From: Candidatus Liberimonas magnetica
Lineage (GTDB): Bacteria; Elusimicrobiota; Endomicrobiia; Endomicrobiales; JAFGIL01
Reading direction: 5' to 3'
Assembly: GCA_020523885.1 (NCBI GenBank)
Contig: JAJAPY010000016.1
Coordinates: 10,359 to 74,358 of the forward strand
DNA length: 64,000 nucleotides
Shown here: piece by piece, positions 1 to 64,000 of the stretch
Numbering within the stretch: the stretch's first letter is position 1
Layout: each line of letters starts with the position of its first letter
The notes under the pieces: generated by a model
Databases searched by the model: none
Told to the model about the DNA's origin: nothing
Seen by the model: the letters and a program-made list of their open reading frames with translations, nothing else
Program-made: the position numbers and the translations under genes

Positions 1-1
1 T

Positions 2-562
2 AAAGGCGAACCGTATAACGCTGGTTTTTTTTTCCTTTTAGAGATACTCAGTGTATATATTCTTCCTGGAATTCTGGCCCTGGGTATCTTAGGCGCTATT
101 ATAGAACCATCGGTTAAAGGAATTGCAAGAGACACTCTTTCTGAGGATAAAAAAAGCAGCTTTAAAGATGTTTTTGTTTATGCGGGAAAAGTCTACATAT
201 TTATAATGGGACTGGTTTATCTTGGCAGAGGATTTAAACCTATTATAGACACATACATAATAAAACTGCCAAGCGCTGCGCTTTACTGGATAAACAGTAT
301 TTCAGCGATATTGGACAACGCTACTTTAACAGCTGCTGAAATAAGCCCTTTAATGAGCTTGGCGCAGATAAAATATCTGTTGATGGGTCTTCTGATAGCC
401 GGCGGTATGCTTATACCGGGGAATGTACCTAACATAATCTGTGCCGGAAGGCTTAAAGTCAGTTCCAAACAATGGGCAAAAATCGGAGTCCCTGTCGGCC
501 TTGTCCTGATGATAATTTATTTCATCATTTTTTCGTTAATAGAACACATTTTCATTACTTAA
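2..562 (+). CDS. Polytopic membrane protein, DUF1646-like putative cation transporter; 5' end cut by the window edge
   Basis: Frame 2 is open from nt 2 to the TAA at 560-562. The ORF track reports it only from an internal Met at 206. Hydrophobic helices; the LDNATLTAAEISP stretch resembles DUF1646 as I remember it. Confidence 0.4.
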   Translation, partial: KGEPYNAGFFFLLEILSVYILPGILALGILGAIIEPSVKGIARDTLSEDKKSSFKDVFVYAGKVYIFIMGLVYLGRGFKPIIDTYIIKLPSAALYWINSISAILDNATLTAAEISPLMSLAQIKYLLMGLLIAGGMLIPGNVPNIICAGRLKVSSKQWAKIGVPVGLVLMIIYFIIFSLIEHIFIT

Positions 563-664
563 AAGTAATTTAATAGCTTAAAACCGTCACTTATTTCTTA
601 CCCCGATTTCCCGCTAATCCTTAGCAAAAAAGCAAAAAAGTAAAAAACTATAGAATAAGTAATC

Positions 665-693
665 TTGACTAAAAGTATTTATTTAAGTATAAT
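665..693 (+). promoter_or_regulatory. Sigma70-type promoter candidate upstream of the rnf operon
   Basis: TTGACT (665-670), 17-nt spacer, TATAAT (688-693). Confidence 0.5.
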
Positions 694-703
694 TTTTTAA
701 CAT

Positions 704-733
704 TAGGCAGATTAGAGTCTGCCTATTTTTTTT
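704..733 (+). terminator. Intrinsic-terminator-like hairpin with U-tract (terminator of upstream gene or leader attenuator)
   Basis: TAGGCAGA-ttagag-TCTGCCTA 8-bp stem followed by T8 (726-733). It lies about 10 nt downstream of the predicted -10 box. Confidence 0.55.
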
Positions 734-787
734 AATTTTATCATGTCAAATTAATAAATAGATTTGAGCAGGATTATCAATAAGAAA

Positions 788-2116
788 ATGAAAAAAGCAT
801 TCAAATTTTACGGTGGGGTTTACCCTCCTGAAAATAAAATAACTGCCGAAAAATCCATAGAAGTCATGCCTGTTCCTGATAAAGTGGCATTGCCGCTTAT
901 CCAGCATACCGGGATAAAATGTAAAGCTCTTGTTTCAAGAGGCGATACAGTGCTTCTGGGGGAGGAGATAGCCGAAGCTCAAGGGCATATTACAGCTCCC
1001 GTACATGCTTCTGTTTCAGGGAAAGTCAGTGATATTACGGCTTACCTGCATCCGTACCTGGGTGTACCGGTAGAGGCCATAGTAATAGAATCAGACGGAA
1101 AAGATGAAAAGGTAAAACCTAAAAGAGTTTATGACGCTTATTTCCGCTGTGCGCAGAAAGAGCTTATAAGTGCCATAAAGGATGCGGGGATAACAGGGCT
1201 TGGAGGTGCGGCATTCCCTACCCATGTAAAGCTTTCTCCTCCAAAAGACTCTGAAATAGATTTCCTCATAATAAACGGCTGCGAATGCGAGCCCTATATT
1301 ACCTCTGATGACAGGCTTATGCAGGAGCATTCGAAAGAAGTAGTAGAAGGCGCAAAGATAATGATGTATATACTCGGTGCGGTAAAATGCATCATAGCTA
1401 TAGAAGACAACAAACCGCTTGCCATAGAAATAATAAAAAATATAGTTTTCAACGAGCCGAACATAGACCTGGCTGTGCTTAAGGCTCATTACCCTCAAGG
1501 CTCAGAAAAACAGCTTATAAAAGCTCTGACCGGCAGGGTAGTACCTTCTAATAAGCTGCCATTTAATAGCGGTGTTATAGTTAATAATGTGGCTACCGCG
1601 TATGCGGTAAGCCGTGCTATAAAGGAAGGGGAAACTTTAACTTCAAGGATAATAACGGTAAGCGGTAAGGGAATCAATAATCCTAAAAACCTGAAAGTGA
1701 GGCTCGGTACTCTTTTAAGCGATATTGCCGATTATTGCGGAGGGCTTACTGATGATCTGGCGCAGATAGTGATGGGCGGGCCGATGGTGGGGATCAGCAT
1801 GCCCTCGCTTAATATTCCGGTTATAAAAGGAACCACCGGTATTTTGTTCTTTTCAAAGAAAGAGGCTATAAAAAGGGAATATTCCGATTGTTTCCGCTGC
1901 GGAAGGTGCGTCAGGGTATGCCCCATGGAACTTTTCCCGAACCAGCTGAGCGTTTTTATTGAAAATAATTATATTGAAGAGTCAAAACAGTTCTACCCAA
2001 TGGAATGCATCGAGTGCGGGTGCTGCAGTTATGTGTGCCCTGCCAACAGGCCTATCGTTCAGCAGATAAGGTTTATAAAATATAAGATTTGCCAGGAGCA
2101 AAAAACGGAAAAATAA
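788..2116 (+). CDS. rnfC: Rnf electron transport complex subunit C
   Basis: GLGGAAFP nucleotide-binding motif. Two C-terminal CxxCxxCxxxCP motifs (CFRCGRCVRVCP, CIECGCCSYVCP). First gene of an rnfCDGEAB array. ATG 788 preferred over the TTG at 764 used by the ORF track. Confidence 0.9.
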   Translation: MKKAFKFYGGVYPPENKITAEKSIEVMPVPDKVALPLIQHTGIKCKALVSRGDTVLLGEEIAEAQGHITAPVHASVSGKVSDITAYLHPYLGVPVEAIVIESDGKDEKVKPKRVYDAYFRCAQKELISAIKDAGITGLGGAAFPTHVKLSPPKDSEIDFLIINGCECEPYITSDDRLMQEHSKEVVEGAKIMMYILGAVKCIIAIEDNKPLAIEIIKNIVFNEPNIDLAVLKAHYPQGSEKQLIKALTGRVVPSNKLPFNSGVIVNNVATAYAVSRAIKEGETLTSRIITVSGKGINNPKNLKVRLGTLLSDIADYCGGLTDDLAQIVMGGPMVGISMPSLNIPVIKGTTGILFFSKKEAIKREYSDCFRCGRCVRVCPMELFPNQLSVFIENNYIEESKQFYPMECIECGCCSYVCPANRPIVQQIRFIKYKICQEQKTEK

Positions 2117-3078
2117 TGGCTAAAAAAACTTTTGATTTTTCAAAACTGATAATTGCGAATTCTCCCCATATGCATGATAGAATAAGCATATCAAAGGTCA
2201 TGCTTGAAGTTATAATCGCTCTTGTCCCTGCCATAACGGCATCGGTTTATTTTTTCAGGCTTGATGCCGTGACAGTTATTTCTGTGTCGGTAATAACTTG
2301 TTTGTCTGCGGAATATCTGTGGCAGAAGCTCTTTAAGCTCAAAGTAAGGATAAATGACCTGAGTGCTGCCGTAACAGGGATACTTTTTGCCCTTACCCTT
2401 CCGCCGTCTGTCCCCTGGTGGATGGTCATGATAGGAGCTTTGATATCGATACTCCTTGCCAAGAACGTTTTCGGAGGCCTCGGGCATAACCCTTTTAACC
2501 CGGCATTAGTAGGAAGAGCGTTCCTCCAGATTTCCTGGCCGCATGAGATGTCGTCATGGAAGCCGGTCTTTGATGCAGTGACAACAGCTACATCCGTAGA
2601 AGGGGTTTCAACAGCAACGCCCCTTGCTATAAATAAGTTTCATCTGCATTACAGTCTCCCATCGTATTTTGATTTTCTTATAGGCAACCATGCAGGGTCT
2701 ATAGGAGAGACATCAATCGTAGCTCTTGTTATCGGGGGAGCCTTTCTGTTATACAGAAAACATATATTTGCCGTTATACCCTTAACTTACATCACCACTG
2801 TTGCACTTGGGGCATTTGTATTTAAACAAGGCCCGCTTTTTCATATTTTCAGCGGAGGATTGATGCTCGGAGCCATATTTATGGCAACTGACCCCGTAAC
2901 TTCGCCGTTATCAGGCGCCGGAAGGTTCATCTTTGCGATCGGATGCGGGGTTTTGACTATTTTAATACGCTTAAAAGGCGGTTTTCCCGAATGTGTATGT
3001 TTTTCCATACTCATTATGAATATGTTTACGCCTCTTATAGATAGGTATACAATACCAAAACCATTCGGTGTAAAATAG
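2116..3078 (+). CDS. rnfD: Rnf complex subunit D (membrane, FMN-carrying)
   Basis: NqrB/RnfD-like polytopic protein with a VSTATPL flavinylation-type motif. ATG 2116 overlaps the rnfC stop (TAATG); the track start at 2089 lies inside rnfC. Confidence 0.9.
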   Translation: MAKKTFDFSKLIIANSPHMHDRISISKVMLEVIIALVPAITASVYFFRLDAVTVISVSVITCLSAEYLWQKLFKLKVRINDLSAAVTGILFALTLPPSVPWWMVMIGALISILLAKNVFGGLGHNPFNPALVGRAFLQISWPHEMSSWKPVFDAVTTATSVEGVSTATPLAINKFHLHYSLPSYFDFLIGNHAGSIGETSIVALVIGGAFLLYRKHIFAVIPLTYITTVALGAFVFKQGPLFHIFSGGLMLGAIFMATDPVTSPLSGAGRFIFAIGCGVLTILIRLKGGFPECVCFSILIMNMFTPLIDRYTIPKPFGVK

Positions 3079-3100
3079 GGTTTTGAAAAATCCAATAACC

Positions 3101-3190
3101 CTTGATTATGGTGATTAACTACAAGATTACAATGATCAATTATCTTAGAAGTATCACCGTAATCAAAGTTATGAATCTCTGTAATCAGGA
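3101..3190. repeat. Stutter-arm inverted repeat, GATTACA dialect
   Basis: The left arm cttgattatggtgattaactacaagattacaatgatc is mirrored by the right arm atcaccgtaatcaaag...ctctgtaatcagg, in the rnfD/rnfG spacer. Confidence 0.7.
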
Positions 3191-3198
3191 ATTTATAA

Positions 3199-3747
3199 AT
3201 GAAGATATTTAAATCAGGATTGATACTTCTAATACTCTCGGTTGTTTCAGGGGCCAGCTTATCTTTTGTCTACAGGCAGACAGAAGGACTGATCAAAGAT
3301 GCAAAAGCTAAGAAATTATATGATATGGAAAAGGAGCTATTGCCAGATGCCCGGAGTTTTAAAGAAATTGAAGACGGCAGTGTTGTGCTTGGGTTTAATG
3401 CCGAAGGAAGAAAGGCCGGTGTGATAGTTTTGTCAAGTTACAAAGGGTATGGCGGTATGATAGATATCCTGGCAGGGATTGACGAGCAAGACCGGGTCAC
3501 AAAGGTAAAGGTACTCAAACATACTGAAACTCCCGGGCTTGGAAACAGAGTAGAAAGAGACGATTTCCTCAGCCAGTTTACAGGGAAGAACTTGGCTGCA
3601 ATTTTTCTTAAAAAAGATAATCCGAACGGGGAGATAGAAGCCGTGACAGGAGCTACTGTCTCTTCCCGCGCTATAGTAGAAAGCGTTAAAAAAGCACTTG
3701 CTAAATCGTCAAATTATGAAGAAAAGATAGAGGTGAAAGAAGAATGA
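3199..3747 (+). CDS. rnfG: Rnf complex subunit G (FMN-binding)
   Basis: N-terminal TM helix, FMN_bind domain with TGATVSS flavinylation motif, position in the rnf array. Confidence 0.85.
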   Translation: MKIFKSGLILLILSVVSGASLSFVYRQTEGLIKDAKAKKLYDMEKELLPDARSFKEIEDGSVVLGFNAEGRKAGVIVLSSYKGYGGMIDILAGIDEQDRVTKVKVLKHTETPGLGNRVERDDFLSQFTGKNLAAIFLKKDNPNGEIEAVTGATVSSRAIVESVKKALAKSSNYEEKIEVKEE

Positions 3748-4430
3748 AACTCTGGCTTCAAATATTCTTAAACGGCATAACAAAGGAAAACCCTGTACTT
3801 ATAATGATGATCGGGCTTTGCCCTGTACTTGCCTGCTCCTCAACCGCTATAGATGCTCTTGCTATGGGCATAGTTACTACTTTTGTACTTGTTTCATCGA
3901 ACATCCTGGTTTCCGCCCTAAAGAGATGGACGCCTTCTGAGGTCAGGATACCGGCCTTTATAATAATCATTGCGAGTTTTGTGACTATAGCAGACTATCT
4001 TATGCAGGGTTATTTTCCGGACATCAGCAAAAACCTTGGCGTGTTCGTACCTTTGATAGCCGTAAACTGTATAATACTCGGCCGTGCAGAAGTTTTTGCG
4101 TACAAAAATTCCATGTGGCTTTCCTTCTTGGATGGTTTTGGCATGGGCACAGGATTTACTTTAGTGATACTCCTGTTAGGTGTTATACGCGAAGCTCTTG
4201 GAGCAGGCACGGTATTTCAACATAACCTTGGAATAAGCAATCCCGCCACTTTGATGATACTTCCTCCCGGTGCTTTTATAACCATAGGATTTCTGATAAT
4301 TATCTGGAGAGCCATATATAAAAAAGATAAAATTTCCGGTGCTTCCTGTTCTCATTGTAACCTGCTGCAGATATGCCATCCTGTCGAGAGCGGGAAATGT
4401 GAAGTAATAGATGAATTGGATAAAAAATAA
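3744..4430 (+). CDS. rnfE: Rnf complex subunit E, with an unusual Cys-rich C-terminal tail
   Basis: RnfE/NqrD-type polytopic protein. ATGA overlap with rnfG. Tail is SCSHCNLLQICHPVESGKCEV. Confidence 0.9.
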   Translation: MKLWLQIFLNGITKENPVLIMMIGLCPVLACSSTAIDALAMGIVTTFVLVSSNILVSALKRWTPSEVRIPAFIIIIASFVTIADYLMQGYFPDISKNLGVFVPLIAVNCIILGRAEVFAYKNSMWLSFLDGFGMGTGFTLVILLLGVIREALGAGTVFQHNLGISNPATLMILPPGAFITIGFLIIIWRAIYKKDKISGASCSHCNLLQICHPVESGKCEVIDELDKK

Positions 4431-4454
4431 AGCGTTGAGCGTATAGAATCTCCA

Positions 4455-4513
4455 GGTTTAAGGTGTAAGGGTAAGGTTTAAGATTTAAAACTTACCCCTT
4501 ACTCCTTATCCCT
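4455..4513. repeat. Stutter-arm inverted repeat, AAGG/CCTT dialect (single copy)
   Basis: ggtttaaggtgtaagggtaaggtttaag ... cttaccccttactccttatccc in the rnfE/rnfA spacer. Confidence 0.6.
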
Positions 4514-4534
4514 GTTTTTATCATGGAGTTATAA

Positions 4535-5125
4535 ATGCATTTTAGCGAGATGTTTTCGATTTTCTTTGCTGCACTTATAATCAACAATATAATCCTGATG
4601 CGGTTCATGGGGCTTTGCTCTTTTCTAGGGGTTTCGGACAAAATGAAGCCATCGATAGGCATGAGCCTTGCGGTCGCTTTTGTAATGATTATGTCAACTG
4701 CGGTTACTTGGCCTTTATATAATTATATCCTGATCCCGTTCCATCTTGAGTTCCTGCGCACAATTTCTTTTATACTTGTGATAGTCTCTCTCGTCCAGGC
4801 CGTCGAGATTTTTATGAAAAAAAATGCCCCGGTGCTTTACGGGGCCCTGGGCATTTATCTGCCTCTTATAACAGCCAACTGTGCGATACTTGCCGTGACT
4901 TTCCTGAACACAGATCATAACTACGATTTTCTGAGATCTCTCATACATACTCTGGGAGTAGCAGGAGGATATTCGATTGCCATAATCCTTTTGACGGCTA
5001 TACGGCTCAGGCTAAACTTCGCACCGGTCCCCAGATTGATCAGGGGTTATCCGTTGATTTTTTTTACCGCAGCACTTATGTCTCTTGCTTTCATGGGCTT
5101 TACAGGCCTTTTTGGGATACATTAA
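4535..5125 (+). CDS. rnfA: Rnf complex subunit A
   Basis: RnfA/NqrE-type six-helix membrane protein, paralogous to the preceding RnfE; position in the array. Confidence 0.9.
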   Translation: MHFSEMFSIFFAALIINNIILMRFMGLCSFLGVSDKMKPSIGMSLAVAFVMIMSTAVTWPLYNYILIPFHLEFLRTISFILVIVSLVQAVEIFMKKNAPVLYGALGIYLPLITANCAILAVTFLNTDHNYDFLRSLIHTLGVAGGYSIAIILLTAIRLRLNFAPVPRLIRGYPLIFFTAALMSLAFMGFTGLFGIH

Positions 5126-5137
5126 CGACAAAAACTC

Positions 5138-5188
5138 ATTTAATAATGCCTTTAACTTTAATTTTGCATTTTGATATTTTCAATTTGA
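5138..5188. repeat. TGCAAAAT-dialect element, core box plus right arm only
   Basis: tttaataatgcctttaactttaattttgcattttgatattttcaatttga. It matches the core and right arm of the elements at 7613, 9096, 11164 and 25202. Confidence 0.65.
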
Positions 5189-5197
5189 ATTAGAAAT

Positions 5198-6040
5198 ATG
5201 ATTATTGACCCTCTCATACTACATTCAATATTATTTTTAGGAGGTCTTGGTTTTATTTTAGGGATCGGGCTTGGTTCAATATCGCAAAAACATTTTTCAA
5301 ACCCTGACCTGCGCCGGGAAAGGCTTTTTAAGCTTCTACCAGGCACAAATTGCGGAGCTTGCGGTTTTTCCGGATGCAGCGCTTATTCATCTGCTTTATT
5401 AAATAATGAAACTGAAACAGATAAGTGTACTTCTTTAAAACATGGAAATAAACTTGAAATATCAAAATTATTGGGTATACCTGAGAAAAGCTCTGAACGT
5501 AAAACAGCAGTCATATTTTGTGCAGGCGGCAGAGAATGCAAAAATAAAATTGACTATCGCGGAATTAAAAGCTGCTCAATGACCTTGTTGGAGTTTGGCG
5601 GAAACAAGGCGTGCAGCAGGGGTTGCCTCGGGTTTGATGACTGCATAACAGCATGCAGGTTCGGTGCCATAGCAAAAAAGACCAAAGGAGATGTCCCTGT
5701 AATAGATACGAACAAATGTATTGCCTGCGGGGATTGTGTAAATGCCTGCCCGAACGGTCTGATACAGCTTGTGCCTGATAAGTTCAATTATCACATACTT
5801 TGCCGGACACAGGACAGGGTCACAGATGTAAAGAATTTCTGTTCAATAGGTTGTATCGGGTGTGGGATATGCGTTAAAACCTGCCCAAAGAAAGATATTT
5901 TAATTGAAGAGAACCTTGCCTACATGAAGTATAAAGAGTGTGATAACTGCGGGCTTTGCGCTCAAAAATGCCCGACTAAGAGTATCTCATTTATTAAACC
6001 CGCTGTAGTTTCAACTAATTTTATTAATTCGGTTGATTAA
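5198..6040 (+). CDS. rnfB: Rnf complex subunit B (polyferredoxin type)
   Basis: N-terminal TM helix, CGACGFSGC cluster motif, then CIACGDCVNACP, CIGCGICVKTCP and CDNCGLCAQKCP ferredoxin motifs. Confidence 0.85.
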   Translation: MIIDPLILHSILFLGGLGFILGIGLGSISQKHFSNPDLRRERLFKLLPGTNCGACGFSGCSAYSSALLNNETETDKCTSLKHGNKLEISKLLGIPEKSSERKTAVIFCAGGRECKNKIDYRGIKSCSMTLLEFGGNKACSRGCLGFDDCITACRFGAIAKKTKGDVPVIDTNKCIACGDCVNACPNGLIQLVPDKFNYHILCRTQDRVTDVKNFCSIGCIGCGICVKTCPKKDILIEENLAYMKYKECDNCGLCAQKCPTKSISFIKPAVVSTNFINSVD

Positions 6041-6061
6041 ATTAAAAAATAATAGTATAAT
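6033..6061 (+). promoter_or_regulatory. Sigma70-type promoter candidate for rpsB-tsf
   Basis: TTGATT (6033-6038), 17 nt, TATAAT (6056-6061). Overlaps the rnfB stop codon. Confidence 0.45.
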
Positions 6062-6175
6062 ATCAAATCCAAAAATACACACACTCCCGGATTTTCTTCA
6101 AAGTCCCCGGTCCTGGACTGGGGTTGAAGGGAAGATGAACGGAGTGGAGGAAAAAACTAAGGAGGGAGTAAAGGT

Positions 6176-7012
6176 ATGGCAAACATTTCGATGAAAGCGC
6201 TTCTGGAAGCAGGCGTGCATTTTGGCCACCAGACGCGTAGGTGGAACCCGAAGATGGCAAAATACATCTTTGGAAGCAGGAATAAAATACATATTATTGA
6301 CCTGCAAAAAACCGTAAAAGAGCTTAAAAAAGCTTACAAATTCGTAAGAGATTCAATCGCGGAAGGAAAGACTATTCTTTTCGTTGGCACGAAAAAACAG
6401 GCGGTAGTCCCGGTAAAAGAGGAAGCTATTCGCTGCGGGGCTTTTTTTGTATGCCAGAGATGGCTGGGCGGGACACTTACTAATTTCGAAACGATCAAGA
6501 AATCGCTCCAAAGGCTGCGTGACCTGAACAGGATGAAAAATGAAGGCATTTTTGATGCTATGTCTAAGAAAGAATCATCCAAGAGGGAAAGAGAAAGGCT
6601 TAAAATGGAGAAGTCTATGGAGGGTATAAAAGAAATGCGTGAGCTTCCCGGTCTTCTTTTTATCATAGACCCTTCTGAAGAAGCCACGGCTGTGGCAGAG
6701 GCGAGAAAGCTGGGGATACCTGTGGTCGCGATCGTTGACACGAACTGCAACCCTGAGATTATTGACCACCCTGTGCCGGGGAATGACGATGCGATAAGGG
6801 CTGTTAAGCTTTTCTGCTCCACAATTGCCGATGCTGTAATCGAAGGCAGGAACCTGGGCGGCAGGATAGATTCTGAAACTGCACAACAGCTTGAAGATTC
6901 AGCTGTAACAGGCGAACCCGCAGACGCTATAGAAAAAACTATTAAGCTTGACGAAAGTGACAATGTACAGGAAGAGAAAAAGGAGGTAGCTGCAGATGAG
7001 CCCAACAACTGA
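6176..7012 (+). CDS. rpsB: 30S ribosomal protein S2
   Basis: [20 protein letters not shown]-terminus, GGAGG SD 8 nt upstream, acidic C-terminal tail. Confidence 0.95.
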
Positions 7013-7604
7013 TTCAATTCAAAAACTGCGTTCAATGACCGGAGCGGGAATGATGGACTGTAAAACTGCCCTTGTTGAATGTAAAGATGATATAGAAAAA
7101 GCTGTACAATATTTAAGAGAAAAAGGGATCGCTACAGCGGTCAAAAAAGCTGCGAGGTCCGCAAAAGAAGGATTGGTAGTTTCGTATATCCATGCAGGAG
7201 GCAAGCTTGGCGTACTCCTTGAGATCAACTGCGAGACTGATTTTGTGGCAAGGACAGAAGATTTTCAGAACCTTGCAAAAGAACTCAGCATGCAGATAGC
7301 CGCTGCAAACCCCCTTTATGTGTCAAGAGAAGAGGTACCTGCTGAGGTGATAGAAAAAGAAAAAGAGATATACAAGAAACAGCTTGCGGAAGAGGGGAAA
7401 CCAAAACCGGCCAATGTCATGGAAAAGATAGTCGAAGGCAAGCTTGAGAAGTTTTATACGCAGGTAGTGCTTTTAGACCAGCCTTATATCAGGGATACGT
7501 CGGGAAAAGAGAAAGTAAAAGATATCATAACTAACACCGTTGCAAAGATAGGGGAAAATATCGTTGTTCGCCGTTTTGCCAGGTTCAGGGTTGGGGAAGA
7601 ATAG
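6996..7604 (+). CDS. tsf: Translation elongation factor Ts (short form)
   Basis: UBA-like N-terminus [27 protein letters not shown] motif, AAGGAGG SD. 17-nt overlap with rpsB. Confidence 0.95.
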
Positions 7605-7612
7605 TAAAAACG

Positions 7613-7711
7613 AAATGAAAAGTGCAAAATGAAAAATGAAAAATAGCATAAAATCTTTTTAATAAAAGCCTTTAACCTTAATTTTTCATTTTAAATTTTG
7701 CATTTTTCATT
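7613..7711. repeat. Stutter-arm inverted repeat, TGCAAAAT dialect (simple form)
   Basis: Left arm aaatgaaaagtgcaaaatgaaaaatgaaaaat. Core tttaataaaagcctttaaccttaatttt. Right arm tcattttaaattttgcatttttcatt. Ends 8 nt before the GGAGG of pyrH. Confidence 0.85.
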
Positions 7712-7729
7712 GATTTCTGGAGGTTTTGC

Positions 7730-8425
7730 TTGAAGTATAAAAGGGTGTTATTAAAACTTTCCGGCGAAGCTCTTGCCGGAAGCGGCAACTTCGGAATAAA
7801 TATCCCGAGCATTGAAAACATTGCTAAAGAAATAAAAAAAGCCGTAGAAAGGAAAGTGGAGCTGGCCATTGTAATAGGCGGAGGAAATATCTGGAGAGGC
7901 GCTGGAAAAAAGATAGACAGGGTAAAAGCAGATTATATGGGTATGCTTGCCACCGTAATAAATTCTTTAGCTATACAGAACGTGCTTGAAAAAAACGGCA
8001 TAAAAGCCTGTGTTTTGTCTGCTCTTGAGGTTTCTAAAATAGCTGAACTTTACGTTAGGGATAAAGCGATAGAGAATTTGAAAAACGGTTATGTCGTAGT
8101 TTTGAGCGGCGGTACCGGCAACCCCTATTTTACCACAGATACAACGGCTGCGCTCCGTGCGGCAGAGCTTAAAGCCGACGTGCTTCTCAAAGCTACCCAG
8201 GTTGACGGTGTTTATGATTGCGATCCTAAGGTAAACAAAAATGCGAAAAAATTCAAGAGTTTAAGTTATGATGAAGCTATACGAAAAAACTTAAGAATAA
8301 TGGATACTTCCGCTTTTTCTTTATGCAAGGAAAATAAATTGAACATAATCGTATTCAACTTCCATCAAGCCGGAAACCTATTTAAAGTTCTCGCAGGAGA
8401 AAATATTGGCACTTTAGTGTCATGA
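7730..8425 (+). CDS. pyrH: UMP kinase
   Basis: KRVLLKLSGEAL N-terminus, GGGNIWRG and GTGNPYFTTDT motifs. TTG start 7 nt after GGAGG. Confidence 0.95.
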   Translation: MKYKRVLLKLSGEALAGSGNFGINIPSIENIAKEIKKAVERKVELAIVIGGGNIWRGAGKKIDRVKADYMGMLATVINSLAIQNVLEKNGIKACVLSALEVSKIAELYVRDKAIENLKNGYVVVLSGGTGNPYFTTDTTAALRAAELKADVLLKATQVDGVYDCDPKVNKNAKKFKSLSYDEAIRKNLRIMDTSAFSLCKENKLNIIVFNFHQAGNLFKVLAGENIGTLVS

Positions 8426-8463
8426 ACTTTGCGGGTTCTAGCTGAATAATAAACTAATTTATT

Positions 8464-8525
8464 GGCTCGTCTCTTCCCGCCTGATCGGCGGATAAACTGG
8501 CGAGCCCGCCAGTGAGGCGGGGAGG
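8464..8525 (+). promoter_or_regulatory. GC-rich structured leader upstream of frr
   Basis: Outer pairing GGCTCG/CGAGCC encloses hairpin CCGCC-tgatc-GGCGG. A second hairpin, CCCGCC-agtga-GGCGGG, has a 3' arm that overlaps the GGGAGG SD. Confidence 0.45.
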
Positions 8526-8530
8526 TTATT

Positions 8531-9091
8531 ATGGATTGGAAACAGATACTTGTCAACGGTGAAATACCAATGAAGAAAACGATCGAAAAGATGAGGAATG
8601 ACTTTTCTGCCATAAGAACGGGCAGGGCAAGTGCGGCGTTGGTTGAGGGGCTCAAGGTAGAGAGTTATGGGGCTTTAATGCCTATAAACCAGTTAGCCAA
8701 TATAGGTACTTCGGATGCAAGGACGATAGAGATCCGGCCCTGGGATATTTCCCAGCTGGTAAACATTGAGAAAGCTATCCTTAAGTCAGACCTCGGGCTT
8801 ACCCCGATGAACGACGGTAAAATAATACGGCTGTCAATCCCTGCTCTTACCGAAGAACGCAGGAAAGACCTGACAAAAGTAGTGCATAAGATCGCCGAAG
8901 AATTCAGGATATCCGTGAGGAACGAGCGCAGGCAGATGCTTGAACAGGTAAAGAAAGCTGAAAAAGACAAGGCTATCACGGAAGATGACAGGAAAAAAGC
9001 AGAAGTACAGCTGCAAAAAGTCACAGATGATTATATAAAAAAGATCGATGAGATCTTAAAGACAAAAGAGAAAGAGATAATGGAAGTATAA
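8531..9091 (+). CDS. frr: Ribosome recycling factor
   Basis: Full-length RRF-like sequence (FSAIRTGRASAALVEGLKV...) and the conserved pyrH-frr context. Confidence 0.95.
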   Translation: MDWKQILVNGEIPMKKTIEKMRNDFSAIRTGRASAALVEGLKVESYGALMPINQLANIGTSDARTIEIRPWDISQLVNIEKAILKSDLGLTPMNDGKIIRLSIPALTEERRKDLTKVVHKIAEEFRISVRNERRQMLEQVKKAEKDKAITEDDRKKAEVQLQKVTDDYIKKIDEILKTKEKEIMEV

Positions 9092-9095
9092 CAAA

Positions 9096-9193
9096 AAATG
9101 CAAAATAAAAAGTGCAAAATGAAAAATTAAGGAAAAATCCATTAATAAAAGTTTTAAGATTAATTTTGCATTTTAATATTTGCAATTTGCATT
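9096..9193. repeat. Stutter-arm inverted repeat, TGCAAAAT dialect (simple form)
   Basis: aaatgcaaaataaaaagtgcaaaatgaaaaattaagg ... ttaataaaagttttaagattaattttgcattttaatatttgcaatttgcatt. Abuts the GGAGG of the ferredoxin gene. Confidence 0.85.
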
Positions 9194-9205
9194 GGAGGTT
9201 TTAAA

Positions 9206-9382
9206 ATGGCTTATAGTATTAACAAGGATGAGTGCGCAGGATGCGGGGTGTGTGCAGATACATGCAAAACAGAGGCAATTACACAGGATGAAGACAAGTA
9301 TAAGATATTGGAAGAAAAATGTACGGATTGCGGTGAATGTGCTTCCACCTGCCCTGTAGGGTGCATAAGCGAAAGCAATTAG
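9206..9382 (+). CDS. 2x[4Fe-4S] ferredoxin, 58 aa (below the ORF-track size cut-off)
   Basis: Hand translation: MAYSINKDECAGCGVCADTCKTEAITQDEDKYKILEEKCTDCGECASTCPVGCISESN. It has a CxxCxxCxxxC and a CxxCxxCxxxCP motif. GGAGG lies 8 nt upstream; TAG stop at 9380-9382. Confidence 0.75.
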   Translation: MAYSINKDECAGCGVCADTCKTEAITQDEDKYKILEEKCTDCGECASTCPVGCISESN

Positions 9383-9407
9383 GTTCTGCTGAAAAAATCA
9401 TCAGACC

Positions 9408-9483
9408 CTGATTACAACGATTACACAGATTAATCATCGATGAAGTTTCTGTGTAATCTGCCTTTACAATCCGTGTAATCATG
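9408..9483. repeat. Stutter-arm inverted repeat, GATTACA dialect
   Basis: The left arm ctgattacaacgattacacagattaatcat is mirrored by the right arm ttctgtgtaatctgcctttacaatccgtgtaatcatg. Confidence 0.75.
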
Positions 9484-9507
9484 ACCGTTGAGGATTTTTC
9501 AACGGTC
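9483..9507 (+). terminator. 9-bp hairpin without a clear U-tract, just upstream of uppS
   Basis: GACCGTTGA-ggatttt-TCAACGGTC. Confidence 0.3.
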
Positions 9508-9512
9508 TAAAT

Positions 9513-10241
9513 TTGAGATCCAAGGGGCTTTCAGTGCCTTTAAAAGAGAAGATAGATCTTTCTAAGCTGCCAAGGCACATAGCTATTATTATGGACGGAA
9601 ACGGCCGGTGGGCAAAAAAACGGAAACTACCCAGGGTTTTTGGCCATCGTGCAGGTATTAAATCCGTAAGAGAAACCGTAGAAACATGCGCAGAGTTAAA
9701 AATAGAAGTTTTAACCCTGTATGCCTTTTCAACAGAAAACTGGTCCCGCCCGAAAACCGAAGTTAATGCTTTAATGGCGCTTTTAAAGCTTTATCTAATG
9801 AAAGAGTTCGACAATTTAATGCGGAACGATATCAGGCTTAATGCCATAGGGGATATTTTAGGGTTACCGGAAGCTCCTAGAAAAGAGCTTTTAGGCATAA
9901 TGGAAAAGACAAGGACTAATAAGGGCTTGGTGCTGAATTTAGCTTTGAATTACGGCGGCAGGCAAGAAATATTGAATGCAGTAACCGGGATGATCAAAGA
10001 TAAAGTAGAAAAGGCAGATGAGGGAACGTTCAAAAAATACCTGTACACAAGCCTCTTCCCTGACCCTGACCTGTTGATAAGGACATCCGGAGAGATGAGG
10101 CTTTCGAACTTCCTGCTGTGGCAGAGTGCATATACCGAATTATATATTACAGAAGTTCTCTGGCCTGAATTCAGGGCTAAAAACCTGTATGAAGCTATAA
10201 GTGATTATCAGAAAAGAGAACGCAGGTACGGGGGAATATAA
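9513..10241 (+). CDS. uppS: Undecaprenyl diphosphate synthase
   Basis: IIMDGNGRWA motif, RTSGEMRLSNFLLWQSAYTE C-terminal motif. The start is uncertain (TTG 9513 or GTG 9534). Confidence 0.95.
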   Translation: MRSKGLSVPLKEKIDLSKLPRHIAIIMDGNGRWAKKRKLPRVFGHRAGIKSVRETVETCAELKIEVLTLYAFSTENWSRPKTEVNALMALLKLYLMKEFDNLMRNDIRLNAIGDILGLPEAPRKELLGIMEKTRTNKGLVLNLALNYGGRQEILNAVTGMIKDKVEKADEGTFKKYLYTSLFPDPDLLIRTSGEMRLSNFLLWQSAYTELYITEVLWPEFRAKNLYEAISDYQKRERRYGGI

Positions 10242-10248
10242 AACAACA

Positions 10249-10325
10249 GTCTTGAGTAATGTGTCTTGAGTCGTGAGAAAGAAATTGTTTTAGGCTCAGG
10301 ACTTAGGACTTAGGACTTAGGACTC
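10249..10325. repeat. Stutter-arm inverted repeat, GTCTTGAG / GGACTTAG dialect
   Basis: Left arm gtcttgagtaatgtgtcttgagtcgtgag. Right arm ctcaggacttaggacttaggacttaggactca. The arms pair only if G:U pairs on the + strand are allowed. Confidence 0.7.
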
Positions 10326-10334
10326 ATAACAACT

Positions 10335-11162
10335 ATGCTATTACCACGCTTGATAACGGCTATTATCGGAATACCTATCGTGTTGATCGCTATCTATTGG
10401 GGAGGGATACCTTTTTTTCTCCTAATGTTCGCGGTTATATTTTTGGCTTTGAAAGAATACTTTATGCTCACAACTTACGGCGGGTACAACAACCAGAGCA
10501 TAATCGGCACTATATCCGGATTACTGCTTTTTGTTTCCATGTATTTGAATACAACGAATTTTGGCCCAAAATACTTTAACCAAGGTACAGCCCTACTTGT
10601 AACTGTTATATTTGTAGGAATATTTACAAGGGAGCTCGTACGTAAAAGCCATGAAAAGAGTATCGAAAGCCTTGCAATAACGTTTTTTGGGGCATTTATT
10701 ATTCCCTGGACCTTAGGGCATCTTGTTTTGATAAGGAATCTAAGGCCAACAGGGATGTTGTATGTATTTTTTCTTTTCATAATAATATGGATTTTAGATA
10801 CCGGCGCATACGTTTTTGGAAGCCATTTCGGGCGTAACAGCCTGGCTGAAAAAATAAGCCCTAAAAAAACCCTTGAAGGCGCCATTGGCGGTGTTATTAC
10901 GGCCGTACTGATAGGCATAATAAGCTACTTTATTTTTTTAAAGAATTATTTTACCATGCGGGAGTTAATCCTTGTATCATTTTTAATATCTATAATTGCA
11001 CAGTTTTCCGACCTGTCCGAGTCTCTGATCAAAAGAGATGTAGGTGTAAAGGATTCCGCAAATTTGCTGCCTGGCCATGGCGGTATATTAGATAGGTTCG
11101 ATTCGTTCTTATTTACTGCTCCGCTTTTCTATTATTATCTTACAATTTTTAAGGGAAACTAA
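10335..11162 (+). CDS. cdsA: Phosphatidate cytidylyltransferase
   Basis: Polytopic protein with the signature SLIKRDVGVKDSANLLPGHGGILDRFDS. Confidence 0.85.
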   Translation: MLLPRLITAIIGIPIVLIAIYWGGIPFFLLMFAVIFLALKEYFMLTTYGGYNNQSIIGTISGLLLFVSMYLNTTNFGPKYFNQGTALLVTVIFVGIFTRELVRKSHEKSIESLAITFFGAFIIPWTLGHLVLIRNLRPTGMLYVFFLFIIIWILDTGAYVFGSHFGRNSLAEKISPKKTLEGAIGGVITAVLIGIISYFIFLKNYFTMRELILVSFLISIIAQFSDLSESLIKRDVGVKDSANLLPGHGGILDRFDSFLFTAPLFYYYLTIFKGN

Positions 11163-11163
11163 G

Positions 11164-11270
11164 AAAATAATGCAAATTGAAAATTGCAAAATGAAAAATT
11201 AAGGAATAAAAACTTATTTAATAAAAGTCGTTAACCTTAATCTTGCATTTTTTATTTTGCAATTTTCATT
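11164..11270. repeat. Stutter-arm inverted repeat, TGCAAAAT dialect (simple form)
   Basis: aaaataatgcaaattgaaaattgcaaaatgaaaaattaagg ... tttaataaaagtcgttaaccttaatcttgcattttttattttgcaattttcatt. Confidence 0.85.
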
Positions 11271-11291
11271 GGTGTTTATTGGAGCAATTTT

Positions 11292-12443
11292 GTGAAAAAA
11301 ATAGTCATTCTCGGCTCGACCGGTTCTATCGGATGCCAGGCAATTAATGTCATAAAACGGCTGAGAGGGGAAATAGAAATAGCCGGCCTTACCACCTATT
11401 CAAATCTGGCCTTGCTGAAAAAACAGATAAGAGTATGCCGTCCTCAGATAGTGTCGGTATGGAAAGAAGAACAGGCTTTGGAATTGAACGAGTGGTGCAA
11501 AAGAAATAAGATCAAGCTTGAAATACTGCATGGCCTTGAAGGGCTTGTAGAAATTGCCGGCTGCGCCGCATCTGACATGGTCCTTTCTGCGGTAGTCGGC
11601 TCGATAGGTCTTAAACCACTTCTTGCGGCTATTAAGAGCAAGAAAAATATAGCTTTGGCAAATAAAGAAGCGCTGGTCATAGCCGGCGATATTATAATGG
11701 CCGAAGCAAAAAAAAATAAAGTTAAGCTGATTCCTGTAGACAGCGAGCATTCGGCGGTATTCCAATGTCTGAAACAAGAGGATGCAAAAACAGTTCATAA
11801 GATCATTTTAACGGCTTCTGGCGGCCCCTTTTACAGGTATAACAGCTCTCATTCAGATATTAAAGTTTCACAAGCCCTGGACCATCCTACATGGAAGATG
11901 GGGCAAAAGATAACGATAGATTCAGCAACTTTGATGAACAAGGGTCTTGAAGCTATTGAAGCTCATCATCTGTTCAATATCGGGTTTGATAAAATAGAAA
12001 TAGTCATTCATCCTCAATCCATAGTCCATTCAATGGTTGAATTTATAGATACTACCGTGTTGGCTCATTTGTCCTATCCTACTATGGAATTGCCTATACA
12101 GTATGCTCTAACATATCCGGAAAGGTGTAAGTTGCCTTTAAGAAGACTTGATTTATCCGTTATTAAAAGATTGGAGTTCGATGCCCCTGATTTTGACAGG
12201 TTCCCGTGTCTGAAACTTGCACTAAATGCAGGAAAGATATCCGGTACAATGCCTGCTGTCATGAATGCGGCGAACGAGAAAGCAGTAAGGTTTTTTTTAG
12301 ATGGAAAAATAAAGTTTACCGATATTGCAAAAATAATAAAAAAAGTCATGTCGCTTCATAAAACTATAGAAAACCCGTCTTTAGATGATATATTTGCAGC
12401 AGATTTATGGGCCAGGGAAGTAACTAGAGCGTTTAGCGGATAG
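11292..12443 (+). CDS. dxr: 1-deoxy-D-xylulose 5-phosphate reductoisomerase
   Basis: ILGSTGSIG NADPH motif, LANKEALV, DSEHSA, HPTWKMG motifs. GTG start. Confidence 0.95.
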   Translation: MKKIVILGSTGSIGCQAINVIKRLRGEIEIAGLTTYSNLALLKKQIRVCRPQIVSVWKEEQALELNEWCKRNKIKLEILHGLEGLVEIAGCAASDMVLSAVVGSIGLKPLLAAIKSKKNIALANKEALVIAGDIIMAEAKKNKVKLIPVDSEHSAVFQCLKQEDAKTVHKIILTASGGPFYRYNSSHSDIKVSQALDHPTWKMGQKITIDSATLMNKGLEAIEAHHLFNIGFDKIEIVIHPQSIVHSMVEFIDTTVLAHLSYPTMELPIQYALTYPERCKLPLRRLDLSVIKRLEFDAPDFDRFPCLKLALNAGKISGTMPAVMNAANEKAVRFFLDGKIKFTDIAKIIKKVMSLHKTIENPSLDDIFAADLWAREVTRAFSG

Positions 12444-12518
12444 CGTAGAGCGGATAGGAAAAACAAAGTCTTTCTGTTTTGTTGTTTACTATACGCTATA
12501 CGCTGAACGCTCTACGCT
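12426..12518. repeat. Stutter-arm inverted repeat, AGCGTAGAGCG dialect
   Basis: Left arm agagcgtttagcggatagcgtagagcggatagg, which overlaps the last dxr codons. Right arm ctatacgctatacgctgaacgctctacgct. Confidence 0.8.
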
Positions 12519-12532
12519 AAAAAGGAGATATA

Positions 12533-13591
12533 ATGTTTCATATAGCAGGACTTAACGTTACGATATTCCAGATAGTGGCTACGATATTCGGTATTGGTAT
12601 ACTGGTTTTTGTGCACGAGTTGGGCCATTTTATTATGGCAAAGAAGTTTAAACTCAAAGTAGAGAAGTTCACTTTTGGTTTCGGTCCCGAGATATTCGGC
12701 TATACTTACGGGGAAACCAGGTACGCTGTCTGTGCAATCCCTTTGGGAGGAATGGTAAAGATGCCCGGGGAAGATATAGAATCAGCTACAGGTTCTCCGG
12801 GGGAATTTTATTCGCAGCCGTGGTATAAAAGGTTAATAATCGCTTTTGCCGGGCCTTTCATGAACTATGTTTTTGCAGTCATAATCTTTGCTATTGTCAT
12901 ATTTGTCTGGGGGCTTGCAAAACCGTCCGACCTTCCTAAAATAGGCGAAGTCATAGAAGGTTATCCTGCGCAAACCGCAGGAATTCAAGCAGGGGATACC
13001 GTTCTTAAAATAAATGGCGTAGCTGTAACTAACTGGGCTGATATGGCAGGATATATCCACTCTCATTCTAACGAAGAATTAAAACTTTTAATATCGCGCA
13101 GCAATGAAAATATTACGTTTAAGATAATCCCCAAAAAGGATGATGTCTCAGGGTTTGGAGTGATAGGCATATCGCCGCAGTTTGAGACCGAGTATGTCAC
13201 TTTGCCGGCTTCTGCCTGGCTCGGCACAAAGATGGTAATATTTCAGTCCCTGTTTACATTGGAATATCTCGGCCAGAAATTGATAAAATTTGAAAAACCG
13301 GATGTTGCAGGGCCCATCGGGGTGATCCAGTACCTGGCGAAAGCAGCTAAAACAGGTTGGAGGACCTTGCTTCATTTCCTTGCAGTCATATCCACAGCTC
13401 TCGGGCTGTTTAACCTGCTACCTATCCCTATCCTTGACGGCGGACATATATTCATAGCCCTTATAGAAGGCATTATAAGAAGGCCGGTGAACAAAAAAAC
13501 TATCATAACCGCTAATATGGTGGGTCTAAGCATAATAGTCCTTATCTTTATTCTTGCTACATACAATGATATAACACGGATAATGCAATAG
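12533..13591 (+). CDS. rseP: RIP zinc metalloprotease RseP
   Basis: HELGH zinc motif in TM1, PDZ domain, C-terminal NLLPIPILDGGH motif. Confidence 0.9.
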   Translation: MFHIAGLNVTIFQIVATIFGIGILVFVHELGHFIMAKKFKLKVEKFTFGFGPEIFGYTYGETRYAVCAIPLGGMVKMPGEDIESATGSPGEFYSQPWYKRLIIAFAGPFMNYVFAVIIFAIVIFVWGLAKPSDLPKIGEVIEGYPAQTAGIQAGDTVLKINGVAVTNWADMAGYIHSHSNEELKLLISRSNENITFKIIPKKDDVSGFGVIGISPQFETEYVTLPASAWLGTKMVIFQSLFTLEYLGQKLIKFEKPDVAGPIGVIQYLAKAAKTGWRTLLHFLAVISTALGLFNLLPIPILDGGHIFIALIEGIIRRPVNKKTIITANMVGLSIIVLIFILATYNDITRIMQ

Positions 13592-13600
13592 AGGATAAAT

Positions 13601-13730
13601 ACTAAACTCTAAATCCTAAACAAACTCAAAACTCAATTAACAAAAACTAAAAAATACAACTGGATTTGTTTTGAATTTGAAGCTTTGAGTATTTGAGTTT
13701 ATCTAGAGTTTAGGATTTAGTGTTTAGGGT
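13601..13730. repeat. Stutter-arm inverted repeat, CTAAACTC / GAGTTTAG dialect
   Basis: Left arm actaaactctaaatcctaaacaaactcaaaactcaa. Right arm ttgagtatttgagtttatctagagtttaggatttagtgtttaggg. The same units appear in both arms but in a permuted order. Confidence 0.75.
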
Positions 13731-13751
13731 TTTAAATTCAGAGGTTAAAGT

Positions 13752-14840
13752 ATGTTTAAACGTTGGCAAACAAGGAAAGTTAATATAGGTAAGTTGAGTA
13801 TCGGCGGGGGCTCTCCTGTCCTTGTCCAATCTATGACAAATACCAAGACATCCGACGTCAATTCGACAGTAAGCCAGATAAAAAAACTTGAAGATGCGGG
13901 CTGCGATATTGTAAGGGTATCTGTACCTGACCTGGAGGCCGCACGCAGCATAGAAAAAATAAAGAATAAGATAAAAATACCTCTTGTCTGCGACATCCAT
14001 TTTGACTACAAGCTCGCCATCGAATCGATAAAACGGGGTGCAGATAAGATAAGGATCAACCCGGGCAATATCGGGTCAGTTGATAAAGTTCAGGCAGTGG
14101 TCGAAGCTGCAAAAAAAGCAAGGATACCTATACGCATAGGCGTTAATGCAGGGTCTTTAAAAAAAGCCCAGGGTTTAGACACGTACAAGAAAAGAGCAGA
14201 AGTTCTTGCAGGTTCGGCTCTGGAACACATCAAGTTGCTTGAGAAGTTAAACTTCTATGATACGGTAGTTGCTTTAAAAGCCTCCGATGTCCTGACCACT
14301 ATAGAAGCATACAGAGTCTTTGCATCTAAAAAAAATTATCCTTTGCATATTGGCATTTCGGAATCAGGGAGTGTTTACAGAGGCACCATTAAATCTTCGG
14401 TAGGTTTAGGAGTGCTTCTTTACATGGGACTCGGGGATACTTTAAGGGTTTCTTTGACAGGCAACCCCGTGGATGAGGTCCAGGTGGGCTATCATATCCT
14501 GCAGACTCTCGGTCTCCGTTCTACGGGCATAGATATGGTCTCGTGCCCGACTTGTTCAAGGTGCGAGGTAGATTTGATCAAAATAGTAAACAAAATAGAA
14601 GATGAAATAAAATCCGTAAAAATATCATCCAGGTACAAGAAAAAACCGTTAAAAGTAGCTGTTATGGGGTGTGTAGTCAACGGCCCGGGAGAGGCTAAGG
14701 AATCCGATTTCGGAATAGCCGGAGGGAAAAACTCAGGGTTGTTATTTGTCAAAGGCAAAATTATAAAACGATTGAAACCCAAAGATTGGGTAAAGACCAT
14801 ACTAAAACTGATAAAAGAAAAAAATAAGGGCAAAAGCTAG
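13752..14840 (+). CDS. ispG: 4-hydroxy-3-methylbut-2-enyl diphosphate synthase
   Basis: GGGSPVLVQSMTNT N-terminus, CPTCSRC and GCVVNGPGE cluster motifs. Confidence 0.95.
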   Translation: MFKRWQTRKVNIGKLSIGGGSPVLVQSMTNTKTSDVNSTVSQIKKLEDAGCDIVRVSVPDLEAARSIEKIKNKIKIPLVCDIHFDYKLAIESIKRGADKIRINPGNIGSVDKVQAVVEAAKKARIPIRIGVNAGSLKKAQGLDTYKKRAEVLAGSALEHIKLLEKLNFYDTVVALKASDVLTTIEAYRVFASKKNYPLHIGISESGSVYRGTIKSSVGLGVLLYMGLGDTLRVSLTGNPVDEVQVGYHILQTLGLRSTGIDMVSCPTCSRCEVDLIKIVNKIEDEIKSVKISSRYKKKPLKVAVMGCVVNGPGEAKESDFGIAGGKNSGLLFVKGKIIKRLKPKDWVKTILKLIKEKNKGKS

Positions 14841-14910
14841 GGCCAAAGAGGCAAGGATAAGGAAAACATGATTCCTATTGATCCTTGACCCTGAAGTTTT
14901 GACCCTGATT
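14826..14910. repeat. Imperfect stutter-arm inverted repeat, AAGG/CCTTG dialect
   Basis: aagggcaaaagctagggccaaagaggcaaggataagg ... cctattgatccttgaccctgaagttttgaccctg. The left arm overlaps the ispG stop. Confidence 0.5.
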
Positions 14911-14924
14911 TTCGGGAGTAGAAA

Positions 14925-15395
14925 ATGTCAAAAGAAATTTATTTAACCAGGGAAGGTTATGCAAAGCTGAATGAAGAGCTTGAAAGGCTCAAAAAAAGAA
15001 AACCTCAAATTTCAAAAGATATAGGGACAGCAAGAGAGATGGGCGATCTAAAAGAAAATGCAGAGTACCATGCGGCTAAAGAGACCCTGGGGCATTTGGT
15101 AAGCAGGATAGCCGAGCTTGAGGACAAGATAGCAAGGTCAAAAATAATTGACGAACAAAATATAGCTAAAGACACGATATATATAGGCGCTACGGTTACT
15201 CTTGAAGATATAGAAGAAAAAGATGAATTTGCTTATACCATCGTTGATATAGAAGAAGCAAACCCAGGCGAGGGTAAAATATCCGTACAGTCGCCTTTGG
15301 CACAGGGCCTGCTCGGGCATAAAGTAGGGGAAACCCTTGAGGTCAATTTGCCAGGCGGCAAATTAAATGTTAAAATACTAAAAATAACAAGATAA
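14925..15395 (+). CDS. greA: Transcription elongation factor GreA
   Basis: Coiled-coil N-terminus with GDLKENAEYHAAKE, C-terminal FKBP-like domain. Confidence 0.95.
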   Translation: MSKEIYLTREGYAKLNEELERLKKRKPQISKDIGTAREMGDLKENAEYHAAKETLGHLVSRIAELEDKIARSKIIDEQNIAKDTIYIGATVTLEDIEEKDEFAYTIVDIEEANPGEGKISVQSPLAQGLLGHKVGETLEVNLPGGKLNVKILKITR

Positions 15396-15404
15396 GTATA
15401 TAAC

Positions 15405-15520
15405 AAATTTCGAATCTCGAATATCGAAATCCGAAAAAAAATCAATATCAAATAGCAAATGAATCAAAATTGTTTTTTATTTAATATTTTTTCGAAATTC
15501 GAAATTGCTTATTCGAGATT
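15405..15520. repeat. Stutter-arm inverted repeat, TTCGAAAT dialect
   Basis: Left arm aaatttcgaatctcgaatatcgaaatccgaaaaaaaa. Right arm ttttttcgaaattcgaaattgcttattcgagatt. Confidence 0.8.
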
Positions 15521-15540
15521 GTAAAAGAAAAAGGATTTTT

Positions 15541-17262
15541 ATGAAGATATCGAAATTATTTCTGCCAACTTTACGGGAAGTCCCGGCTGATGCGGATGTT
15601 ATATCTGCAAAACTTATGTTAAGGTCCGGGATGATTAGAAAAGTATCTTCCGGTATCTATGAATGGCTCCCGCTCGGTTTAAAAGTATTAAAAAAAGTCG
15701 AGGAAGTGGTCAGGCTGGAAATGAATGCCATAGGAGGCCAGGAGGTCTGGTTTCCGCTGCTCCTTCCAAAAGAATTGTGGGAAGAGACCGGGCGCTGGAA
15801 TGTGTATGGGAAAGAGCTTTTCAGGATCAAAGACAGAAAAAACTCCGAGTTTTGCCTGGGACCCACTCACGAAGAAGCAGTTACTGACCTTGTAAGAAGA
15901 GATGTGCGCTCTTACAGGCAATTGCCTCTTATGCTTTACCAGTTCGGCACAAAGTTCAGAGATGAGGTCAGGCCGAGGTTCGGCGTGATGAGGGCAAGGG
16001 AATTTTATATGAAAGACGCCTATTCTTTCCATGCGGATGAAAAGGATGCGGAAAATTATTACCTGAAAGCCTTTGAAGCTTATAAAAAGATATGCGAAAG
16101 GTGCGGGTTTAAATACCGCGCAGTTGAGGCTACCAGCGGAGCTATTGGAGGCGCGTTCTCGCATGAGTTTATGGTGCTTGCCGAAACCGGAGAAGAAGAA
16201 ATAGCGTCATGCCTGTGCGGTTACGGAGCTAATACAGAAAAAACAGAATGCATTAAAACAAGTGCGGAGTGCCAAGTTCGGAGTTCGGAGCAAGAACAAC
16301 TTCAGGAAATTCTTACACCTAACATAAAGACTGTTGAAGAAGTAGGGGCTTTTTTAAAGGAAAAACCTTCGCAATTCATAAAGACGATGATTTATTTGGC
16401 TGACGGCGAACCTGTTATAGCGCTTGTACGCGGCGACTATGAGATAAACGAGCATAAACTTCAATCGGTGCTTAACTGCTCTATCCTGGCTTTGGCGGAT
16501 GAGCAAACGATAGAAAAAATAACAGGGGCACCTCTTGGTTTTGCCGGTCCGGTCAAGCTTAAAGATAATAGCGTTAAGATCATTGCGGACTATTCTGTTG
16601 AATTTATCCTTAATGGAATTTCAGGTGCGAACAGGAAAGATTATCATCTTGTAAATATAAACATAAACAGGGATTTTAAGCCCGGCGTTATTGCCGATAT
16701 AAGAAAGGTGGTCAAAGGCGATGCCTGCCCGCGGTGCAATAAAGAACTCAAATTTAACAGAGGGATCGAAGTAGGGCATACTTTCAAACTGGGAACTAAG
16801 TATTCAAAATCCATGAAAGCGGCATATCTTGACGAGCAGGGAAAAGAAAAACTGATGGTGATGGGCTGTTACGGTATCGGAGTATCCCGTATAGTCGCAG
16901 CAACGATAGAACAGTCTAATGATGAGAACGGTATCATCTGGCCTGTCCCGCTTGCCCCTTTTGAGGTAATAATCGTTCCGATAAACTGGCTTGAGGAAAA
17001 TACCAGGAAAACAAGCGAGAAACTCTATAATGAACTTTTAGAAAAAGACATCGACGTTATTCTAGATGACAGGGAAGAGCGTGCCGGAATGAAGTTTAAA
17101 GATGCAGACCTTATCGGTATCCCTTACCGCATTACGATAAGCGACCGGAACCTTAAAGATAACAAATGTGAACTTAAAGCCAGGTGGGAGAAAAAAGAAG
17201 AATCCAAGCTGATTAATGTTGACGAGATAGTAGATGTCATAATACAGCTGTTAAAAAAATAG
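15541..17262 (+). CDS. proS: Prolyl-tRNA synthetase (bacterial type with INS editing domain)
   Basis: MKISKLFLPTLRE N-terminus, class II motifs (FRDEVRPRFGVMRAREF, GCYGIGVSR). ATG 15541 preferred over the track start at 15505. Confidence 0.95.
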   Translation: MKISKLFLPTLREVPADADVISAKLMLRSGMIRKVSSGIYEWLPLGLKVLKKVEEVVRLEMNAIGGQEVWFPLLLPKELWEETGRWNVYGKELFRIKDRKNSEFCLGPTHEEAVTDLVRRDVRSYRQLPLMLYQFGTKFRDEVRPRFGVMRAREFYMKDAYSFHADEKDAENYYLKAFEAYKKICERCGFKYRAVEATSGAIGGAFSHEFMVLAETGEEEIASCLCGYGANTEKTECIKTSAECQVRSSEQEQLQEILTPNIKTVEEVGAFLKEKPSQFIKTMIYLADGEPVIALVRGDYEINEHKLQSVLNCSILALADEQTIEKITGAPLGFAGPVKLKDNSVKIIADYSVEFILNGISGANRKDYHLVNININRDFKPGVIADIRKVVKGDACPRCNKELKFNRGIEVGHTFKLGTKYSKSMKAAYLDEQGKEKLMVMGCYGIGVSRIVAATIEQSNDENGIIWPVPLAPFEVIIVPINWLEENTRKTSEKLYNELLEKDIDVILDDREERAGMKFKDADLIGIPYRITISDRNLKDNKCELKARWEKKEESKLINVDEIVDVIIQLLKK

Positions 17263-17302
17263 TCGTAAATCTTTGTAATCGTAATAAAAAGAGGTGCTGA
17301 TT

Positions 17303-17452
17303 ATGAGTTTAGTAAAAGAGTTTTTACAGTTTGCCTGGAAAGAAAAGAAATACTGGATAATACCTATGGTCCTGGTTTTCCTTATCCTGGGGTTGTTGAT
17401 TATTTTCTTTGAAAGTGCAACGGTAGTCCCTTTTGTTTATACACTTTTCTAA
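17303..17452 (+). CDS. DUF5989-like 49-aa single-TM protein (below the ORF-track cut-off)
   Basis: Hand translation: MSLVKEFLQFAWKEKKYWIIPMVLVFLILGLLIIFFESATVVPFVYTLF. GAGGTG SD upstream. The TAA stop overlaps the next ATG (TAATG). The C-terminal PFVYTLF matches my memory of DUF5989. Confidence 0.6.
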   Translation: MSLVKEFLQFAWKEKKYWIIPMVLVFLILGLLIIFFESATVVPFVYTLF

Positions 17453-17667
17453 TGATAAAAAAAGCTAAATTACTATACCGACGCTGGGTAGTTATCGCTA
17501 AAAGGATAGCTCTCTTACAGACAAAGATTTTATTTATAGTTACTTACTATATTTTTATAATACCATTTGGTACTTTTGTAAAATTATTCTACAAATTTCC
17601 AAAACCAGGCTGGCATAAAGCCGATGCGCCCGAAGACACTTTAGATGGAGCTAGAAGGCAGTTCTAA
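17452..17667 (+). CDS. Small membrane protein resembling the C-terminal half of SxtJ-family proteins
   Basis: 71 aa with one long hydrophobic segment, ending in RRQF. Translationally coupled on both sides (TAATG junctions). Confidence 0.45.
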   Translation: MIKKAKLLYRRWVVIAKRIALLQTKILFIVTYYIFIIPFGTFVKLFYKFPKPGWHKADAPEDTLDGARRQF

Positions 17668-19433
17668 TGTATATATTAGGTATATCCTGCTGGTACCATG
17701 ACGCAGCCGCCTGCCTTTTGAAGGACGGCAGAATAGCTGCCTGTTCCGAAGAAGAAAGGTTCTCAAGAAAAAAACATGATTTTGAATTTCCGGTAAATGC
17801 TATAAACTTCTGTCTTGAAGAGGCGGGCATTACTTCAAAAGATATTGAGTACGTGGTTTTTTATGACAAACCTATCAGAAAATTCGACAGGATACTTACC
17901 TCAGTAATCCAGAACATACCAAAATCCCTAAAACTTTTTTATCTTGCCGTGCCTTTGTGGCTCAAGGAAAAGCTGCAGTTTAAAAGAAAAATAAAAAAAC
18001 AACTTGGCATCGATGCAGACAAAGTGCTTTTTGCTTCTCACCACAGCTCGCATGAGGCAAGCACATTTTTTCTGTCTCCGTTTAGTGAAGCAGCGATACT
18101 GACAGTTGACGGGGTCGGAGAATGGGCTACCGCAAGCCTCGGTATAGGAAAAGAAAACAATATTATGCTCTTTGAAGAGATGCGGTTCCCACATTCAGTA
18201 GGGCTTTTGTACTCGGCTTTTACGGCTTTCCTGGGTTTCGAAATAAACGACGGTGAGTACAAGGTCATGGGCCTGGCGCCGTACGGAGAACCGAAATACA
18301 AAGATAAAGTGTATAAGGTAGTGGAACTTAACGAAGACGGCAGTATTAAGCTTAATTTAGAATATTTTTCTTTTACCTATTCGACTGATGCTACTTATAC
18401 GGATAAATTCCTTGACATCTTCGGTGAGCCTCGGGACCCGAAGTCCCTGTTCTTTACGGAAAAATCCGGGTATTTTTCCTATTACGGACAAAAGCCGGAA
18501 AATTACATTGAACAGCAGAAGAAAAACCAGTATTATGCAGATATAGCGGCAAGCATTCAGGATGTTTTAGAAGAGATACTTGTAAAAATGGCAAAGTATC
18601 TTTATCAGAAGACCAAATCAAAGAACCTTTGCTATGCTGGGGGGGTGGCTTTAAACAGTAAAGCGAATTACAGGCTTATGAAAGAATCAGGTTTTGAGAA
18701 TATATATATCCAGCCCGCTTCTACCGACGCAGGAGGAGCTATAGGCGCTGCCCTGTGGGCCTGGTGCCAGGTATTAAAAAATAAGAGGGTTGAAGTAATG
18801 GAACACGCCTATTACGGCAAAGAATACGGCGAGCAGGAAATAGTTGATGCAATAAAAGAAAACAATCTAAAATACAAAAAAATAGACGATGAGCAGCTTA
18901 TAGACGAAGTATCAGGTTTGCTTTCCAAGGGGAATGTTATCGGCTGGTATCAGGGAAGGACTGAATGGGGGCCGAGGGCTCTCGGCAACAGGTCTATTCT
19001 TGCGGATGCACGAAACCCGAAGATGAAAGACATAGTAAATACCAAAGTGAAATTCAGGGAGCCCTTCAGGCCTTTTGCCCCGTCTGTCCTTGATACTTCT
19101 GTTGCGGATTATTTTGAAGTTGATAAGGAAAGCTATGTCCAAAGGTTCATGCTTATGACTTATCCGGTAAAAAAAGAAATGCAAAAAGTGATACCTGCCG
19201 TGACCCATGAAGACGGCACTTCAAGGATCCAGTCTGTTATAAAGCAGTATAATCCCAGGTATTATAAATTGATAGAAAAGTTCAAAGAAAAAACCGGCGT
19301 CGGGGTTGTGCTTAATACTTCGTTTAATCTTAAAGGCGAGCCTATAGTAAACTCTCCGGGCAATGCTATAAAAACTTACCTTAATTCGGGTATTGACCTG
19401 CTTATTTTGGGAAATTACATCGTTTATAAATAA
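17667..19433 (+). CDS. Carbamoyltransferase (NodU/CmcH family)
   Basis: ILGISCWYHDAAACLL N-terminus, two-domain 588-aa architecture, C-terminal NTSFNLKGEPIV motif. Confidence 0.9.
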   Translation: MYILGISCWYHDAAACLLKDGRIAACSEEERFSRKKHDFEFPVNAINFCLEEAGITSKDIEYVVFYDKPIRKFDRILTSVIQNIPKSLKLFYLAVPLWLKEKLQFKRKIKKQLGIDADKVLFASHHSSHEASTFFLSPFSEAAILTVDGVGEWATASLGIGKENNIMLFEEMRFPHSVGLLYSAFTAFLGFEINDGEYKVMGLAPYGEPKYKDKVYKVVELNEDGSIKLNLEYFSFTYSTDATYTDKFLDIFGEPRDPKSLFFTEKSGYFSYYGQKPENYIEQQKKNQYYADIAASIQDVLEEILVKMAKYLYQKTKSKNLCYAGGVALNSKANYRLMKESGFENIYIQPASTDAGGAIGAALWAWCQVLKNKRVEVMEHAYYGKEYGEQEIVDAIKENNLKYKKIDDEQLIDEVSGLLSKGNVIGWYQGRTEWGPRALGNRSILADARNPKMKDIVNTKVKFREPFRPFAPSVLDTSVADYFEVDKESYVQRFMLMTYPVKKEMQKVIPAVTHEDGTSRIQSVIKQYNPRYYKLIEKFKEKTGVGVVLNTSFNLKGEPIVNSPGNAIKTYLNSGIDLLILGNYIVYK

Positions 19434-19463
19434 TTCAAGTTTGTCTTATTTCAAATATGTAAA

Positions 19464-20978
19464 ATGAACAACAAGAGCATATATTTAATCCTGTTTTTCA
19501 TTGTTTTATTCCATCTTGCAGGGAATTATTATTGGCTTAAAAAAAATGATGTCCAATATGAATCTTGCCATCCGTTCGCATTTTATACTTCTCAAGTGAT
19601 TTTTACAGGGGATAGTATCAATGTAAAAAGCATTTTAAGGTACTGTTTTGATAGTTACAATTATCCGCCTTTTCAGTTGTTGTTTGGAGCCGCGGTTATG
19701 TCAGCCAGTGACAGGAACTTTCAGGCATTGATCCTTGTAACGAACACTTTCTGGATGATTTTGTCGATATTTTTAACTTATAAAATAGGCGAATTCGTTC
19801 ATTCTAAAGAAGCAGGCATAACAGCAGCTTTGTTATTATCCATGTATCCTGCTTTTTACCTGCTTTCCAGGCATTACACTTTCCATTTTGCTTTAATACC
19901 CGCGGTTGCTTTATCTATTTATTGCCTCTTAAAAACCGAAGGTTTTGAAAATACCAAATGGTCGGTAATATTAGGCATGTCTCTCTTGCTGGGGACACTT
20001 GTAAAACACCCTTTTATTGTTTTTTTGGCCGGGCCTTTAGTTTATATGATGTCCAGGGCGCTTATAAAAAGGGCCGGTATTACCGTAATAAGAAATATGA
20101 TTTATTCTGTAGCTATAGGGCTGTCTTTTGATTCGGTGTTTTATTTTAATCCAAATGCTGTTAAAAAAATCATTTCGAACAATTTGTTGTGCGATCCGGC
20201 CGGCCCGTGGTATAAACTGGAAAATTTAAAGGTTTATACTACCGGAGTACCGCAAAGCCAGCTGTCGCCGCTCTTGTTTTTATTGTTTCTTTTCGGTCTT
20301 TATATAGTGATAAAAAAATACAAAGTAGCTTACGTTAAGGTTATTTTCATTTTATGGATACTGGTCCCGTTACTGATATTGATCTTTATGCCGCATAATA
20401 AAGAGTCGAGTTATATCACTCCGTACTTGCCTGCGCTGGCGGTTATTTCAGCGATAGGGACAGCGGGCTTAAAAAGAGGTCCCAGGTACTTTATCCTGTG
20501 TTTTAGTTTTATTCTGTCATTATTGCTTTATTCTGAATTGAGTTCGATGATTAATCTTAACCTGCAGAAAATAAATATAAGTATCGCGCCTACCATGGAA
20601 ATGAGCTATTTTCGTAAAGACGTTTTCGCTGACAACAACGAGGCCTATAAGGCTATTTCCAGTTATATCGAAAGTAAAAATAATACTGAGGGCATAAAAA
20701 CAAAAACATTAGTACTCGTGCAAAACGCCCTTGAGGTCAATATGAATGTAATAAGAAATCTATCCTGGCACAGAAAACTGGACATAGATGTTTTTGAAGG
20801 TCTTCCGACTGATTTGTTTGCACCCGGTAAAAACTATGATACAATATTGTTTGCGGGGTCTCCAAACAGGGCAAATACTTATAAATACCTAAAACTTTGG
20901 GGGTTTTTGAATAAGTACAGATCAAAAAAAACAATATATATGAAAAACGCTCTTGAAGTTATCGCATATACCAAATGA
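19464..20978 (+). CDS. GT-C fold membrane glycosyltransferase (GT39/GT83, ArnT/PMT-like), putative
   Basis: 504 aa with about 10 predicted TM helices and a soluble C-terminal domain. The call rests on overall resemblance only. Confidence 0.5.
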   Translation: MNNKSIYLILFFIVLFHLAGNYYWLKKNDVQYESCHPFAFYTSQVIFTGDSINVKSILRYCFDSYNYPPFQLLFGAAVMSASDRNFQALILVTNTFWMILSIFLTYKIGEFVHSKEAGITAALLLSMYPAFYLLSRHYTFHFALIPAVALSIYCLLKTEGFENTKWSVILGMSLLLGTLVKHPFIVFLAGPLVYMMSRALIKRAGITVIRNMIYSVAIGLSFDSVFYFNPNAVKKIISNNLLCDPAGPWYKLENLKVYTTGVPQSQLSPLLFLLFLFGLYIVIKKYKVAYVKVIFILWILVPLLILIFMPHNKESSYITPYLPALAVISAIGTAGLKRGPRYFILCFSFILSLLLYSELSSMINLNLQKINISIAPTMEMSYFRKDVFADNNEAYKAISSYIESKNNTEGIKTKTLVLVQNALEVNMNVIRNLSWHRKLDIDVFEGLPTDLFAPGKNYDTILFAGSPNRANTYKYLKLWGFLNKYRSKKTIYMKNALEVIAYTK

Positions 20979-21011
20979 AGCAATATTTTCTTGCATAGAA
21001 AACAGGTTAAA

Positions 21012-23195
21012 ATGAACACAGTTAAAAAGTTAGTGTTTACAGGTATTATTTTATGCTCACCAGCTGTCAGTTCTGTTTATGGCAGTTATGCTATTACGAC
21101 TTTTGCCGGAAACGGAATTGCAGGGTATTCCGGAGACGGAGGCAGTGCGGTTTCTGCTAAAATTAGCTATCCATACGGAGTAGCGGTTGATACAGCAGGG
21201 AATGTTTATATTTCCGGATGTACCGGTTCAATAAATCATCGGATAAGGAAAATAAACCCGTCAGGCATAATATCGAATTTTGCAGGGACCGGAACAGAAG
21301 ATTACTCAGGCGACGGAGGCCAGGCAACTTCCGCCAAACTTGATACTCCCAGAGGAGTAGCGGTTGATGCTACAGGGAACGTTTATATCGTGGATCAATT
21401 GAATAACCGGATAAGGAAAGTAAATACCTCAGGTATAATTTCTACTTTTGCGGGAAGCGGGACTGCCGGTTATTCTGGAGACGGGGGCCAGGCAGCTTCG
21501 GCTAAACTTAATTATCCTTTTGGAGTAGCGGCCGATGCTTCGGGGAACGTTTATATTGCCGATACAGGTAATTTTGTAATAAGGAAAGTAAACCCTTCAG
21601 GCATTATATCTACTTTTGCGGGAAACGGGACTTCAGGTTATTCCGGAGACGGAGGTAGTGCATCTTCAGCTCAACTTGTCCAGCCTGTAGGCATAGCGGC
21701 CGATGTTTCTGGGAATGTGTATATTGCGGATCAATCGGGCAATCGAATAAGGAAAGTAAATACATCTGGAAAAATATCTACCTTTGCAGGAAACGGGACA
21801 GCCGGTTATTCCGGAGATGGAGGTAGTGCTGATTCAGCTCAGCTTAACAATCCTCAGGCAGTAGCGGTTGATACTTTGGGGAACGTATATATATCTGACT
21901 ATGGAAATTATCGAATAAGGAAAGTAAACACTTCAGGCCTAATAGCTACTTTTGCAGGAAACGGGACAGCCGGTTTTTCAGGAGACGGAGGCAGTGCAAC
22001 TTCAGCTCAAGTTGACGGCCCTGTAGGAGTAGCGGTTGATGTTTCGGGGAATGTCTATATCTCTGATTATACTAATATTCGGGTAAGAAAAGTTTTTGTC
22101 AATTCTGAAACAGGAATTATTTCTGGTAAGATAACTAAATCCGATGGCACAACAGCGATTTCAGGAGTGCTTGTAGAAGTATTAGAATCCGGTGTTGTTA
22201 TATCAACTGCAACAAGCGACATAAGCGGTAATTATTCAATAACGGTCGGAATAGGTACTTATGATGTAAGGACTTCCTTGTCAGGGTATCAATCACAGTT
22301 GAAAAATGGCTATAGTGTAAGTGGCGGTTCTATTATAACCATCAATTTTTCTTTAACGGAAGCTCCTTCATCACAGACAGGCACTCTTTCCTGTACGATA
22401 ATAGCATCGGACGGTTCAGCCATTATTAATGCTTTAATAAAAATTTATCAGGGAAGCATACCTGTGAATGAAGGCTATTCTGACCCTTCGGGCAAATGCA
22501 GTTTTTCTTTAGGAGCCGGAAGTTATGATATCTCTGTTTCAAAGGCCGGCTTTCAAACAAAAGCGCAGAAAGGCCTTTCTGTTACTGCTGAACAGACAGC
22601 GTCCGCAAATTTTTCGCTTGCCCCTGCGGTTCAAGCCCGGACAGGGACCATTACGTGCAATATCCAGTGTAACGGAGCAGTTGTAGTAAATGCGGTGATA
22701 AGGATTACCCAAAACAACGATTTGATAGATGTAGAACAGACTGATTCCATAGGGACATACGGGTTTTCCCTTGCGGCAGGAATGTATGACATAAATGTAT
22801 CTAAAACCGGCTATCAGACGTCAAACCAGACAGGCGTTATCGTAAACAATAACCAGACTACAAAGGTATATATTTCACTTCTTCAGACAAGCCAGCAAAA
22901 ACCTCAGGCAGGCATGCAGACTACGCTCGGCAATAACTTGTTCAGCCCCGGTGCCGGCGGGACATGTAAAATTGTGTATAATGTGTCCCAAGCAGGCAAT
23001 GTAACTATAAAAATATGTGATTTGATGGGGAGACAGGTGAGAAGTGCAATTGATAATTCAAACTATACCGCGGGCAGCTACCAGTGGGACTGGGACGGCA
23101 AAGACGATAACGGGGAAAATGTGCCGTCCGGCATATATATTTTATATTTCAAATATCCCGGAGGCACTGAAACAAGGAAGATAGGCGTAAAATAG
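21012..23195 (+). CDS. Secreted protein: six NHL repeats, three CarboxypepD_reg-like domains, FlgD-Ig-like C-terminal domain
   Basis: Signal peptide MNTVKKLVFTGIILCSPAVSSVYG. Six repeats of GYSGDGG..A..L..P.GVAVD..GNVYI.D..N.RIRKVN. Tail contains WDWDGKDDNGENVPSGIYILYF. ATG 21012 preferred over the track start at 20991. Confidence 0.85.
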   Translation: MNTVKKLVFTGIILCSPAVSSVYGSYAITTFAGNGIAGYSGDGGSAVSAKISYPYGVAVDTAGNVYISGCTGSINHRIRKINPSGIISNFAGTGTEDYSGDGGQATSAKLDTPRGVAVDATGNVYIVDQLNNRIRKVNTSGIISTFAGSGTAGYSGDGGQAASAKLNYPFGVAADASGNVYIADTGNFVIRKVNPSGIISTFAGNGTSGYSGDGGSASSAQLVQPVGIAADVSGNVYIADQSGNRIRKVNTSGKISTFAGNGTAGYSGDGGSADSAQLNNPQAVAVDTLGNVYISDYGNYRIRKVNTSGLIATFAGNGTAGFSGDGGSATSAQVDGPVGVAVDVSGNVYISDYTNIRVRKVFVNSETGIISGKITKSDGTTAISGVLVEVLESGVVISTATSDISGNYSITVGIGTYDVRTSLSGYQSQLKNGYSVSGGSIITINFSLTEAPSSQTGTLSCTIIASDGSAIINALIKIYQGSIPVNEGYSDPSGKCSFSLGAGSYDISVSKAGFQTKAQKGLSVTAEQTASANFSLAPAVQARTGTITCNIQCNGAVVVNAVIRITQNNDLIDVEQTDSIGTYGFSLAAGMYDINVSKTGYQTSNQTGVIVNNNQTTKVYISLLQTSQQKPQAGMQTTLGNNLFSPGAGGTCKIVYNVSQAGNVTIKICDLMGRQVRSAIDNSNYTAGSYQWDWDGKDDNGENVPSGIYILYFKYPGGTETRKIGVK

Positions 23196-23228
23196 GACAA
23201 CAGACAACAGATTACAGGCAACTAAACT

Positions 23229-24581
23229 ATGACGAATATAGCAAAACGTAACTTTGTAATTATGTCTTTATTTTGTATTTTTTTTATGCAAAGTAAGTCT
23301 TTCGCGGATCAGTCTGCTGGAGTATTACTTGAATTGCCGACTTCAGCAAGGGCAGGAGGAATGGCGGAATGTTATACTGCCCTGGCTGATGACCCGTTCG
23401 GAGTTTATTATAACCCTGCAGGGATTTCGTTTATTAAAAAGCCGTCGGTTTCTTTTTTATACCAGCAGTATTTGCAGGATATAAACGGCAGTTTTGTGGC
23501 ATTGACGCTGCCGGGAAAGAATTTCAGTATAAATGCCGCGCCGGGTTTTATCTCAATGAAAGAAGAACCTGTATATGATTATTTCGGGAATGATACCGGG
23601 AGAAAATTTAAGTTCCAGGGGACCGTCATACCGCTATCAGGAGCATACAGGCTCAAAGATATTTCTTTCGGTGCAACGGTTAAATACTATAAGGAACAGT
23701 TAGATGACATAGCGAAAGACGTTACGACTTTTGATGCGGGTGTGATTTATAAGTATACAGATATCAGCTTAGGCACATCTTTGCTCAACATGAGCGGCAA
23801 ATTCGGTGATTACGACCTTCCAAAGACAATAAGATTCGGTATTGCCTATACAGTCAGTAAAATAAACATTCTTTTTGACTATAGTTCGCAGGTCACGGTT
23901 AAAAAAAATACTTACCATATAGGCGGCGAGGTGCCGGTATCCGATCATATCTTCATTAGGCTTGGCTATAAATTAAAAGATGAGTTTAGCGGCTTAAGCT
24001 ATGGTTTGGGAATTAAAATGAGCAAGTTTGATATTGATTATGCGGCTTCAAGCTACAGCGAGCTTGGATTGACACAGAGGGCGAGCCTTAACTATCATTT
24101 TGAAATAAAAAAGAAGAAAGAAAAAGCAAAAGAAAAAGTAGTAAAAAAAGATAAATATAAAGAAAAAGAACCGACCACCCCGTATATTAAAGGAGTTATT
24201 ACTGCAGCTGTCGCTGATCTGGTAGCTAGAAACGCATCTGCAGCCGAAGCCGCTTCCGCAACAGATTCTATAAGGAGCGAACTTAACTCAATTATGGAGG
24301 TCAATGTAATTGAAAAGGAAAATATGGAAATGCTCCTGGCTGAACAGAAATTTCCGATGTCAGGATGCTCAAGCCAGGAATGTGCGGTTAAAATGGGAAA
24401 GATACTTAATGCAAAAATCGTTATAATAGGTTCTTTATCAAAGCTTTCAGATACTTATTTTATTAATGCTTTGATAATAGATGTTTCAACCGGAGATATA
24501 TTACAATCCGTAGTCCAAGAAGGGATAAGCGCAACTAAGTTAAGGAACGCCTGCAAGCAGATCCTTGGAAGGATCAAATAG
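23229..24581 (+). CDS. PorV/PorQ-like outer-membrane beta-barrel fused to a CsgG/LpoB-like periplasmic domain
   Basis: Signal peptide; ARAGGMAECYTALADDPFGVYYNPAGISF motif typical of the PorV/PorQ family. K/E-rich linker, then a C-terminal domain with GCSSQECAVKMGKILNAKIVIIGSL. Confidence 0.6.
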   Translation: MTNIAKRNFVIMSLFCIFFMQSKSFADQSAGVLLELPTSARAGGMAECYTALADDPFGVYYNPAGISFIKKPSVSFLYQQYLQDINGSFVALTLPGKNFSINAAPGFISMKEEPVYDYFGNDTGRKFKFQGTVIPLSGAYRLKDISFGATVKYYKEQLDDIAKDVTTFDAGVIYKYTDISLGTSLLNMSGKFGDYDLPKTIRFGIAYTVSKINILFDYSSQVTVKKNTYHIGGEVPVSDHIFIRLGYKLKDEFSGLSYGLGIKMSKFDIDYAASSYSELGLTQRASLNYHFEIKKKKEKAKEKVVKKDKYKEKEPTTPYIKGVITAAVADLVARNASAAEAASATDSIRSELNSIMEVNVIEKENMEMLLAEQKFPMSGCSSQECAVKMGKILNAKIVIIGSLSKLSDTYFINALIIDVSTGDILQSVVQEGISATKLRNACKQILGRIK

Positions 24582-24602
24582 GAAATGAATAGAAAAATTG
24601 GC

Positions 24603-24631
24603 TTGCAAATATATTTCTAATTTAGTATTAT
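24603..24631 (+). promoter_or_regulatory. Sigma70-type promoter candidate for rimP-nusA-infB
   Basis: TTGCAA (24603-24608), 17 nt, TATTAT (24626-24631). Confidence 0.45.
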
Positions 24632-24739
24632 AAACAAAAGAGTGGCATGTACGTTAAGCCGCTCTTTAGTTTTTCTGGCCCAGTTGGCCAGATAAAGATA
24701 AGATTAGACAGATTAAAACGGAATAAAACGGCTGGATCT

Positions 24740-25201
24740 ATGAGCACGATAGAAGAGCTTGAAAAAGTTATTGCACCAGTACTTGAGACAGATAAATTTG
24801 AGCTTGTCGATATTAATTACGGAAAAGAAGGCGGCAAGAAGGTGTTGCGTGTTTTCATCGATAAAGAAGGCGGCGTAAAACTGGCAGATTGCGAGGCCGT
24901 GAGCCTCAAGATAGAAGAAGCGGTTGAAACTTCAGAGCTTATACCTGATGATTATGTAATAGAAGTGTCTTCGCCCGGGCTTGACAGGATAATAAAGAAA
25001 GAGAAAGACTTTATAAAGTTTACGGGGCAGGATGTGAAAATATCGGTTTTTGCACCGATTGACGGGCAGCGGAATTTTACAGGCAAACTGCTCTGGGCAG
25101 GCGAAGGAAAAGTCAAGATAGCCGATATATCCGGTAAGACGCTTGAGATAGAGATAGAAAAGATTGCAAGAGCCAGGTTGAACCCTGAGATAAGAATATA
25201 A
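24740..25201 (+). CDS. rimP: Ribosome maturation factor RimP
   Basis: MSTIEELEKVIAPVLE..., EVSSPGLDR motif, position before nusA. ATG 24740 preferred over the track start at 24647. Confidence 0.85.
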   Translation: MSTIEELEKVIAPVLETDKFELVDINYGKEGGKKVLRVFIDKEGGVKLADCEAVSLKIEEAVETSELIPDDYVIEVSSPGLDRIIKKEKDFIKFTGQDVKISVFAPIDGQRNFTGKLLWAGEGKVKIADISGKTLEIEIEKIARARLNPEIRI

Positions 25202-25303
25202 TGAAAAAATTAAAATGAAAAATGCAAAATTAAGGAAAGAACCAATATAATAAAAGTCTTTTAACCTTAATTTTTCAATTTGATATTTGCATTTTGCATT
25301 TGA
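25202..25303. repeat. Stutter-arm inverted repeat, TGCAAAAT dialect (simple form)
   Basis: tgaaaaaattaaaatgaaaaatgcaaaattaagg ... ataataaaagtcttttaaccttaatttttcaatttgatatttgcattttgcatttga. The track's nusA start at 25294 falls inside the right arm. Confidence 0.85.
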
Positions 25304-25323
25304 TTTTTATAGGGAGAATTAGG

Positions 25324-26682
25324 ATGCCAGAAAAAAGTGAAATGATTTTAGCTTTAGAACAAATAGAAAAAGACAAAGGAATCCCAAAGGGCGATATAAT
25401 AAAAGTCATTGAAAATGCACTTGTTTCAGCTTATAAGAAGCATGTCGGCAAAGACGTTAACGTAGAGGCCGTGGTTAACCCCGAGTCAGGGGAGATGGGA
25501 GCTGTCGTCATAAAGAAAGTTGTCTTGGAATTGAAAAACCCTTCTTTGGAAATTACCCTGGATGAAGCAAAGGCAATAAAAAGCGATATTAAGCTGGACG
25601 AAGACCTCAGGATGCCTCTTGATACGCAGGATTTTTCAAGGATCGCCGCCCAGATAGCAAAACAGGTCATTGTTCAAAAGATAAGAGAATCCGAAAGGCA
25701 AAGCCTTTTTGACGATTATAAAGGGAAAGTCGGTTTAATGGTTAACGGTGTCGTATGGCGTTTTGCGAACCGCAACATAATAGTTGACCTTGGAAAAACC
25801 GAAGCTATTTTACCTGTATCCGAACAGATAAGCAAGGAAAAATTCAATCTCGGCCAACATGTAAGGGCTATAATAGTAAAGGTAGAGAAAGGTTCAAGAG
25901 GGCCCGTAGTAGTGCTGTCAAGGAGCCATCCGGACCTTGTTAAAAGGCTTTTTGAAGTTGAAGTGCCAGAGATCTATGAAAAGATAGTCGAAATAGTAAA
26001 TGTTGTGCGCGAAAAAGGGATGAGGGCTAAAGTAGCCGTTACATCCAATAATCCGAAAGTCGACCCTGTAGGCGCTTGTGTCGGTATTAAAGGAGCAAGG
26101 GTAAAACCTATCATAGACGAGCTTTTCGGAGAACGCATAGACCTTATACCCTTTTCGAACGACCCGGAAAGATATATCGCATCATCTCTTTCACCTGCAA
26201 AAGTTACGCGGGTTAACCTGATATCAAAAGAAGCAAAAAAGGCGGAGGTTATAGTAAACGATGAAATGCTCTCTCTTGCCATCGGAAAGAGCGGGCATAA
26301 TGTCCGACTTGCCGCAAAATTGGTAGGATGGCACATCGATATCCGCTCAGAATCCCAGAAAAAGAAGGAAACAGAACAGAATAATACCGTGGTAAGCGAG
26401 AATCTAAGCAAACTTAAAGGCGTAGGGCAAAAAACCGTTGAAGTCTTAACGAAAGCAGGTTTTATTGACATCAATAAACTTGCCAATGCAAAAATAGATG
26501 ACTTAACGACTTTACAAGGCATCGGAGAAAAAACCGCCAAGAAAATAATAGACTCAGCAAAGGAATTAATTAACACGAAACTTCAGGAGGCAAAAGAAAC
26601 AGAAACAAAAGCAACGGAAACAGACGAAGCCCCTGCAGCAAAGCCTAAAACAAAAGAAAAATCATCAAAAAAGGAAGAGTAA
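25324..26682 (+). CDS. nusA: Transcription termination/antitermination factor NusA
   Basis: NusA N-terminal domain, S1, two KH domains (GACVGIKGARV, AIGKSGHNVRLA), C-terminal HhH region. Confidence 0.95.
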   Translation: MPEKSEMILALEQIEKDKGIPKGDIIKVIENALVSAYKKHVGKDVNVEAVVNPESGEMGAVVIKKVVLELKNPSLEITLDEAKAIKSDIKLDEDLRMPLDTQDFSRIAAQIAKQVIVQKIRESERQSLFDDYKGKVGLMVNGVVWRFANRNIIVDLGKTEAILPVSEQISKEKFNLGQHVRAIIVKVEKGSRGPVVVLSRSHPDLVKRLFEVEVPEIYEKIVEIVNVVREKGMRAKVAVTSNNPKVDPVGACVGIKGARVKPIIDELFGERIDLIPFSNDPERYIASSLSPAKVTRVNLISKEAKKAEVIVNDEMLSLAIGKSGHNVRLAAKLVGWHIDIRSESQKKKETEQNNTVVSENLSKLKGVGQKTVEVLTKAGFIDINKLANAKIDDLTTLQGIGEKTAKKIIDSAKELINTKLQEAKETETKATETDEAPAAKPKTKEKSSKKEE

Positions 26683-26705
26683 TCGTGTTTAAAGAGGATT
26701 AAAAT

Positions 26706-28886
26706 ATGGCCCCAAAAGAGAAAGACAAACCAGTTTCAAAAAAGGCGACCCCCGTAAAAAAGGCTGAACCACGCAAGGTTAAAGAGAAGAAAGCAGCAGC
26801 CCCGGAATTAAAAGAAAAATCCCCTGCTCCAGCCGGGGCTAAGGAAAAAAAACCCAGAACCAAGAAAGTACCTGCGGAACCTAAAGCCGAAAAAAAGGCA
26901 AAAATACCCAAGAAAGAACCGGCAGAAAAAAAAATAAAACCTAAAGCCATAAAACCGGCCAAGGAAGAAAAAGTAAAAGCAGCCGAAAAAATCGTAGAAA
27001 AACATAAGGAAGCAAAAGAACCGGAAGTTAAAGAAAAAAAACATGAAGTTCATATAAAACCGCCTTCAGCAGAGCCCGTTATCGAACAGAAAGCCGAAGT
27101 TCCTCAAGCAGTCCCTAAAAAAGAAGAAAAAAAGCACGGAAGAGATATCAGGATAAACGAGCTTACCACAATACGCGAGATAGCAGAAAAGCTGGGGCAA
27201 ACTACCGGCGATGTGATCAAGAAATTATTGTCTATGGGCACGCTTGCAACGATAAACCAGAGAATAGACCTGGAAGTTGCGGAGCTCTTGGCCAGTGAAT
27301 ACGGATTTGATATAAAATTTGCATCGATATTTGAAGGCGAGAAAATAGCCGAAGAAGAAGATGATGTCGAAAATCTAAAACCGAGGCCTGCGGTCGTGAC
27401 TATTATGGGCCATGTAAATCATGGAAAAACTTCTCTTTTGGATGCCATCAGGGAAACCGATGTAGCCAGTAAGGAAGCAGGGGGAATAACACAGCATATA
27501 GGCGCCTATAAAGTTAAAACAGCAAAAGGCGAGGTGACTTTCCTTGACACGCCCGGCCATGAAGCATTTACCGCGATGCGTTCGCGCGGTGCCCAGGTTA
27601 CGGATATAGTTGTGCTTGTAGTTGCTGCAGATGACGGCGTAATGCCCCAGACAGTTGAGGCCCTGGACCATGCGCGTGCAGCGGCTGTCCCCATAATCGT
27701 AGCGATCAACAAAATAGATGTTCCAGGAGCAAACCCTTCCCAGGTAAAGCAGGAGCTTACAAAATATAACCTTCTTTCCGAAGATTGGGGTGGCGATACC
27801 ATAATGGTAGAGGTTTCTGCAAAAAACAATATCAAGATCGACGCACTGCTTGAAATGATACTTTTAAAAGCTGAAATGATGGAGCTAAAGGCAAATCCGG
27901 ATACTCTGGCCAGGGGAGCTGTAGTAGAAGCCAGGCTTGACCATAAAAGAGGCCCTGTTATAACCGTTTTGATCCAGAAAGGCACTCTTCATGTCGGTGA
28001 TAATTTTATAGTGGGTACTACGTACGGCAAAGTGCGCGCCATGACCGATGACCACGGCAAAAAGCTTGATGAAGCAAAACCTGTGACACCCGTTGAGATC
28101 CTGGGAGTAAATTCTCTTCCCCATGCAGGCGACAGGTTCATCGCGATGGATGACGAACGAAAAGCAAGAGAAATAGCCCAGACCAGGTTCAGCCGGGCAA
28201 GAGAAGAAAGGATGAAACCGAGGCATCATTTGTCATTGGAAGATATCAGCTCCGGAAAAGTCAAAGAACTAAGGCTTGTCCTAAAGGCTGATGTTCAGGG
28301 GTCTTTAGGAGCGCTGCGCGATTCCTTAGATAAGCTTTCAACACCGGAAATAAAACTTACGATAATTCACGGCGGGATCGGCACCATAAACGAATCGGAC
28401 GTGACCTTAGCCGCTGCAAGCGATGCTATAATAATGGGGTTCAGCATTAAACCTGACACCGCAGTCGAGCGCATGGCTGAACGCGAAGGGGTAAGCATCA
28501 GGATTTACCGCATTATATACGAGGTCATTGCCGATGTAAGGGCGGCAATGGAAGGCATGCTTGAACCGCAATTAAAGGAAATAAGCCTTGGAAAAGCCCA
28601 GGTAAGGCAGGTTTTTAAAATATCCAAGGTGGGCACTATTGCGGGATGCAGTGTCCTGGAAGGGAAAATACAGAGGGGTTGTAAAGTGAGGATCCTTCGT
28701 GACAACGTAATAATTTATGACGGAAATATAATTACCTTAAGAAGGTTCAAAGATGACGTCAAAGAAGTTGACAAAGGTTTTGAATGCGGTATAGGCCTTG
28801 AGAGATATTCTGACTTTAAGAATGGAGATATTTTGGATTTATATACTTTTGAAAAAATAGCAAGAAAACTTGAAGACAATAAATAA
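26706..28886 (+). CDS. infB: Translation initiation factor IF-2
   Basis: K/E/P-rich N-terminus. G domain with GHVNHGKTS, DTPGHEAF and NKID motifs. Confidence 0.95.
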   Translation: MAPKEKDKPVSKKATPVKKAEPRKVKEKKAAAPELKEKSPAPAGAKEKKPRTKKVPAEPKAEKKAKIPKKEPAEKKIKPKAIKPAKEEKVKAAEKIVEKHKEAKEPEVKEKKHEVHIKPPSAEPVIEQKAEVPQAVPKKEEKKHGRDIRINELTTIREIAEKLGQTTGDVIKKLLSMGTLATINQRIDLEVAELLASEYGFDIKFASIFEGEKIAEEEDDVENLKPRPAVVTIMGHVNHGKTSLLDAIRETDVASKEAGGITQHIGAYKVKTAKGEVTFLDTPGHEAFTAMRSRGAQVTDIVVLVVAADDGVMPQTVEALDHARAAAVPIIVAINKIDVPGANPSQVKQELTKYNLLSEDWGGDTIMVEVSAKNNIKIDALLEMILLKAEMMELKANPDTLARGAVVEARLDHKRGPVITVLIQKGTLHVGDNFIVGTTYGKVRAMTDDHGKKLDEAKPVTPVEILGVNSLPHAGDRFIAMDDERKAREIAQTRFSRAREERMKPRHHLSLEDISSGKVKELRLVLKADVQGSLGALRDSLDKLSTPEIKLTIIHGGIGTINESDVTLAAASDAIIMGFSIKPDTAVERMAEREGVSIRIYRIIYEVIADVRAAMEGMLEPQLKEISLGKAQVRQVFKISKVGTIAGCSVLEGKIQRGCKVRILRDNVIIYDGNIITLRRFKDDVKEVDKGFECGIGLERYSDFKNGDILDLYTFEKIARKLEDNK

Positions 28887-28890
28887 AGAG

Positions 28891-28927
28891 ATTGCAAATT
28901 GCAAAATGAAAATTGCAAAATGAAGAT
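28891..28927. repeat. TGCAAAAT-dialect left arm only
   Basis: attgcaaattgcaaaatgaaaattgcaaaatgaagat. I saw no matching right arm before rbfA. Confidence 0.6.
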
Positions 28928-28971
28928 TATATACAGCAAACCAACAAAAAAACTAATTACAGTAGGGATAT

Positions 28972-29343
28972 ATGGAAAGTTATAAACGGGCTGTCAGGGT
29001 GGGGGAGCTGATACAGCATGAAATATCGAAGATCGTACAGGAACTGAAAGAGCCAGGGTTGGGGTTTATTACGATTACGGGAGTTAAGCTTACCGATGAC
29101 CTGAAATCTGCCAGGGTTTTTTACTCGATAATAGGCGATGAAAAAGACAAAAAAATAAATGACGAGATATTAAAGAACGTGACCCCTTTTATAAGGCATA
29201 TGCTAGCTGTCCGTGTAAATTTAAGATATACCCCTACTATAGAATTTAACTATGACGATACACCGGAACGTGCAACCAGGATTTTTGAGATATTGGAAAA
29301 GATAAAGAAAGAGGAATCATTAGAAAATCCAAATGATTCCTGA
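28972..29343 (+). CDS. rbfA: Ribosome-binding factor A
   Basis: RbfA-like KH fold sequence (RVGELIQHEISKIV...), position after infB. Confidence 0.9.
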   Translation: MESYKRAVRVGELIQHEISKIVQELKEPGLGFITITGVKLTDDLKSARVFYSIIGDEKDKKINDEILKNVTPFIRHMLAVRVNLRYTPTIEFNYDDTPERATRIFEILEKIKKEESLENPNDS

Positions 29344-29406
29344 TTATGATGATTAAAAAATAGATTACATAGATTATGGTTCTACAGTATTATCTGTATA
29401 ATCAAG
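29341..29406. repeat. Stutter-arm inverted repeat, GATTACA dialect
   Basis: tgattatgatgattaaaaaatagattacatagattatgg ... ctacagtattatctgtataatcaag. Confidence 0.6.
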
Positions 29407-29431
29407 TCCCTAAATAGACTGAAAAAAGAAA

Positions 29432-30403
29432 ATGATACCGAGAGATAAAGAGTTTTCGTTAATAGCAAAGACTATCAAAAAAAATAAAACATTTTTTATA
29501 GCCGGGCATCTTAACCCGGACGGGGATACTATAGGCACGGCTTTGGCTTTGTCGTCGCTATTGACCAGGCTTGGCAAAAAACCCAGGGTGTATTCCAAAG
29601 ATGTTGTCCCTGAATATCTCTCATTTTTGCAGGGTGCCGGTAAAATAATAGTTGCGGATAAAGTAAAAGGAAGGTTTGACTGTGCTATTATTTTAGAATG
29701 CCTTGATATGAACAGGATGGGAGACTTAATATCGCCGGGACAGGCTAAAGAAGTAATTAATATTGACCACCATGCGAATTTTAACCATTTTGGGCATGTA
29801 AATTATATAGATTCAAGCGCTTCTTCCAGCTCCGAGATAATATTCCATCTGTTCAGGCATCTTAAAATGAAGCTGACTCCGCAAGAGGCGAACGCTCTTT
29901 ACGTGGGGGTAGTGACAGATACGGGAAAATTCCAGTATAACAATACAACTTCCTCGGCTGTTTATATGGCGTCTTGTTTGATCGATGCTGGAGTTAAGCC
30001 TTACTATATCTATAATAAACTTTATTCTACGAAAACATTCTCTTCGCTTAAGCTTTTTGGGCTTGCCCTGTCAGGATTAAAAAAAACCGATTCCGGAAAA
30101 ATAGCGTACATTGAAATAACAAAAGAAATGTATAAGAAATCAGGTTCAAACGTTACTGAGAGCGAAGGGATAGTGAATGAAACTCTGAAGATACCAGGTG
30201 TCGTGATAGGAGCCCTTTTCAGGGAAGAAAAAGAAAGAAACATAACAAAAATAAGTTTACGCTCCCATGAAAAATATAATGTAAATAAGGTCGTCCAGGT
30301 TTTTGGCGGGGGCGGCCATAAGAATGCCTCAGGATGCACTTACAAAGGCACGATGGAAACTGCAAAAAAAGTCATCTTAAGCCATTTGGAAAAGCTAGTA
30401 TGA
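29432..30403 (+). CDS. nrnA: DHH/DHHA1 phosphoesterase (NrnA-like nanoRNase/pAp phosphatase)
   Basis: GHLNPDGD, NIDHH and GGGGH motifs. Confidence 0.75.
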   Translation: MIPRDKEFSLIAKTIKKNKTFFIAGHLNPDGDTIGTALALSSLLTRLGKKPRVYSKDVVPEYLSFLQGAGKIIVADKVKGRFDCAIILECLDMNRMGDLISPGQAKEVINIDHHANFNHFGHVNYIDSSASSSSEIIFHLFRHLKMKLTPQEANALYVGVVTDTGKFQYNNTTSSAVYMASCLIDAGVKPYYIYNKLYSTKTFSSLKLFGLALSGLKKTDSGKIAYIEITKEMYKKSGSNVTESEGIVNETLKIPGVVIGALFREEKERNITKISLRSHEKYNVNKVVQVFGGGGHKNASGCTYKGTMETAKKVILSHLEKLV

Positions 30404-31134
30404 CGTTCAACCTGGCAGAATCAGGCCTGCTGGTCATTAATAAACCGTCAGGCATAACATCCTATGGTGTTGTACGGAAGGTCAAGCACCTGTTGCAAAT
30501 TGACAAAGTCGGACATTGCGGAACGCTGGACCCTATGGCAGAAGGGGTCCTTTTAGTGCTGTTCGGTTCCTCAACGAAAATGCAGAGCGTGTTGATGGGC
30601 CAGAGGAAAGTTTACAGGACTGTTTTGTCCCTGGGTGTAAGAACTGACACCGGCGATATAACAGGAAAGATAATAGAAAAAAAAGAAACCAGGGATATCC
30701 AAAAGGAAGATCTTTTAAATGCGCTAAAAAAGTTTAGCGGGGAGATAAGACAGCTTACTCCGCATTTTTCCGCTGTAAAGGTGAACGGGAAAAAAATGTA
30801 CGAGCTTGCCCGCGAAGGGATAACGGTGGAAAGGCCGCCAAGGATAGTAAATATACATGAAATAGAGCTTCGCGGCTTTAATAGAGATGAGGTCAGTTTA
30901 AGGGTGGAGTGCTCAAGCGGGACATATATCAGGACTTTATGCGAAGATATAGGCGAAGAGCTGGGAATGCCAGCGACCATGAAATATTTGTGCAGGGAAA
31001 AGATAGGAAATTACGATATAAGCGCAGCAATAGCATTAAGTGAAATGGATAAATTAGGCAGGGACGGTTTGCTAGATAGAAAAATAAATTTAAGTTCAGA
31101 AATTCAAAATGCAAATTGCAAAATGCAAAATTAA
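30400..31134 (+). CDS. truB: tRNA pseudouridine(55) synthase
   Basis: GLLVINKPSGITS, HCGTLDPMAEGVL catalytic motif. ATGA overlap with nrnA. The last 11 codons read into the TGCAAAAT element. Confidence 0.9.
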   Translation: MTFNLAESGLLVINKPSGITSYGVVRKVKHLLQIDKVGHCGTLDPMAEGVLLVLFGSSTKMQSVLMGQRKVYRTVLSLGVRTDTGDITGKIIEKKETRDIQKEDLLNALKKFSGEIRQLTPHFSAVKVNGKKMYELAREGITVERPPRIVNIHEIELRGFNRDEVSLRVECSSGTYIRTLCEDIGEELGMPATMKYLCREKIGNYDISAAIALSEMDKLGRDGLLDRKINLSSEIQNANCKMQN

Positions 31135-31220
31135 TGTGTCGCCTTTGGCGACTTATTTAAATTATCCCGCCAAGGCGGGATTCCGCAATTTTGCACTTTG
31201 CAATTTTCATTTTGCAATTA
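31101..31220. repeat. TGCAAAAT-dialect element, complex form with two internal GC hairpins
   Basis: Left arm aattcaaaatgcaaattgcaaaatgcaaaatt. Hairpins GTCGCC-ttt-GGCGAC (31138-31152) and ATCCCGCC-aa-GGCGGGAT (31164-31181). Right arm caattttgcactttgcaattttcattttgcaatt. Confidence 0.85.
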
Positions 31221-31244
31221 AGTTAGCCGTTATAGGGGGCTAAC

Positions 31245-32138
31245 TTGAGGCCTTCTTGTGTCAGCATAGGTACGTTTGACGGTGTTCATCTCGGGCACCA
31301 GCATTTAATAAAAAATCTTTTAAAGACAGCGCGAAAAAAAAACCTTAAGAGCATTCTTGTTACAATAGCTTCGCCTGTCCGGCCTGTACCCGGAGTTTTG
31401 ACCGTTCAAAAAGAAAAGCTGGAGCTGTTAAAGAGCTTTTCTTTAGACGAAATAATCATACTCCCGAATACAAGTGAAATATTAGAACAGTCAGCCCTTT
31501 CTTTTTTCGAGAATTTTATTTGCCGGAAACTTAAGACAAAATACATAATAGCAGGCGAAAACTTTGCTTTTGGCCGTAACAGGGAAGGGGATATCCAGTG
31601 GTTGAAAGAAAAATCAAAGGCAGAAGGCATCAGGATCGAAATAGTCAAACCCTATCTGGATAACGGTTTAGTTTCGTCAACAAGGATAAGAAGGCTTATG
31701 CTCTGTGGAAAACTGAGTGAAGCGAATAAGCTTCTAGGCAGAGAATATCAGTTCGAAGGAATGCCTGTAAAAGGAAGAGGGTTGGGTAGGAAATTAGGTT
31801 TTCCTACGATAAATTTGAAAGTTGACCCGGAAAAACTCCTCCCTACAGGAGTTTATGCAGCCTGGGCCGTGATAGGGGCCGGAGATGAAAAGGAGAATGC
31901 GGCAGCCTGGCCTTCTGTAGTAAACATAGGGACGCGGCCGACGTTCTTTAACAAAGGCAATATTCATTCGGAAGTGCATTTACTGGATGTCAAATGTCTA
32001 TGTCCGGACAAAAGAACGATAGTAGCTTTGCACAAGTTCATAAGGCCGGAAAAAAAATTTGAGAATATAGAACGGTTGACAAAACAGGTCAATTTGGACA
32101 TAAGCGAAGCAAAAAACTTCTTTAAGGTGATAAGCTAA
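31245..32138 (+). CDS. ribF: Bifunctional riboflavin kinase / FMN adenylyltransferase
   Basis: IGTFDGVHLGHQHLI motif, C-terminal riboflavin kinase domain. TTG start. Confidence 0.9.
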   Translation: MRPSCVSIGTFDGVHLGHQHLIKNLLKTARKKNLKSILVTIASPVRPVPGVLTVQKEKLELLKSFSLDEIIILPNTSEILEQSALSFFENFICRKLKTKYIIAGENFAFGRNREGDIQWLKEKSKAEGIRIEIVKPYLDNGLVSSTRIRRLMLCGKLSEANKLLGREYQFEGMPVKGRGLGRKLGFPTINLKVDPEKLLPTGVYAAWAVIGAGDEKENAAAWPSVVNIGTRPTFFNKGNIHSEVHLLDVKCLCPDKRTIVALHKFIRPEKKFENIERLTKQVNLDISEAKNFFKVIS

Positions 32139-32175
32139 AATGATCCACAACATCAATGGAACGGAGGTATTTTAA

Positions 32176-34149
32176 ATGAAGGCTTATGATAGTGAATCCA
32201 TACGGAATGTTTGCCTGGTCGGATCTCAAGGCGACGGAAAGACTTCTGTCGCGGAAGCGATGCTTTTTAACGCAAAAGTAACTACCCGTTTGGGGACTAT
32301 AGCTGAAGGAAATACTGTATGTGATTCAAGCGACGAAGAGATCGAAAGAAAGATATCAATAAGCATGAGCCTTTCTTTTTTGGAACATAAAGATAAAAAG
32401 ATCAACCTTCTTATTACGCCCGGCTACGGGGATTTTATCGGAGAGGTTTTAGCAGGTCTTGCGGTAGCAGAGACCGCTGTTTTTACTGTTTCCGCAGATT
32501 CAGGGGTTACGCCGGTAGGGGAAAATCTTTGGGAGATACTTGAAGAAAAGTCCATACCTACCGCGATTTTTTTAAACAAACTGGATAGGGACAATATTAA
32601 TTTCGAACAACTGATAAAAGAACTTAAAGAAAAGTTGAACCAGCAGGTGGCAGTAATAAATATGCCGAATGCAACCGGCCCGGATTTCAAAAATGTAACG
32701 AACATCCTGGAAGGGAATTCAAAGGACTCCTGGTATGAGAACCTGCTTGAAATAGTCTCTTCGGCGGACGATACATTAACTGAAAAATATCTTGACGGCA
32801 AGGAAATAACCCTTGAGGAAGTCAAGGCAGCGCTTAAAAAAGCCATGATAGAGCGTAAAGTATTCCCTTTGCTGTGCGGCAGTGCCGTAAAAAATATAGG
32901 CATTAAAGAACTGTCGGATTTTATAGCGGATTACTTTTCGCCGCCTAAACCGTCGGCTGACAATGCTCATTTTTCAGGGCTTGTTTTTAAGACTATTAAC
33001 GAACCCGGCATGGGGCAGGTAAACTTTGCAAAGATATATTCGGGTGCCCTGGTACACGGGAAGGATATATATAATTTTACCAAAAGCACTACCGAACGCA
33101 TAGGCCAGCTCAGTTTTGTCCAGGGTAAAAAGAAAGTTGATGCAGCTAACGTTTGCGTAGGCGACCTGGTAGCTCTTTTAAAGCTTAAAGATACAAGGAC
33201 TAACGATATACTCTGCGATGAAAAGTCTCAGCCGAACATAAAGCAAATATCTTTTCCAGAACCGATATACAAAAAAGCCATTATAACGGCTTCCAAAGGG
33301 GATGCGGAAAAAGTCGGCAATGCACTTGCGACTGCTATAACTGAAAACCCGACCATTACTTATAAATTTGACGCTGAAACGAAAGAGATGACTCTGTCGG
33401 GCATGGGGTCTTTACAGCTTGAGGTGATGATAAAAAAGATAAAAGGCCGCTATGGTGTTGATGTAAGCCTTCAAAAGCCCCGTGTGCCTTTCAAAGAAAC
33501 GCTGCATGGAAAATCCGAAGTGCAGGGTAAGTATAAACGGCAGTCAGGCGGCCGCGGCCAGTACGGAGACTGCTGGCTGAGGGTTGAGCCTTTGCCAAGA
33601 AGCAAAGGTTTTGAATTTGTAAATAAAATAGTCGGCGGAGTCATACCCCGCAACTATATACCCGCAATAGAAAAAGGCGTTAAGGAAGCGATGGAGCAGG
33701 GAGTCATAGCAGGATACCCTGTAGTGGATATCTCCGTTACGGTCTTTGACGGTTCATATCATGAAGTAGATTCGTCAGATATGGCTTTCAAGATAGCAGG
33801 GGCTATGGCATTTAGAAAGGGGTTTGTAGAAGCTAAACCGGGCATACTTGAGCCGATATGCGACCTGGAAGTTATAATTCCGGACGGTTACATGGGGGCG
33901 ATCATGGGCGACCTGAATTCCCGCAGAGGCAGGGTCATGGGAATGGATAAAGCCGGCAAAAAACAGCTTATCAAAGCCCAGGTACCGATGGGTGAGATAT
34001 TTGAATATGCCACGGACCTTCGTTCCTTGACAAAAGGGAGCGGTAAATATTCAATGAGGTTCTCCCATTACGAGGACTCACCGCCTCAGATAGCGCAGCC
34101 TTTAATAGACCTGTTCGCTAAGACAAAAGAAAGTGAAAGTGAAAAATAA
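32176..34149 (+). CDS. Elongation factor G paralog with a degenerate G3 motif
   Basis: Five-domain EF-G architecture. G1 GSQGDGKT and G4 NKLD are present, but the canonical IIDTPGHVDF is replaced by LLITPGYGDF. Confidence 0.85.
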   Translation: MKAYDSESIRNVCLVGSQGDGKTSVAEAMLFNAKVTTRLGTIAEGNTVCDSSDEEIERKISISMSLSFLEHKDKKINLLITPGYGDFIGEVLAGLAVAETAVFTVSADSGVTPVGENLWEILEEKSIPTAIFLNKLDRDNINFEQLIKELKEKLNQQVAVINMPNATGPDFKNVTNILEGNSKDSWYENLLEIVSSADDTLTEKYLDGKEITLEEVKAALKKAMIERKVFPLLCGSAVKNIGIKELSDFIADYFSPPKPSADNAHFSGLVFKTINEPGMGQVNFAKIYSGALVHGKDIYNFTKSTTERIGQLSFVQGKKKVDAANVCVGDLVALLKLKDTRTNDILCDEKSQPNIKQISFPEPIYKKAIITASKGDAEKVGNALATAITENPTITYKFDAETKEMTLSGMGSLQLEVMIKKIKGRYGVDVSLQKPRVPFKETLHGKSEVQGKYKRQSGGRGQYGDCWLRVEPLPRSKGFEFVNKIVGGVIPRNYIPAIEKGVKEAMEQGVIAGYPVVDISVTVFDGSYHEVDSSDMAFKIAGAMAFRKGFVEAKPGILEPICDLEVIIPDGYMGAIMGDLNSRRGRVMGMDKAGKKQLIKAQVPMGEIFEYATDLRSLTKGSGKYSMRFSHYEDSPPQIAQPLIDLFAKTKESESEK

Positions 34150-34204
34150 GTAATTATTTTATATAATAATAAAAAAAAACAGTAGAAACTAGAGGAGGTT
34201 TCAA

Positions 34205-34465
34205 ATGGAACCGGTCAAAAAAACGATTATTGAAGATTTTAAAGTGCATGCTACGGACACAGGTTCATCGGAAGTACAGGTGGCCCTATTGACAAGCAGG
34301 ATAAATTACTTGTCAGATCATTTTAAGAACCATCCGAAAGATTTCGCATCCCGTTCCGGTTTCTTAAAGATGATTAACCAGAGGCGCAAGTTATTAGACT
34401 ATTTAAAGAAGCACAGCCATGAAAAATACAAAACAATAATCGAAAAACTCGATTTAAGAAAATAA
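34205..34465 (+). CDS. rpsO: 30S ribosomal protein S15
   Basis: TGSSEVQVALLTSRINYLSDHFKNHPKD..., GAGGAGG SD. Confidence 0.95.
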   Translation: MEPVKKTIIEDFKVHATDTGSSEVQVALLTSRINYLSDHFKNHPKDFASRSGFLKMINQRRKLLDYLKKHSHEKYKTIIEKLDLRK

Positions 34466-34469
34466 TAAA

Positions 34470-34507
34470 TGATTACACAGATTAGTAAATGCGATTACAT
34501 AGATTAA
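34470..34507. repeat. GATTACA-dialect left arm
   Basis: tgattacacagattagtaaatgcgattacatagattaa. A weak partner, aaatctgtgaat, lies at about 34548-34560. Confidence 0.55.
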
Positions 34508-34595
34508 AATCATATACAAGTAATAAAATCCGGATAAGCTTTTTAAGAAATCTGTGAATTCAAAGTTAGCGAAGCTAGCTTTAAAAGGAGTTATA

Positions 34596-36665
34596 GTGAA
34601 CAGAATATCAAAGTCAATAGATGTCGGAGGCAAAACTCTTACTATACAGACAGGCCATTTGGCAAAGCAGGCGAATGGTTCATGCCTGGTAAGTATGGGA
34701 GATACGGTTGTCCTGGTTGCGGTAGTTGCAGCAAAAGAACCGAAGGAAGGCGGAGATTTTCTGCCTTTGACGGTAGATTACCGCGAGCGTACCTATGCCG
34801 CTGGAAAGATACCGGGAGGTTTCTTTAAAAGAGAAGGAAGGCCCAGAGAAAAAGAAATATTGTCATCAAGGATCGTTGACAGGAGCATAAGGCCGTTGTT
34901 TGATGAAAAATGGAAAAACGAAACCCAGGTATCTATTCTTGTGCTTTCTTTTGACGGCGAGAATGACCCAGATGTGTTAAGCGTGATAGGCGCTTCCAGC
35001 GCCCTGAGATTATCGAATGTACCGTTTACCAGCCTCCTTTCCTGTGTCAGGATCGGCAGGATAGATGGAAAGTTGATAGTCAACCCCACTCTTTCAGAGC
35101 GGAAACTGAGCGACCTGGACCTTCTGGTGAGCGGAAAAAGCGATGCTTTGTGTATGGTGGAAGCAGGCGCAAATGAAATGTCCGAACAAGAAATGCTTGC
35201 GGCACTCAATTTTGCCCAGGATGAAATAAAGAAAATATGTGCCTTCCAGGAAACTCTCCCGGCGAAAGATAAAATGGCCCTCATTGAGCCCGAAAAAATA
35301 CAAGAACTGGAAAGTGAAATTAAAAACACAGTCACAGAACAGGTAAAGAACATCCTTACGGTCAGCGATAAAACCAGCCGCGATGAGCAATGGAGCAGCC
35401 TTAAGAAAGCTGTTGTTGAAAAACATATAGCGCAGTACCCCGAAAAAGAAGGGTATATTGACAGCGTTCTGGAAAATATATTCTATTGCCAGGCAAGAGA
35501 GCTTATTTTAGGAAAAAAAGTAAGGTCGGACGGAAGGCAATTTGACGAAATCCGGCCGATCGAATGTAATATCGGGGTTTTGCCGCGAGCCCATGGTTCT
35601 GCCGTATTTACAAGAGGCCAGACCCAAAGTTTAGCCACGGTCACGCTCGGCAGCCCTCAAGATATGCAGATAAAGGATGAACTGGAAGGCGAATATAAAG
35701 AAAGGTTTATGCTTCACTATAATTTTCCCGGTTTTGCGACGGGAGAGTCAAAGCCTGAGCGTGGGACAAGCCGCAGGGAAACAGGCCACGGCGCCCTTGC
35801 AAGGAAATCCCTGCTGCCGTTACTGCCGAAAGAAGACGATTTTCCTTATACTATAAGGGTAGTTTCGGATATCCTGGAATCGAACGGTTCTTCGTCTATG
35901 GCTTCGGTTTGCGGAGGTTCTCTTGCTCTTTTTGATGCAGGAGTACCTATAAAGTCATCCTGTGCAGGGGTTGCCATGGGGCTTGTGAAAGAGGGCGAAA
36001 CATACGCGATACTTACGGATATAATGGGAATGGAAGACCATCTTGGAGACATGGATTTCAAAGTTGCTGGCACAAAGAACGGGATCACTGCCCTTCAAAT
36101 GGATATAAAGATATCCGGGTTGTCAGCCCAGCTCATGAGCGAAGCCCTGGAAAAAGCAAGGGCTGCAAGGCTTAAGATACTTGAGAAGATGGAAACAACT
36201 ATAGCAAGCCCAAAATCCGACATATCCAGTTTTGCGCCGAGGATGCTCACTATTATGATACCCCAGTCAAAGATAGGGGAGTTAATAGGTCCTGGCGGCA
36301 AAAATATAAGAAAGATCCAGGAAGATACAAAAGTTGAGATAAATATAGAAGAAGACGGAAGGGTGTTTATTTCCAGCCCCGACAAAGCTGCTGTTGAGGC
36401 GGCAAGGACCATTGTTGAAGCCCTTACCCAGGAAGCAGAGGTCGGGAAAGTCTATAAGGGAAGAGTGACAAGGCTGATGAACTTCGGCGCTTTTGTCGAA
36501 ATCCTTCCAGGCAAAGAAGGGCTGGTCCATATATCCCAGCTGGCTGAAAAAAGAGTAGCAAAAGTCGAAGATGTCGTAAAAGAGGGTGACGAGATAACCG
36601 TCAAGGTAATTGAAATCGACAACCAGGGCAGGATAAACCTGAGCAAGAAAGCAGTCGATAAGTAA
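34596..36665 (+). CDS. pnp: Polyribonucleotide nucleotidyltransferase (PNPase)
   Basis: Two RNase PH domains, KH and S1 domains. GTG 34596 has an AAGGAG SD 7 nt upstream and is preferred over the track start at 34554. Confidence 0.95.
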   Translation: MNRISKSIDVGGKTLTIQTGHLAKQANGSCLVSMGDTVVLVAVVAAKEPKEGGDFLPLTVDYRERTYAAGKIPGGFFKREGRPREKEILSSRIVDRSIRPLFDEKWKNETQVSILVLSFDGENDPDVLSVIGASSALRLSNVPFTSLLSCVRIGRIDGKLIVNPTLSERKLSDLDLLVSGKSDALCMVEAGANEMSEQEMLAALNFAQDEIKKICAFQETLPAKDKMALIEPEKIQELESEIKNTVTEQVKNILTVSDKTSRDEQWSSLKKAVVEKHIAQYPEKEGYIDSVLENIFYCQARELILGKKVRSDGRQFDEIRPIECNIGVLPRAHGSAVFTRGQTQSLATVTLGSPQDMQIKDELEGEYKERFMLHYNFPGFATGESKPERGTSRRETGHGALARKSLLPLLPKEDDFPYTIRVVSDILESNGSSSMASVCGGSLALFDAGVPIKSSCAGVAMGLVKEGETYAILTDIMGMEDHLGDMDFKVAGTKNGITALQMDIKISGLSAQLMSEALEKARAARLKILEKMETTIASPKSDISSFAPRMLTIMIPQSKIGELIGPGGKNIRKIQEDTKVEINIEEDGRVFISSPDKAAVEAARTIVEALTQEAEVGKVYKGRVTRLMNFGAFVEILPGKEGLVHISQLAEKRVAKVEDVVKEGDEITVKVIEIDNQGRINLSKKAVDK

Positions 36666-36820
36666 AAAAATCTCGAATATCGAATTTCGAAATCCGAAAA
36701 AATATTCAAGAAACAAATACGGCAAAAAAGCGCATAGAAATCCTTGATTATTTGATTATTAGATATTTGAAATTGCAGTTTTTTTCGGAATTCGTGCTTC
36801 GGATTTCGAATTTGATATTG
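36666..36820. repeat. Stutter-arm inverted repeat, TTCGAAAT dialect
   Basis: Left arm aaaaaatctcgaatatcgaatttcgaaatccgaaaaaa. Right arm tttttttcggaattcgtgcttcggatttcgaatttgatattg. Confidence 0.8.
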
Positions 36821-36835
36821 TAAGGAGAGAAGAAA

Positions 36836-37309
36836 GTGAACGAAATAGATCCTAAGAAGAAAAAAATAGCGTCCATTAAGGAACGGGTCGGAGAACTCTA
36901 TGACCTGATGAAAAATGAAAACCTGGAAGAACTTGAAATCAAGGATCAGGATACCTACATCAATTTAAAGAGGAAAGGGAAAAGGTTATTTTCTGAACCA
37001 CTAATATACGCTAATCCCCAAGTAGAACGGAACGTTGTGCAATCAGCAGATACCAGACATGCAGAAGTTAAAGGAGAAACGATAAAATCACCTATCATCG
37101 GAACCTTTTACCGTTCGCCTTCGCCGACGTCCGCACCTTTTGTTAAGGACGGAGATACTGCCGATGAAGGCAAGACTCTTTGCATTATAGAAGCCATGAA
37201 AGTTATGAATGAGATAAAAGCCGAATCTCGCATAAAGATATTGAAAATACTTGTAGAGAACGGCAAACCCGTAACTTCAGGGCAGGATTTGTTTTTAATT
37301 GAGAAATAA
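36836..37309 (+). CDS. accB: Biotin carboxyl carrier protein
   Basis: Biotinyl-lysine motif [15 protein letters not shown] start after an AAGGAG SD. Confidence 0.85.
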
Positions 37310-37328
37310 ATCCCGGCAGGGATAAAAG

Positions 37329-37430
37329 AATTGCAAATTGCAAATCGAGAAATTGCAAATTTAAAATTGTAGGTTTTGAAATACAGTTGTTAAATTTGCA
37401 TTTTGCAATTTGCAATTTTCAATTTGCAAT
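37329..37430. repeat. Stutter-arm inverted repeat, TGCAAAAT/ATTGCAA dialect
   Basis: Left arm aattgcaaattgcaaatcgagaaattgcaaatttaaaattg. Right arm taaatttgcattttgcaatttgcaattttcaatttgcaat. Preceded by the hairpin ATCCC-ggca-GGGAT at 37310-37323. The right arm abuts the ftsK ATG. Confidence 0.8.
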
Positions 37431-39645
37431 GAAGTCGGTAATAATAAATATGTATTTTAAAGTTAAAGCAAAATCAAAACCTAAGTTCGGGTACGAAAGC
37501 GAGTTAAAAGGATTGGCCTTTATTCTGACCGCCTTTTTGCTTTCCTATTGCCTGGTCATACCGCAGCAATCAGGCGCTCTCGGCCAGGCAGCGGCCAGGA
37601 TATTGTTTTTATTTTTCGGAAAAGCTGCCTTCGTAATACCTTTGATAATGCTCTGGTGGGGCTATTCTTTCTTAAGGGCTTCGCTTGATATTCAATGGCG
37701 TATAAACTTTGTTTTAAGCCTTATTTTCTTAGGGGTCTTAAGCAGCCTGCTTTCTTTATTGGGACAGAGGTTTTATGCCGTCAATTCCGGCGGATTTCTG
37801 GGCCTTAAAATGGCACCGTTTTTCTACAGGATATTCGGCCCGAATTTTGCGCTTGTTATAACAACAGTTATCCTGGTTTATCTCGGAAGTCTTATCTTCA
37901 GGGTCTCATTGAGGGATGTTTTTGTTACAGCCTGCAATAAACTGGTAGAAGATTATAAACTCTGGCAGAAAGAAAGAGCCCAGTGGAAAAAGGCTTTGCC
38001 GCCAAAAATAAAAACAAGAGAAGAAGCACAAAAACCTCAAGCCGCTAAACCTGAGCCCGAAGCAAAGCCCAAAATAATAGAGCCTCAAAAGCCCGTTATT
38101 ACAAAGACAGAAGAAAAAAGAGCAGAAAAAAAACCTGCTGATGCAGAAACTGCCAAGAAATCCAAAGCAAATACAGAAGAAAAACAGCCAGCATACAATA
38201 AATACCAGCTGCCTCTTTTCAGCCTTCTTTCATCTTCAGGCGATATAGTTGTAAAGCATGACCAAAGTGAGCATCTGGCAAATGCTGAACTTCTTACTAA
38301 AACACTTGAACAATTCAATATTTCTGCAAAGGTCAAAGAGATAATCCCGGGCCCGGTAGTCACGAGATATGATATAGAACTTGCTCCGGGCATAAAAATA
38401 CAGGCTGTAACTGCTTTAAGCGACAATATTTCTTTATCAATGAAAGTCCCTGCAGTACGGATAATAGCAGTACCGGAAAAATCGGCCGTGGGAATTGAAG
38501 TCCCTAACAGCGAAACCAGGATAGTCAACCTTAAAGGAATTTTTGAAAGCCAGGAATTTGCAAATTCAAAATCTCTTCTTACTCTTGCCCTCGGAAGGAC
38601 AACCGACGGGGCCTCCTATGTTACGGACCTTGTTCCCATGCCTCATCTGCTCATAGCAGGCGCTACGGGTTCGGGAAAAAGCGTGGGCATACACAGCATT
38701 ATAGCTTCCATACTTTATAAGGCAAGGCCTGATGAAGTGAAATTCCTTCTTATTGATCCGAAACGCCTGGAACTGCCTATGTACCATGGAATACCTCATA
38801 TCTATGACCCCAGCGTTGCACCCGAGCAGGCCGATATAATAACCCAGCCCAAGGAAGCTGCCTTGTCCTTGAAAAAACTTGTCAAAGTGATGGAAAAAAG
38901 GTATGAGAAATTTGCAAAAGAAACCGTAAGGAATATCGAAGGTTATAATGAGAAAATGCAGGAAACAGGCGGCGAGAAGGAGTTCTATATAGTGGTGGTG
39001 ATAGATGAGCTTGCCGACCTTATGCTGATCGCTACAAAAGAAGTCGAAGATTCCATACAACGGCTTGCCCAGATGGCAAGGGCCGTAGGTATCCATTTGA
39101 TACTTGCCACGCAGAGGCCGTCGGTGGATGTTATTACGGGTGTTATTAAAGCTAATTTCCCTGCCAGGATAGCTTTCCAGACGACTTCAAAAGTGGATTC
39201 ACGCGTTATCCTTGACACCATAGGCGCAGAGGACCTGTTCGGAAAAGGCGATATGCTTTTTGTCCCTCCCGGAGAATCAAAGCAGATACGTTTACAGGGC
39301 GGTTTTATATCACAGAAAGAGATAGAAAAGGTGGTCAAGTTCATAAAAGACCAGAACCTGCCTGCCCATTACGAGGACATCTTTGAAAAATCAGGTGCCT
39401 CGGAGGTTCTGGATGAAGAGGAAGAAAAGCATTCCGAAGACCTTTCCAGAGCCTTACAGCTTGTAAGGGAACGCAAACGCGTTTCCCAGGACCTTTTAAA
39501 AGCCCATTTCGGTTCGTCAGCCCGTGCAACGAATATATTAAGTCTGCTTGAAACCAAGGGTTTTATACATAAACCCGAAGGCACGAACCGCTGGCAGATC
39601 CATTTCGATAAGATAGACGAATACTTGAACCTCACTGGAAATTAA
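37429..39645 (+). CDS. ftsK: DNA translocase FtsK
   Basis: N-terminal TM helices, P/K/E-rich linker, motor domain with GATGSGKS Walker A, C-terminal winged-helix gamma domain. The start is uncertain (37429 or 37451). Confidence 0.9.
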   Translation: MKSVIINMYFKVKAKSKPKFGYESELKGLAFILTAFLLSYCLVIPQQSGALGQAAARILFLFFGKAAFVIPLIMLWWGYSFLRASLDIQWRINFVLSLIFLGVLSSLLSLLGQRFYAVNSGGFLGLKMAPFFYRIFGPNFALVITTVILVYLGSLIFRVSLRDVFVTACNKLVEDYKLWQKERAQWKKALPPKIKTREEAQKPQAAKPEPEAKPKIIEPQKPVITKTEEKRAEKKPADAETAKKSKANTEEKQPAYNKYQLPLFSLLSSSGDIVVKHDQSEHLANAELLTKTLEQFNISAKVKEIIPGPVVTRYDIELAPGIKIQAVTALSDNISLSMKVPAVRIIAVPEKSAVGIEVPNSETRIVNLKGIFESQEFANSKSLLTLALGRTTDGASYVTDLVPMPHLLIAGATGSGKSVGIHSIIASILYKARPDEVKFLLIDPKRLELPMYHGIPHIYDPSVAPEQADIITQPKEAALSLKKLVKVMEKRYEKFAKETVRNIEGYNEKMQETGGEKEFYIVVVIDELADLMLIATKEVEDSIQRLAQMARAVGIHLILATQRPSVDVITGVIKANFPARIAFQTTSKVDSRVILDTIGAEDLFGKGDMLFVPPGESKQIRLQGGFISQKEIEKVVKFIKDQNLPAHYEDIFEKSGASEVLDEEEEKHSEDLSRALQLVRERKRVSQDLLKAHFGSSARATNILSLLETKGFIHKPEGTNRWQIHFDKIDEYLNLTGN

Positions 39646-39647
39646 AA

Positions 39648-40337
39648 ATGAAAAAACTTTTTGTAGAATTATCGCTTGTTTGTATAGTTTCTGTTAATTG
39701 TTCTGTAAGCTTGACGGCTTATGAAACAAAATTGGACGAGATACTCAGTAACCTCGAAAAAAACGACGAGGCCGTAGAAAATATAAAATTCAATTATACC
39801 CAGGATATAACATATACGCTTACCAATGAGATACAACATACTTATGGACAGATGATATTTAGTAAACCGAATAATTTTTATTTCAAACAGGATAAACCCC
39901 TCGATCAGGAGATCGTTTCGAACGGAAAAAAGGTCTGGATCTATACACCATCCTACAAGCAGGTGATAGTTGATGATGTACAGAGATGGCTTAAGAGCGG
40001 TATCCTGCCTAATTCTACTATAAGCCTTAATTTAAACTGGAAGGAGTTAAAAAGTAAATATTCTTTTGAATACCTGGGAGAAGAAAACGGGGCATACCTG
40101 CTCCTTTTTACTCCGCTTGCAGTTCAAGCTGAGGCCAAAGACGGTTCTTTAAATAGCTGGAAAATGAAGCTGTGGTTCGACACAAAAGAATACAGCCCGT
40201 TGAGGGTTGACCTGCTCGGGGAAAATATTTCCGTGATAACAAAAATAAGCGGCTATGCCAGGGACCAGAAAATAGATAAGAAAATATTTGTTTTTAAAGC
40301 CCCTAAAGGTGTGGATATTATGAGGATGAGTAAATAA
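39648..40337 (+). CDS. lolA: LolA-like outer-membrane lipoprotein carrier protein
   Basis: Signal peptide, LolA-fold length and pattern (GQMIFSKPNNFYFKQDKP...VSNGKKVWIYTP), ftsK-lolA synteny. Confidence 0.7.
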   Translation: MKKLFVELSLVCIVSVNCSVSLTAYETKLDEILSNLEKNDEAVENIKFNYTQDITYTLTNEIQHTYGQMIFSKPNNFYFKQDKPLDQEIVSNGKKVWIYTPSYKQVIVDDVQRWLKSGILPNSTISLNLNWKELKSKYSFEYLGEENGAYLLLFTPLAVQAEAKDGSLNSWKMKLWFDTKEYSPLRVDLLGENISVITKISGYARDQKIDKKIFVFKAPKGVDIMRMSK

Positions 40338-41318
40338 ATGGAAATAAAAACAGCGCTGAATAATACCACGATGAAAATAGGAAAGTCCCTGAAAGATAGA
40401 AGGGCAGCCAAGAATATATCTATAGAGGCCATAAACCAGGAGACCCGCATACCGAAGATTTATATAAAGGCTATAGAAGAAGGGGACATGTCCAAGTTCT
40501 CTGCCGATGTATATTACACCGGTTCTTTACGGAAGTATGCGTCTTATCTGGGTCTGAATGCGAATGAGCTTGTAGACCAGTATTTGAATGAAAAAAGTGC
40601 GGCAAAGAACGAGTTAAAGGCAAAAACAGAAAAAAAAGAAAAAGCCAGTCTTAAAAGGATACTGGTTGCAGCCTTAGCGGTGCTTTTCCTGTGGGCTGCA
40701 GCTTTTATATCTATCTTAAGCCTGAATAAAATAAACGAAAATAAATCCGTTAATAAAAGTAAAATAAGCGCAGTCAAAGAAAATGAGCTGCTTAAGCCGA
40801 AACACCTTAAAAAAAATGAACTTGATCTTGAGGTAAAAGCCATTTCCTCCACCTGGATAAGAGTAAAAAGTGACGGCAATTTGGTATTCGAGAACGTACT
40901 TCCTGCCGGTGAAAAAAGGAACTGGATAGCAAAAGAAAACCTCGTTCTGAGAATAGGTTATGTCCCTGGTGTTGAAGTGAGCCTTAACGGTAAACGCGTG
41001 GACACTATGATAGGTGCAAAAGAATATATAAACGAGATCCAGTTCACAAAAGAATCCTTAAAAAAAGAAAAGCAGTCAAAGGATGTGGAGAGCCCTGTGA
41101 AAAAAAACCGGTCAAAAACGGGGATACCGCCCCAGGGTAGGTCCGGCATGGACGGGAATGTCAATAACGGCGGTATACCGCACCTCCTTCAGCCGTCCCA
41201 GGATAAAGGGAGGACTACGGAGGGCAAACGATTTTCAAAGGAATCCTTGGACCAGCCGGAGGGGGCCCGCGACCTTGACTTGAACAAAGGACCCAGGGAA
41301 ATTCAAAATGCAAGATGA
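40338..41318 (+). CDS. rodZ: RodZ-like cytoskeleton protein (HTH, TM, DUF4115)
   Basis: XRE-type HTH N-terminus, single TM (ILVAALAVLFLWAAAFISIL), DUF4115-like segment WIRVKSDGNLVFENVLPAGEKRNW. The last ~70 codons look like read-through into repeat-derived sequence. Confidence 0.7.
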   Translation: MEIKTALNNTTMKIGKSLKDRRAAKNISIEAINQETRIPKIYIKAIEEGDMSKFSADVYYTGSLRKYASYLGLNANELVDQYLNEKSAAKNELKAKTEKKEKASLKRILVAALAVLFLWAAAFISILSLNKINENKSVNKSKISAVKENELLKPKHLKKNELDLEVKAISSTWIRVKSDGNLVFENVLPAGEKRNWIAKENLVLRIGYVPGVEVSLNGKRVDTMIGAKEYINEIQFTKESLKKEKQSKDVESPVKKNRSKTGIPPQGRSGMDGNVNNGGIPHLLQPSQDKGRTTEGKRFSKESLDQPEGARDLDLNKGPREIQNAR

Positions 41319-41409
41319 AAAATCTCCCGGTGACAAACAGGGTGCCTCTTATCGCCCCGCTGCACAAAAAGCCCAATCCAAGGCGGGAATAAATGTAAAT
41401 GATGACGGG

Positions 41410-42777
41410 ATGTCACGTTCTCAAAGTCCCGCTAGGGCGGGATCTCTCAAGGCGGGAGAGGGGTTCCACAGGGATAAAAATAAAGTTTGTCTTGTAGCGC
41501 TGGGATGCCCCAAAAATATGGTTGAAGTTGAAAGCCTGGCTGGCCTGGTAAAGGATAACGGCTGGGATTTAACGACGGACCTGGATAACTCCAAAGCTGC
41601 CATAGTACATACGTGTTCGTTCATAAAAGATGCAAGGGATGAATCAGCCGGAGCCATTAAAGCACTGTCCGAGATAAAGAAAAAAGGAAAGCTTGAAAAA
41701 CTTATCGTTTCCGGCTGTATGGTTCAGGGAGAAGGAAAAAGGCTTATAAAAGAATTCCCTGATGTTGACGGGTTTATCGGTACGGGTAATTTAAAAGGTA
41801 TATTAAAACTGCTTTCAGGAGAAAAAAAATTTATTTTAGGAACACCCGGCGGGCTTTTAGATTCTTATGCGCCCAGGCTGCTATCCTCAAATTTACCTAC
41901 CGCATATTTAAGGCTGGCAGAAGGCTGTAATCATAGATGCAGTTTTTGTTCGATACCTTATCTAAGAGGAAAGTATAAAAGCAGAAATATAAGTTCCATT
42001 ATTAAAGAGGCAGAAGACCTTTCCTTTAACGGTATAAAGGAATTGATACTTGTAGCCCAGGATACTACTTATTACGGGCACGACATTTACGGCAAGAACA
42101 GCCTGCCGGAGCTTCTAAGGAAATTGACTGCTATAAAAGGTATTTCCTGGATAAGGATTATGTACACTTATCCGGACAGTATAGATGAAAGGCTCTTAGA
42201 TATAGTAAAGTCACAAGACAAGGTATGCAAGTATTTAGATATGCCTCTTCAGCATATCAGTGAAAACGTTTTAAAGAGGATGCGCAGGCATCAAAACGTA
42301 AGAGAAACAGTAAAAAGTATAAAGAATAGGATCCCTGATTTAGCACTGCGGACCGCTCTGATAGTGGGTTTTCCTGGAGAGTCAGAAAAGGATTTTAAGG
42401 AGATGCATGATTTTGTAGCTCAAGGGTGGTTCGACCAGCTCGGTGTATTTGAATACTCCGATGACAAGAACATCGTTTCACATAAGTTAACCGGTCAGGT
42501 CTCGCAGGAAATAAGGCATGGAAGAAGAAAACAGCTTATGCTCAAGCAGAAGGAGATAGTCTTAAATAAGAACAGGGCAATGAAAGGAAAGGTTTTTAAG
42601 GTTTTAGTTGAAACCGCAGATAAAAACAATATTTGTTCAGGCAGGGCATATTTCCAGGCTCCGGAAATAGACAATAAAATATTTTTTAAAGGCAGTGCAG
42701 CAATAGGCAGTTTTAGGGATGTTAAAATAACTGGATACAAAGGATATGACCTCTACGGCGAGATAGCGTCTGCTTAA
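41410..42777 (+). CDS. rimO: Ribosomal protein S12 methylthiotransferase RimO
   Basis: MTTase N-domain VALGCPKNMVEVE, radical-SAM CNHRCSFC, TRAM domain. ATG 41410 is the nearest in-frame start; the track start at 41308 adds a repeat-derived extension. Confidence 0.85.
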   Translation: MSRSQSPARAGSLKAGEGFHRDKNKVCLVALGCPKNMVEVESLAGLVKDNGWDLTTDLDNSKAAIVHTCSFIKDARDESAGAIKALSEIKKKGKLEKLIVSGCMVQGEGKRLIKEFPDVDGFIGTGNLKGILKLLSGEKKFILGTPGGLLDSYAPRLLSSNLPTAYLRLAEGCNHRCSFCSIPYLRGKYKSRNISSIIKEAEDLSFNGIKELILVAQDTTYYGHDIYGKNSLPELLRKLTAIKGISWIRIMYTYPDSIDERLLDIVKSQDKVCKYLDMPLQHISENVLKRMRRHQNVRETVKSIKNRIPDLALRTALIVGFPGESEKDFKEMHDFVAQGWFDQLGVFEYSDDKNIVSHKLTGQVSQEIRHGRRKQLMLKQKEIVLNKNRAMKGKVFKVLVETADKNNICSGRAYFQAPEIDNKIFFKGSAAIGSFRDVKITGYKGYDLYGEIASA

Positions 42778-42848
42778 AATTTAGCAGGCTCCTGATTACG
42801 GTGATTGATTTTTTAGATGTAATAAGGAAATGGTATAGAGTTAAATAA

Positions 42849-43466
42849 ATGAACTTAGCAAATAAATTGACCTTACTTCGCATCGGCCTGGTGCCGTTTC
42901 TGATATTCTGTATGTACCTGAACAATTTTTGGACAAGAGTAATAGCCCTTGTGATTTTTGTCGGGGCCGCTTTGACCGATACTTTAGACGGTTTTATAGC
43001 AAGAAAATTAAATACAGTAACTACTCTGGGAAAATTTTTGGACCCTTTAGCCGATAAATTGCTTATATCCGCCGTCCTTATAACATTTGTTGGTTTAAGA
43101 GAGCTCCGTATCCCTTCCTGGATGGTGGTTTTGATAATTTCAAGGGAATTCATCATAAGCGGTTTAAGGATGCATGCAGCTTCAAAAAACGTGATTATCG
43201 CAGCTCATATGTCGGGCAAATTCAAAACCACTTCGCAGATGGTTTCCATAATTATTGTTATGCTTATATTGATAATAAATGCCGCCATCTGGCATACGAA
43301 ACACCTTACACCTACGCAGCTGCTGTCAACTTCTGCAGGGATGAAGTATTTTATAGAATGGTGCCTGCTTATGCTCCCCTATTATTTAATGTTGATTACT
43401 ACAATACTGACCGTTTATTCCGGTTTAGCTTACCTCTATGAACACAGAGATTTATTAAGAGAATAA
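42849..43466 (+). CDS. pgsA: CDP-diacylglycerol--glycerol-3-phosphate 3-phosphatidyltransferase
   Basis: CDP-alcohol phosphatidyltransferase motif DTLDGFIARKLNTVTTLGKFLDPLADK. Confidence 0.85.
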   Translation: MNLANKLTLLRIGLVPFLIFCMYLNNFWTRVIALVIFVGAALTDTLDGFIARKLNTVTTLGKFLDPLADKLLISAVLITFVGLRELRIPSWMVVLIISREFIISGLRMHAASKNVIIAAHMSGKFKTTSQMVSIIIVMLILIINAAIWHTKHLTPTQLLSTSAGMKYFIEWCLLMLPYYLMLITTILTVYSGLAYLYEHRDLLRE

Positions 43467-43609
43467 GGCCTTCCTACGCAAAACATCCGCCGCAGAATTA
43501 TTGGAGGATTGCCGCGGAGGGTCACCTAAGTTTTGTGAGCATCTGGCATTATGTTTGAAAAATCAAAGTATGCTTGAGTATAGAAAAGCAATTTTAGGAG
43601 TGTCTTCAG

Positions 43610-44062
43610 GTGAAAATACTAATTAAATTTCTTTCAACGGGATTTTTTATAGGCTACTTTCCCTTGATTCCAGGCACCCTGGGCACTTTTGCAAGTGCCT
43701 TTATATACTGGCAGCTCCTGCCAAAAAACAACATCCTATTTTTGTTAATTACATTGGTAATGGTTGCGGTTTCCGTGCCCGTATGCACAAAGGCTGAAGT
43801 AGTATTCGGCAAAAAAGACGAAAAAAGAATAATTATCGATGAAATAGCGGGTTTTTGGGTTTCGATGCTTCTGCTTCCCCGTTCTTCGGGCGTCCTTTTC
43901 GCAGGTATCGTTCTGTTCAGGCTTTTTGATATTTATAAACCTTTCTTTATAAAAAAAGTGCAGGTTTGGAACGGCGGGCTTGGAGTGGTAGCAGATGATG
44001 TTTTTGCCGGCCTTTTCACGAACATTATTTTATGGGTATTTGTAGCAGTAAAAAATATATAG
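43610..44062 (+). CDS. pgpA: Phosphatidylglycerophosphatase A
   Basis: PgpA-like GYFPLIPGTLGT N-terminus and DEIAG / ADD motifs. GTG start. Confidence 0.8.
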   Translation: MKILIKFLSTGFFIGYFPLIPGTLGTFASAFIYWQLLPKNNILFLLITLVMVAVSVPVCTKAEVVFGKKDEKRIIIDEIAGFWVSMLLLPRSSGVLFAGIVLFRLFDIYKPFFIKKVQVWNGGLGVVADDVFAGLFTNIILWVFVAVKNI

Positions 44063-44065
44063 CTT

Positions 44066-44701
44066 ATGAATAAATATTTAATAAGATCGTTAACGGTAGG
44101 CTCTCTTCAGGTTAACTGCTATCTTCTTGCGGACATTAACTCAAAAGAGACTATAATAATAGACCCCGGCGATGAGCCTAAAACTATAATAAAAGAAGTA
44201 AGTAAAAATGGTTTAAAGCCTATAATTATATTGAATACACACGGGCATATAGACCACATCGGAGCGAATAAATATTTAAAAAACCACTATAATATACCAA
44301 TAGTTATTCATAAAGAAGATGCAGATTATCTTACTGACCCATCGTTGAACGGAGCAGGCCTTGTCGGTTACGCAGATAACCGGCAAAAAGCCGACAGGCT
44401 GCTTGAAAATAACCAAAAAATTGTGATAGGAAGCTTGGAGTTAAAAATAATCCATACCCCGGGGCATACACCCGGCGGGGTCTGTGTCATAACAGAAGGC
44501 CTCATATTTACCGGAGATACTCTTTTTTGCGGTTCGATAGGTAGATGGGATTTTAAGGGCGGGGATAAAGCCGCATTGGTCAAGTCTTTAGAAATATTTA
44601 AAAAACTTGATCCGAAGTTAATGGTCTTGCCCGGGCACGGCCCTTCAAGCACCCTGGAAGAAGAATTGGAAAGTAATCCGTACCTGGCAGGGGAATTTTA
44701 A
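44066..44701 (+). CDS. MBL-fold metallo-hydrolase (glyoxalase II-like)
   Basis: THGHIDHIG metal motif, HTPGHTPG, later PGHG. Confidence 0.85.
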   Translation: MNKYLIRSLTVGSLQVNCYLLADINSKETIIIDPGDEPKTIIKEVSKNGLKPIIILNTHGHIDHIGANKYLKNHYNIPIVIHKEDADYLTDPSLNGAGLVGYADNRQKADRLLENNQKIVIGSLELKIIHTPGHTPGGVCVITEGLIFTGDTLFCGSIGRWDFKGGDKAALVKSLEIFKKLDPKLMVLPGHGPSSTLEEELESNPYLAGEF

Positions 44702-44710
44702 CTTCAACAT

Positions 44711-44835
44711 ATAATTGCAAATTGCAAAATTAAAAATGTAAAATTAAGGTGTCCCGCTGTGCGGGGATGTATTTAAATTAATCCCGCCTTGGCGGGATAC
44801 ATTAATTTTTCATTTTGCAATTTTCAATTTGCAAT
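44711..44835. repeat. TGCAAAAT-dialect element, complex form with two internal GC hairpins
   Basis: Left arm ataattgcaaattgcaaaattaaaaatgtaaaattaagg. Hairpins CCCGC-tgt-GCGGG (about 44752-44767) and ATCCCGCC-tt-GGCGGGAT (44781-44798). Right arm attaatttttcattttgcaattttcaatttgcaat. Confidence 0.85.
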
Positions 44836-44855
44836 AGATCTTAGGGTGTCTATCC

Positions 44856-45737
44856 ATGGATGCTTATCTTAAAGATTTTGTTTCATATATAGAGGCAGAA
44901 AAGGGCTTGAGCAAGAACACCGTCCTTGCATACACTTCAGACTTAAAACACTACTTCAAATACCTTGATAAAATAAAAAAGCCTCTATTGAATCTTGAAC
45001 ACCAGGACCTGACCGAATTTCTCTGGCAGAAGAAACTGGAGGGGTTAAAACCGCGTTCGTTAAGCCGCCTCATAGAAACATTGAGGCAGTTCCACAGGTT
45101 CCTTATAATCGAAGGATATACGTCAAATGACCCGACTCTAGACCTATTGGCCCCTCGCATCCCGGCAAAGCTTCCCAATATGCTTACTAACGAAGAAGTA
45201 GAGCGCCTCCTTTTTACTATATCCGGAGAAAAGGAGCGCCAGATAAGGAACAGGGCTATGGTAGAGCTTATGTATGCCTCAGGTTTAAGGGTATCTGAAC
45301 TTGTCAATCTGACCGCAGAAAACCTTGATCTTAGCCTCGGGTTTGTGAAGGTATTTGGAAAGGGAAATAAAGAAAGGATAGTCCCTGTAGGTAAAACAGC
45401 GCTAAAGTTTCTGGCGAAATACCTTGAATTAAGGAATAAAAACCCCAGAAACCAGGGAAAACACGAATTGTTTTTGACTAAATTAGGCACCAAAATGTCC
45501 AGGATAGAATTCTGGCGCCAGCTTAAAAACCACGCAAAAAAAGCCGGAATTACAAAGAATATGACGCCGCACGTCCTGCGCCATTCTTTTGCCTCTCACA
45601 TGCTTGCCCACGGTGCGGACCTGAGGTTCGTACAGGAGATGCTGGGCCACAGCTCAATTGCAACCACGCAGATATACACTCATGTCGACAAAGAAAGGTT
45701 AAAAGAACTCCACAAAAAATACCATCCCAGAGGTTGA
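44856..45737 (+). CDS. xerD: Tyrosine recombinase XerD/XerC type
   Basis: N-terminal SAM-like domain (EKGLSKNTVLAYTSDL). Catalytic residues in ASGLRVSEL, HVLRHSFASH, LGHSSIATTQIYTHV. Confidence 0.75.
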   Translation: MDAYLKDFVSYIEAEKGLSKNTVLAYTSDLKHYFKYLDKIKKPLLNLEHQDLTEFLWQKKLEGLKPRSLSRLIETLRQFHRFLIIEGYTSNDPTLDLLAPRIPAKLPNMLTNEEVERLLFTISGEKERQIRNRAMVELMYASGLRVSELVNLTAENLDLSLGFVKVFGKGNKERIVPVGKTALKFLAKYLELRNKNPRNQGKHELFLTKLGTKMSRIEFWRQLKNHAKKAGITKNMTPHVLRHSFASHMLAHGADLRFVQEMLGHSSIATTQIYTHVDKERLKELHKKYHPRG

Positions 45738-45779
45738 TCCTGAAATTTAGCGGCAAGTAAGAATTAAAAGTTAAAAATT

Positions 45780-45788
45780 TGATATAAT
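45780..45788 (+). promoter_or_regulatory. Extended -10 promoter candidate placed so the transcript would be nearly leaderless
   Basis: TGaTATAAT ends 6 nt before the ATG at 45795. No SD lies between them. Confidence 0.35.
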
Positions 45789-45794
45789 CATTTT

Positions 45795-46022
45795 ATGAAA
45801 ACAGTTGGAAAAAGATCGGAAAACCAGATAGATTTTCATGCTTCCGCAGAAAAACTTAAAACCGGGGCGCTGTTTAATGATGAGATGCAAAAACTTGCGC
45901 TTACATACGGTGGTTTTTTTAAGAAAGGTGTTTACAGGTACAAAACGCATGAAGATGCAAATAAACATTGGGAAGACAGCCTGGTAAAAAATGTTGCAAG
46001 GAAAAACATTAATGGAAAATGA
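45795..46022 (+). CDS. Small hypothetical protein, possible antitoxin-like partner of the downstream nucleotidyltransferase
   Basis: 75 aa. Overlaps the next ORF by 11 nt. The opposite-strand 102-aa ORF is F/C/K-rich and looks spurious. Confidence 0.4.
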   Translation: MKTVGKRSENQIDFHASAEKLKTGALFNDEMQKLALTYGGFFKKGVYRYKTHEDANKHWEDSLVKNVARKNINGK

Positions 46023-46494
46023 TGTTTCAAGGCCGGCTACATTGGATGATTTAAAAAAACTTGTTGAGGCTTTAAACAAGGAGAATGCAGATTATATCCT
46101 TATAGGCGGTTACGCCCTTTATGCCCATGGTTTGTATCGGACAACGACAGATATAGATATATTAGTCCCGCCTAATGAGGAATCAGGAAAAAAAGTCATA
46201 AATGCGCTTCTTGTTTTACCCGATAGAGCAGCCCGTGATATAGATGTTTCGTGGTTCGAAGAAAAAGATACAATAAGGTTGGCTGATGAAATTGTTGTAG
46301 ATATAATGTTTAATGCTGCAGGCGAAACATATGAATCTTTAAAAAAATACATGGAAGTTATAAAGATAGACGGCATCCCTGTTAAAACTATCAATCTTGA
46401 AGGCCTCTTGCTTACCAAAAATACTTTCCGTGAAAAGGATCTTACGGATAAAAAACTCCTAAAAAGCATTTTAAACGAAATAAACAAGTCATAA
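46012..46494 (+). CDS. Minimal nucleotidyltransferase-fold protein (DUF6036/AbiEii-like)
   Basis: The pol-beta-type NTase pattern (hG[GS]..., then DhDh) is seen as LIGGYALYAHGLYRTTTDIDILV. Confidence 0.55.
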   Translation: MENDVSRPATLDDLKKLVEALNKENADYILIGGYALYAHGLYRTTTDIDILVPPNEESGKKVINALLVLPDRAARDIDVSWFEEKDTIRLADEIVVDIMFNAAGETYESLKKYMEVIKIDGIPVKTINLEGLLLTKNTFREKDLTDKKLLKSILNEINKS

Positions 46495-46505
46495 ACAGAG
46501 AACAA

Positions 46506-49463
46506 ATGACTATAATTAAAAAAATAATATTCATAGGTATTATTTTACGTACGATATCTGCCAGCTCTGTTTTCGGCCAGGATGTCATTACTACTTTTGC
46601 CGGAACCGGAACTTACGGTTATTCAGGCGACGGAGGGTTGGCCGCTTCAGCCAGGCTATATAATCCTAAAGGAGTAGCGGTTGATAATAATTCGGGAGTT
46701 GTTTATATCTGTGATAGTAATAATCATCGAATACGGAAAGTAAACGCTTCGGGAATAATATCAACTTTTGCCGGAACGGGAACAGCCGGTTTTTCAGGAG
46801 ACGGCAGCCTTGCAACTTCAGCTGAACTTGATACACCTTATGGAGTAGCGGTTGACACTTCAGGGAATGTCTATATCTCTGACCAGGGTAACAACCGGAT
46901 ACGGAAAGTAAACACTTCAAGCACAATAGCAACTTTTGCCGGAGGCGGGACCGGTGGTTTAGGCGACGGCGGCCCTGCAACCTCCGCCCAACTTAATAGT
47001 CCTTACGGAGTAGCGGTTGATTCTTCAGGGAATGTCTATATCTCTGACCAGGGTAACAACCGGATACGGAAAGTAAACACTTCAGGCACAATAGCAACTT
47101 TTGCCGGAGGCGGGACCGGCGGTTTAGGCGACGGCGGCCCTGCAGTCTTAGCTCAACTTAATAACCCTTATGGAGTAACGGTTGACACTCAAGGGAGTGT
47201 CTATATCTCTGATTATACTAATAATTTAATCAGGAAAGTAAACGCTTCAGGCACAATAGCAACTTTTGCCGGAGGCGGGGTCGGCGGTTTAGGCGACGGC
47301 GGCCCTGCAACTTCAGCCCGGCTCACAAATCCCAGTGGTATAGCGGTTGATGATTTAGGGAATGTTTATATTTCTTCCTTTATTGATTTTCGAATACGGA
47401 AAGTGGACACTTCAGGAATAATATCAACTTTTGCGGGGACTGGAATTGCAGGTGATTCAGGCGACGGAGGGAAAGCTACGTTAGCTCAGATAAGTAATTC
47501 TTACGGAGTAGCTGTCGATACTTCAGGGCATGTTTATATCTCTGACTATAACAGTCATCGAATAAGGAAAGTTATTTTGGGGCGCGGGGCTATTGCAGGG
47601 CAGGTATTAGATTCTTATGGAAAAACAGCGGTTTCGGGAGTGCTCATAGAAATATTGCAGTCGGGTGTGCTTAAATCAAGTACGACAAGCGATACGTTCG
47701 GAAATTATGCAGTCAAAGTTGATACCGGGGTTTATAATGTGCGGGCTTCTTTGACAGGCTACCAACCTCAGACTAAAAACGGGTATAATGTAAAAACTAG
47801 TTCGACTGTAACGGTAAATTTTTCCCTTGCACGGATCATCGGCGTTATTTCCGGAAAAGTAACAAAATCGGACGGAACAACGGCGGTTTCAGGAGCGCTC
47901 GTAGAAGCAATGCAATCCGGAGTAACAAAAGCAAGCATTAATACGAATACAAGCGGCAATTACTCAATGAAAATAACTCCGGGGACGTATGATGTAAGAG
48001 TGTCTTCTACAGGTTATGAGCCCCAGCTTAAAACAGGTTATACCGTAGCCGATGGTTCAACTGCCACAGTAAATTTTTCTCTTCTGCAGATCCCAGGTGT
48101 TATTTCAGGCAAAGTGACAAAATCAGACGGAACAACACCTGTCCCAGGAGCCCTTATAGAAATATTACAGTCCGGCGCAGTTAAAGCAAGCGCAACAAGC
48201 GATATAAGCGGCAATTATTCTATAACAACAGATGTGGGAACCTATAATGTAAAGGCATCTAAAACAGGATACCTGTCCCAGACAAAAACCGGGTATGACG
48301 TGACAACCGGTTCGACAAAAACCGTTGATTTTTTGCTTGTCGAGCTTTCTGCAGCTAAAACAGGCGTCATTTCAGGTAAAGTTACACGGTCAAATGGCAC
48401 AACTCCTGTCTCCGGAGCGATGGTAGAAGCGTTAATTTCAGGAATAACAAAAGCAAATGCAACAACAGATGCAAGCGGCAATTATTCTATAAGAGCAGGG
48501 ACGGGGACATATAATGTAAAGGCATCTAAAGCAGGGTACATGTCACAGACAAAAACCGGATACTATGTGGCAGACGGTTCGACAAAAACCGTTAATTTTT
48601 CGCTTGTCGAGCTTGCGGCAGCCAAAACCGGGGTTATTTCAGGGAACGTGACACGGTCGGACGGCATAACACCTGCTTCCGGAGCGGTAGTAGAAGCATT
48701 AATTTCCGGAATAACAAAAGCAAATGTAACAACAGATCTGTACGGCAATTATTCTATAACAGTAGGGACGGGGGCCTATGACGTAAAGGCATCTAAAGGC
48801 GGGTACCTGTCTCAAACAAAAACAGGGTATGACGTGACAACAGGATCGACAAAAACCGTTAATTTTTCGCTTGTAGAGCTTTCAGGGGGCAGCTATGGCG
48901 AAATTGCCGGAAGAGTGACAAAATCCGACGGAGTGACACCTGTTTTTGGTGCGGTAATTGAGGTATTTGAGGCAGGCGTGGAAAGATCAAATGCGATGAC
49001 CGATATAGACGGTTATTATTACCTGGCGGTATCGACAGGGATTTATGATATAAAAGCTTCTATTACAGGATTTCAATCTCAGACAAAAACCTTTTATGCG
49101 CTGGACAGCGCGTCGTTAGTTACTGTAGATTTTTCTTTAGTTGAGGAAATACAGGAAAAACAGGAGATACCTCACGACGACAAAGTGATCGCTCTCGGAG
49201 ATAACTTGTTTAATCCGAGGGCGGGCGGGACATGCAAGGTATGGTTTAACCTTTCACAACCGGGCGATGTAACGATAAAAGTGTATGATTTTATGGGCTC
49301 TCAGGTAAGAACCGGCCTGGACAATGCAAACCATGCTTCGGGGATATCCCAGTGGAACTGGGACGGTAAAGATAATGACGGGAAAATCGTCCCGCCCGGC
49401 ATCTATATTCTGTATTTTAAATACCCGGGTGGAATTATAAAAAGAAAAATAGGCGTAAAATGA
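46506..49463 (+). CDS. Secreted protein: six NHL repeats, six CarboxypepD_reg-like domains, FlgD-Ig-like C-terminal domain (paralog of 21012-23195)
   Basis: Signal peptide, six ...VYIS.. NHL blades, six GVISGKVT.SDGTT.VSGA.VE... domains. The tail WNWDGKDNDGKIVPPGIYILYFKYPGG is nearly the same as the paralog's. Confidence 0.85.
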   Translation: MTIIKKIIFIGIILRTISASSVFGQDVITTFAGTGTYGYSGDGGLAASARLYNPKGVAVDNNSGVVYICDSNNHRIRKVNASGIISTFAGTGTAGFSGDGSLATSAELDTPYGVAVDTSGNVYISDQGNNRIRKVNTSSTIATFAGGGTGGLGDGGPATSAQLNSPYGVAVDSSGNVYISDQGNNRIRKVNTSGTIATFAGGGTGGLGDGGPAVLAQLNNPYGVTVDTQGSVYISDYTNNLIRKVNASGTIATFAGGGVGGLGDGGPATSARLTNPSGIAVDDLGNVYISSFIDFRIRKVDTSGIISTFAGTGIAGDSGDGGKATLAQISNSYGVAVDTSGHVYISDYNSHRIRKVILGRGAIAGQVLDSYGKTAVSGVLIEILQSGVLKSSTTSDTFGNYAVKVDTGVYNVRASLTGYQPQTKNGYNVKTSSTVTVNFSLARIIGVISGKVTKSDGTTAVSGALVEAMQSGVTKASINTNTSGNYSMKITPGTYDVRVSSTGYEPQLKTGYTVADGSTATVNFSLLQIPGVISGKVTKSDGTTPVPGALIEILQSGAVKASATSDISGNYSITTDVGTYNVKASKTGYLSQTKTGYDVTTGSTKTVDFLLVELSAAKTGVISGKVTRSNGTTPVSGAMVEALISGITKANATTDASGNYSIRAGTGTYNVKASKAGYMSQTKTGYYVADGSTKTVNFSLVELAAAKTGVISGNVTRSDGITPASGAVVEALISGITKANVTTDLYGNYSITVGTGAYDVKASKGGYLSQTKTGYDVTTGSTKTVNFSLVELSGGSYGEIAGRVTKSDGVTPVFGAVIEVFEAGVERSNAMTDIDGYYYLAVSTGIYDIKASITGFQSQTKTFYALDSASLVTVDFSLVEEIQEKQEIPHDDKVIALGDNLFNPRAGGTCKVWFNLSQPGDVTIKVYDFMGSQVRTGLDNANHASGISQWNWDGKDNDGKIVPPGIYILYFKYPGGIIKRKIGVK
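46836..47165 (+). repeat. Intragenic tandem repeat, 2 x 165 bp (one NHL blade each)
   Basis: The copies start at 46836 and 47001. By eye I count about a dozen mismatches, including one run of 62 identical nt. A third, more diverged copy follows. Confidence 0.85.
48336..48869 (+). repeat. Intragenic tandem repeat, 2 x 267 bp (one CarboxypepD_reg-like domain each)
   Basis: Units begin with cttgtcgagctt at 48336 and 48603; the next unit starts at 48870. The encoded units, LVEL(S/A)AAKTGVISG..., are highly similar. Confidence 0.8.
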
Positions 49464-49519
49464 GACAACACAACAAGACACAAGACACAAGACTATACTA
49501 TATTGCTTAGGAATTATGG

Positions 49520-50845
49520 ATGAACATAGCAAAACGTAACTTAGTAATTATATTTTTATTTTGTATTTTATTCATGCAAAGTAAGTTGTTCGCGGACCAG
49601 CCTGCCGGGGTGTTCCTTGGGCTGCCTGTATCAGCAAGGGCAGGGGGAATGGCTGATTGTTTTACCGCTTTGGCTGATGACCCGTTCGGCGCATATTATA
49701 ACCCGGCCGGAATATCGTTTATTAGATATCCTGCAGCTTCTTTTTCATACCAGGAGTACTTAGTAGATACAAACGGTACTTTTGCGGCAATAGCTGTTCC
49801 GGGAAGGAATTTCAGTATGAGTATCGCACCCGGATTTGTTACGATGCAAGAAGAACCTATATATGATTCCTTGTGGAATGATACAGGAAAGAAATTCAAG
49901 TTCCAGGCAACGATAGTCCCAGTATCAGGTGCATACAGGATTGGAGGCTTTTCTTTAGGGGCTTCGGCTAAATACTATAAAGAAGAGATAGCTGATGAAG
50001 CGCAAGACGTTTCAACGTTTGATGCCGGCATAATTTATAAGTTTAAAAACATAAGTTTTGGCGCATCCTGGCTTAACATGAACGGTAAATTGTGGGATTA
50101 TGACCTTCCGGGTACGATAAAATACGGTGCCGCCTGCAAGATCATGAAAACAAACCTTCTTTTTGATTACAATTCTCAAATTAATATAAGGAAGGATTCT
50201 TATAATTTGGGCGGAGAGGTTGCGCTGTATGAAGCTTTGTTTATAAGGTTCGGGTATAAGTTAAAAGACGAGTTTGGCGGGTTAAGCTATGGTTTAGGCA
50301 TTAAGATCGGCAAATTTGATATTGATTATGCATCTTCAAACTACAGCGAGCTTGGAGTGACCCAGAGAGTAGCCTTGAACTGTCGTTTTAGCGGTGAAAA
50401 GGCGGAAGAGCCTGTAAAAAGAAAGGAAGAGAAGGTCAGCCGTGTTAAAAAACTGGAAAAAGGCTCAAGGATAGCCGTCTGCGAATTTAAGGCTGAAAAC
50501 ACTTCTCAAGCCAGTGTTTCGATGCTAAGACGTGCCATATTTAACGAACTTAGTTCGAACAGGAAGTTCGAAACGCTTAGCAAGGAAAATATGGAAACGG
50601 CCCTTACCAAAAAGGGGTTTAAATCGACAGGGTGCACAAACGATGAATGTGCAGTTAGAATGGGAAAGGCCCTTAAAGTAAAAGTTGTCTTAACAGGTTC
50701 ATTATCAAAGACTGAGGATACTTATCACATTAAAATTTCATTGGTAGAGGTCAAAACCGGAGAGGTTATGCAGTCCATTGCCCAGGATGCGACCTTGGCC
50801 ACGTTATTACAGGCCTGCAAGCAAATCGTTGAAAGAATAGAATAG
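49520..50845 (+). CDS. PorV/PorQ-like outer-membrane beta-barrel fused to a CsgG/LpoB-like periplasmic domain (paralog of 23229-24581)
   Basis: ARAGGMADCFTALADDPFGAYYNPAGISF. C-terminal domain with GCTNDECAVRMGKALKVKVVLTGSL. The 5' ~170 nt are very similar to the paralog at the DNA level. Confidence 0.6.
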   Translation: MNIAKRNLVIIFLFCILFMQSKLFADQPAGVFLGLPVSARAGGMADCFTALADDPFGAYYNPAGISFIRYPAASFSYQEYLVDTNGTFAAIAVPGRNFSMSIAPGFVTMQEEPIYDSLWNDTGKKFKFQATIVPVSGAYRIGGFSLGASAKYYKEEIADEAQDVSTFDAGIIYKFKNISFGASWLNMNGKLWDYDLPGTIKYGAACKIMKTNLLFDYNSQINIRKDSYNLGGEVALYEALFIRFGYKLKDEFGGLSYGLGIKIGKFDIDYASSNYSELGVTQRVALNCRFSGEKAEEPVKRKEEKVSRVKKLEKGSRIAVCEFKAENTSQASVSMLRRAIFNELSSNRKFETLSKENMETALTKKGFKSTGCTNDECAVRMGKALKVKVVLTGSLSKTEDTYHIKISLVEVKTGEVMQSIAQDATLATLLQACKQIVERIE

Positions 50846-50880
50846 CTGTATGTCCTGTTTGAAATCAATTTAAAAAAGCC

Positions 50881-50991
50881 GTCATTCCTGCCCCCGATTT
50901 AGGGCATTCGAGGGTAAACTCCAGCAGGAATCCAGAGAAGTTGTTTGTCGTCGATATTCCTGGATTCCCGCTAAAGGCATGCAGGAATGAC
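50881..50991. repeat. Nested inverted repeat with GTCATT...AATGAC termini (REP/MITE-like)
   Basis: Outer pair GTCATTCCTGC / GCAGGAATGAC. Inner pair GCAGGAATCCAG / CCTGGATTCCCGC. Confidence 0.75.
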
Positions 50992-51033
50992 AAAATATGT
51001 TGGAGAGTAGTGAAAATATAATAAAATAAAATG

Positions 51034-51062
51034 TTGATTTTTGTGCGTAAAATAGATAAAAT
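51034..51062 (+). promoter_or_regulatory. Sigma70-type promoter candidate for the 51126 gene
   Basis: TTGATT (51034-51039), 17 nt, TAAAAT (51057-51062). Confidence 0.35.
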
Positions 51063-51125
51063 AACGTCAGTCAATGCATTGAAAAACTCCGTTTTTTTAA
51101 CGGAAATCATAGCCGGGGAGTTGTT

Positions 51126-52757
51126 ATGAAAAAAATTATATTTTTATCAGCTGTTATCTGTATAAATTGTTCCTTTGTTTATGCCGCCTTATCTCAAAAG
51201 ATTAATTTTCAGGGCCAGCTGACAAATTCAAACGGCAGCCCTGTGACAGGTACCGTTTCCATGACTTTCAATATCCATGACGCCTTGACGGGAGGGAATA
51301 CCCTAAAAACCATAACTAATTCAAGCGTTTCATTTAATGAAAACGGATTGTATAACGTTGAGCTGGATTTAACGGGTTTAAACTTAAACCAGGATATGTG
51401 GCTCGGCATTAAGGTGGGCTCGGATTCCGAGATGACGCCCAGGGTCCCCATACTTCCTTCCGCATCTTCAATTTTTTCAATAACGGCCCAGAGCGCTCAG
51501 GCTTCCCAGGATAGCAGCCAGTTGGGAGGCATAAGCGCTAATTCTTACTTCTTAAAATCAGGCGGCACGCTAACAGGCCAGATAAACATGGGAAATTTCT
51601 CTATACTTACATCGAGCTCTATCGTAGGGATAACAAAGATAAAATGGGCTGACGGGTCTACAAGCACCCATGCGGCGTCATGCAGCGGCGCCGACATGAC
51701 AAAAGCGACTTATGATGTTAACTCAAACAATAGCGTTGACGATTCAGAGAGGCTGGGCGGAGCATTGCCTTCCATATATTTAACTAAAGCTGTTGCCACC
51801 ACTACTTACTTGCCCTTATCTGTTGCCGCGACTACATATTTGAAATTAGCTGTAGCTAATACAGCTTATATGAAATTATCCGGAGGCACTCTTGGCGGCA
51901 AATTGAACATGAGCAATTTTTCTGTTATTTCTTCCAGTTCCATAGAAGGCATATCAAAGATAAGATGGGCAGACGGGTCTGTAAGTACCCATGCAGCCTC
52001 GATGAGCAGTGCTGATATGACAAAGTCCACCTATGATACAGATACAGATAATATAGTTGACAATTCAGAAAGGCTTGGCGGCAGCCTGCCTTCCCTATAT
52101 TTAACTAAAGCTGTTGCCACTACTACTTACCTGCCTTTAGCTGTTGCATCCACTACGTATTTGAGATTGTCTGTTGCCAATACCACTTATATGAAATTAT
52201 CCGGCGGGACGTTTAGCGGTGACATAACTTCATCGCAAAACAGATTGCAAATATCTACTAATGTGTATACAGTCGGCTATTCCTCAGCTGCCGCATTTTA
52301 CGGAGACGGCTCAAACCTCAGCCTGGGCAGGTCATACGGAGAGATGTTTGCAACTGCTTCTGCGGATCTTAGTGACGTAACCGTTGCCGGCACTTATTTG
52401 AAAGCAGCCACTGTTACTACAGCTGGTGATCTTAAGAATTTCACCCATTCATCAGGAAGGTTGACTTATACTGGAACAAAAACAAAGATATTTAAATGCA
52501 GCGTTTCTTTAACCTCGGCAGTAGCCGCAGGCACACACCTGACAGGTTATAAGATCTATAAAAATGGGGCGCCAATTGCAAAGAGCGAAATATTATCTGT
52601 AACTGGAACAACAGCAATTAATAGATCGGATGTTAATCTTGGATGTCTCGCCCAATTAAACCAAAATGATTTCCTTGAACTTTGGCTTACAACCACTGAT
52701 GCAATTATAGATGTGACAGTATCCTATTTGAATTTTAGTTTAACAGAGGTGCAATAG
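51126..52757 (+). CDS. Secreted tail-fibre-like repeat protein with a possible jelly-roll (C1q/TNF-like) C-terminal head
   Basis: Signal peptide. The N-terminal INFQGQLTNSNGSPVTG domain is a type common in bacterial fibre proteins. Two 107-aa repeats contain ERLGG.LPS.YLTK and YMKLSGGT..G motifs reminiscent of phage tail fibres. Confidence 0.55.
   Translation: MKKIIFLSAVICINCSFVYAALSQKINFQGQLTNSNGSPVTGTVSMTFNIHDALTGGNTLKTITNSSVSFNENGLYNVELDLTGLNLNQDMWLGIKVGSDSEMTPRVPILPSASSIFSITAQSAQASQDSSQLGGISANSYFLKSGGTLTGQINMGNFSILTSSSIVGITKIKWADGSTSTHAASCSGADMTKATYDVNSNNSVDDSERLGGALPSIYLTKAVATTTYLPLSVAATTYLKLAVANTAYMKLSGGTLGGKLNMSNFSVISSSSIEGISKIRWADGSVSTHAASMSSADMTKSTYDTDTDNIVDNSERLGGSLPSLYLTKAVATTTYLPLAVASTTYLRLSVANTTYMKLSGGTFSGDITSSQNRLQISTNVYTVGYSSAAAFYGDGSNLSLGRSYGEMFATASADLSDVTVAGTYLKAATVTTAGDLKNFTHSSGRLTYTGTKTKIFKCSVSLTSAVAAGTHLTGYKIYKNGAPIAKSEILSVTGTTAINRSDVNLGCLAQLNQNDFLELWLTTTDAIIDVTVSYLNFSLTEVQ
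51558..52199 (+). repeat. Intragenic tandem repeat, 2 x 321 bp
   Basis: The units start with tc(a/c)gg(c/a)ggcac at 51558 and 51879, and a third unit begins at 52200. They encode SGGTL.G..NM.NFS...SSSI.GI.KI.WADGS.STHAAS... Confidence 0.8.
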
Positions 52758-52782
52758 GAGCATAAATATTTTTTAAAATAAA

Positions 52783-53349
52783 ATGAAAATAAAAAACTGT
52801 TATAAATTTATTTTATTGTTTCTCTATGGTTTTCTGTTTTTTTATTCCAAATGCCTGGCGGCAAGCGCGAGCGCTAACTATACGCTTGTCAATTACAGCT
52901 TGAATTCAAGCGCGGCAGCGGGGCTTTCCTCTGAAAATAACAAAGCGAAGGCGGCGATAGGGCAGAACATAGTTGTCTTAAGCGAAAGCCCGCTTTATAA
53001 GTCCCTGCCGGGCTACATCTCCGGGATTACGGCTACTGCGCTGACCTTTGCCTCGGATACCCTGGACAACGTTTACGTTTACCCTAACCCTTATAAGCCA
53101 AGCTCACAGGGAAGCATTTATCAGGCCCAGTACCTGACGTTTAAAAACCTTCCCCAGAGAGCTACAATAAAAATTTTCAGCCTCTCGGGTGAGTTGATAG
53201 CCGCGCTTGAAAAAGATTCAAGCTTGAACCAGTGCCAGTGGGTTCCGAAAAATGATGCCGGGAACCGGTTGTCGAGCGGTTTATATTTTTATTACATTAC
53301 AGATGGCCAGGGAAGAAAATCAAAAGGCAAATTTACCGTAATACGCTAA
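52783..53349 (+). CDS. Small secreted protein with an FlgD-Ig / T9SS-sorting-like C-terminal domain
   Basis: Signal peptide. C-terminal VYVYPNPYKP...ATIKIFSLSGELIA...SSGLYFYYITDGQGRKSKGKFTVIR. Confidence 0.55.
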   Translation: MKIKNCYKFILLFLYGFLFFYSKCLAASASANYTLVNYSLNSSAAAGLSSENNKAKAAIGQNIVVLSESPLYKSLPGYISGITATALTFASDTLDNVYVYPNPYKPSSQGSIYQAQYLTFKNLPQRATIKIFSLSGELIAALEKDSSLNQCQWVPKNDAGNRLSSGLYFYYITDGQGRKSKGKFTVIR

Positions 53350-53364
53350 AAAACGAAACGCTGT

Positions 53365-55119
53365 ATGAAGAATAAATCCGGAATTATCCTTGTTTTATGG
53401 TTTGCGCTTGCAGGTTTTGCTTCTATTTCAAAAGCGGCTCTATTTTCCAGGGATGACGCAGGGACTACTTCGGCACAGTTTTTAAAACTCGGGACAGGCG
53501 CAAGGCCTGTTGCCATGGGCGAGGCCTTCACCGGCCTGGCAGACGACATAAATGCGATATACTGGAACCCTGCAGGCCTGACAAACATAAATAATAGGGA
53601 AATTACAGCAATGAGGGCTCAGTGGTTCGAAGACGTTTCTTTCAACTGGGCAGCCTATACTCAGCCTGCCTTTGGCGGCAGTCTCGGGTTAGGGTTGTTT
53701 TATCTCGGGTCAGGTGATATAAAAAAATACGACAATACAGGTAAGGCAAGAAACGAGTCTTACAGCGGTTTTGACTCTGCTTTAAGCGTTTCCTACGCAA
53801 GGCAGTCGCTCTCTATACCGCTCGGCATTACAGTGAAGTTCCTGAATTCAAAACTGGAGGAGGAGTCTGCCTCTGGCATTGCTGCGGATATAGGGTTGCT
53901 TAAGACGCTATCCAAAGCAAAAGATATTATTTTCGGCCTTGCCCTGCAAAACATAGGGACAGGTTTAAAGTATGTCCAGGATAACTCACCGCTTCCTTTG
54001 ACGTTGAGGGCAGGCGTTTCGTTTAAACAGCTCAACAAAAAACTCCTTCTTGTTTCAGACCTGAACTTTCCCGTTGATAATGAAATAAATGCACACCTGG
54101 GAGCCGAATACAAACAGAATTTTGGCGCGTTTGACCTGTTCCCCAGAGTAGGTTTTAAGACAAATACGGTCCGCTCTAGGGATGTTTTGTCCGGGGTTTC
54201 CGGAGGCTTCGGCATTTCTTATAACGATATAAGCGTAAACTACGCCTGGGTCCCGTATTGGGAGCTGGGAGCTACCCAGAGGGTTGACATCGGGTTTAAG
54301 TTCAGCGAAACAAAAAAGAAAATAAAAATAGACTATTCCTCATATTCATCGCAGTATGCCTGTGTTGATTGTGTTAACATAGCAGCTCAAAACATCCACT
54401 TCGATTTCGGCAATTATAGCGTCAAAGAAATAGAAATGCCGATCCTGGATACCGTAGCCGCTCTGATATTCAAATACGACCCTTACAAAGTGCGCATTTC
54501 AGGGCATTCTGACACCGTGGAGGATAAAGCTTTTGGCAAAGATATCTCTTTTATGAGAGCGAATTTTGTTATGAAGTATTTAGTTGAAAGAGGCGTTCCG
54601 CAGGACAAGATTTATGCGGCAGGCTACGGGAGTGATTTACCCGTAGAACCTAACGACGCCGAAGCGGGGCGAAGCAAAAACAGGCGGGTAGAGTTTTTAA
54701 TAACCGATAATAAAGGCGGAGAAGAATTAAAGTTTTCACTTTATGCTTCTTTAAAGGAAAAAGAAGAACTTATAAACATGGATTTAAAGCTTGGCCAGAG
54801 CCTATTTGCAGAAGATAACTATGATAAAGCTATAGAGGAATTTAAAAAAGTTTTACAGCTTGACCCTGACAATACCGAGGCCAAAGAGTATATAAGGAAG
54901 GCCGAAGACATGAAAATCGGCAAAAAGAGCGTAACGGCTGATAATATAGATAAAAAGATAACCAGGATGCGCGGGTATTTTCAGAATGGGCAGGAGTTAT
55001 TTAAAAAAGGAAAATACAGGAAATCAATTAAAGAATTTGAAAAGGTTTTAAAAATAGACCCTATGCATGTCAAATCTATGAGATATATCTTGCGTGCCAC
55101 AGAAGAGATTAATAAATAG
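53365..55119 (+). CDS. PorV/PorQ-like beta-barrel fused to an OmpA C-terminal domain and TPR repeats
   Basis: GARPVAMGEAFTGLADDINAIYWNPAGL motif. OmpA-like RISGHSD...NRRVEFLI peptidoglycan-binding domain. C-terminal TPR-like repeats. Confidence 0.7.
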   Translation: MKNKSGIILVLWFALAGFASISKAALFSRDDAGTTSAQFLKLGTGARPVAMGEAFTGLADDINAIYWNPAGLTNINNREITAMRAQWFEDVSFNWAAYTQPAFGGSLGLGLFYLGSGDIKKYDNTGKARNESYSGFDSALSVSYARQSLSIPLGITVKFLNSKLEEESASGIAADIGLLKTLSKAKDIIFGLALQNIGTGLKYVQDNSPLPLTLRAGVSFKQLNKKLLLVSDLNFPVDNEINAHLGAEYKQNFGAFDLFPRVGFKTNTVRSRDVLSGVSGGFGISYNDISVNYAWVPYWELGATQRVDIGFKFSETKKKIKIDYSSYSSQYACVDCVNIAAQNIHFDFGNYSVKEIEMPILDTVAALIFKYDPYKVRISGHSDTVEDKAFGKDISFMRANFVMKYLVERGVPQDKIYAAGYGSDLPVEPNDAEAGRSKNRRVEFLITDNKGGEELKFSLYASLKEKEELINMDLKLGQSLFAEDNYDKAIEEFKKVLQLDPDNTEAKEYIRKAEDMKIGKKSVTADNIDKKITRMRGYFQNGQELFKKGKYRKSIKEFEKVLKIDPMHVKSMRYILRATEEINK

Positions 55120-55180
55120 CATCCCATCCCCGTTGTCCCTCATAATTGTTTTTTCTTTAAACTGTCAAATTTGAAGTAAG

Positions 55181-55209
55181 TTGAAATATGATTGAAAATT
55201 GAGTATAAT
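55181..55209 (+). promoter_or_regulatory. Sigma70-type promoter candidate for the MoxR operon
   Basis: TTGAAA (55181-55186), 17 nt, TATAAT (55204-55209). Confidence 0.5.
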
Positions 55210-55244
55210 TTATAAAGTTTCATTATTCTGAACGGAGGCGTAAC

Positions 55245-56249
55245 GTGAAAGAAATCAAGGACAAGAACGACCTGGCTCTCGTTGAAAAACTTCAGGAAGG
55301 ATATAAATCTATCAAGGACCAGCTGTCAAAGGTCATAGTGGGACAGGACGAAGTTATTGAAAAACTTTTAATAGCGCTTTTTTCTAAGGGCCATGTTTTG
55401 ATAGTAGGGGTGCCCGGCCTTGCAAAGACACTCCTTATCTCAAGCCTTGCAAACATCCTGGACCTCAATTTTAGCAGGATACAGTTCACTCCTGACCTTA
55501 TGCCCGCGGACATTACAGGCACTGAGCTGATAGAACAGGATCCGTCTACAGGCAAAAGGAGTTTCAGGTTCGTCAAAGGGCCGTTGTTCGGGCAGATAAT
55601 CCTTGCAGATGAAATAAACCGCACTCCTCCTAAGACCCAGGCAGCTCTGCTCCAGGCGATGCAGGAATATAAGATAACAGCAGGCGGCCAGACCTATCCT
55701 TTGATGCTTCCTTTTTTTGTTCTGGCTACCCAGAATCCCATAGAACAGGAAGGTACCTACCCTTTGCCGGAAGCGCAGCTGGACAGGTTTTTCTTTCAGA
55801 TAAATATTGATTATCCGAGCGCAGAACAGGAAAAGGCGATCATTACGCGGACGACCGGTGCCTACGAACCTAAACTTGAGAAAGTGCTGGCTGCAAATGA
55901 AATTTTAAGCCTTCAGGAAATTGTGAGAAAAGTCCCTGCCTCGGACCATGCAGTCGATTTTGCTGTCCGTTTGACCAGGTCATCGAGGCCGAATGAAAAA
56001 GACTCACCTGATTTTATTAAGCAGTTCGTAAGCTGGGGAGCCGGCCCGCGCGGAGCCCAGGCCTTGATAATCGGCGCCAAGGCGAGGGCTATCCTGTCCG
56101 GCCGCTATGCGGTTTCAATAGAAGATATTAAGGAACTGGTTTACACGAGCTTGCGGCACAGGGTTTTAGTTAATTTTCATGCAGAAGCTGAAGGAATAAC
56201 CAGCGAAGAGATAATAAAGCGGTTGTTAGCTCAAGTCGCAAGCGAATAA
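55245..56249 (+). CDS. MoxR-family AAA+ ATPase
   Basis: Walker A GVPGLAKT, Walker B ILADEINR, LATQNPIEQEGTYPLPEAQLDRF motif. GTG start after GGAGG. Confidence 0.9.
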   Translation: MKEIKDKNDLALVEKLQEGYKSIKDQLSKVIVGQDEVIEKLLIALFSKGHVLIVGVPGLAKTLLISSLANILDLNFSRIQFTPDLMPADITGTELIEQDPSTGKRSFRFVKGPLFGQIILADEINRTPPKTQAALLQAMQEYKITAGGQTYPLMLPFFVLATQNPIEQEGTYPLPEAQLDRFFFQINIDYPSAEQEKAIITRTTGAYEPKLEKVLAANEILSLQEIVRKVPASDHAVDFAVRLTRSSRPNEKDSPDFIKQFVSWGAGPRGAQALIIGAKARAILSGRYAVSIEDIKELVYTSLRHRVLVNFHAEAEGITSEEIIKRLLAQVASE

Positions 56250-56267
56250 ACTAAGCGGAACTAAAGT

Positions 56268-56387
56268 AAATTCAAAATGAAAAATGAAAAATGCAAAATT
56301 AATGTGTCCGCTATGGCGGACGTATTAAAATTATTCGCAAAAGGCGAATACCTCAATTTTGCATTTTGCATTTTGCAATTTGCATTT
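56268..56387. repeat. TGCAAAAT-dialect element, complex form with two internal GC hairpins
   Basis: Left arm aaattcaaaatgaaaaatgaaaaatgcaaaattaatg. Hairpins GTCCGC-tatg-GCGGAC (56306-56321) and ATTCGC-aaaag-GCGAAT (56333-56349). Right arm caattttgcattttgcattttgcaatttgcattt. Confidence 0.85.
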
Positions 56388-56416
56388 AAGTCAGCTGCAA
56401 TAGGCGGTCTGACTTT

Positions 56417-57292
56417 ATGAAATTTTTCGATCCGGTTTCTCTGGCAAAACTTGCAAATATGCATATCCGGGCAAAATCCGTGGTAGAAGGCCTTTTGTCC
56501 GGGCTGCATAACAGCCCTTATAAAGGGCATTCGCTTGAGTTTTCCCAGCACAGGGAATATTCCTACGGCGACGAGTTAAGGCATATTGACTGGAAGGTTT
56601 TCGGCAGGTCCGATAAATTCTTCATAAAACAATTCCAGGATGAAACAAATTTAAGGGGCTATATACTTTTAGACGCTTCAGGTTCCATGAACTTTGCCTC
56701 AAGCGGGCATATAACCAAGCTTGATTATGCCAAATTTCTTGCCGCTTCATTGGCCTACCTTTTCCTTCACCAGGAGGATTCCGCATCTTTGAGCGCTTTT
56801 GATTCCGGCCTTCGTTTTTATCTTCCTCCAAGGCACCAACTCTCGCATCTTTCGGTAATCTTTGATAAATTAGAGGAATTATCAAGCGGAGGCGAGACCG
56901 AGATAGAAAATGTCCTGAAGCTGTTCGGCCAATATTTAAAAAAGCGGGGGCTTATAATCTTTATCTCCGACCTCTTAGCGGACCCGCAGAACGTCCTTAA
57001 GGCCTTAAAATACCTGCGTTTCAGGCACCATGAGATAATCGTCCTTCAGGTGCTTGACCCAAGTGAGGTAAAATTCCCTTTCCTGGGAGACAATCTTTTC
57101 ATCCATCTGGAAAATGAAAAAGAAATCTTTGCCGATGCGGATACGCTGCGGGCAGAATACATAAAACTTTTCAAACAATTCCTGGATGAATACAAAACCG
57201 GTTTCCGCAAGGCCGATATAGATTATTATTTGATAACCACAGATACACCGGTCGAGATCGCCCTGGGACAGTGCTTGAGCAATAGAAGCTAA
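56417..57292 (+). CDS. DUF58 domain protein (MoxR partner)
   Basis: REYSYGDELRHIDWKVFGRSDKFFIKQF motif typical of DUF58; immediately follows MoxR. Confidence 0.85.
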   Translation: MKFFDPVSLAKLANMHIRAKSVVEGLLSGLHNSPYKGHSLEFSQHREYSYGDELRHIDWKVFGRSDKFFIKQFQDETNLRGYILLDASGSMNFASSGHITKLDYAKFLAASLAYLFLHQEDSASLSAFDSGLRFYLPPRHQLSHLSVIFDKLEELSSGGETEIENVLKLFGQYLKKRGLIIFISDLLADPQNVLKALKYLRFRHHEIIVLQVLDPSEVKFPFLGDNLFIHLENEKEIFADADTLRAEYIKLFKQFLDEYKTGFRKADIDYYLITTDTPVEIALGQCLSNRS

Positions 57293-57296
57293 AAAA

Positions 57297-57390
57297 CATA
57301 GCGTAGAGCGTATAGCGGATAGCGTAGAGAAAAGCTAAAACATGAACAGACTTTGACGTTCCTATACGCTCTACGCTATCCGCTATCCGC
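57297..57390. repeat. Stutter-arm inverted repeat, AGCGTAGAGCG dialect
   Basis: Left arm catagcgtagagcgtatagcggatagcgtagag. Right arm cctatacgctctacgctatccgctatccgc. Same dialect as 12426-12518. Confidence 0.85.
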
Positions 57391-57404
57391 TTTCAGTTAA
57401 ATAT

Positions 57405-59405
57405 ATGAATCTTTCTTTCCTTAATATTTCAATTCTCTGGGCCTTGCCTGTAGTATTATTACCGCTTATACTCCATCTTTTTTTCAAGAAGAACCCGAAA
57501 AAACAAGAGTTCAGCGATTTTCGTTTTATCTATCTTGCATTACAAAAACTGCAGAATAAATTCAGGTTGAGGCAGTATTTATTGCTTTTAACCAGGATGC
57601 TTATACTCTTTCTTTTGGTATTGTTTTTTGCAAAACCGATACTGCAATTCAACTTGCAGAAAGGTTCCGAAAGTAAAGATAACCTGATAGCCCTGGTTTT
57701 ATTGATAGATACTTCATATTCCATGGACTACAACCAGGAAGGCAGGCCGCGCTTTGAACATAACAAAGTGATAGCAAAAAAGATAATTTCTATGCTTTCT
57801 GCAAGAGACAGGATAGGCATCATAGCATATTCAAACAGGATAGAAGCTGCAACACCCAGCCTGAGCAACGACAAGAAATACCTTTTAAAGATAATCGATG
57901 AGCTGAAGGTTACTAACCGTCCGACCGATTTCAGCGCGGCGTGGCCTGTCTTAAAACAGCTCCTGGGCCAGTTCCCGGCGTCAAACCAGGCGGCGGTCGT
58001 ACTTTCCGACCTTGCTTCTCACGGGTTTAACACAACCCTGCCGGAAGATGACAGGAGCATCAAGGTGTTTTATTTTAAGCCAAAAGGGGGGGATAACTAT
58101 TGGTTAAATGAAGTAAAAGCGGGGTTCTCTGATGTTCAAAACATGTGGAATATAGAATCCGTGTGCAGGTTTGATTCCGGAAAGTACCCATTTTTATGGC
58201 CTGTGAACTATTTTATAGACAATAAGAAGGCAGGCAGTGATGTCCTTGATGTTTCATCGAAAGACAAAATAAAGGTTTTTTTCTCCTGCCCGGGTGAAAC
58301 CGACGGCCTGCCTTTCAGGGCCAGGCTGGAACAGGATAACCTGGACAGGGATAATAATTATTACTTACTGCTTGACCAGCCAAAAAAATGCAAGACCTGG
58401 ATAGTCGACGGGGACCCGAGGTTCGGAGGCGTTACGTCCGAGAGTTTTTATTTAAAGAATGCCCTCTTAAATGCCGTAACAGTAGGCGAAGACAAGGTAG
58501 ATGAAACGCAGTTAAAGCCTCCCGGAGTCGTTATCCTTGCAAATTTAAGGAAAGACCATGAAAATATAGACCGGTTCATAAACTCCGGAGGAGGGGCGCT
58601 TATTTTTCTTGGCGACAGGACAGCTGATGAATTCAATCCCGATTACCTGCCGGGGAATATCGGTTCCAGGTTTGAGAAAACCCAAAGCATAAACTGGGAA
58701 TCCAAGGACCATGTTTTGAACAAGTTAATGGATATGTCCGAATTTGAGATCGCCAATATCGCCGTAAATCAGGGTTTTGTGCTTCAGGCAAAACCGGGTT
58801 CTCAGGTACTGGCGAGCCTTTCATCGGGCTGGCCTTATCTGCTTGAATCGAAGTACGGCGACGGCAGGGTTATCCTGTGCGCGACCAGGGCAAACCGCGA
58901 GTGGGGCAACATCGTAAGTAAAACCGTTTTTATGCCCCTGATAAAAAATATCGCAGCTTATTTGTCCGGTGGTGCCGAGGAAACGAATACAGCTTCTTTA
59001 AAAATAGGCGAAGCTTTTAGGTATAAAACTTCTATGCCGGATAGCAGGGTTCTTAAGCCCGACGGCACTGTCGTAAAGGCTGTAAAGGGAGGCGAAGAGG
59101 CTCTTTTTACCGATACCGAAGAACCGGGCATATATGCTATGGTTTCAGGCGGCAGGGTTATAAAAAAGTTTGCGGTAAATCTAGACACATCTATTGAAAG
59201 CGAGCTTTCACCCGCGGGCGATACAAGCCTTAAGAGGTATTTTTCAAAGAATTACCTCATAAAGCTTGACGAAGCTAACTGGGAAAGCCAGTTCATTTCG
59301 GCCATATCCGGAAAAGATATATCCAGATGGCTGCTCCTAATCATATTTTTGCTTATAATAGCCGAAATTTATCTTGCAAACCCGATGTCTAAAAAAATAA
59401 ATTAG
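57405..59405 (+). CDS. BatA-N-terminal-domain / von Willebrand factor A membrane protein
   Basis: Aerotolerance-regulator N-terminal motif (ILWALPVVLLPLILHLF), VWA MIDAS DTSYS, C-terminal TM anchor. Confidence 0.75.
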   Translation: MNLSFLNISILWALPVVLLPLILHLFFKKNPKKQEFSDFRFIYLALQKLQNKFRLRQYLLLLTRMLILFLLVLFFAKPILQFNLQKGSESKDNLIALVLLIDTSYSMDYNQEGRPRFEHNKVIAKKIISMLSARDRIGIIAYSNRIEAATPSLSNDKKYLLKIIDELKVTNRPTDFSAAWPVLKQLLGQFPASNQAAVVLSDLASHGFNTTLPEDDRSIKVFYFKPKGGDNYWLNEVKAGFSDVQNMWNIESVCRFDSGKYPFLWPVNYFIDNKKAGSDVLDVSSKDKIKVFFSCPGETDGLPFRARLEQDNLDRDNNYYLLLDQPKKCKTWIVDGDPRFGGVTSESFYLKNALLNAVTVGEDKVDETQLKPPGVVILANLRKDHENIDRFINSGGGALIFLGDRTADEFNPDYLPGNIGSRFEKTQSINWESKDHVLNKLMDMSEFEIANIAVNQGFVLQAKPGSQVLASLSSGWPYLLESKYGDGRVILCATRANREWGNIVSKTVFMPLIKNIAAYLSGGAEETNTASLKIGEAFRYKTSMPDSRVLKPDGTVVKAVKGGEEALFTDTEEPGIYAMVSGGRVIKKFAVNLDTSIESELSPAGDTSLKRYFSKNYLIKLDEANWESQFISAISGKDISRWLLLIIFLLIIAEIYLANPMSKKIN

Positions 59406-59482
59406 AGGGGAAATCATAGATGTCCCAATTTGGTGTCATACCCGCGAACAGACTGTGTCGCAATCGGTAAAAATGAAGGTTT

Positions 59483-59560
59483 TGTCATTGCGAGGCGTCT
59501 TTTGCCGAAGCAATCCATATTTTAACGACGAGATTGCTTCGCCTTCGGCTCGCAATGACA
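59483..59560. repeat. Nested inverted repeat with TGTCATTGC...GCAATGACA termini (REP/MITE-like)
   Basis: Outer pair TGTCATTGCGAG / CTCGCAATGACA. Inner pair GCCGAAGCAATC / GATTGCTTCGCC. Followed by the hairpin CCTCTCC-tgcc-GGAGAGG. Confidence 0.8.
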
Positions 59561-59609
59561 TTCTGGCACCTCCTCTCCTGCCGGAGAGGTTTCACAGGAG
59601 AAGAATACT

Positions 59610-60341
59610 ATGATGATTTTGAGGATACTTCTTGTTATAATCTTTTCAATAAATCTTTGTTTTTCCCAGGAAGGGAATTATTTTAAGTTCGTACAGCTGA
59701 AATATGACGGCAAATGTGACCCTTACCCGGAGGCCTGGCAGGATATACTGGAGTTTATTACCACTACTACTACAATAAAACCGCTCAAGGAAAGGAAACT
59801 GGTCACTTTAGATGACGAAGAACTGTTCTCATACCCGTATTTGTTCATCCTGGGCACAGAAAGCTTCCCGGGTTTAAGCGATAAAGACTGTGCTGTGATT
59901 AGGAGGTACCTCTCTAACGGCGGGATGATATTTGCCGAGGATTCTTCCGGGATAAAAGGCAGTGCTTTTGATTCTTCCTTCAGGAAAGAAATAGCCAAGG
60001 CCTTTCCTGAAAGCAAGCTTAAAAAACTGCCCTTTGACCACCCGCTTTACAGGGCTTATTATCTGTTAAGAAAGGTGGGAGGGAGGCGTTTGACAAATAA
60101 TTATATGGAAGGAATAGATATTTCAGGAAGGACTGCGCTCATCTATTCGCAGAATGACCTTATCGGTGCCTGGGCAAAAGACCGTCTGGGGAATTACTTG
60201 TGGCACTGCCTGCCCGGGGAAGAGACCCAGAGGTTTGAAGCGCAGAAACTGACCTTGAACCTGATAATGTATTTTGTCACAGGCACCTATAAAAGCGATG
60301 CTGTGCATAAACCGTACATACAGGAAAAGCTGGGAAGATAA
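59610..60341 (+). CDS. DUF4159 domain protein
   Basis: FKFVQLKYDGKCDPYPEAWQDIL...FSYPYLFILGTESF...IRRYLSNGGMIFAED matches the DUF4159 pattern and its usual Bat/MoxR context. Confidence 0.7.
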   Translation: MMILRILLVIIFSINLCFSQEGNYFKFVQLKYDGKCDPYPEAWQDILEFITTTTTIKPLKERKLVTLDDEELFSYPYLFILGTESFPGLSDKDCAVIRRYLSNGGMIFAEDSSGIKGSAFDSSFRKEIAKAFPESKLKKLPFDHPLYRAYYLLRKVGGRRLTNNYMEGIDISGRTALIYSQNDLIGAWAKDRLGNYLWHCLPGEETQRFEAQKLTLNLIMYFVTGTYKSDAVHKPYIQEKLGR

Positions 60342-60347
60342 TAATAT

Positions 60348-60476
60348 GGCAATTTCGAAATCCGAAGCACTAATTTCGAAAAAAATCGCAAACTTAAAAA
60401 AGCAAAATATTTTTTCTTTTTGCCTATTGGTCATTGATTATTTTTTCGAGATTCGAAATTGGTTATTCGAGATTGG
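60348..60476. repeat. Stutter-arm inverted repeat, TTCGAAAT dialect
   Basis: Left arm ggcaatttcgaaatccgaagcactaatttcgaaaaaaatcg. Right arm ttattttttcgagattcgaaattggttattcgagattgg. Confidence 0.8.
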
Positions 60477-60484
60477 AACTATAA

Positions 60485-62644
60485 ATGAGCATTGAACTAT
60501 TTAAATTTGATTATATTTTTGCTCTGTCTGTGCTTTTAGCCGCAGGCGGGCTGGTTTTGCTTTGGCATCTGCAGAACAGGAAGGCTGTTTTTTTATGGAG
60601 GGCGGCCAACATTGTAGTCCTTTTACTGCTTATCTGCCAGCCTGTGCTGGTAAATTATTCGAGCGACGACAGGCCCCTGGTGGCTGTTGCCGTAGATGTT
60701 TCTCCGAGCATGGTGACAGCAGGCCGGATAAAGACAGTGGAAGATATCCTGGAGCGAAACTATGAATCTTTGAGCGAAAAGCTAAGGCTTAAAAACTATG
60801 TTTTTTCGTCTTTGTCAGGCCAGTTAAATACCGGCCTTGATAAATATTTGAAAGACAAAAAATCAGCGGAATCGCTGGGTTTTTATACGGACCTCTACAG
60901 GTCGCTGTGGGACATAAGAAGAGAGAACGGCGAGAAATTGTCCGGCATAATACTTCTTTCGGACGGGAACCATAACGCCGGTACCCTGCCGGAGTCCTGG
61001 ATAAAAGAGCTGAATATCCCTGTTTTCCCTGTCAATTTAGGAAATAAAGGCGGCTTAAAAGACCTGGCCATAAACGGTTTAAAAGTCAGCGATTTTGCTT
61101 TCAAGAACCTTCCTTTGAAGATAACGGTAAACTTAAGCGCTATCGGTTTTTCTGGCAGGTATGCCACGGTAAATTTAAGAAGGATTGATTCGAACGCAAC
61201 ACTTGCGTCGCATACGGCCAAAATAAACTCGGATAATGAGAGTTTTGATGCCGTCCTTGATTATACGCCGAGCCTGAGCGGCAGGTTCATGTATGAAGCC
61301 GAAGCCCTGCCTTTAAAAGGCGAAACAACCCTTGCAAATAACAAAAAACGATTTTATCTTGATATAATCCGCGACAAAATACGGGTGCTTTACCTCTGCG
61401 GCCAGCCGGGCCCGGAATATTCTTTTTTAAGGCACTATCTCAAAAACGACCCGCTGGTTGAGCTGGTATCTTTTGTTATCTTAAGGAACCCTGAGAACAT
61501 TACCCTGGTATCGGATTACGACCTGTCCTTGATACCGTTTCCGGTGGAAACGATATTTGTCAGTGACCTGAAGAATTTTGATGTCTTTATACTTGATAAC
61601 TTTACTTACCGGAGGTTCGGTTTCCTGCCGGAATACCTTGCCAATATCAAGAGATGGGTGGTTGAAAAGGGCGGCGGGCTTATCATGATAGGAGGAGAAA
61701 ATTCTTTCGGGAAAGGCGGCTGGGCCGGGACTCCTCTGGAAAGTATCCTGCCTGTGATATTCGATAAACCGCAGGACGAAGACGAGAACGGGCTGTTCAG
61801 CCCTAAAATAGAGGATACGCGGCAGGACATAATGAGGTTAAACGATGACGAAAAAAAGAACCTGGAACTCTGGAAAAACGCCCCGCAGCTTGAGGGCTGC
61901 CAGGCGCTTGTTAAAAACTTAAATGCAAAGGTATTGCTGCGCCATCCATGGAAGAACTGGGTTGTGCTGGCCTCGTGGGATATAGGAAAAGGCAGGGCTG
62001 CCGCGCTTGGGGCCAATACGACCTGGCGCTGGGCTTTAGCCGGCCAATCAACGGAATTGTATTATAGTTTCTGGAAAAATATGATCCGCTACCTTTCGCA
62101 TTCCGAAAAATCGTTCGAAGGGAAGATAAACTTAGACAGGCCGGAATACTTTTCCGGGCAGGAATACAGCTTAAAGCTAAGGGGGAACAAAGACCTGAAT
62201 AGGAAAAATATGAAGCTTGTCCTGGTGGAGCCGTCAGGACAAAGGTCTGAACTGGAGGTTAACAAAATAAGCGAGAAAGAATGGGAAGCCAAAGGCGTAT
62301 TTAGGGCCAGCGGGAAATACTCTTTTCAGTTTTATTTAAATGAGAACGGGGTTTTTGCTGCCAAGGATTCTGCCGGCGTGGACGTAAAACCATTTTTATT
62401 GCAGGAAAAAACGAACCTGAAACAGAACGATGAGCTCTTAAACAGCGCAGCCGCAGAGTCGGGCGGGGAATACTTTGATAAAGATGAAATATTGGTAAAT
62501 AAGTTGTATAGTAAATTAAGGGATATAAAAAAGAGGGCTGTAATTAACAAAACAACTCTGTGGTCAAACCCCTGGCTTATGGCTCTTATTATCTTGAGTT
62601 TTTTAGGCGAGTGGATATACAGAAGAAAAATCGGGCTGTGGTGA
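60485..62644 (+). CDS. Membrane protein with a VWA-like N-domain and a class-I glutamine-amidotransferase-like domain (Bat-operon terminal gene)
   Basis: N- and C-terminal TM helices, DVSPS MIDAS-like motif, IRVLYLCGQP...FDVFILDNF...GGGLIMIGGENSFG segment. Confidence 0.55.
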   Translation: MSIELFKFDYIFALSVLLAAGGLVLLWHLQNRKAVFLWRAANIVVLLLLICQPVLVNYSSDDRPLVAVAVDVSPSMVTAGRIKTVEDILERNYESLSEKLRLKNYVFSSLSGQLNTGLDKYLKDKKSAESLGFYTDLYRSLWDIRRENGEKLSGIILLSDGNHNAGTLPESWIKELNIPVFPVNLGNKGGLKDLAINGLKVSDFAFKNLPLKITVNLSAIGFSGRYATVNLRRIDSNATLASHTAKINSDNESFDAVLDYTPSLSGRFMYEAEALPLKGETTLANNKKRFYLDIIRDKIRVLYLCGQPGPEYSFLRHYLKNDPLVELVSFVILRNPENITLVSDYDLSLIPFPVETIFVSDLKNFDVFILDNFTYRRFGFLPEYLANIKRWVVEKGGGLIMIGGENSFGKGGWAGTPLESILPVIFDKPQDEDENGLFSPKIEDTRQDIMRLNDDEKKNLELWKNAPQLEGCQALVKNLNAKVLLRHPWKNWVVLASWDIGKGRAAALGANTTWRWALAGQSTELYYSFWKNMIRYLSHSEKSFEGKINLDRPEYFSGQEYSLKLRGNKDLNRKNMKLVLVEPSGQRSELEVNKISEKEWEAKGVFRASGKYSFQFYLNENGVFAAKDSAGVDVKPFLLQEKTNLKQNDELLNSAAAESGGEYFDKDEILVNKLYSKLRDIKKRAVINKTTLWSNPWLMALIILSFLGEWIYRRKIGLW

Positions 62645-62683
62645 AAACAATTGGAAAATTAGGCTGTTGACGGACTCCTAAGG

Positions 62684-62722
62684 TGTCATTGCTTCTCCCG
62701 CAAAGCGGGAGAAGCAATGACA
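62684..62722. repeat. Perfect 18-bp hairpin with TGTCATTGC...GCAATGACA termini
   Basis: TGTCATTGCTTCTCCCGC-aaa-GCGGGAGAAGCAATGACA, 40 nt after the stop of the 719-aa gene. Confidence 0.85.
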
Positions 62723-62932
62723 GAAAATCAAGTTCAGCAACAGCCTCATTTGAAATATTACAATCCCGCAGAATTCACTGAAAAATGCTCGCTCATCACT
62801 GGCTCCACGGTTAAGGAGGTAAAAAATGTAAACCAAACTTCTCAATTGCACATCCCACCAAATCGTCAAAAAACAGGTATCAGTCAAGCCTGCAAGGTCA
62901 AACTAATCAAAAAATTAAATGTAAAAAACCCC

Positions 62933-62960
62933 TTGAATGTTTAATTAAATCTATTATAAT
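62933..62960 (+). promoter_or_regulatory. Sigma70-type promoter candidate for the response regulator
   Basis: TTGAAT (62933-62938), 16 nt, TATAAT (62955-62960). Followed by three aataatc(a/c)aa(a) decamers in the leader. Confidence 0.4.
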
Positions 62961-63016
62961 AATAATGCAAGTTTAGAATAATCAAAATAATCCAAATAAT
63001 CAAAAATGGAGGAAAT

Positions 63017-63646
63017 ATGTCTAACGAGAAGATTTTGATAGTTGATGATGATTCGGCAATACTACAGACATGTCTAAAAGCTGTCCAGAGTATGGCCTAC
63101 GATGCTAAAGGTGTCAGCAGTGGTGAAGAAGCAGTTGAGGTGCTTAAAGAAGAACACGTTGACCTTGTTGTTACTGATTTACAGATGGGCGGTATGAGTG
63201 GAATAGACCTTCTCAAATATATAAAGGCTAACAATCCCAATACCAGTGTTATTATTATTACAGCTTACCCAAGTGCAGATAGTGCCATTGAATCCCTGCG
63301 TGCAGGCGTGAGCGACTATATAAAGAAACCCTTTAACGTTTTTGAGTTCAGGGATGCAGTCAAAAGATGCCTTGAGGCAAGAGCTGACCTGAAAGAAAAA
63401 CATACAGAATCAGCTTCTTCAACAGCAAACAGGCCGGGTGCAGAATACAGCGCCAAAAATGAGGTTCTGACCACATACCAGGTAAGCAGGTACTGCGGTG
63501 TGACACTTACTACGGTAACGAACTGGATAGAACACGGGTTGATCCCTGCTTATAAAACGCCAGGCGGCCACAGAAGAGTTAAAAAAGATGACCTGATCGA
63601 ATTCTTAAAAAACTACAACATGCCGATTCCTGATGAACTGAAATAG
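63017..63646 (+). CDS. Response regulator: receiver domain plus excisionase/MerR-type HTH
   Basis: REC residues (DDD, VVTDLQMGG, KKPF). C-terminal LTTYQVSRYCGVTLTTVTNWIEHGLIPAYKTPGGHRRVKKDDL helix-turn-helix. Confidence 0.85.
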   Translation: MSNEKILIVDDDSAILQTCLKAVQSMAYDAKGVSSGEEAVEVLKEEHVDLVVTDLQMGGMSGIDLLKYIKANNPNTSVIIITAYPSADSAIESLRAGVSDYIKKPFNVFEFRDAVKRCLEARADLKEKHTESASSTANRPGAEYSAKNEVLTTYQVSRYCGVTLTTVTNWIEHGLIPAYKTPGGHRRVKKDDLIEFLKNYNMPIPDELK

Positions 63647-63647
63647 T

Positions 63648-63760
63648 CCAAAAAGCACCAATCCCACCTACGCGGTGGGATAAGGTCATGCCGGTTCCTG
63701 AAGGGCTTAAATAGAGTTTGTCCAAATAACACCGATTCCAACTACGCGGGGAACAAGGGT
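63648..63760 (+). repeat. Two ~39-nt direct repeats, each with a stem-loop around a conserved CTACGCGG loop
   Basis: tccaaaaagcaccaATCCCACCtacgcGGTGGGATaagg and tccaaataacaccgaTTCCaactacgcggGGAAcaaggg, about 74 nt apart. Confidence 0.6.
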
Positions 63761-63766
63761 TAAGAT

Positions 63767-64000
63767 ATGGACAGGGTTTTACGTCTCATTCAAAGTATCG
63801 TAATAGCATTTTTTCTGTTCTTAAGCGCCATCCCCTGCCTGGCTGATACGGCAGCTTATGATTACCTCACAGGCGCTGGTACGAATAAATTTGCGTATGA
63901 AAAGAAAGGCGAAGCAAGCAACATTCCGGCTACAGGCCCTGACATATCCGGGCAAACCGTTATAACTTCATACCCAGCCATTGAGTCGGCCAACGACGTC
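63767..64000 (+). CDS. Secreted hypothetical protein, 3' end cut by the window edge
   Basis: ATG followed by a signal-peptide-like MDRVLRLIQSIVIAFFLFLSAIPCLA. The frame stays open to the end of the window. Not in the ORF track because it has no stop. Confidence 0.4.
   Translation, partial: MDRVLRLIQSIVIAFFLFLSAIPCLADTAAYDYLTGAGTNKFAYEKKGEASNIPATGPDISGQTVITSYPAIESANDV

Follow-up and report, generated by a model that had tools for sequence, protein, structure and literature searches.

In E. coli, REPs lie in tandem spacers in ~40% of cases, in convergent spacers in 60% and in divergent spacers in 1%, and they act as stabilisers and partial terminators (bioRxiv 10.64898/2026.03.23.713779). REPs of other genera are located no more than 20 bp from 3′ ends (PMC3733652). 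Rehm et al. 2015 (PMC4692102) describe GGGAATC heptamer arrays in Xanthomonas that are often organised as inverted pairs, lie close to stop codons and are under-represented in divergent spacers. The distribution of the stutter-arm elements described here, from a 64-kb stretch of DNA (the window, meaning all of the sequence analysed), matches that of both REPs and the Xanthomonas heptamer repeats.

Four described systems are useful for comparison. The Xanthomonas arrays (PMC4692102) likewise consist of 7-nt units in tandem, as a rule some four to an array, and form 70-75 convergent array pairs per genome with potential stem-loops; they are intergenic, near or overlapping stop codons and mostly between same-direction ORFs, and they are transcribed, with length and position varying among close species. 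They are built from one G-rich, G-quadruplex-capable unit, whereas these 64 kb hold no fewer than nine unit families, AT-rich or mixed for the most part and without G-tracts, some with conserved cores and inner GC hairpins, and the host is an Elusimicrobia MAG. The GTAG- or CGTC-tagged REP/BIME sequences of Proteobacteria are likewise abundant imperfect palindromes, often mosaics, found within operons or in convergent spacers, no more than ~20 bp from 3′ ends, almost never in divergent ones, and patchy across related genomes; their known effects are stabilisation of upstream mRNA and partial termination of transcription. In contrast to them, most families in the window lack a terminal GTAG or CGTC tag, the unique palindrome of 20-40 bp is replaced by tandem-heptamer arms with stems of up to 45 bp, and a RAYT transposase was not seen in the window. 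The cyanobacterial STRR and the TAACTGA repeats of Beggiatoaceae, Cyanobacteria and Bacteroidetes (MacGregor 2015, PMC4679880) are also intergenic 7-nt tandem units, with one unit common to distant phyla and a proposed post-transcriptional role, but they are nearly all direct (a single inverted set among 170 in the Maribeggiatoa genome) and sit just upstream of start codons, whereas the arms here are mostly inverted and sit just past stop codons. Finally, the elements share with MITEs an intergenic location, a size of 60-145 bp and terminal inverted repeats, and the TGCAAAA subfamilies resemble them in being dispersed with conserved internal sequence. Unlike MITEs, the elements have no recognisable target-site duplication and no known parent transposon, the loops of the ATAGCGN family are unrelated, and arm length changes in 7-nt steps.

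Heptamer arms at the 3′ side of genes

Two-armed hairpins occupy 19 spacers of the window, and one-armed or weaker arrays ~7 more. The arms consist of imperfect tandem heptamers: self-similarity of the intergenic DNA peaks at lag-7 (0.349) and lag-14 (0.333) against a level of ~0.285, period-7 arrays are reported by TRF, and the period is confined to intergenic DNA. The features are the following (elements without strand; z, fold z-score).

3095-3172, rnfD/rnfG hairpin element, GATTA-type stutter of loose periodicity; spacer fold -31.1 kcal/mol, z -4.5
4453-4514, rnfE/rnfA element, TAAGGKT / CCTTAC units; z -3.2
5160-5191, rnfA/rnfB array (spacer 5126), TGCAAAA family, right arm only, no hairpin; z -0.13
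7614-7711, tsf/pyrH element, TGMAAAA family, subfamily a, core TTAAGG..TAATAAAAG..TTAACCTTAA; z -5.2
9097-9193, frr/ferredoxin element, subfamily a; z -1.2
9393-9499, ferredoxin/uppS hairpins, GATTACA-type stutter
10248-10324, uppS/cdsA element, CTTGAGT / AGGACTT units; z -5.7
11178-11268, cdsA/dxr element, subfamily a; z -4.0
12425-12514, dxr/rseP element, TAGCGNA family, left arm overlapping the end of dxr; z -6.7
13596-13726, rseP/ispG element, CTAAAYY / TTTAGGR units; z -5.0
15406-15520, greA/proS element, TCGAAAT family; z -2.3
23196-23222, GACAACA direct heptamer array without inverted partner; z -0.15
25206-25308, rimP/nusA element, subfamily a; z -1.4 (true nusA start, 25324)
28888-28928, infB/rbfA array (spacer 28887), left arm only, ATTGCAA / AATGAAA, no hairpin; z -0.27
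31101-31219, truB/ribF mosaic element, subfamily b, heptamer arms and two inner GC hairpins; z -7.6
34466-34506, rpsO/pnp array, 22-nt direct repeat of GATTACAYAGATTA, no hairpin; z +0.87
36676-36819, element 3′ of pnp, TCGAAAT family
37329-37424, element before an FtsK-like gene (true gene start, 37429), AATTGCA units; z -5.6
44714-44835, mosaic element before the gene at 44856, subfamily b; z -7.1
49470-49497, ACAAGAC direct heptamer array without inverted partner; z 0.04
56267-56388, moxR/DUF58 mosaic element, subfamily b; z -5.4
57307-57391, DUF58/BatA-VWA element, TAGCGNA family; z -7.8
60350-60475, DUF4159/GATase1-like element, TCGAAAT family; z -3.1

The stems greatly exceeded shuffled sequences in stability: 14 of 16 two-armed elements folded with z -2.3 to -7.8, compared with z -2.1 to +1.3 in the spacers with promoters. 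A first-pass annotation had named ten junctions with stutter arms; arrays are present at all of them, but those at rnfA/rnfB, infB/rbfA and rpsO/pnp are one-armed or direct and have no significant hairpin. Complementarity between arms was 0.77 in register, fell to 0.60-0.62 when the arms were displaced by 7 nt and to 0.2-0.3 for displacements other than multiples of 7. Mismatches between arms comprised 19 G:T, 18 A:C and 65 transversions, without any bias towards RNA wobble pairs.

Elements take up the stretch between the stop codon and a point just short of the Shine-Dalgarno sequence, without covering the ribosome-binding site. One arm even provides a stop codon, since the left arm of the truB/ribF element codes for the final 11 codons of truB and its stop; an independent assembly breaks within an arm of the element, at window position 31130. 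Some elements are dispersed families with conserved cores, such as the two dispersed subfamilies of TGCAAAA copies (identity 71% and 83%), while others share the heptamer unit alone in variable copy number, which suggests slippage. In subfamily b, pairing of the inner GC hairpins is kept by compensatory changes (GTCGCC/GGCGAC, GTCCGC/GCGGAC, TCCCGC/GCGGGG), which hint at selection on structure, and the repeat reaches a hairpin with a Shine-Dalgarno-like run in its loop, beside the initiation codons of two genes unrelated to each other. A search for a transposase, a target-site duplication or another mobility signature of the elements found none. The elements do not look like operon-end terminators, as the first-pass annotation had already remarked: most lack a canonical U-tract and few fit the pattern of a GC stem followed by a T-run.

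Promoters and elements in separate spacers

Promoter-like sites were scored out of 12 by their match to the sigma-70 -35/-10 consensus, and the significance of each site was estimated from dinucleotide shuffles, spacer by spacer. The sites relevant here are these.

665-693, plus strand, promoter-like site before rnfC, TTGACT-17-TATAAT, 11/12, shuffle p = 0.004, followed by a hairpin and T-run at 699-733
6033-6061, plus strand, promoter-like site before rpsB, TTGATT-17-TATAAT, 10/12, p = 0.016, -35 overlapping the rnfB stop codon
24603-24631, plus strand, rimP promoter, TTGCAA-17-TATTAT, 9/12, p = 0.16, followed by a leader hairpin and T-run at 24632-24676
34139-34167, plus strand, promoter-like site before rpsO, GTGAAA-17-TATAAT, 10/12, p = 0.015
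51034-51062, plus strand, weak promoter-like site, TTGATT-17-TAAAAT, 9/12, p = 0.30
55181-55209, plus strand, promoter-like site before moxR, TTGAAA-17-TATAAT, 11/12, p = 0.003
62933-62960, plus strand, promoter-like site before the response regulator, TTGAAT-16-TATAAT, 10/12, p = 0.054

The six promoters previously listed were recovered exactly. Their description as near-consensus suits four of them (10-11/12), but 24603 and 51034 reach just 9/12 and are non-significant when taken alone. The rimP site was accepted despite its weak shuffle value because its -35, its -10 and the leader hairpin are all conserved in the sister genomes L084, L085 and L082. The list had also missed a seventh site, that before rpsO, which lies in an element-free spacer and has counterparts in L084 (TTTACA-17-TAAAAT) and L085 (TTTACT-17-TATAAT, identified by visual inspection of the spacer at 16632-16734).

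The claim that promoters and stutter-arm elements occupy mutually exclusive spacers holds under objective definitions. In this single 64-kb stretch, with one gene orientation throughout, promoters of at least 10/12 occurred in 0 of 19 element spacers and in 5 of 18 others (Fisher p = 0.02); adding two 9/12 sites with 17-nt spacing gave 0/19 versus 7/18 (p = 0.003). The by-eye impression that element spacers lack a good promoter stands at the 10/12 level, although five of them contain 9/12 matches. When any 9/12 match was permitted, 3-5 element spacers scored (p ~0.02-0.04); the matches at 37338 and 44715 (TTGCAA...TAAAAT) are made of arm sequence. The same exclusion was seen in L084. Almost every long intergenic gap contains either a promoter or a heptamer-arm hairpin, and never both.

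Turnover between genomes and distribution in metagenomes

At the junctions occupied by window elements the genes are tightly linked in relatives; therefore, the elements must be co-transcribed with them. Of three sister genomes at equal distance, L085 and L082 lack arrays at these junctions; the L085 spacers measure 0-68 nt (5 nt at tsf/pyrH, 31 nt at rimP/nusA and 26 nt at infB/rbfA). In the third, L084, elements are found at tsf/frr, frr/fdx, fdx/uppS, rimP/nusA and infB/rbfA, with unit families that differ from those of the window. Elements at rimP/nusA and infB/rbfA recur in the window, L084, L018 and L026, that is, in four genomes of two phyla. This recurrence could reflect function, or merely available spacers together with the choice of loci, all of which were sampled around nusA.

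Heptamer units of the window are also found in very distant bacteria. Metagenome contigs with the ATAGCGN family number at least 120 and span 39-71% GC; in them the pattern sets in at a median of 4 nt past the stop codon. The 78 classifiable copies are distributed in 44 tandem, 30 convergent and 4 divergent spacers, against a background of 115, 44 and 59, respectively, in the same contigs (divergent depletion, p = 6e-7). The convergent copies (38%) have no downstream cistron. No conservation at all was detected in the loops of this family, which makes it a poor fit to an ordinary copy-and-paste element. The conserved feature is the position just past the stop codon together with avoidance of promoter-side DNA, rather than the operon interior.

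Origin and possible roles of the elements

These observations are probably best read as REP-like elements that reside on the 3′ flank of genes and are purged from promoter regions. Each element would be a REP-like palindromic repeat made of two arrays of imperfect tandem heptamers in inverted orientation; it would originate and spread as DNA and survive only where harmless, namely from the stop codon or just after it, in same-direction or convergent spacers. Copies landing in promoter or 5′-leader DNA would be removed by selection, and it is this removal that we propose, by inference, as the cause of the mutual exclusion. Because all genes of the window are on one strand and in compact operons, all of its elements lie between co-transcribed cistrons.

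The first-pass annotation had interpreted the elements as intra-operon punctuation, that is, as selected RNA hairpins that set the stability of mRNA segments, their processing (by RNase III or otherwise) or translational insulation. Tight linkage of the junctions in relatives agrees with that idea, as do the filling of the space between stop codon and Shine-Dalgarno sequence with the ribosome-binding site left free, the very stable stems (z down to -7.8), the compensatory changes and the Shine-Dalgarno-like loop of subfamily b, the recurrence of elements at shared operon junctions across four genomes from two phyla and a comparable effect measured for E. coli REP325 (bioRxiv 10.64898/2026.03.23.713779). 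We nevertheless regard it as the less likely account, though a possible one: L085 and L082 do without elements at these junctions, where their genes are tightly packed, and one-armed and purely direct arrays are found in the same kind of spacer. REP-like gain and loss is preferred because many copies are convergent, L085 and L082 are element-free, L084 carries another unit family and arm mismatches show no excess of G:U over A:C.

It is improbable that the elements are terminators or attenuators lacking a U-tract, followed by promoters invisible to a sigma-70 scan, the exclusion then being a limit of promoter recognition. Convergent enrichment and the start at stop codons recall bidirectional terminators, predicted examples of which coincide with ~40% of the convergent REPs in E. 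coli (bioRxiv 10.64898/2026.03.23.713779), and weak 9/12 promoter-like matches exist within some arms. However, a hidden promoter would be required for every one of several essential genes, pyrH, frr, dxr, nusA and infB among them, while most such junctions are spaced by 0-31 nt in relatives; few elements have the GC stem and T-run, and the conserved real promoters of rimP and rpsO do fit the sigma-70 consensus. Still harder to credit is a role in DNA, as cruciforms or as arrays to which a nucleoid protein, gyrase or a recombinase binds, with promoters avoided through disturbance of local topology. The elements are strand-symmetric and lack wobble bias, a unit kept across genomes of 39-71% GC with loops free to vary is consistent with recognition of the unit by a sequence-specific factor, and three units add up to 21 bp, roughly two turns of the helix (arithmetic rather than a test); yet no candidate binding protein was identified, at least nine unit families in 64 kb would demand many factors, and the link to stop codons is easier to explain by transcription and translation or by tolerance of insertions. 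Chance, or bias from promoters picked by eye once arm-free spacers were known, is largely refuted: two of six promoters are at chance level, 3-5 element spacers score at 9/12 and promoter-like matches overall barely exceed the shuffle expectation (55 versus 46), but objective definitions give p = 0.02 to 0.003, L084 repeats the pattern and 78 independent metagenome loci are depleted from divergent spacers.

Gain and loss of REP-like elements under purifying selection fits these data better than designed regulatory punctuation. As part of polycistronic mRNAs, the elements would be able to fold into stems of 20-45 bp and, by analogy with REP/BIME, may block 3′-to-5′ exonucleases, cause partial termination or pausing and possibly be cleaved by RNase III. 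In keeping promoters and elements apart, the window follows the rule of placement that earlier work established for REP-type repeats of bacteria.

Architecture and origin of the heptamer arrays

All long open reading frames of the window lie on the + strand (GC ~41%), and Pfam confirmed rnfCDGEAB and a MoxR-DUF58-BatA/VWA-DUF4159 cluster. The nearest relatives of its NusA, at 72–75% identity, come from Endomicrobiales and Elusimicrobia MAGs. An exact database match, to a protein annotated as coming from an Elusimicrobia bacterium MAG, corrected the start of nusA to 25324, and 37429 is the probable start of the FtsK-like gene; the mechanical ORF starts, 25294 and 37387, extend into element arms. 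Across the whole window, no Rfam family reached its gathering threshold and the tRNA scan gave no match, and no transposase was found among the ten window proteins scanned for domains.

Self-similarity peaks at lags of 7 and 14 nt were found in intergenic but not in coding DNA. Period-7 rows were also reported by TRF, and a lag-7 detector returned 35 arrays, nearly all intergenic, with 7 as the best period in 33. Two arrays stand opposed as inverted arms in 19 spacers, separated by loops of 4–99 nt, and the arms of these 19 two-armed elements are 84% complementary (519 matches, 102 mismatches). The term ‘stutter’ fits because pairing persists if the arms are offset by 7 nt (0.60–0.62) or 14 nt (0.48–0.53), against 0.77 in register and 0.2–0.3 at other shifts. 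Fourteen of 16 two-armed elements fold well beyond shuffled sequences (z −2.3 to −7.8), whereas promoter spacers reach only −2.1 to +1.3. The ten junctions that the first-pass annotation had named as examples of stutter arms do carry arrays, although those at rnfA/B, infB/rbfA and rpsO/pnp are one-armed or direct and form no hairpin. Its view that the elements are not terminator-like agrees with their structure: instead of a short GC-rich stem with a U-tract, they have long arms of AT-rich or mixed composition that no T-run follows, and a terminator scan matched only small inner hairpins in a few elements.

At least nine unit families were recognised (TGCAAAA/TGAAAAA, TAGCGNA, TCGAAAT, TAAGGKT, CTTGAGT/AGGACTT, CTAAAYY, GATTACA-type, GACAACA and ACAAGAC). 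The TGCAAAA family comprises two dispersed subfamilies, each with a conserved core: subfamily a, with five copies at 71% identity, and subfamily b, with three copies at 83% identity and two inner GC hairpins in which pairing is maintained via compensatory changes. The repeat of subfamily b runs beyond its right arm into a small hairpin, AAGTYAGC...GNCTRACTT (31221–31247, 56389–56419 and also 44836–44858), which presents a Shine-Dalgarno-like G-run in its loop and adjoins the start codons of the unrelated ribF and DUF58 genes. This repeat may carry its own translation-initiation module.

Several observations bear on whether selection acts on the RNA or the elements are repeats of the DNA. Were an RNA stem of the + strand transcript under selection, G:T mispairs would be expected in excess of A:C; among arm mismatches the two numbered 19 and 18, without bias, alongside 65 transversions. 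Further, the final 11 truB codons (EIQNANCKMQN) plus the stop (31099–31134) are encoded by the left arm of the truB/ribF element, a point at which relatives end differently. A contig of an independent Logan assembly of SRR16235686 (L001) terminates within an arm of the same element, at window position 31130. The arm encoding the truB stop, the assembly end and the lack of wobble bias favour a DNA-repeat origin. Some selection for structure or use is favoured by the compensatory inner hairpins, by the Shine-Dalgarno sequences, which the elements leave free, and by the hairpin of subfamily b that presents a run resembling one. L001 is 100% identical to window 16938–31130 and thus uninformative on unit-number variation. 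Another Logan contig (L087) starts near 59533, within a palindrome spacer (59406–59609), as judged from gene coordinates; such contig ends would be expected if numerous copies in the genome confused the assembler.

Across four genomes, 28 of 36 elements have the purine-rich arm on the 5′ side. That the A-rich arm always lies 5′ was considered as an orientation bias relative to transcription and rejected as invalid, an inverted repeat being identical on both strands. Orientation is carried by the asymmetric cores alone, of which 8 of 8 point alike, with transcription and replication direction inseparable here. Selection of the 5′ arms for stops in all three frames, tested because 7 is not a multiple of 3, was likewise discarded (better in 19, equal in 7, worse in 10; not significant).

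Other repeats are present in the window. Long GC-rich palindromes form a second class, of the types GTCATTSC...GSAATGAC and AGGCTGTTGA...CAGCAACAGCCT, and a similar palindrome, AGGCTGTTGA...TCAACAGCCT, occurs in a locus of another phylum (L026). Small GC hairpins, (A/G)TCCCGCC-NNNN-GGCGGGA(T/C), recur alone or within the mosaic elements of subfamily b, with similar ones in a sister genome (L084, 16789–16959); these hairpins make up a REP-like family of their own. Long tandem repeats in coding DNA, their periods being 168, 165 and 267 nt, sit within large NHL/TEN-NHL and CarboxypepD_reg-type surface proteins.

Other repeats in the window
50881–50991: long GC-rich palindrome, upstream of promoter-like site 51034
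59483–59560: long GC-rich palindrome
62656–62751: long GC-rich palindrome, upstream of promoter-like site 62933
8473–8524, 31138–31181, 37310–37323, 44752–44798, 56306–56350, 63661–63681: small GC hairpins
21099–22061, 46728–47434, 48183–48883: coding tandem repeats (168, 165 and 267 nt)

The two palindromes upstream of promoter-like sites may mark real operon ends.

Promoters, leaders and their separation from the elements

Six promoter-like sites had been claimed in the first-pass annotation, and a consensus scan recovered all of them in place. Window-wide, promoter-like matches scarcely exceed shuffle expectation (e.g. 55 vs 46), and for this reason shuffles were run for each spacer. A seventh site was found before rpsO in an element-free spacer, with counterparts in two sister genomes, L084 (by scan) and L085 (spacer read by eye).

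Promoter-like sites (consensus matches; per-spacer shuffle p)
665, before rnfC: 11/12; 0.004
6033, before rpsB: 10/12; 0.016
24603, before rimP: 9/12; 0.16
51034: 9/12; 0.30
55181: 11/12; 0.003
62933: 10/12; 0.054
34139, before rpsO: GTGAAA-17-TATAAT; 0.015

Site 24603 is credible despite its shuffle value, because a CTTGCA/−10 pair followed by a hairpin and T-run upstream of rimP is conserved in three relatives. A hairpin and then a T-run lie directly downstream of the −10 at both the rnfC (699–733) and the rimP promoter (24632–24676), the latter with counterparts in L084 (about 9410–9445) and L085 (about 9460–9495) and kept in three relatives. Such promoter-proximal structures look like attenuators, and the one in the rimP leader could possibly serve NusA autoregulation of the rimP-nusA-infB operon. 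As the ATG at 24647 falls within this leader hairpin, the true start of rimP probably lies downstream of it. Between the rpsB promoter and start codon lies a structured G-rich leader (6080–6150; stem CCCCGGTCC...GGACTGGGG), which could serve in autoregulation by S2. It matches no Rfam family, and its fold does not reach significance (z −1.65). Stutters of other periods are found near two promoters: three copies of AGCAAAAA with period 8 just upstream of the rnfC −35 (623–647), and three of AATAATCAA with period 9 in the leader following the 62933 promoter (62977–63005).

The proposal that promoters and stutter arms occupy different spacers was examined on 37–38 spacers of at least 40–50 nt under several definitions.

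Spacers with promoter-like sites (element spacers; other spacers; Fisher p)
Lag-7 ≥11/14 and promoter ≥10/12: 0/19; 5/18; 0.02
Same definitions plus 17-nt-spaced 9/12 sites: 0/19; 7/18; 0.003
Elements curated by hand (26 spacers): 0/26; 5–7 of 11–12; 0.002 to 0.0001
Any 9/12 match allowed: 3–5; 7–9; about 0.02–0.04

The exclusion thus exceeds chance (0/19 vs 5/18, p = 0.02) and was replicated in L084, where the rimP and rpsO promoter spacers are without arrays and element spacers contain no more than a single weak 9/12 match, spaced by 16 nt. The weak matches at 37338 and 44715 that overlap elements in the window read TTGCAA...TAAAAT, that is, arm sequence. The window has a bimodal distribution of spacer length, in which junctions either measure 37 nt or less or else bear a promoter or a repeat.

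Turnover among relatives and placement in other genomes

The window shares with its relatives the gene order rpsB-tsf-pyrH-frr-fdx-uppS-cdsA-dxr-rseP-ispG-greA-proS-rimP-nusA-infB-rbfA-nrnA-truB-ribF-rpsO-pnp; three sister genomes (L084, L085 and L082) are equally distant from it. A block between proS and rimP (17263–24581) holds two small ORFs, a carbamoyltransferase, a PMT_2 glycosyltransferase, an NHL/SBBP-repeat protein and a CsgG-like protein; in L084 and L085 the rimP promoter directly follows proS. No heptamer arrays were found in L085, and L082 has two weak ones, neither of which forms a hairpin.

Spacer lengths (L085; window)
tsf/pyrH: 5 nt; 125 nt
pyrH/frr: 20 nt; 105 nt
fdx/uppS: 0 nt; 130 nt
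rimP/nusA: 31 nt; 122 nt
infB/rbfA: 26 nt; 85 nt

In L084 (53% GC), two-armed heptamer hairpins lie at tsf/frr, frr/fdx, fdx/uppS, rimP/nusA and infB/rbfA, and the unit families differ from those of the window junction by junction (at rimP/nusA, TAGCGNA vs TGCAAAA). The absence from L085 and L082 and the differing units of L084 indicate that elements were gained, lost or replaced over the time separating these genomes. Since the operons are compact in the relatives, the genes flanking the elements would be co-transcribed, as had been supposed.

Beyond the clade, 80 nusA-centred loci drawn from many phyla have a median array density of zero. Two ‘Deltaproteobacteria’ MAGs from groundwater (L018 and L026) reach 0.8 and 0.52 arrays per kb, vs 0.52 in the window. 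Both show the same architecture in the rimP-nusA-infB-rbfA and rpsO-pnp region, where the arrays lie in spacers between same-direction genes and are absent from the divergent spacer upstream of rimP. Motifs common to the window and these MAGs include CTATACGCTATCCGCT and GATTACACAGAT. A metagenome scan with the ATAGCGN-family pattern TAGCGNATAGCGNA-N20–50-TNCGCTATNCGCTA matched at least 120 contigs of 39–71% GC, with arms of two to about eight units and unrelated loops; some contigs carry four hairpins in 4 kb plus further unit families. Hairpins of the form (ATAGCGN)n...(NCGCTAT)n are very common in contigs from soil, sediment and groundwater (L088–L207; e.g. L156, 6335–10385), where GGGGATA and GCGAATT units co-occur. 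The exact core pattern of the TGCAAAA family, AAATGMAAAATTAAGG N8–16 TAATAAAAG, gave 0 matches in the JGI metagenome collection.

Placement was scored for 78 classifiable copies among these contigs, with the other spacers of at least 40 nt on the same contigs as control.

Spacer type in metagenome contigs (elements; other spacers)
Tandem: 44; 115
Convergent: 30; 44
Divergent: 4; 59

The distributions differ (chi-square p = 1.4e-6), with divergent spacers depleted (p = 6e-7) and convergent ones enriched (p = 1.6e-4), and the median start of the pattern is 4 nt past the stop codon (10th–90th percentile −10 to +28). The divergent depletion confirms on independent data that promoter-side DNA is avoided. 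The elements are not specifically intra-operon, however, because 38% of the classifiable copies lie between convergent genes; in a window as one-stranded and operon-dense as this one, such placement looks like intra-operon punctuation.

Relation to known repeats and significance

Xanthomonas genomes each hold 70–75 inverted pairs of GGGAATC heptamer arrays. These arrays adjoin or overlap stop codons, chiefly separate ORFs of the same direction and are under-represented where ORFs diverge; they are transcribed and vary among close species; it was suggested that such repeats are avoided where promoters would be disturbed (Rehm et al., 2015; PMC4692102). The window elements share with them tandem arrays of at least two 7-nt units, nearby inverted arrays able to form a stem-loop (the 19 two-armed elements) and, in window and metagenome copies alike, an intergenic position near stops that is rare between divergent ORFs, but not a G-rich unit able to form G-quadruplexes, as none of the units offers four repeated runs of at least three Gs. 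REPs of E. coli are about 40% tandem, 60% convergent and 1% divergent (bioRxiv 10.64898/2026.03.23.713779), and those of other genera lie within 20 bp of 3′ ends (PMC3733652). The elements follow this REP/BIME placement, within operons or between convergent genes and near 3′ ends, but the arms of the TGCAAAA, TCGAAAT and TAAGG families, as read, lack the unpaired terminal GTAG/CGTC tag; GTAG occurs solely within some TAGCG units. STRR and TAACTGA direct heptamer repeats have a 7-nt period and cross-phylum spread in common with the elements but are sited before start codons (PMC4679880). The literature search returned no paper with the literal unit strings and nothing on heptamer repeats of this sort in Elusimicrobia. 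Lacking the REP tag and the G-quadruplex feature, the elements are filed as multi-family, mostly AT-rich, inverted heptamer arrays in Elusimicrobia, belonging to neither the REP nor the Xanthomonas family.

The best explanation of the exclusion is the known REP-like placement rule, by which elements are tolerated where they flank the 3′ end of a gene, whereas promoter and leader DNA is purged of them. By analogy with REPs, they may plausibly affect the stability, termination and processing of mRNA; REP325 has been reported to stabilise upstream mRNA and to cause partial transcription termination (bioRxiv 10.64898/2026.03.23.713779). As to how the elements arise, a MITE-like conserved interior is present in both TGCAAAA subfamilies (a, 71% identity; b, 83%) and absent from ATAGCGN, whose loops are unrelated in at least 120 contigs; aligned copies show no shared flanking target-site duplication, the repetitive arms blurring the boundaries. 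Inverted arrays with unrelated loops occur for ATAGCGN, and also TCGAAAT and GATTACA-type units, in genomes of 39–71% GC, usually with a purine-rich 5′ arm and beginning at stop codons. We think it improbable, though worth stating, that heptamer-armed hairpins constitute a largely undescribed phylum-spanning class made by one conserved mechanism. On this reading, a common generator working in 7-nt steps could account for the recurrence better than ordinary transposition, candidates being extension of the two 3′ ends of a break along a template and a unit-specific nuclease or recombinase, with products perhaps co-opted as mRNA 3′-end markers.

In this segment, almost every non-coding stretch of more than about 40 nt is either promoter plus leader or palindromic repeat, and spacer length in the window tells of repeat invasion, not of regulation. 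Gene callers misplace starts or stops at the elements (nusA, rimP, ftsK and truB), and assemblers break contigs inside them. The placement rule of proteobacterial REPs and Xanthomonas heptamers extends to a distant phylum and to many soil and sediment metagenome contigs. The most interesting point is that the same heptamer units, with free loops, recur across phyla, in genomes from 39% to 71% GC; both the reason for this recurrence and any use of the mRNA hairpins by the cell are now testable on defined loci.

Follow-up and report, generated by a model that had tools for sequence, protein, structure and literature searches.

Heptameric intergenic repeats, or STRRs (short tandemly repeated repetitive sequences), have been known for 35 years, were reportedly described in a paper of 1990 and are used in strain fingerprinting; STRRs also occur in helix P12 of RNase P RNA. 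To our knowledge, STRRs, the intervening sequences (IVSs) of 23S rRNA and the S23p family have no accepted origin or function, and we know of no earlier description of heptameric intergenic repeats in the phylum Elusimicrobiota. For cyanobacteria, the record of tandem heptanucleotide repeats with several sequences per genome goes back to Calothrix PCC 7601 (citation in PMC4692102), and the intergenic DNA of many bacteria contains an excess of heptameric SSRs (PMC4692102). In Xanthomonas, 70-75 convergent inverted pairs of GGGAATC arrays per genome can form stem-loops or cruciforms, the repeat length varying among species with preservation of the type, i.e. single or paired (Rehm et al. 2015, PMC4692102). 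Arrays of TAACTGA and other heptamers are located near start codons in Beggiatoaceae, cyanobacteria and Bacteroidetes, are missing in close relatives and are present even in ribosomal-protein operons (MacGregor 2015, PMC4679880). In the Coxiella IVS, a 28-bp stem encloses S23p and is cut mid-stem by RNase III (PMC4990558).

The window, i.e. the whole 64-kb stretch of DNA analysed here, belongs to a free-living member of the Elusimicrobiota (an Elusimicrobia MAG) with Endomicrobiales relatives. Approximately 27 of its spacers contain inverted pairs, or in a few cases single arms, of tandem short units, mostly of 7 nt, and these elements belong to the STRR or heptameric intergenic repeat class, now detected in Elusimicrobiota. 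All 25 positions listed in a first-pass annotation of the sequence hold the features described there, and two missed one-arm arrays (23196-23222 and 49473-49493) have been added. The elements are the following, where z denotes the fold z-score relative to shuffles.

3086..3180, + strand: GATTACA-dialect hairpin in the rnfD/rnfG spacer (38 aligned positions, 32 Watson-Crick; z -6.5; motif matches)
4453..4514, + strand: AGGTGTA / CTTACCC heptamer hairpin, rnfE/rnfA (TRF period 7 at 4454-4482 and 4491-4513; z -5.5)
5138..5191, + strand: TGCAAAAT-family half element with shared centre and right arm only, rnfA/rnfB (aligns with the family; fold not significant)
7614..7711, + strand: TGCAAAAT-family hairpin, tsf/pyrH (period-7 arrays at 7613-7644 and 7681-7711; z -8.6; shared centre)
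9095..9188, + strand: TGCAAAAT-family hairpin, frr/ferredoxin (TRF, family alignment; z -3.1)
9405..9495, + strand: GATTACA-dialect hairpin of period 9 followed by a separate GC hairpin, ferredoxin/uppS (TRF, fold, motif matches); unit near-identical in relative L168, 14-mer exact in L147/L150
10248..10324, + strand: GTCTTGA / TTAGGAC heptamer hairpin, uppS/cdsA (TRF 10290-10324 x5.1; z -7.7; mispairs 5 G·U, 0 A·C)
11166..11280, + strand: TGCAAAAT-family hairpin, cdsA/dxr (TRF, family alignment; z -5.4)
12429..12520, + strand: AGCGTAG/AGCGGAT versus CTATACG hairpin, dxr/rseP, with the dxr stop codon inside the left arm (TRF 12434-12457 and 12489-12519; z -6.7)
13596..13732, + strand: AAACTCT / TAGGGTT heptamer hairpin, rseP/ispG (TRF, fold; z -6.0)
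14827..14906, + strand: GGCAAGG / CTTGACCC hairpin, ispG/greA (alignment with the L165 spacer; z -2.4)
15405..15504, + strand: TTCGAAAT-dialect hairpin, greA/proS (TRF, family alignment; weak fold, z -1.6)
17263..17290, + strand: GATTACA-dialect right arm only, after proS (sequence inspection, motif matches)
23196..23222, + strand: GACAACA one-arm heptamer array (TRF; paralog comparison)
25200..25301, + strand: TGCAAAAT-family hairpin, rimP/nusA (TRF, family alignment; z -2.0)
28891..28928, + strand: ATTGCAA one-arm array, infB/rbfA (TRF)
29344..29431, + strand: weak GATTACA-dialect element, rbfA/nrnA (arm pairing, motif matches; z -1.9)
31100..31219, + strand: TGCAAAAT-family hairpin, centre with two GC mini-hairpins, left arm encoding the truB C-terminus (TRF, family alignment; z -7.5)
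34466..34520, + strand: GATTACA-dialect left arm only, rpsO/pnp (TRF, motif matches)
36669..36819, + strand: TTCGAAAT-dialect hairpin, pnp/biotin-carrier gene (TRF, family alignment; z -2.7)
37327..37427, + strand: AATTGCA / AATTTGC hairpin upstream of ftsK (fold z -5.2; translation)
42790..42828, + strand: short, weak GATTACA-like hairpin (10 aligned positions)
44713..44835, + strand: TGCAAAAT-family hairpin, centre with two GC mini-hairpins (TRF, family alignment; z -7.2)
49473..49493, + strand: ACAAGAC one-arm array, paralogous to 23196 (TRF; paralog comparison)
56267..56388, + strand: TGCAAAAT-family hairpin, centre with two GC mini-hairpins, moxR/DUF58 (TRF, family alignment; z -5.7)
57298..57393, + strand: AGCGTAG / CTATACG hairpin, DUF58/batA (TRF, family alignment; z -6.3)
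60350..60475, + strand: TTCGAAAT-dialect hairpin, DUF4159/GATase-like gene (TRF, family alignment; z -2.9)

One architecture recurs in agreement with the first-pass annotation, with a left tandem arm at the stop codon, an AT-rich centre and a reverse-complement right arm before the SD, and it is built from several different unit sequences, at least nine types in the window. The unit length, however, had been given as 5-9 nt and is overwhelmingly 7 nt, as period 9-11 is restricted to the GATTACA dialect. TRF detects 43 short-period arrays in the 64 kb; 29 of them have period 7, and there are 9 reverse-complement pairs, as compared to 358 arrays and 15 pairs, with periods 6 and 9 dominant, in a background of 165 unrelated loci covering 2.2 Mb. 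The intergenic location is equally clear, since 26 of the 29 period-7 arrays and 32 of all 43 fall in the non-coding 8.5% of the window (binomial p ~1e-25 for the latter). Two of the three period-7 arrays assigned to coding sequence are arms of elements, one (31100-31131) being coding as the left arm that makes up the truB 3' end, and the other (37393-37430) lying inside a mis-called TTG start of ftsK, for which translation places the true start probably at ATG 37429. Together, the elements account for some 2.3 kb of sequence (~43% of the non-coding DNA), i.e. the large share that had been claimed, and their density (27 in 64 kb) is very high inside core housekeeping operons, with nearly every gene junction filled in the rnf, rpsB-frr-dxr-proS and nusA-infB-pnp clusters. 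Across 33 elements of three genomes, the median distance is 4 nt from the stop codon to the first paired base and 14 nt from the last paired base to the next start codon. In seven cases, only half an element or one arm is present (5138, 17263, 23196, 28891, 34466, the weak 42790 and 49473).

The features that mark the heptamer class are all present, namely a head-to-tail tandem unit of about 7 nt, intergenic location, several units per genome and, as in the reference organism, paired arrays. In the region 1-50 kb of Nostoc punctiforme pNPUN01, 8 of 9 period-7 arrays form 4 complementary pairs, and the hairpins, found between co-directional genes (CAGGAGT/CTGACTC, GAGTAAT/ATTACTC, AGAAGGC/GCCTCCT), show the same stutter-arm design in several dialects. 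The cyanobacterial STRRs of Calothrix, Nostoc and Anabaena likewise combine tandem 7-nt units, several unrelated units per genome, intergenic location and quick turnover between relatives; however, STRRs in the strict sense belong to heterocystous cyanobacteria, whereas the present host is an Elusimicrobia MAG with very high density in housekeeping operons, and the classical descriptions stress tandem arrays over paired hairpins. The Xanthomonas GGGAATC repeats share the intergenic heptamer excess and the paired convergent arrays, but represent one G-rich dialect studied as a G-quadruplex former, in contrast to the many AT-rich dialects without G4 potential in the window. TAACTGA arrays are also almost exclusively intergenic, oriented with the downstream gene and end a few nt before its start, yet they comprise essentially one unit in direct repeats (with a single inverted case) sited upstream of start codons, while each element described here forms a hairpin that reaches from the stop codon to the SD. 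The multi-dialect design, which the first-pass annotation did not recognise, is thus already known from the heptamer literature (PMC4692102, PMC4679880) and from pNPUN01, and the elements do match a described family there, though not in Rfam. Rfam yields 0 matches at gathering thresholds over the whole window and none on elements at E<=1 between 3 and 16 kb. The earlier view that these are not REP/BIME, ERIC or BOX/RUP elements, and probably not classical MITEs, is supported.

Taking these comparisons together with the folding and family data below, we consider it probable that these are STRR-class, DNA-generated dispersed inverted-array elements, in effect ORF-less IVS-like hairpins that would be transcribed with their operons and that RNase III probably cuts. 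Each consists of inverted tandem arrays of a ~7-nt unit flanking an AT-rich centre, and from their location inside operons they are expected to be co-transcribed. The arms would then pair in the transcript as imperfect stems of 25-50 bp, which RNase III probably cuts, punctuating the polycistronic mRNAs, by analogy to 23S rRNA IVSs, likewise hairpins with a loop, in which a homologous S23p ORF is situated. The copies in the window may represent empty versions of IVS-like cassettes, most of them presumably passengers, neutral or selfish, and not regulators kept by conservation. The choice of 7 nt as unit length is left unaccounted for by this explanation.

The capacity to fold, for which shuffled controls had been advised, is evident. 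The 20 two-armed elements have a mean z of -4.9 (z < -3 in 13) as compared to -0.16 for 43 coding control windows, none of which falls below -3 (Mann-Whitney p 2e-10), although the TTCGAAAT dialect and a few others gain only modestly over shuffles (z -1.6 to -2.9). Arm pairing extends over 25-54 aligned positions in most two-armed elements and 10-12 in the two weakest, with z down to -8.6, and most thereby have a stem of at least 20 bp from terminal inverted repeats around a loop, as in IVS-type elements. Such strong folds, placed exactly between stop codon and SD with the SD left free, could also be expected of selected intercistronic RNA elements, i.e. hairpins kept for setting mRNA stability or processing between the cistrons of long housekeeping operons, as RNase III sites or 3'-exonuclease barriers like enterobacterial REP/ERIC, the tandem units offering a fast route to long stems. 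We regard this explanation as unlikely. It is favoured by element 10248, in which 5 G·U and 0 A·C mispairs accompany a fold on the sense strand only, but overall the two mispair types are equally frequent (34 G·U versus 33 A·C in the window; 11 versus 10 in L165), which argues against selection on a sense-RNA stem, so that any RNA role may be incidental. Moreover, fold z-scores are alike on both strands, and the strand symmetry of the arm mispairs makes the complementarity look DNA-derived rather than RNA-selected. That several elements are half or one-armed also fits poorly with selected stems.

The position of the hairpins 3' of stop codons, along with the T-rich right arms of the TGCAAAAT family, is compatible with intrinsic terminators or attenuators between genes as well. 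This is very improbable, as no terminator-like site on the + strand coincides with any element between 3 and 18 kb (5 sites found versus 14 expected), the stems are AT-rich, long and imperfect, and termination would harm essential operons such as rpsB-tsf-pyrH-frr and nusA-infB.

Each dialect is a small dispersed, co-oriented family. In the TGCAAAAT family, five copies have a homologous centre in common and three more a two-mini-hairpin centre, with co-orientation in 8 of 8 orientable copies. Loop sequence shared by the copies of one family indicates dispersal and not local selection, again at odds with selected RNA elements. The genes of the window all run in one direction, and GC skew identifies their strand as the leading one; hence, co-orientation of the elements with transcription is inseparable from co-orientation with replication. 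Our data show that it is at the DNA level that the elements arise and diversify, that copies spread to other stop-codon-proximal spacers, that unit number and order change and arrays can be re-homogenised in place to a new unit, and that elements persist only in the gap separating a stop codon from the following Shine-Dalgarno, the one site at which a repeat out of step with the triplet code does no harm. In the paralogous spacers 23196 and 49473, the flanks are 86% identical and the array has been rebuilt from GACAACA to ACAAGAC. GATTACACAGATTA is found again in relative L168, and exactly in an organism of 60% GC. The short-read (Logan) contig ends inside arms on both sides, with one break in the left arm of 11166..11280.

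Rich and poor genomes alternate among the relatives, which argues against conserved regulators. L162 (the closest, GreA 85%), L164 (72%), L166 and L167 have few or none, and L165 (68%), L168 (62%) and L083 are rich, with the same operon positions and mostly other units. The filling of the same junctions in three genomes of 62-68% GreA identity with different sequences (tsf/pyrH, frr/fdx, uppS/cdsA, ispG/greA, greA/proS and rimP/nusA) would suit selection for intercistronic RNA hairpins; however, in the closest relatives the matching junctions are element-free spacers of 2-59 nt.

Dispersed, co-oriented hairpin families on the leading strand further resemble REP/REPIN-like or MITE-like elements mobilised in trans by a Y1 transposase (RAYT or IS200-IS605-type) acting on single-stranded DNA hairpins, and Y1_Tnp genes adjoin the same operon in L164 and L165, while three elements have REP-like GC mini-hairpins inside them. 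Yet the L165 gene is flanked by a different GC-rich palindrome, CCGCCCAGCTTGCTGGGCGG, without stutter arms, L164 has Y1_Tnp and almost no elements, and arms of variable number and order are unlike the product of a site-specific Y1 enzyme. Family alignments reveal neither a conserved GTAG/CGTC head, defined termini or target duplication nor conserved flanks beyond the arms; likewise, no transposase association, TIR or TSD was found for the window elements. This origin thus appears quite improbable. REP/BIME elements associated with RAYT were considered and rejected, the arms being AT-rich tandem units without conserved head and the window containing no RAYT. In general, REP/BIME-RAYT, ERIC and Correia-type MITEs are also small intergenic palindromes that are co-transcribed in operons, form RNA hairpins and can alter mRNA decay, but each of those families has one sequence, defined ends and a transposase that is known or suspected, as opposed to many dialects whose arms are tandem 7-nt units of variable number and order. 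Correia elements are RNase III substrates, and the RAYT-REP arrangement, in which a gene lies between copies of its own repeat, is reminiscent of S23p within arms of its own dialect.

The 7-nt period, constant across unrelated sequences, could reflect binding-site arrays for a single-strand nucleic-acid-binding protein occupying ~7 nt per monomer (a cold-shock protein, S1 or CsrA-like), with the complementary arm as a masking competitor. CspB binds as one protein per heptamer, such binders have been proposed for TAACTGA arrays (PMC4679880), and several units contain GGA/AGG (TTAGGAC, AAGGTGT, CAAGGAT). Nevertheless, the dialects have no motif in common, so that TGCAAAA, AGCGTAG, TCGAAAT and GATTACA could not be read alike by one protein, the GATTACA dialect deviates in period (9-11), a candidate gene is absent from the window, and neither the inverted pairing nor the enclosed S23p ORFs are explained; we judge such arrays improbable.

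The proposed relation of the empty hairpins to IVS-like cassettes draws on ORFs of S23p/PF05635 ("23S rRNA IVS protein", a four-helix bundle). Among 16 independent cases taken from Elusimicrobiota, Patescibacteria-like contigs, cyanobacteria, Riemerella and Azospirillum, 13 have the ORF lying between inverted arms of short units. S23p-enclosing hairpins occur in L165, Nostoc and other genomes, with ORF homology at 41% identity; the S23p gene ranks 1 of 41 for arm enclosure in the Nostoc control, and 0 of 53 genes are enclosed in the window. In each of three clusters, ORF subfamily and arm dialect go together across different host contexts, and in combination with the enclosure this match suggests a concrete, testable link. 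The family, also annotated as "four helix bundle protein", is large, with more than 7,500 matches at E<=1e-15 in one search. Identical S23p-type ORFs from 10-20 metagenomes always have one context and identical arrays, indicating no recent transposition or slippage on short time scales. Neither an S23p gene nor a reverse transcriptase or transposase is encoded in the 64-kb window, and the link to ORF-carrying cassettes therefore rests on relatives and one shared dialect, that of the ispG-greA element, which according to alignment is common to the orthologous L165 spacer and arms around S23p-type ORFs. The TGCAAAAT-family centre weakly resembles the 3' end of the L165 ORF, with significance in one copy only and in AT-rich sequence.

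The 23S rRNA IVSs of Leptospira and Coxiella (PMC4990558) compare well in having terminal inverted repeats that pair over ~28 bp around a loop, in some cases with an S23p ORF inside, sense-orientation insertion in a transcribed region and sporadic phylogenetic distribution. They are, however, located in helices 25 and 45 of 23S rRNA, whereas the present elements lie between protein-coding genes in a window without rRNA, and they may carry an ORF where the window copies are ORF-less; excision by RNase III is demonstrated for IVSs and is a prediction for the window elements. More speculatively, stutter-arm hairpins, STRRs and 23S rRNA IVSs may all belong to one unrecognised class of mobile cassettes, in which an Avd-like S23p gene resides in inverted short-unit arrays with abundant ORF-less derivatives, and S23p would act dialect by dialect, recognising the heptamer array that belongs to it and helping this array to be copied or maintained. 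A reverse transcriptase copying a short template repeatedly might take part, Avd being the reverse transcriptase cofactor of diversity-generating retroelements. We hold this unification to be doubtful; if it is true, many S23p paralogs would explain the many dialects.

In conclusion, the known range of heptameric repeats is widened, with the window as a case of extreme density. In practice, such repeats fragment short-read assemblies and cause mis-calls of start and stop codons, as for the ftsK start and the truB C-terminus. If the link between S23p and the arms holds, STRRs would gain a candidate trans-acting factor, S23p a function and IVSs an origin.

The stutter-arm hairpins, inverted pairs of short tandem-unit arrays in about 27 spacers of the window (a few are one-armed), are a real and striking feature. 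When every spacer was printed, all 25 element coordinates listed in the first-pass annotation proved correct and the recurring architecture it described was plainly visible; one-arm arrays at 23196 and 49473 are additional to its list. Tandem Repeats Finder called 43 short-period arrays in the 64 kb window, with period 7 in 29 and 9 reverse-complement pairs, compared to 358 arrays and 15 pairs, with dominant periods 6 and 9, in a background survey of 165 unrelated loci (2.2 Mb). The unit length, previously put at 5-9 nt, departs from seven in the GATTACA dialect alone, which has period 9-11, a dialect being the set of elements sharing one unit sequence; otherwise the units are essentially heptamers. 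Non-coding DNA, 8.5% of the window, holds 26 of the 29 period-7 arrays and 32 of all 43 short-period arrays (p 1e-25). Two of the three coding-located period-7 arrays are themselves element arms, and such arms mislead gene calling: AAATGCA units of a repeat arm (31100-31134) supply the last 11 codons of truB, and the over-extended, longest-ORF TTG start of ftsK (37387) falls within a right arm (37387-37429), the true start probably being ATG 37429.

The mean fold z against dinucleotide shuffles was -4.9 for 20 two-armed elements and -0.16 for the coding-window control (n=43; Mann-Whitney p 2e-10 for the difference), with seven weak folders (z -1.6 to -2.9) that include all three elements of the TTCGAAAT dialect. 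Median distances, measured on 33 elements in three genomes, are 4 nt between the stop codon and the first paired base and 14 nt between the last paired base and the next start codon, room just sufficient for a Shine-Dalgarno sequence. About 43% of the window's non-coding DNA lies in elements. Array census, non-coding enrichment, fold scores and placement therefore confirm the initial observation, and chance or low complexity is ruled out by the shuffle and coding controls together with the background survey. CRISPR was rejected as well, since the pattern of evenly spaced direct repeats separated by unique spacers is absent.

The window has a GC content of 40-44%. Its GreA matches, at 100% identity, a protein of an NCBI 'Elusimicrobia bacterium' MAG, and its closest relatives are Endomicrobiales. 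All of its 53 genes, housekeeping in content, lie on the + strand, the leading one according to cumulative GC skew, and no cis-encoded mobilising enzyme was found among them.

Gene content of the window
+ strand: rnfCDGEAB cluster
+ strand: rpsB-tsf-pyrH-frr-ferredoxin-uppS-cdsA-dxr-rseP-ispG-greA-proS
+ strand: rimP-nusA-infB-rbfA-nrnA-truB-ribF-EF-G-rpsO-pnp
+ strand: ftsK-lolA-rodZ-miaB, plus moxR/batA cluster

Within dialects, sequence is shared beyond the unit. Five TGCAAAAT copies have a homologous centre, ATTTAATAAAAG-C-TTTAACCTTAA, which is replaced by two GC-rich mini-hairpins in three further copies, and all eight centres share one orientation. The TTCGAAAT copies have left-arm and inner sequence in common with unit order permuted, and the two AGCGTAG copies are alike in their arms and unlike in their centres. 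In conjunction, a window-identical Logan short-read contig from another run has both ends inside repeat arms, as is expected of multi-copy repeats; the dialects are therefore dispersed families and not independent local inventions. Arrays are also rebuilt in place, with flanks 86% identical in two paralogous gene pairs and the intervening array changed from GACAACA to ACAAGAC units. Two paralogous NHL/beta-propeller surface-protein genes (20991-23195 and 46506-49463) carry internal tandem repeats of 165-168 nt and 267 nt; downstream of each come a paralogous gene and a one-arm heptamer array.

Left and right arms were aligned with a scoring that weighs G:T and A:C mispairs equally. G·U-type and A·C-type mispairs numbered 34 versus 33 in the window and 11 versus 10 in L165, an element-rich locus of a relative, and fold z-scores were alike on both strands, except for the element at 10248. 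There is thus no sign of selection upholding a sense-strand RNA stem; the pairing of the arms seems to have arisen in the DNA, unless it is too recent for the two levels to be told apart. Because of this strand symmetry, selected RNA structure was dropped as lead explanation, and selected intercistronic RNA elements are in our estimate unlikely. That the elements act as intrinsic terminators is extremely improbable, as the terminator scan matched no element on the + strand in 3-18 kb. No Rfam family matched the elements, either at gathering thresholds over the whole window or at E<=1 in 3-16 kb.

Relatives' loci were gathered through metagenome and exact-protein look-ups; for a comparison of filled and empty sites, the genome collection contained no relative above 54% Dxr identity, and the spacers of the best relative, L162, are too diverged to align with those of the window.

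Stutter-arm elements in loci of relatives (protein identity; GC; elements)
L162: GreA 85%; 38%; none, ispG-greA spacer 2 nt
L164: GreA 72%; 39%; one, small
L165: GreA 68%; 50%; packed, at matching operon junctions
L166: GreA 65%; 58%; almost none
L167: GreA 63%; 60%; none
L168: GreA 62%; 48%; packed, at matching operon junctions
L083: IspG 64%; 42%; present in the ispG-greA spacer

Units of the element-rich relatives are mostly unlike the window's (CCAGTTAA, ATATCGT, CTACAT and CAAGGGG in L165; AAATGGCT, CAATTAG, TGTAATG and TAGTTCG in L168), and adjacent spacers often have a dialect in common. Such patchy occurrence argues against conserved site-specific regulators; a proliferating element, or a propensity of particular genomes, fits it better. 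Two dialects are shared between genomes: GATTACACAGATTA, with 10 window matches (<=2 mismatches) versus 0.36 expected, is found again in L168 and, as an exact match, in a 60%-GC organism, and the ispG-greA element of the window aligns with one in L165's orthologous spacer. Pairs of stutter arms built from other units occur in Omnitrophota, Verrucomicrobia and Patescibacteria, and a 63%-GC contig bears the pair TTGGTCA/TGACCAA. At L183 640-900 (host GC 39%), a further stutter-arm hairpin lies between proS and a DUF4416 gene; its units are CACGAAT, and its centre is structured and GC-rich.

Elements of RAYT/MITE type are quite improbable, since a different GC palindrome flanks the Y1 transposases of relatives, and L164 has a Y1 transposase without the elements. 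The Y1 gene of L165 is flanked by CCGCCCAGCTTGCTGGGCGG, suggesting a separate REP/RAYT system. Further structured features were observed at the locus.

Other structured features
Window 31140-31195, 44760-44800, 56300-56350, 8480-8525, 37312-37326; L165 229-601, 1046-1100: REP-like GC mini-hairpins (TCCCGCC-N4-GGCGGGA type), nested within loops of three TGCAAAAT elements, others solitary
Window 6060-6175; L164 1917-2104; L165 1046-1315; L167 1592-1922; L168 1180-1515: conserved leader 5' of rpsB (ACACACTC...GGAGTGGAGG), the leader itself containing no stutter element in any relative; sub-threshold Rfam t44 (S2 leader) match at 6060-6156 (E 0.08); probably the S2 autoregulatory leader in its Elusimicrobiota form
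Window 24630-24660; L162 5629-5734; L166 10964-11226; L167 16257-16489; L168 15264-15534: conserved hairpin AGAGTGGC(N4-8)GCCACTCT followed by a T-run, 5' of rimP-nusA-infB in relatives and extending into the called rimP start codon in the window; looks like an attenuator
Window 50885-51010, 59490-59570, 62690-62735; L165 1100-1150: long GC-rich palindromes belonging to a separate family (GTCATTGCGAGG...CCTCGCAATGAC, GTCATTCCTGC...GCAGGAATGAC), in promoter-type spacers without stutter elements
Window 15309-15387: sub-threshold Rfam RAGATH-32 match at the greA 3' end (29.8 bits, gathering 41.8; E 0.0015), probably chance

Heptameric simple repeats are over-represented across many bacterial genomes, three tandem heptanucleotides have been described in Calothrix PCC 7601, and Xanthomonas genomes each carry 70-75 convergent inverted pairs of GGGAATC arrays capable of forming stem-loops (Rehm et al., PMC4692102). 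In Beggiatoaceae, cyanobacteria and Bacteroidetes, TAACTGA arrays directly precede start codons; close relatives lack them, and S1, Csp or CsrA are the proposed binders (MacGregor, PMC4679880). For the elements described here, arrays read by a heptamer-binding protein are improbable, as no motif common to the dialects was seen. The resemblance was tested directly on the first 50 kb of Nostoc punctiforme plasmid pNPUN01, where eight of nine period-7 arrays form four complementary pairs, in several dialects and between co-directional genes, as in the window. The window elements therefore belong to the STRR class (cyanobacterial heptamer repeats), known yet unexplained, and the earlier view of an unrecognised multi-dialect design is not borne out.

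The L165 greA-proS element encloses between its arms a 117-aa ORF of the 23S_rRNA_IVP/bAvd four-helix-bundle family (S23p, PF05635), and one Nostoc array pair surrounds a 'four helix bundle protein' that shares 41% identity with this ORF product (E 5e-31). Inverted short-unit arrays bracket all four independent S23p homologues in DNA fetched for comparisons, and significant inverted arms (z 4.5-21.6) were found at 9 of 12 taxonomically spread plasmid homologues (Calothrix, Trichormus, Geminocystis, Anabaena, Picosynechococcus, Stanieria, Azospirillum, Riemerella and Leptolyngbya), i.e. at 13 of 16 sampled genes overall; the other three (Pseudanabaena, PCC 7120 and Gemmatirosa) adjoin heptamer arrays that are direct or one-sided only. 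As controls, the S23p gene ranks first of 41 for enclosure by inverted repeats in the Nostoc stretch, and none of the window's 53 genes is so enclosed; the window has no S23p gene. On Pseudanabaena galeata pPg_01 (L171), the S23p-type gene in the cas6/cas4 interval has long direct, not inverted, heptamer arrays.

S23p loci and the direct arrays of L171
L165 10541-10894; L170 1617-1982; L171-L182; L183, L193: S23p genes
L171 280-400: CTAAAAG x14, upstream
L171 760-865: CCAAAAG x10, downstream

The ORFs are usually sense-oriented, between co-directional genes of unrelated operons (cas6/cas4 in two cyanobacteria, cas10/cmr3, DUF4416/ndk, histidine kinase/response regulator). Protein similarity follows arm dialect in three clusters, and in both L165 and Nostoc a neighbouring 'empty' hairpin matches the dialect of the ORF-bearing one; ORF and arms therefore act as one cassette in various contexts.

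S23p protein clusters and their arms
N. punctiforme, T. variabilis, Picosynechococcus: CAGGAGT-type
PCC 7120, Stanieria: CAGAGGG-type
L165, proteins P0170 and P0124: CAAGGGG-type

Several contexts were looked for, and identical S23p ORFs across 10-20 metagenomes had a single context each and identical arrays in every case, which shows no hopping or slippage over short periods; given two cassettes identical across 10 samples each and the window-identical Logan contig, slippage was not observed directly. Similarity between the TGCAAAAT-family centre and the 3' end of an S23p ORF is weak and at most suggestive of a remnant.

The S23p family owes its name to the intervening sequence (IVS) of 23S rRNA, whose loop it occupies. 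The Coxiella IVS has terminal inverted repeats that form a 28-bp stem, which RNase III cuts mid-stem (PMC4990558). The window elements are STRR-class heptamer arrays laid out as inverted pairs with strand-symmetric complementarity; they form dispersed, co-oriented families of fast turnover, confined to the gap between stop codon and Shine-Dalgarno sequence. We propose, as a moderately probable joint reading, that they are ORF-less relatives of IVS-like S23p cassettes, mostly neutral or selfish, co-transcribed and predicted RNase III substrates. Because the elements would be co-transcribed, they would form RNA stems of 25-50 bp, which RNase III probably cuts, thereby segmenting operon mRNAs.

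In conclusion, what is novel here is the phylum and the density of the elements, not their kind. The literature search found no published link between S23p and heptamer arrays, and for this repeat class, a long-standing puzzle, the S23p link offers a testable handle.

Follow-up and report, generated by a model that had tools for sequence, protein, structure and literature searches.

We found that a 64-kb stretch of Elusimicrobiota DNA (the window) carries, in two paralogous copies, a cassette of two genes: one for a cargo protein and, after it, one for an outer-membrane barrel. A single duplication within this lineage gave rise to the pair, and this duplication is old (dS of about 0.9 to 1.5). 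Taken as a whole, the locus is probably best read as two old cassettes under uneven selection, in each of which the barrel would carry or anchor its cognate cargo, the product of the preceding gene. The cassette is what is new here, if modestly: a variable beta-propeller/Ig passenger with a T9SS type-A/FlgD-Ig-like C-terminal domain (CTD), followed by a PorV/PorQ-family barrel, an arrangement conserved across Elusimicrobiota. The duplication as first described is ordinary.

Layout and domain content of the two cassettes

The two gene pairs are co-oriented and separated by about 25 kb (Table 1). By blastp, identity is 52% for the cargo proteins, across 620 aa (E = 1e-154), and 56% for the barrel proteins, across 448 aa (E = 0.0). 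At the DNA level, blastn gave 73.4% identity across 1197 nt, read via Logan contig L018 (run SRR16235686), which is 100% identical to barrel gene 2. The two copies were sisters in NJ trees of the N-terminal region (0.75), the barrel (0.85 to 0.90), and the C-domain (0.68). The first-pass annotation was right that a two-gene module was duplicated and then diverged nonuniformly. Its interval, 20991 to 50845, does have paralogous pairs at its ends, but about 22 kb inside is unduplicated, unrelated housekeeping DNA (rimP-nusA-infB, truB, rpsO, pnp, ftsK, lolA, and others). The "high DNA identity" attributed to the copies was an overstatement: synonymous divergence is large (dS of about 0.9 in the barrel and 1.0 to 1.6 in the alignable cargo regions, namely, NHL, CPD1, and the CTD), and the longest exact run is 19 nt.

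Table 1. Features of the cassettes (positions within the window)
Feature	Positions	Strand	Description
Cargo gene 1	21012..23195	+	Signal peptide, six NHL blades, three CarboxypepD_reg (CPD) Ig-like domains, C-terminal sorting domain
CTD of cargo 1 (tail)	22908..23192	+	Ig-like beta-sandwich, final residues GIYILYFKYPGGTETRKIGVK
Spacer 1	23196..23228	+	Heptamer tandem array GACAACA x3.9 at 23196-23222 (TRF)
Barrel gene 1	23229..24581	+	
Signal-peptide coding part, barrel gene 1	23229..23306	+	MTNIAKRNFVIMSLFCIFFMQSKSFA followed by DQ; 88% DNA identity to module 2
Outer-membrane beta-barrel domain, barrel gene 1	23307..24110	+	PorV/PorQ family (FadL-like); includes conserved N-terminal block
Linker, barrel gene 1	24111..24194	+	Lys/Glu-rich, disordered; pLDDT <50 at residues 295-322; AAAAAG array
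Periplasmic domain, barrel gene 1	24195..24581	+	LpoB/CsgG/TolB_N-like alpha/beta domain (Pfam, Foldseek)
Cargo gene 2	46506..49463	+	Signal peptide, six NHL blades, six CarboxypepD_reg domains, CTD
NHL blades of cargo 2	46728..47434	+	Internally homogenized or recently amplified; TRF period 165 nt, 81-84% matches
CarboxypepD_reg units of cargo 2	48183..48883	+	Recently amplified; TRF period 267 nt, 82% matches
CTD of cargo 2	49176-49460	+	Translation
Spacer 2	49464..49519	+	Heptamer array ACAAGAC x3 at 49473-49493 (TRF)
Barrel gene 2	49520..50845	+	Signal peptide 49520-49594, PorV/PorQ-like barrel, linker, LpoB-like domain ~50465-50842 (diverged)
Third cassette cargo, distant	52783..53349	+	Small secreted protein, little beyond type-A CTD
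Third cassette barrel	53365..55119	+	PorV/PorQ-family barrel fused to OmpA (peptidoglycan-binding) and TPR

Cargo gene 1 likely starts at an ATG, the reading frame as listed beginning at TTG 20991. Its product matches TEN_NHL (2.5e-54), CarboxypepD_reg (5.6e-31), FlgD_ig (33.3 bits; cutoff, 27), and the sorting-domain model TIGR04183 (26.0 bits; cutoff, 23). The product of cargo gene 2 matches the same models (CarboxypepD_reg at 4.9e-77 in 6 stretches, TEN_NHL at 1.5e-51, FlgD_ig at 27.8 bits, and TIGR04183 at 24.6 bits with the cutoff of 23). The AF2 model of the CTD (pLDDT, 92.8) matched the FlgD Ig domain, PorZ, PorU, and translocon-bound T9SS substrate CTDs in Foldseek. Proteins of Zixibacteria, Cloacimonadota, and Ignavibacteria that match the CTD profile carry annotations as T9SS type A sorting or FlgD Ig-like domains.

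The second gene is predicted to encode a 14-strand PorV/PorQ-family (FadL-like) barrel, a disordered linker, and a periplasmic LpoB-like domain. Barrel 1 scored 111 bits against the NCBIfam PorV/PorQ model NF033709 (cutoff, 90), and barrel 2 fell slightly below the cutoff at 88.2 bits. In the AF2 model of barrel 1 (pLDDT, 82), the signal peptide forms a helix at residues 2 to 20, with low confidence at residues 21 to 27. The best Foldseek matches were PorV chains from substrate-bound T9SS translocons (8gl6_F and 6h3i_F; TM, 0.61 to 0.65), with FadL next. The periplasmic domain had weak Pfam matches (CsgG at 1.5e-6, DUF3280, LpoB, and TolB_N), matched LpoB 4q6z in Foldseek (TM, 0.66), and has three invariant cysteines (C380, C385, and C442).

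Divergence along the cassettes

An identity peak at the tail-to-barrel junction had been proposed, and sliding 60-nt windows revealed none: identity was 0.67 to 0.78 in the tail, which does not exceed the barrel body (0.65 to 0.85), and fell to a trough of 0.47 in the spacer. The sole peak (88 to 90%) covers the 60 to 80 nt at the barrel 5' end, so that the most identical DNA encodes a signal peptide predicted to be cleaved off. The first ~170 nt of the barrel genes are, as reported, more similar than the remaining barrel domain (83% over 171 nt versus 73%), and the identity peaks between the copies at aa 39 to 68 and 250 to 279 coincide with family-wide conserved blocks. The tails had been described as nearly identical. 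They do share GIYILYFKYPGG and RKIGVK exactly, but their DNA is only 72% identical, on a par with the barrel body, and the CTD has the highest synonymous divergence among the conserved parts (pS, 0.64; pN, 0.20), with 8 silent differences in the 12 identical GIYILYFKYPGG codons. The tail is conserved across 13 modules. Distant Elusimicrobiota modules with only 30 to 40% overall identity keep its motif, PG.Y.L.Y.YPGG...RKIGVK, as well as the block LP.SARAGGMAD.F.AL.DDPFG.YYNPAG at the barrel N terminus.

Purifying selection is strongest on the last CTD strands and on the family-wide conserved barrel blocks. The earlier suggestion of constraint on the tail and the barrel N-terminal region stands at the protein level and across the family, but not as a joint junction unit; the two segments are adjacent in the DNA because the genes adjoin. 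The first-pass annotation also raised a possible interaction of the tail with the barrel N terminus; in solved T9SS complexes, the CTD touches the extracellular loops of PorV and not its N terminus (PMC10994853).

The middle cargo repeats (33% aa identity) and the barrel C-terminal domain (44%) are among the most diverged parts, as had been noticed, and the barrel linker is unalignable (28% aa identity). Selection on the passenger Ig array and the periplasmic domain has been relaxed or diversifying. The Ig array of copy 2 was rebuilt through internal tandem amplification: its CPD1 to CPD5 all resemble CPD1 of copy 1 (55 to 60% aa identity), unlike CPD2 and CPD3 (28 to 37%), and CPD4 and CPD5 share 82% DNA identity. 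Among the NHL blades of cargo 2, DNA identity reaches 86% (blades 2 and 3) and 83% (blades 3 and 4), compared with 75% at most for blade pairs between modules. The periplasmic domain is the most conserved part family-wide, yet it diverged fast between the two copies, which our best explanation leaves unaccounted for.

The patchy identity arises because protein-level selection was uneven after an ordinary duplication, not from the localized gene conversion once suggested. A GENECONV-like maximum-fragment test on third codon positions of the two copies gave a P value of 0.87, the longest identical run was 19 nt against 19.3 expected by permutation (P = 0.52), and the copies are sisters in every region, with the tail at the high pS given above. 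It is very improbable that a tract of ~60 to 80 nt recently homogenized the signal-peptide region of the barrel 5' ends while the rest diverged freely. Such a tract would fit the pS of 0.19 to 0.26 over the first 20 to 26 barrel codons, against 0.54 in the barrel domain (P = 0.008 to 0.02 if the window is taken a priori), and the identity of 16 of 19 same-residue codons there compared with 87 of 141 in the barrel. It would also fit the DNA identity of the signal-peptide region, which is higher between the copies (88%) than between either copy and a separate module, L001 (81%), though copy 2 and L001 are closer at the protein level. However, the dip has a P value of 0.15 to 0.21 once all windows are scanned (a dip over the first 170 nt was likewise not significant; P = 0.11 to 0.14), and the third-position test above speaks against a tract. 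No identical run within the region exceeds 17 nt, when even the gene-wide maximum equals chance expectation, and the supposed tract contains five amino acid replacements. Module L001 keeps the signal peptide despite a high pS (0.51 to 0.70), which points to selection on the peptide, and AT-rich two-fold codons inflate chance identity. Protein-level constraint does leave the nominally low synonymous divergence of this region unaccounted for.

Constraint at the RNA level is also a quite unlikely cause of the junction's similarity. Tail YPGG codons would form a stem with barrel codons 27 to 32, enclosing the spacer and start codon and enforcing translational coupling, alongside selection to keep the 5' coding region AT-rich and low in structure. 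RNAalifold and single-sequence folds of both copies and L001 do pair the tail CCCGG.GG with C.G.CGGG some 150 to 190 nt downstream, and the fold of copy 1 has a z score of −2.45. Both barrel genes lack a good Shine-Dalgarno sequence (absent in spacer 1; anti-SD duplex, −2.5 kcal/mol), and ATGA overlaps in distant relatives imply that coupling is ancestral. Yet the z scores are only −1.0 for copy 2 and −1.5 for L001, the fold window ends were picked near paired segments, the covariation term is unfavorable (+0.79), compensatory pairs number 1 of 37 with several broken, and Rfam gave no matches. The complementarity exists because the Pro-Gly-Gly and Ala/Gly-Gly codons are fixed by protein conservation. 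Both spacers start with GACAACA, as first noted, and are 7-nt tandem arrays; the two are unalignable with each other.

Distribution of the cassette and the proposed role of the barrel

At 10 of 13 Elusimicrobiota genome loci, a gene ending ...YPGGKEVRKIGVKK lies directly upstream of the barrel, and the stop and start codons overlap as ATGA at four loci (L002, L003, L004, and L010). Among 45 metagenomic fusions of a barrel and an LpoB-like domain, 29 have a CTD-profile match directly upstream; divergent CTD-like tails precede at least 5 more (29 to 34 of 45 overall). The passengers differ (NHL, Kelch, Laminin_G_3, and PD40), in contrast to the CTD and the barrel, which do not change. L052 carries three tandem cassettes, each with its own barrel. 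The window itself holds a distant third cassette. Its cargo scored 29.6 bits against TIGR04183 (cutoff, 23) and matched the C-terminal end of the PorZ model (7e-15). Its barrel, 26 to 28% identical to barrels 1 and 2, matched NF033709 (158 bits), OmpA (1.4e-14), TPR, and, weakly, PorE.

From homology and synteny, we infer that the barrel is most likely a cognate carrier or anchor, by analogy with PorP/SprF, which serves type-B cargo, or PorQ, which serves PorZ. The first gene product would be Sec exported as an NHL beta-propeller on a CarboxypepD_reg Ig-like stalk, ending in an Ig-like CTD of ~90 aa. If PorV, PorQ-PorZ, and PorP/SprF are a guide, each barrel would serve the product of the gene just upstream, its extracellular loops binding the CTD and holding the passenger at the cell surface. 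The fused periplasmic domain may link the barrel to a periplasmic or cell wall partner, as PorE does for PorP. Tight linkage (ATGA overlap in distant relatives and short spacers here) would provide matched amounts of both partners.

Two observations weigh against the carrier reading: T9SS has been described as restricted to Bacteroidota and the FCB group (PMC11205867, PMC10994853), and our literature search turned up no report of it in Elusimicrobiota; and SprA/Sov, PorU, and PorKLMN genes were not found within the window. The barrel could instead be a dedicated exporter of its partner, the two forming a stand-alone system comparable to Slam/T11SS or TpsB-TpsA that needs no SprA-type translocon. 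The lack of T9SS reports from Elusimicrobiota would also fit this reading. Spirochetes that lack T9SS also have PorV/PorQ-family barrels (UPF0164). The strict one-to-one pairing with translational coupling and the presence of an own barrel in every cassette, even tandem ones, would suit an exporter, and the fused periplasmic domain could receive cargo as the Slam TPR does. We nevertheless regard an exporter as rather unlikely: a folded propeller is too wide to pass through a 14-strand FadL-like barrel whose N terminus forms a plug, and PorV, its nearest relative by structure, acts as a carrier and depends on the 36-strand SprA pore (PMC10994853).

Comparison with known systems

In Bacteroidota, type-B substrate genes cluster with cognate PorP/SprF barrel genes; the barrel serves as anchor or shuttle for the protein with the CTD, and the cell wall-associated periplasmic PorE joins the complex (PMC9143113, PMC12618676, PMC10202324). 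The cassettes resemble SprB-SprF and PG1035-PorP-PorE in that each cargo gene lies beside the gene for its dedicated PorV-like outer-membrane barrel, that a genome has several paralogous pairs, and that there is a periplasmic component, which in the cassettes belongs to the barrel protein itself (LpoB-like in cassettes 1 and 2; OmpA plus TPR in cassette 3). They differ in that the CTD is type A/FlgD-Ig (above cutoff for TIGR04183 and PF13860) and not type B, and the phylum is Elusimicrobiota. The barrels match PorV/PorQ (NF033709) and not PorP/SprF (TIGR03519, 18.7 bits; cutoff, 90.55).

Slam (type XI secretion) combines a 14-strand barrel with a periplasmic TPR domain and is encoded beside its surface-lipoprotein or hemophore cargo, in paralogous pairs with cargo specificity. 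The likeness is a barrel plus periplasmic domain adjacent to a cargo with a conserved C-terminal beta domain. However, the Slam barrel belongs to DUF560 and is not PorV/FadL-like, its periplasmic domain is N-terminal, and it serves lipoproteins or hemophores and not proteins with a CTD. The tool evidence for the likeness consists of one weak hit, to TPR_Slam, in the third barrel.

In the BAM complex of Bacteroidota, BamG-BamH offers a parallel: a 14-strand FadL-like barrel with a conserved N terminus acts as a platform, its extracellular loops binding a surface protein (PMC12578637). BAM entries 9n2d_B and 9hiv_F are among the barrel fold matches, much weaker than PorV; BamG, however, is an essential BamA-associated subunit, and the lipoprotein that it partners has no CTD. 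The barrel C-terminal domain has the fold of LpoB (the PBP1b activator) and of CsgG/TolB_N/FlgO-like periplasmic alpha/beta domains. In contrast to LpoB, this domain forms part of a barrel protein and not of a lipoprotein, has the three invariant cysteines, and scores far too low against the equivalog model (19 to 27 bits; cutoff, 110).

PorV, which serves hundreds of type-A substrates, is not encoded beside them, neither PorV nor PorQ has a fused periplasmic domain, and the PorV, PorQ, and PorV2 equivalog models score far below cutoff for these barrels. PorU and PorZ retain their CTDs and remain bound to PorV and PorQ (PMC10202324). The cassettes share the barrel family and fold of PorV, PorV-PorU, and PorQ-PorZ, and in fold their CTD matches the CTDs of PorZ, PorU, and T9SS substrates; the third cassette's small CTD protein, with its match to the end of the PorZ model, is a further likeness to PorQ-PorZ.

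Duplication of a cargo-barrel gene pair

The two modules each consist of a cargo gene, encoding a secreted surface protein whose C-terminal domain (CTD) forms the tail, and an outer-membrane barrel gene directly downstream. In blastp comparisons, cargo 1 matched cargo 2 with 52% identity over 620 aa (E value of 1e-154), and barrel 1 matched barrel 2 with 56% identity over 448 aa (E value of 0.0). At the DNA level, modules 1 and 2 were 73.4% identical across 1197 nt. An all-against-all blastp search of the window ORFs recovered the cargo and barrel pairs as the only duplicated genes, with no further paralogous pairs in the flanks or in the DNA between the modules; a third, distant barrel shares 26 to 28% identity with barrels 1 and 2. 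Gene order and orientation are the same in both modules, and the flanks are single copy, which establishes the segmental two-gene duplication proposed in the first-pass annotation.

Every ORF of 150 aa or more that has a domain assignment is on the + strand of the window, and the cumulative GC skew climbs steadily. The modules are separated by approximately 22 kb of housekeeping DNA without duplicates (rimP, nusA, infB, truB, ribF, an EF-G paralogue, rpsO, pnp, ftsK, lolA, rodZ, miaB-like genes, and a gene for an XerC/D-like recombinase). Immediately 5' of module 2 are genes for an XerC/D-type tyrosine recombinase and a DUF6036/AbiEii-like nucleotidyltransferase, which could mark the insertion site or island boundary of the second copy.

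Positions of the modules, neighboring genes, and repeats in the window
Feature	Position	Strand
Module 1, cargo 1	20991/21012-23195	+
Module 1, barrel 1	23229-24581	+
LpoB-like domain, barrel 1	24195-24578	
Module 2, cargo 2	46506-49463	+
Neighboring NHL blades, cargo 2	46728-47434	
Adjacent Ig units, cargo 2	48183-48883	
Module 2, barrel 2	49520-50845	+
LpoB-like domain, barrel 2	50465-50842	
Recombinase and nucleotidyltransferase genes	44856-46494	
543-aa secreted protein	51126-52757	
Third cassette	52783-55119	
Third barrel	53365-55119	
GACAACA array, cargo-barrel spacer	23196-23222	
ACAAGAC array, cargo-barrel spacer	49473-49493	
GACTTAG array, upstream of cdsA-like gene	10300-10323	
AATTGCA arrays, first set	28890-28924, 31107-31219, 37329-37431, 44713-44836	
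AATTGCA arrays, second set	56360-56387, 9178-9194, 11175-11195, 25288-25301	
GC-rich hairpin examples	31130-31185	
Nested imperfect palindrome	50881-50991	

Both cargo-barrel spacers contain tandem arrays of 7-nt units, and the corresponding spacer in the related module L001 (positions 1120 to 1165 of that contig) holds about eight NNCAGAC units. Distant relatives have no spacer and show an ATGA overlap instead, so slippage of heptamers seems to have lengthened the spacers. None of the cassette starts (21012, 23229, 46506, 49520, 52783, and 53365) has a convincing Shine-Dalgarno sequence (anti-Shine-Dalgarno duplex of -4.2 kcal/mol or weaker); such sequences precede about half of the window genes (23 of 48). 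A different heptamer, AATTGCA, forms arrays in many intergenic regions, often as an inverted pair around one or two short GC-rich hairpins (e.g., GTCGCCTTTGGCGAC and ATCCCGCCAAGGCGGGAT). The 14-mer AATTGCAAATTGCA occurred 28 times with up to two mismatches, against 1.8 expected. The arrays look like an intergenic repeat element specific to this genome, which might act as bidirectional terminators or form a REP/MITE-like family. Directly 3' of barrel 2, an imperfect palindrome with a second pair of arms nested inside it (GTCATTCCTGC ... GCAGGAATGAC; inner arms, AGCAGGAATCCAG / CTGGATTCCCGCT) may resemble REP-like elements of other environmental genomes.

Identity profile, gene conversion, and selection

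Identity between the modules was clearly nonuniform along their length. Within the cargo genes, DNA identity was 68% in the signal peptide, 69% in the NHL (beta-propeller) blades, 66% in the first Ig-like unit, 47% in the remaining Ig units (which were unalignable), and 72% in the tail domain. It was about 47% in the cargo-barrel spacer; in the barrel genes, it was 88% in the signal peptide, 78% in residues 28 to 60, 73% in residues 61 to 294, 44% in the linker, and 62% in the C-terminal domain. The earlier observation of patchy similarity was thus largely right, including the identical tail peptides GIYILYFKYPGG and RKIGVK, the shared GACAACA at the start of both spacers, and the divergence of the cargo middle and the barrel C-terminal part. 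What did not hold is the peak of identity at the tail-to-barrel junction: the tail DNA is at the level of the barrel body, the spacer is a trough, and the sole peak covers the first 60 to 80 nt of the barrel gene. The supposed junction peak is a signal-peptide peak combined with protein motifs conserved family-wide.

The first-pass annotation had offered localized gene conversion or strong constraint at the junction as explanations. Nei-Gojobori estimates between the modules gave a proportion of silent differences (pS) of 0.53 and of replacement differences (pN) of 0.24 for the barrel (dS of about 0.9), and a pS of 0.64 to 0.65 and pN of 0.18 to 0.20 for the tail (dS of about 1.5). The first 20 to 26 barrel codons had a low pS (0.19 to 0.26; P = 0.008 to 0.018 if the region is fixed beforehand), which was not unusual when all windows were scanned (P = 0.15 to 0.21). 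The pS of the 170 nt at the barrel start that the first-pass annotation had named as very similar was likewise not unusual (P = 0.11 to 0.14). A maximal-fragment permutation test in the style of GENECONV, applied to the aligned codons of five sequences (modules 1 and 2 and the related modules L001, L015, and L016), found no excess fragment between modules 1 and 2 at third positions (P = 0.87). With all polymorphic sites, the same type of test returned fragments shared by modules 1 and 2 (codons 4 to 284; P = 0.0025) and by module 1 and L001 (codons 334 to 452; P = 0.012). We rejected these as conversion because they span whole domains, vanish at third positions, and reflect rate differences between domains. 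The longest identical run between the modules, at the LADDPFG motif, was 19 nt (permutation mean, 19.3; P = 0.52). In neighbor-joining trees, modules 1 and 2 were sisters in the N-terminal region (bootstrap value of 0.75), the barrel (0.85 to 0.90), and the C-terminal domain (0.68), and they nested in a clade of six NHL-type modules (0.93 to 1.0), with no region-specific conflict. Gene conversion is not supported and can be dropped. One lineage-specific duplication with a single history along the whole gene suffices, and the patchy identity is the outcome of an old duplication and uneven purifying selection.

Constraint, the other explanation, is supported at the protein level. Eight silent differences fall within the 12 identical GIYILYFKYPGG codons, which, together with the high pS, indicates that the tail is maintained by peptide-level selection. 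The tail motif PG.Y.L.Y.YPGGKEVRKIGVKK also recurs in modules with otherwise 30 to 40% identity. The barrel signal peptide is common to modules 1 and 2 and L001 even at high pS (0.51 to 0.70), which points to selection on the peptide; like the barrel C-terminal domain, it deviates from the pattern of the family. Peaks of similarity within the barrel domain (aa 39 to 68 and 250 to 279) coincide with the most conserved blocks of twelve distant family members. Over the whole barrel protein, the correlation between module identity and family conservation was weak per column (r = 0.20 to 0.25) and absent per window (r = -0.10), because the C-terminal domain goes the opposite way and the agreement is confined to the barrel domain. 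We also considered a conserved RNA structure spanning the junction. RNAalifold and single-sequence folds found a long-range stem, which we rejected for its lack of covariation and weak z-scores; Rfam gave zero matches in the window. Scans for promoters and terminators around the two modules returned no more candidates than expected from shuffled sequence, and none fell between cargo and barrel.

The middle of the cargo has not simply diverged. All of Ig units 1 to 5 of module 2 resemble unit 1 of module 1, and the Cys-containing units 2 and 3 of module 1 are shared with L001 rather than with module 2. Neighboring NHL blades of cargo 2 are 83 to 86% identical in DNA and adjacent Ig units are 82% identical, whereas any unit pair between the two cargos reaches at most 75%. 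This indicates that recent tandem amplification or homogenization took place within cargo 2 and not at the junction.

Tail and barrel domains

In both cargos, a signal peptide precedes six NHL blades, which are followed by CarboxypepD_reg Ig-like domains (three in cargo 1, six in cargo 2) and the CTD. The CTDs scored above the cutoffs of TIGR04183 (26.0 and 24.6 bits; cutoff, 23) and FlgD_ig PF13860 (33.3 and 27.8 bits; cutoff, 27). The type-B model CHU_C (PF13585) stayed under its cutoff (23.9 bits; cutoff, 27), and the Pfam search reported no PF18962 match for either cargo. [quoted passage not shown] Profile and predicted fold thus agree in assigning the cargo tail as a putative T9SS type-A CTD of the FlgD_ig variant.

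Against the PorV/PorQ profile NF033709 (cutoff, 90 bits), barrel 1 scored 111.1, barrel 2 scored 88.2 (just below), and the third barrel scored 157.9; all fell far short of the cutoffs of the PorV, PorQ, and PorV2 equivalog models. An AlphaFold2 model (pLDDT of 82) gave a 14-strand FadL-like fold with an N-terminal plug region. Its top Foldseek matches were PorV (8gl6_F, E value of 1.3e-13; 6h3i_F), the PorV chains coming from substrate-bound T9SS translocons, followed by FadL, TbuX, and TodX. The model and the profile scores of barrel 1 and the third barrel place the barrels in the PorV/PorQ family, with barrel 2 a borderline member by profile.

The modeled barrel is followed by a disordered Lys/Glu-rich linker and an alpha/beta domain resembling LpoB. 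The likeness is of fold only: scores were below cutoff for LpoB TIGR02722 (19.3 and 26.6 bits; cutoff, 110.55) and PF13036 (18.5 and 20.5 bits; cutoff, 22.3), and the proteins have no lipobox. Across the barrel family, no part is better conserved than this domain (column identity of 0.6 to 0.75), yet between modules 1 and 2 it is conserved least (27 to 40% in most windows; 44% aa identity overall). Among the folded parts it evolves fastest in both copies, with a pN of 0.35 between the modules versus 0.11 to 0.15 among L001, L015, and L016 and an approximate omega of 0.6 versus about 0.2 for the barrel. Three invariant cysteines are retained in both copies. Its divergence after duplication may reflect either relaxed or diversifying selection.

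The cassette in Elusimicrobiota and its proposed role

An exhaustive barrel search yielded 101 cluster representatives at an E value of ≤1e-30, and the homologues were nearly all from Elusimicrobiota. A Logan contig from run SRR16235686 was 100% identical to window positions 47282 to 50932. A search with a single 100-aa tail gave no candidate homologues, and a tail profile returned mostly short fragments, which served for annotation and phylum hints only. A tail-bearing gene lies directly upstream of the barrel gene in 10 of 13 Elusimicrobiota genome loci, with an ATGA stop/start overlap in four (L002, L003, L004, and L010) and with varying passengers (NHL, Kelch, Laminin_G_3, and PD40 propellers). 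Among 45 metagenomic genes fusing a barrel to an LpoB-like domain and having sufficient upstream DNA, 29 had a tail-profile (HMM) match directly upstream, and at least 5 more had divergent tail-like ends there by eye. The barrel could instead be an unrelated FadL-like transporter and a chance neighbor of the cargo, which this synteny leads us to reject. Adjacency of cargo and barrel is conserved across genomes, as in pairing of the PorP/SprF type. Three tail-plus-barrel cassettes occur in tandem within about 9 kb of a metagenome contig (L052, Ga0315282_10000372; about 700 to 7800), so cassette multiplication is not peculiar to the genome studied here.

The third cassette of the window encodes a 188-aa secreted protein that is mainly a type-A sorting tail and matches the C-terminal end of the PorZ model. 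Its barrel gene starts 15 nt later; the encoded PorV/PorQ barrel carries fused OmpA and TPR domains and in effect brings its own PorE-like part. Just 5' of this cassette is a gene for a secreted protein of 543 aa, possibly a further surface protein, in which a stretch of ~100 aa is repeated (...LGG.LPS.YLTKAVATTTYLPL...) and for which Pfam and NCBIfam gave no match. PorV/PorQ-like barrels of candidate phyla elsewhere are fused to OmpA, TPR, LysM, or SLH modules, which suggests that linking such barrels to the cell wall is a general theme.

According to published work on T9SS, PorV binds the tail with its extracellular loops (PMC10994853), and PorU and PorZ retain their tails and remain attached to PorV and PorQ (PMC10202324). 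Type-B substrates adjoin and depend on their own PorP/SprF barrels, and PorP also binds the peptidoglycan-associated PorE (PMC9143113, PMC12618676, PMC10202324). On this basis, we infer that each barrel may be the cognate carrier or anchor of the protein encoded upstream, with a PorE-like role probably built into the barrel through its fused periplasmic domain. No SprA/Sov, PorK/L/M/N (GldK-N), or PorU is encoded within the 64-kb window, and we found no report of T9SS in Elusimicrobiota in the literature. It is conceivable, and in our judgment improbable, that Elusimicrobiota have no SprA-type translocon and that the cassettes are a self-sufficient two-component system for surface-protein export and display. 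If so, reception and delivery of the CTD-tagged protein would both fall to its own PorV-like barrel and the LpoB-like (or OmpA/TPR) domain fused to it. Such a cassette would represent either an independent solution or, outside the FCB group, a minimal relative or precursor of type IX secretion. The fast divergence of the LpoB-like domain would then mark specialization of each of the two barrels for a different periplasmic partner or state.

The duplication itself is ordinary, a pair of paralogues with patchy identity. More interesting is the cassette: a type-A-like tail translationally linked to its own PorV/PorQ-like barrel with a fused periplasmic domain, recurring across a phylum without described type IX secretion. 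For candidate-phylum genomes, it suggests the annotation rule that a CTD gene followed by a barrel-fusion gene points to a surface-display cassette. If the barrels act as cognate anchors, they would provide a compact two-gene model for CTD recognition by a PorV-like barrel and would extend the "one cargo, one barrel" logic of Bacteroidota type-B substrates to another tail type and phylum. The likeness to PorP/SprF and its type-B cargo is the conserved adjacency. The differences are that the barrel falls below the PorP/SprF cutoff (TIGR03519; 18.7 bits for barrel 1 against 90.55, and no match for barrel 2) and that the CTD is of the type-A/FlgD_ig kind. The cassette is a new form of the known theme of a cargo with its cognate barrel.
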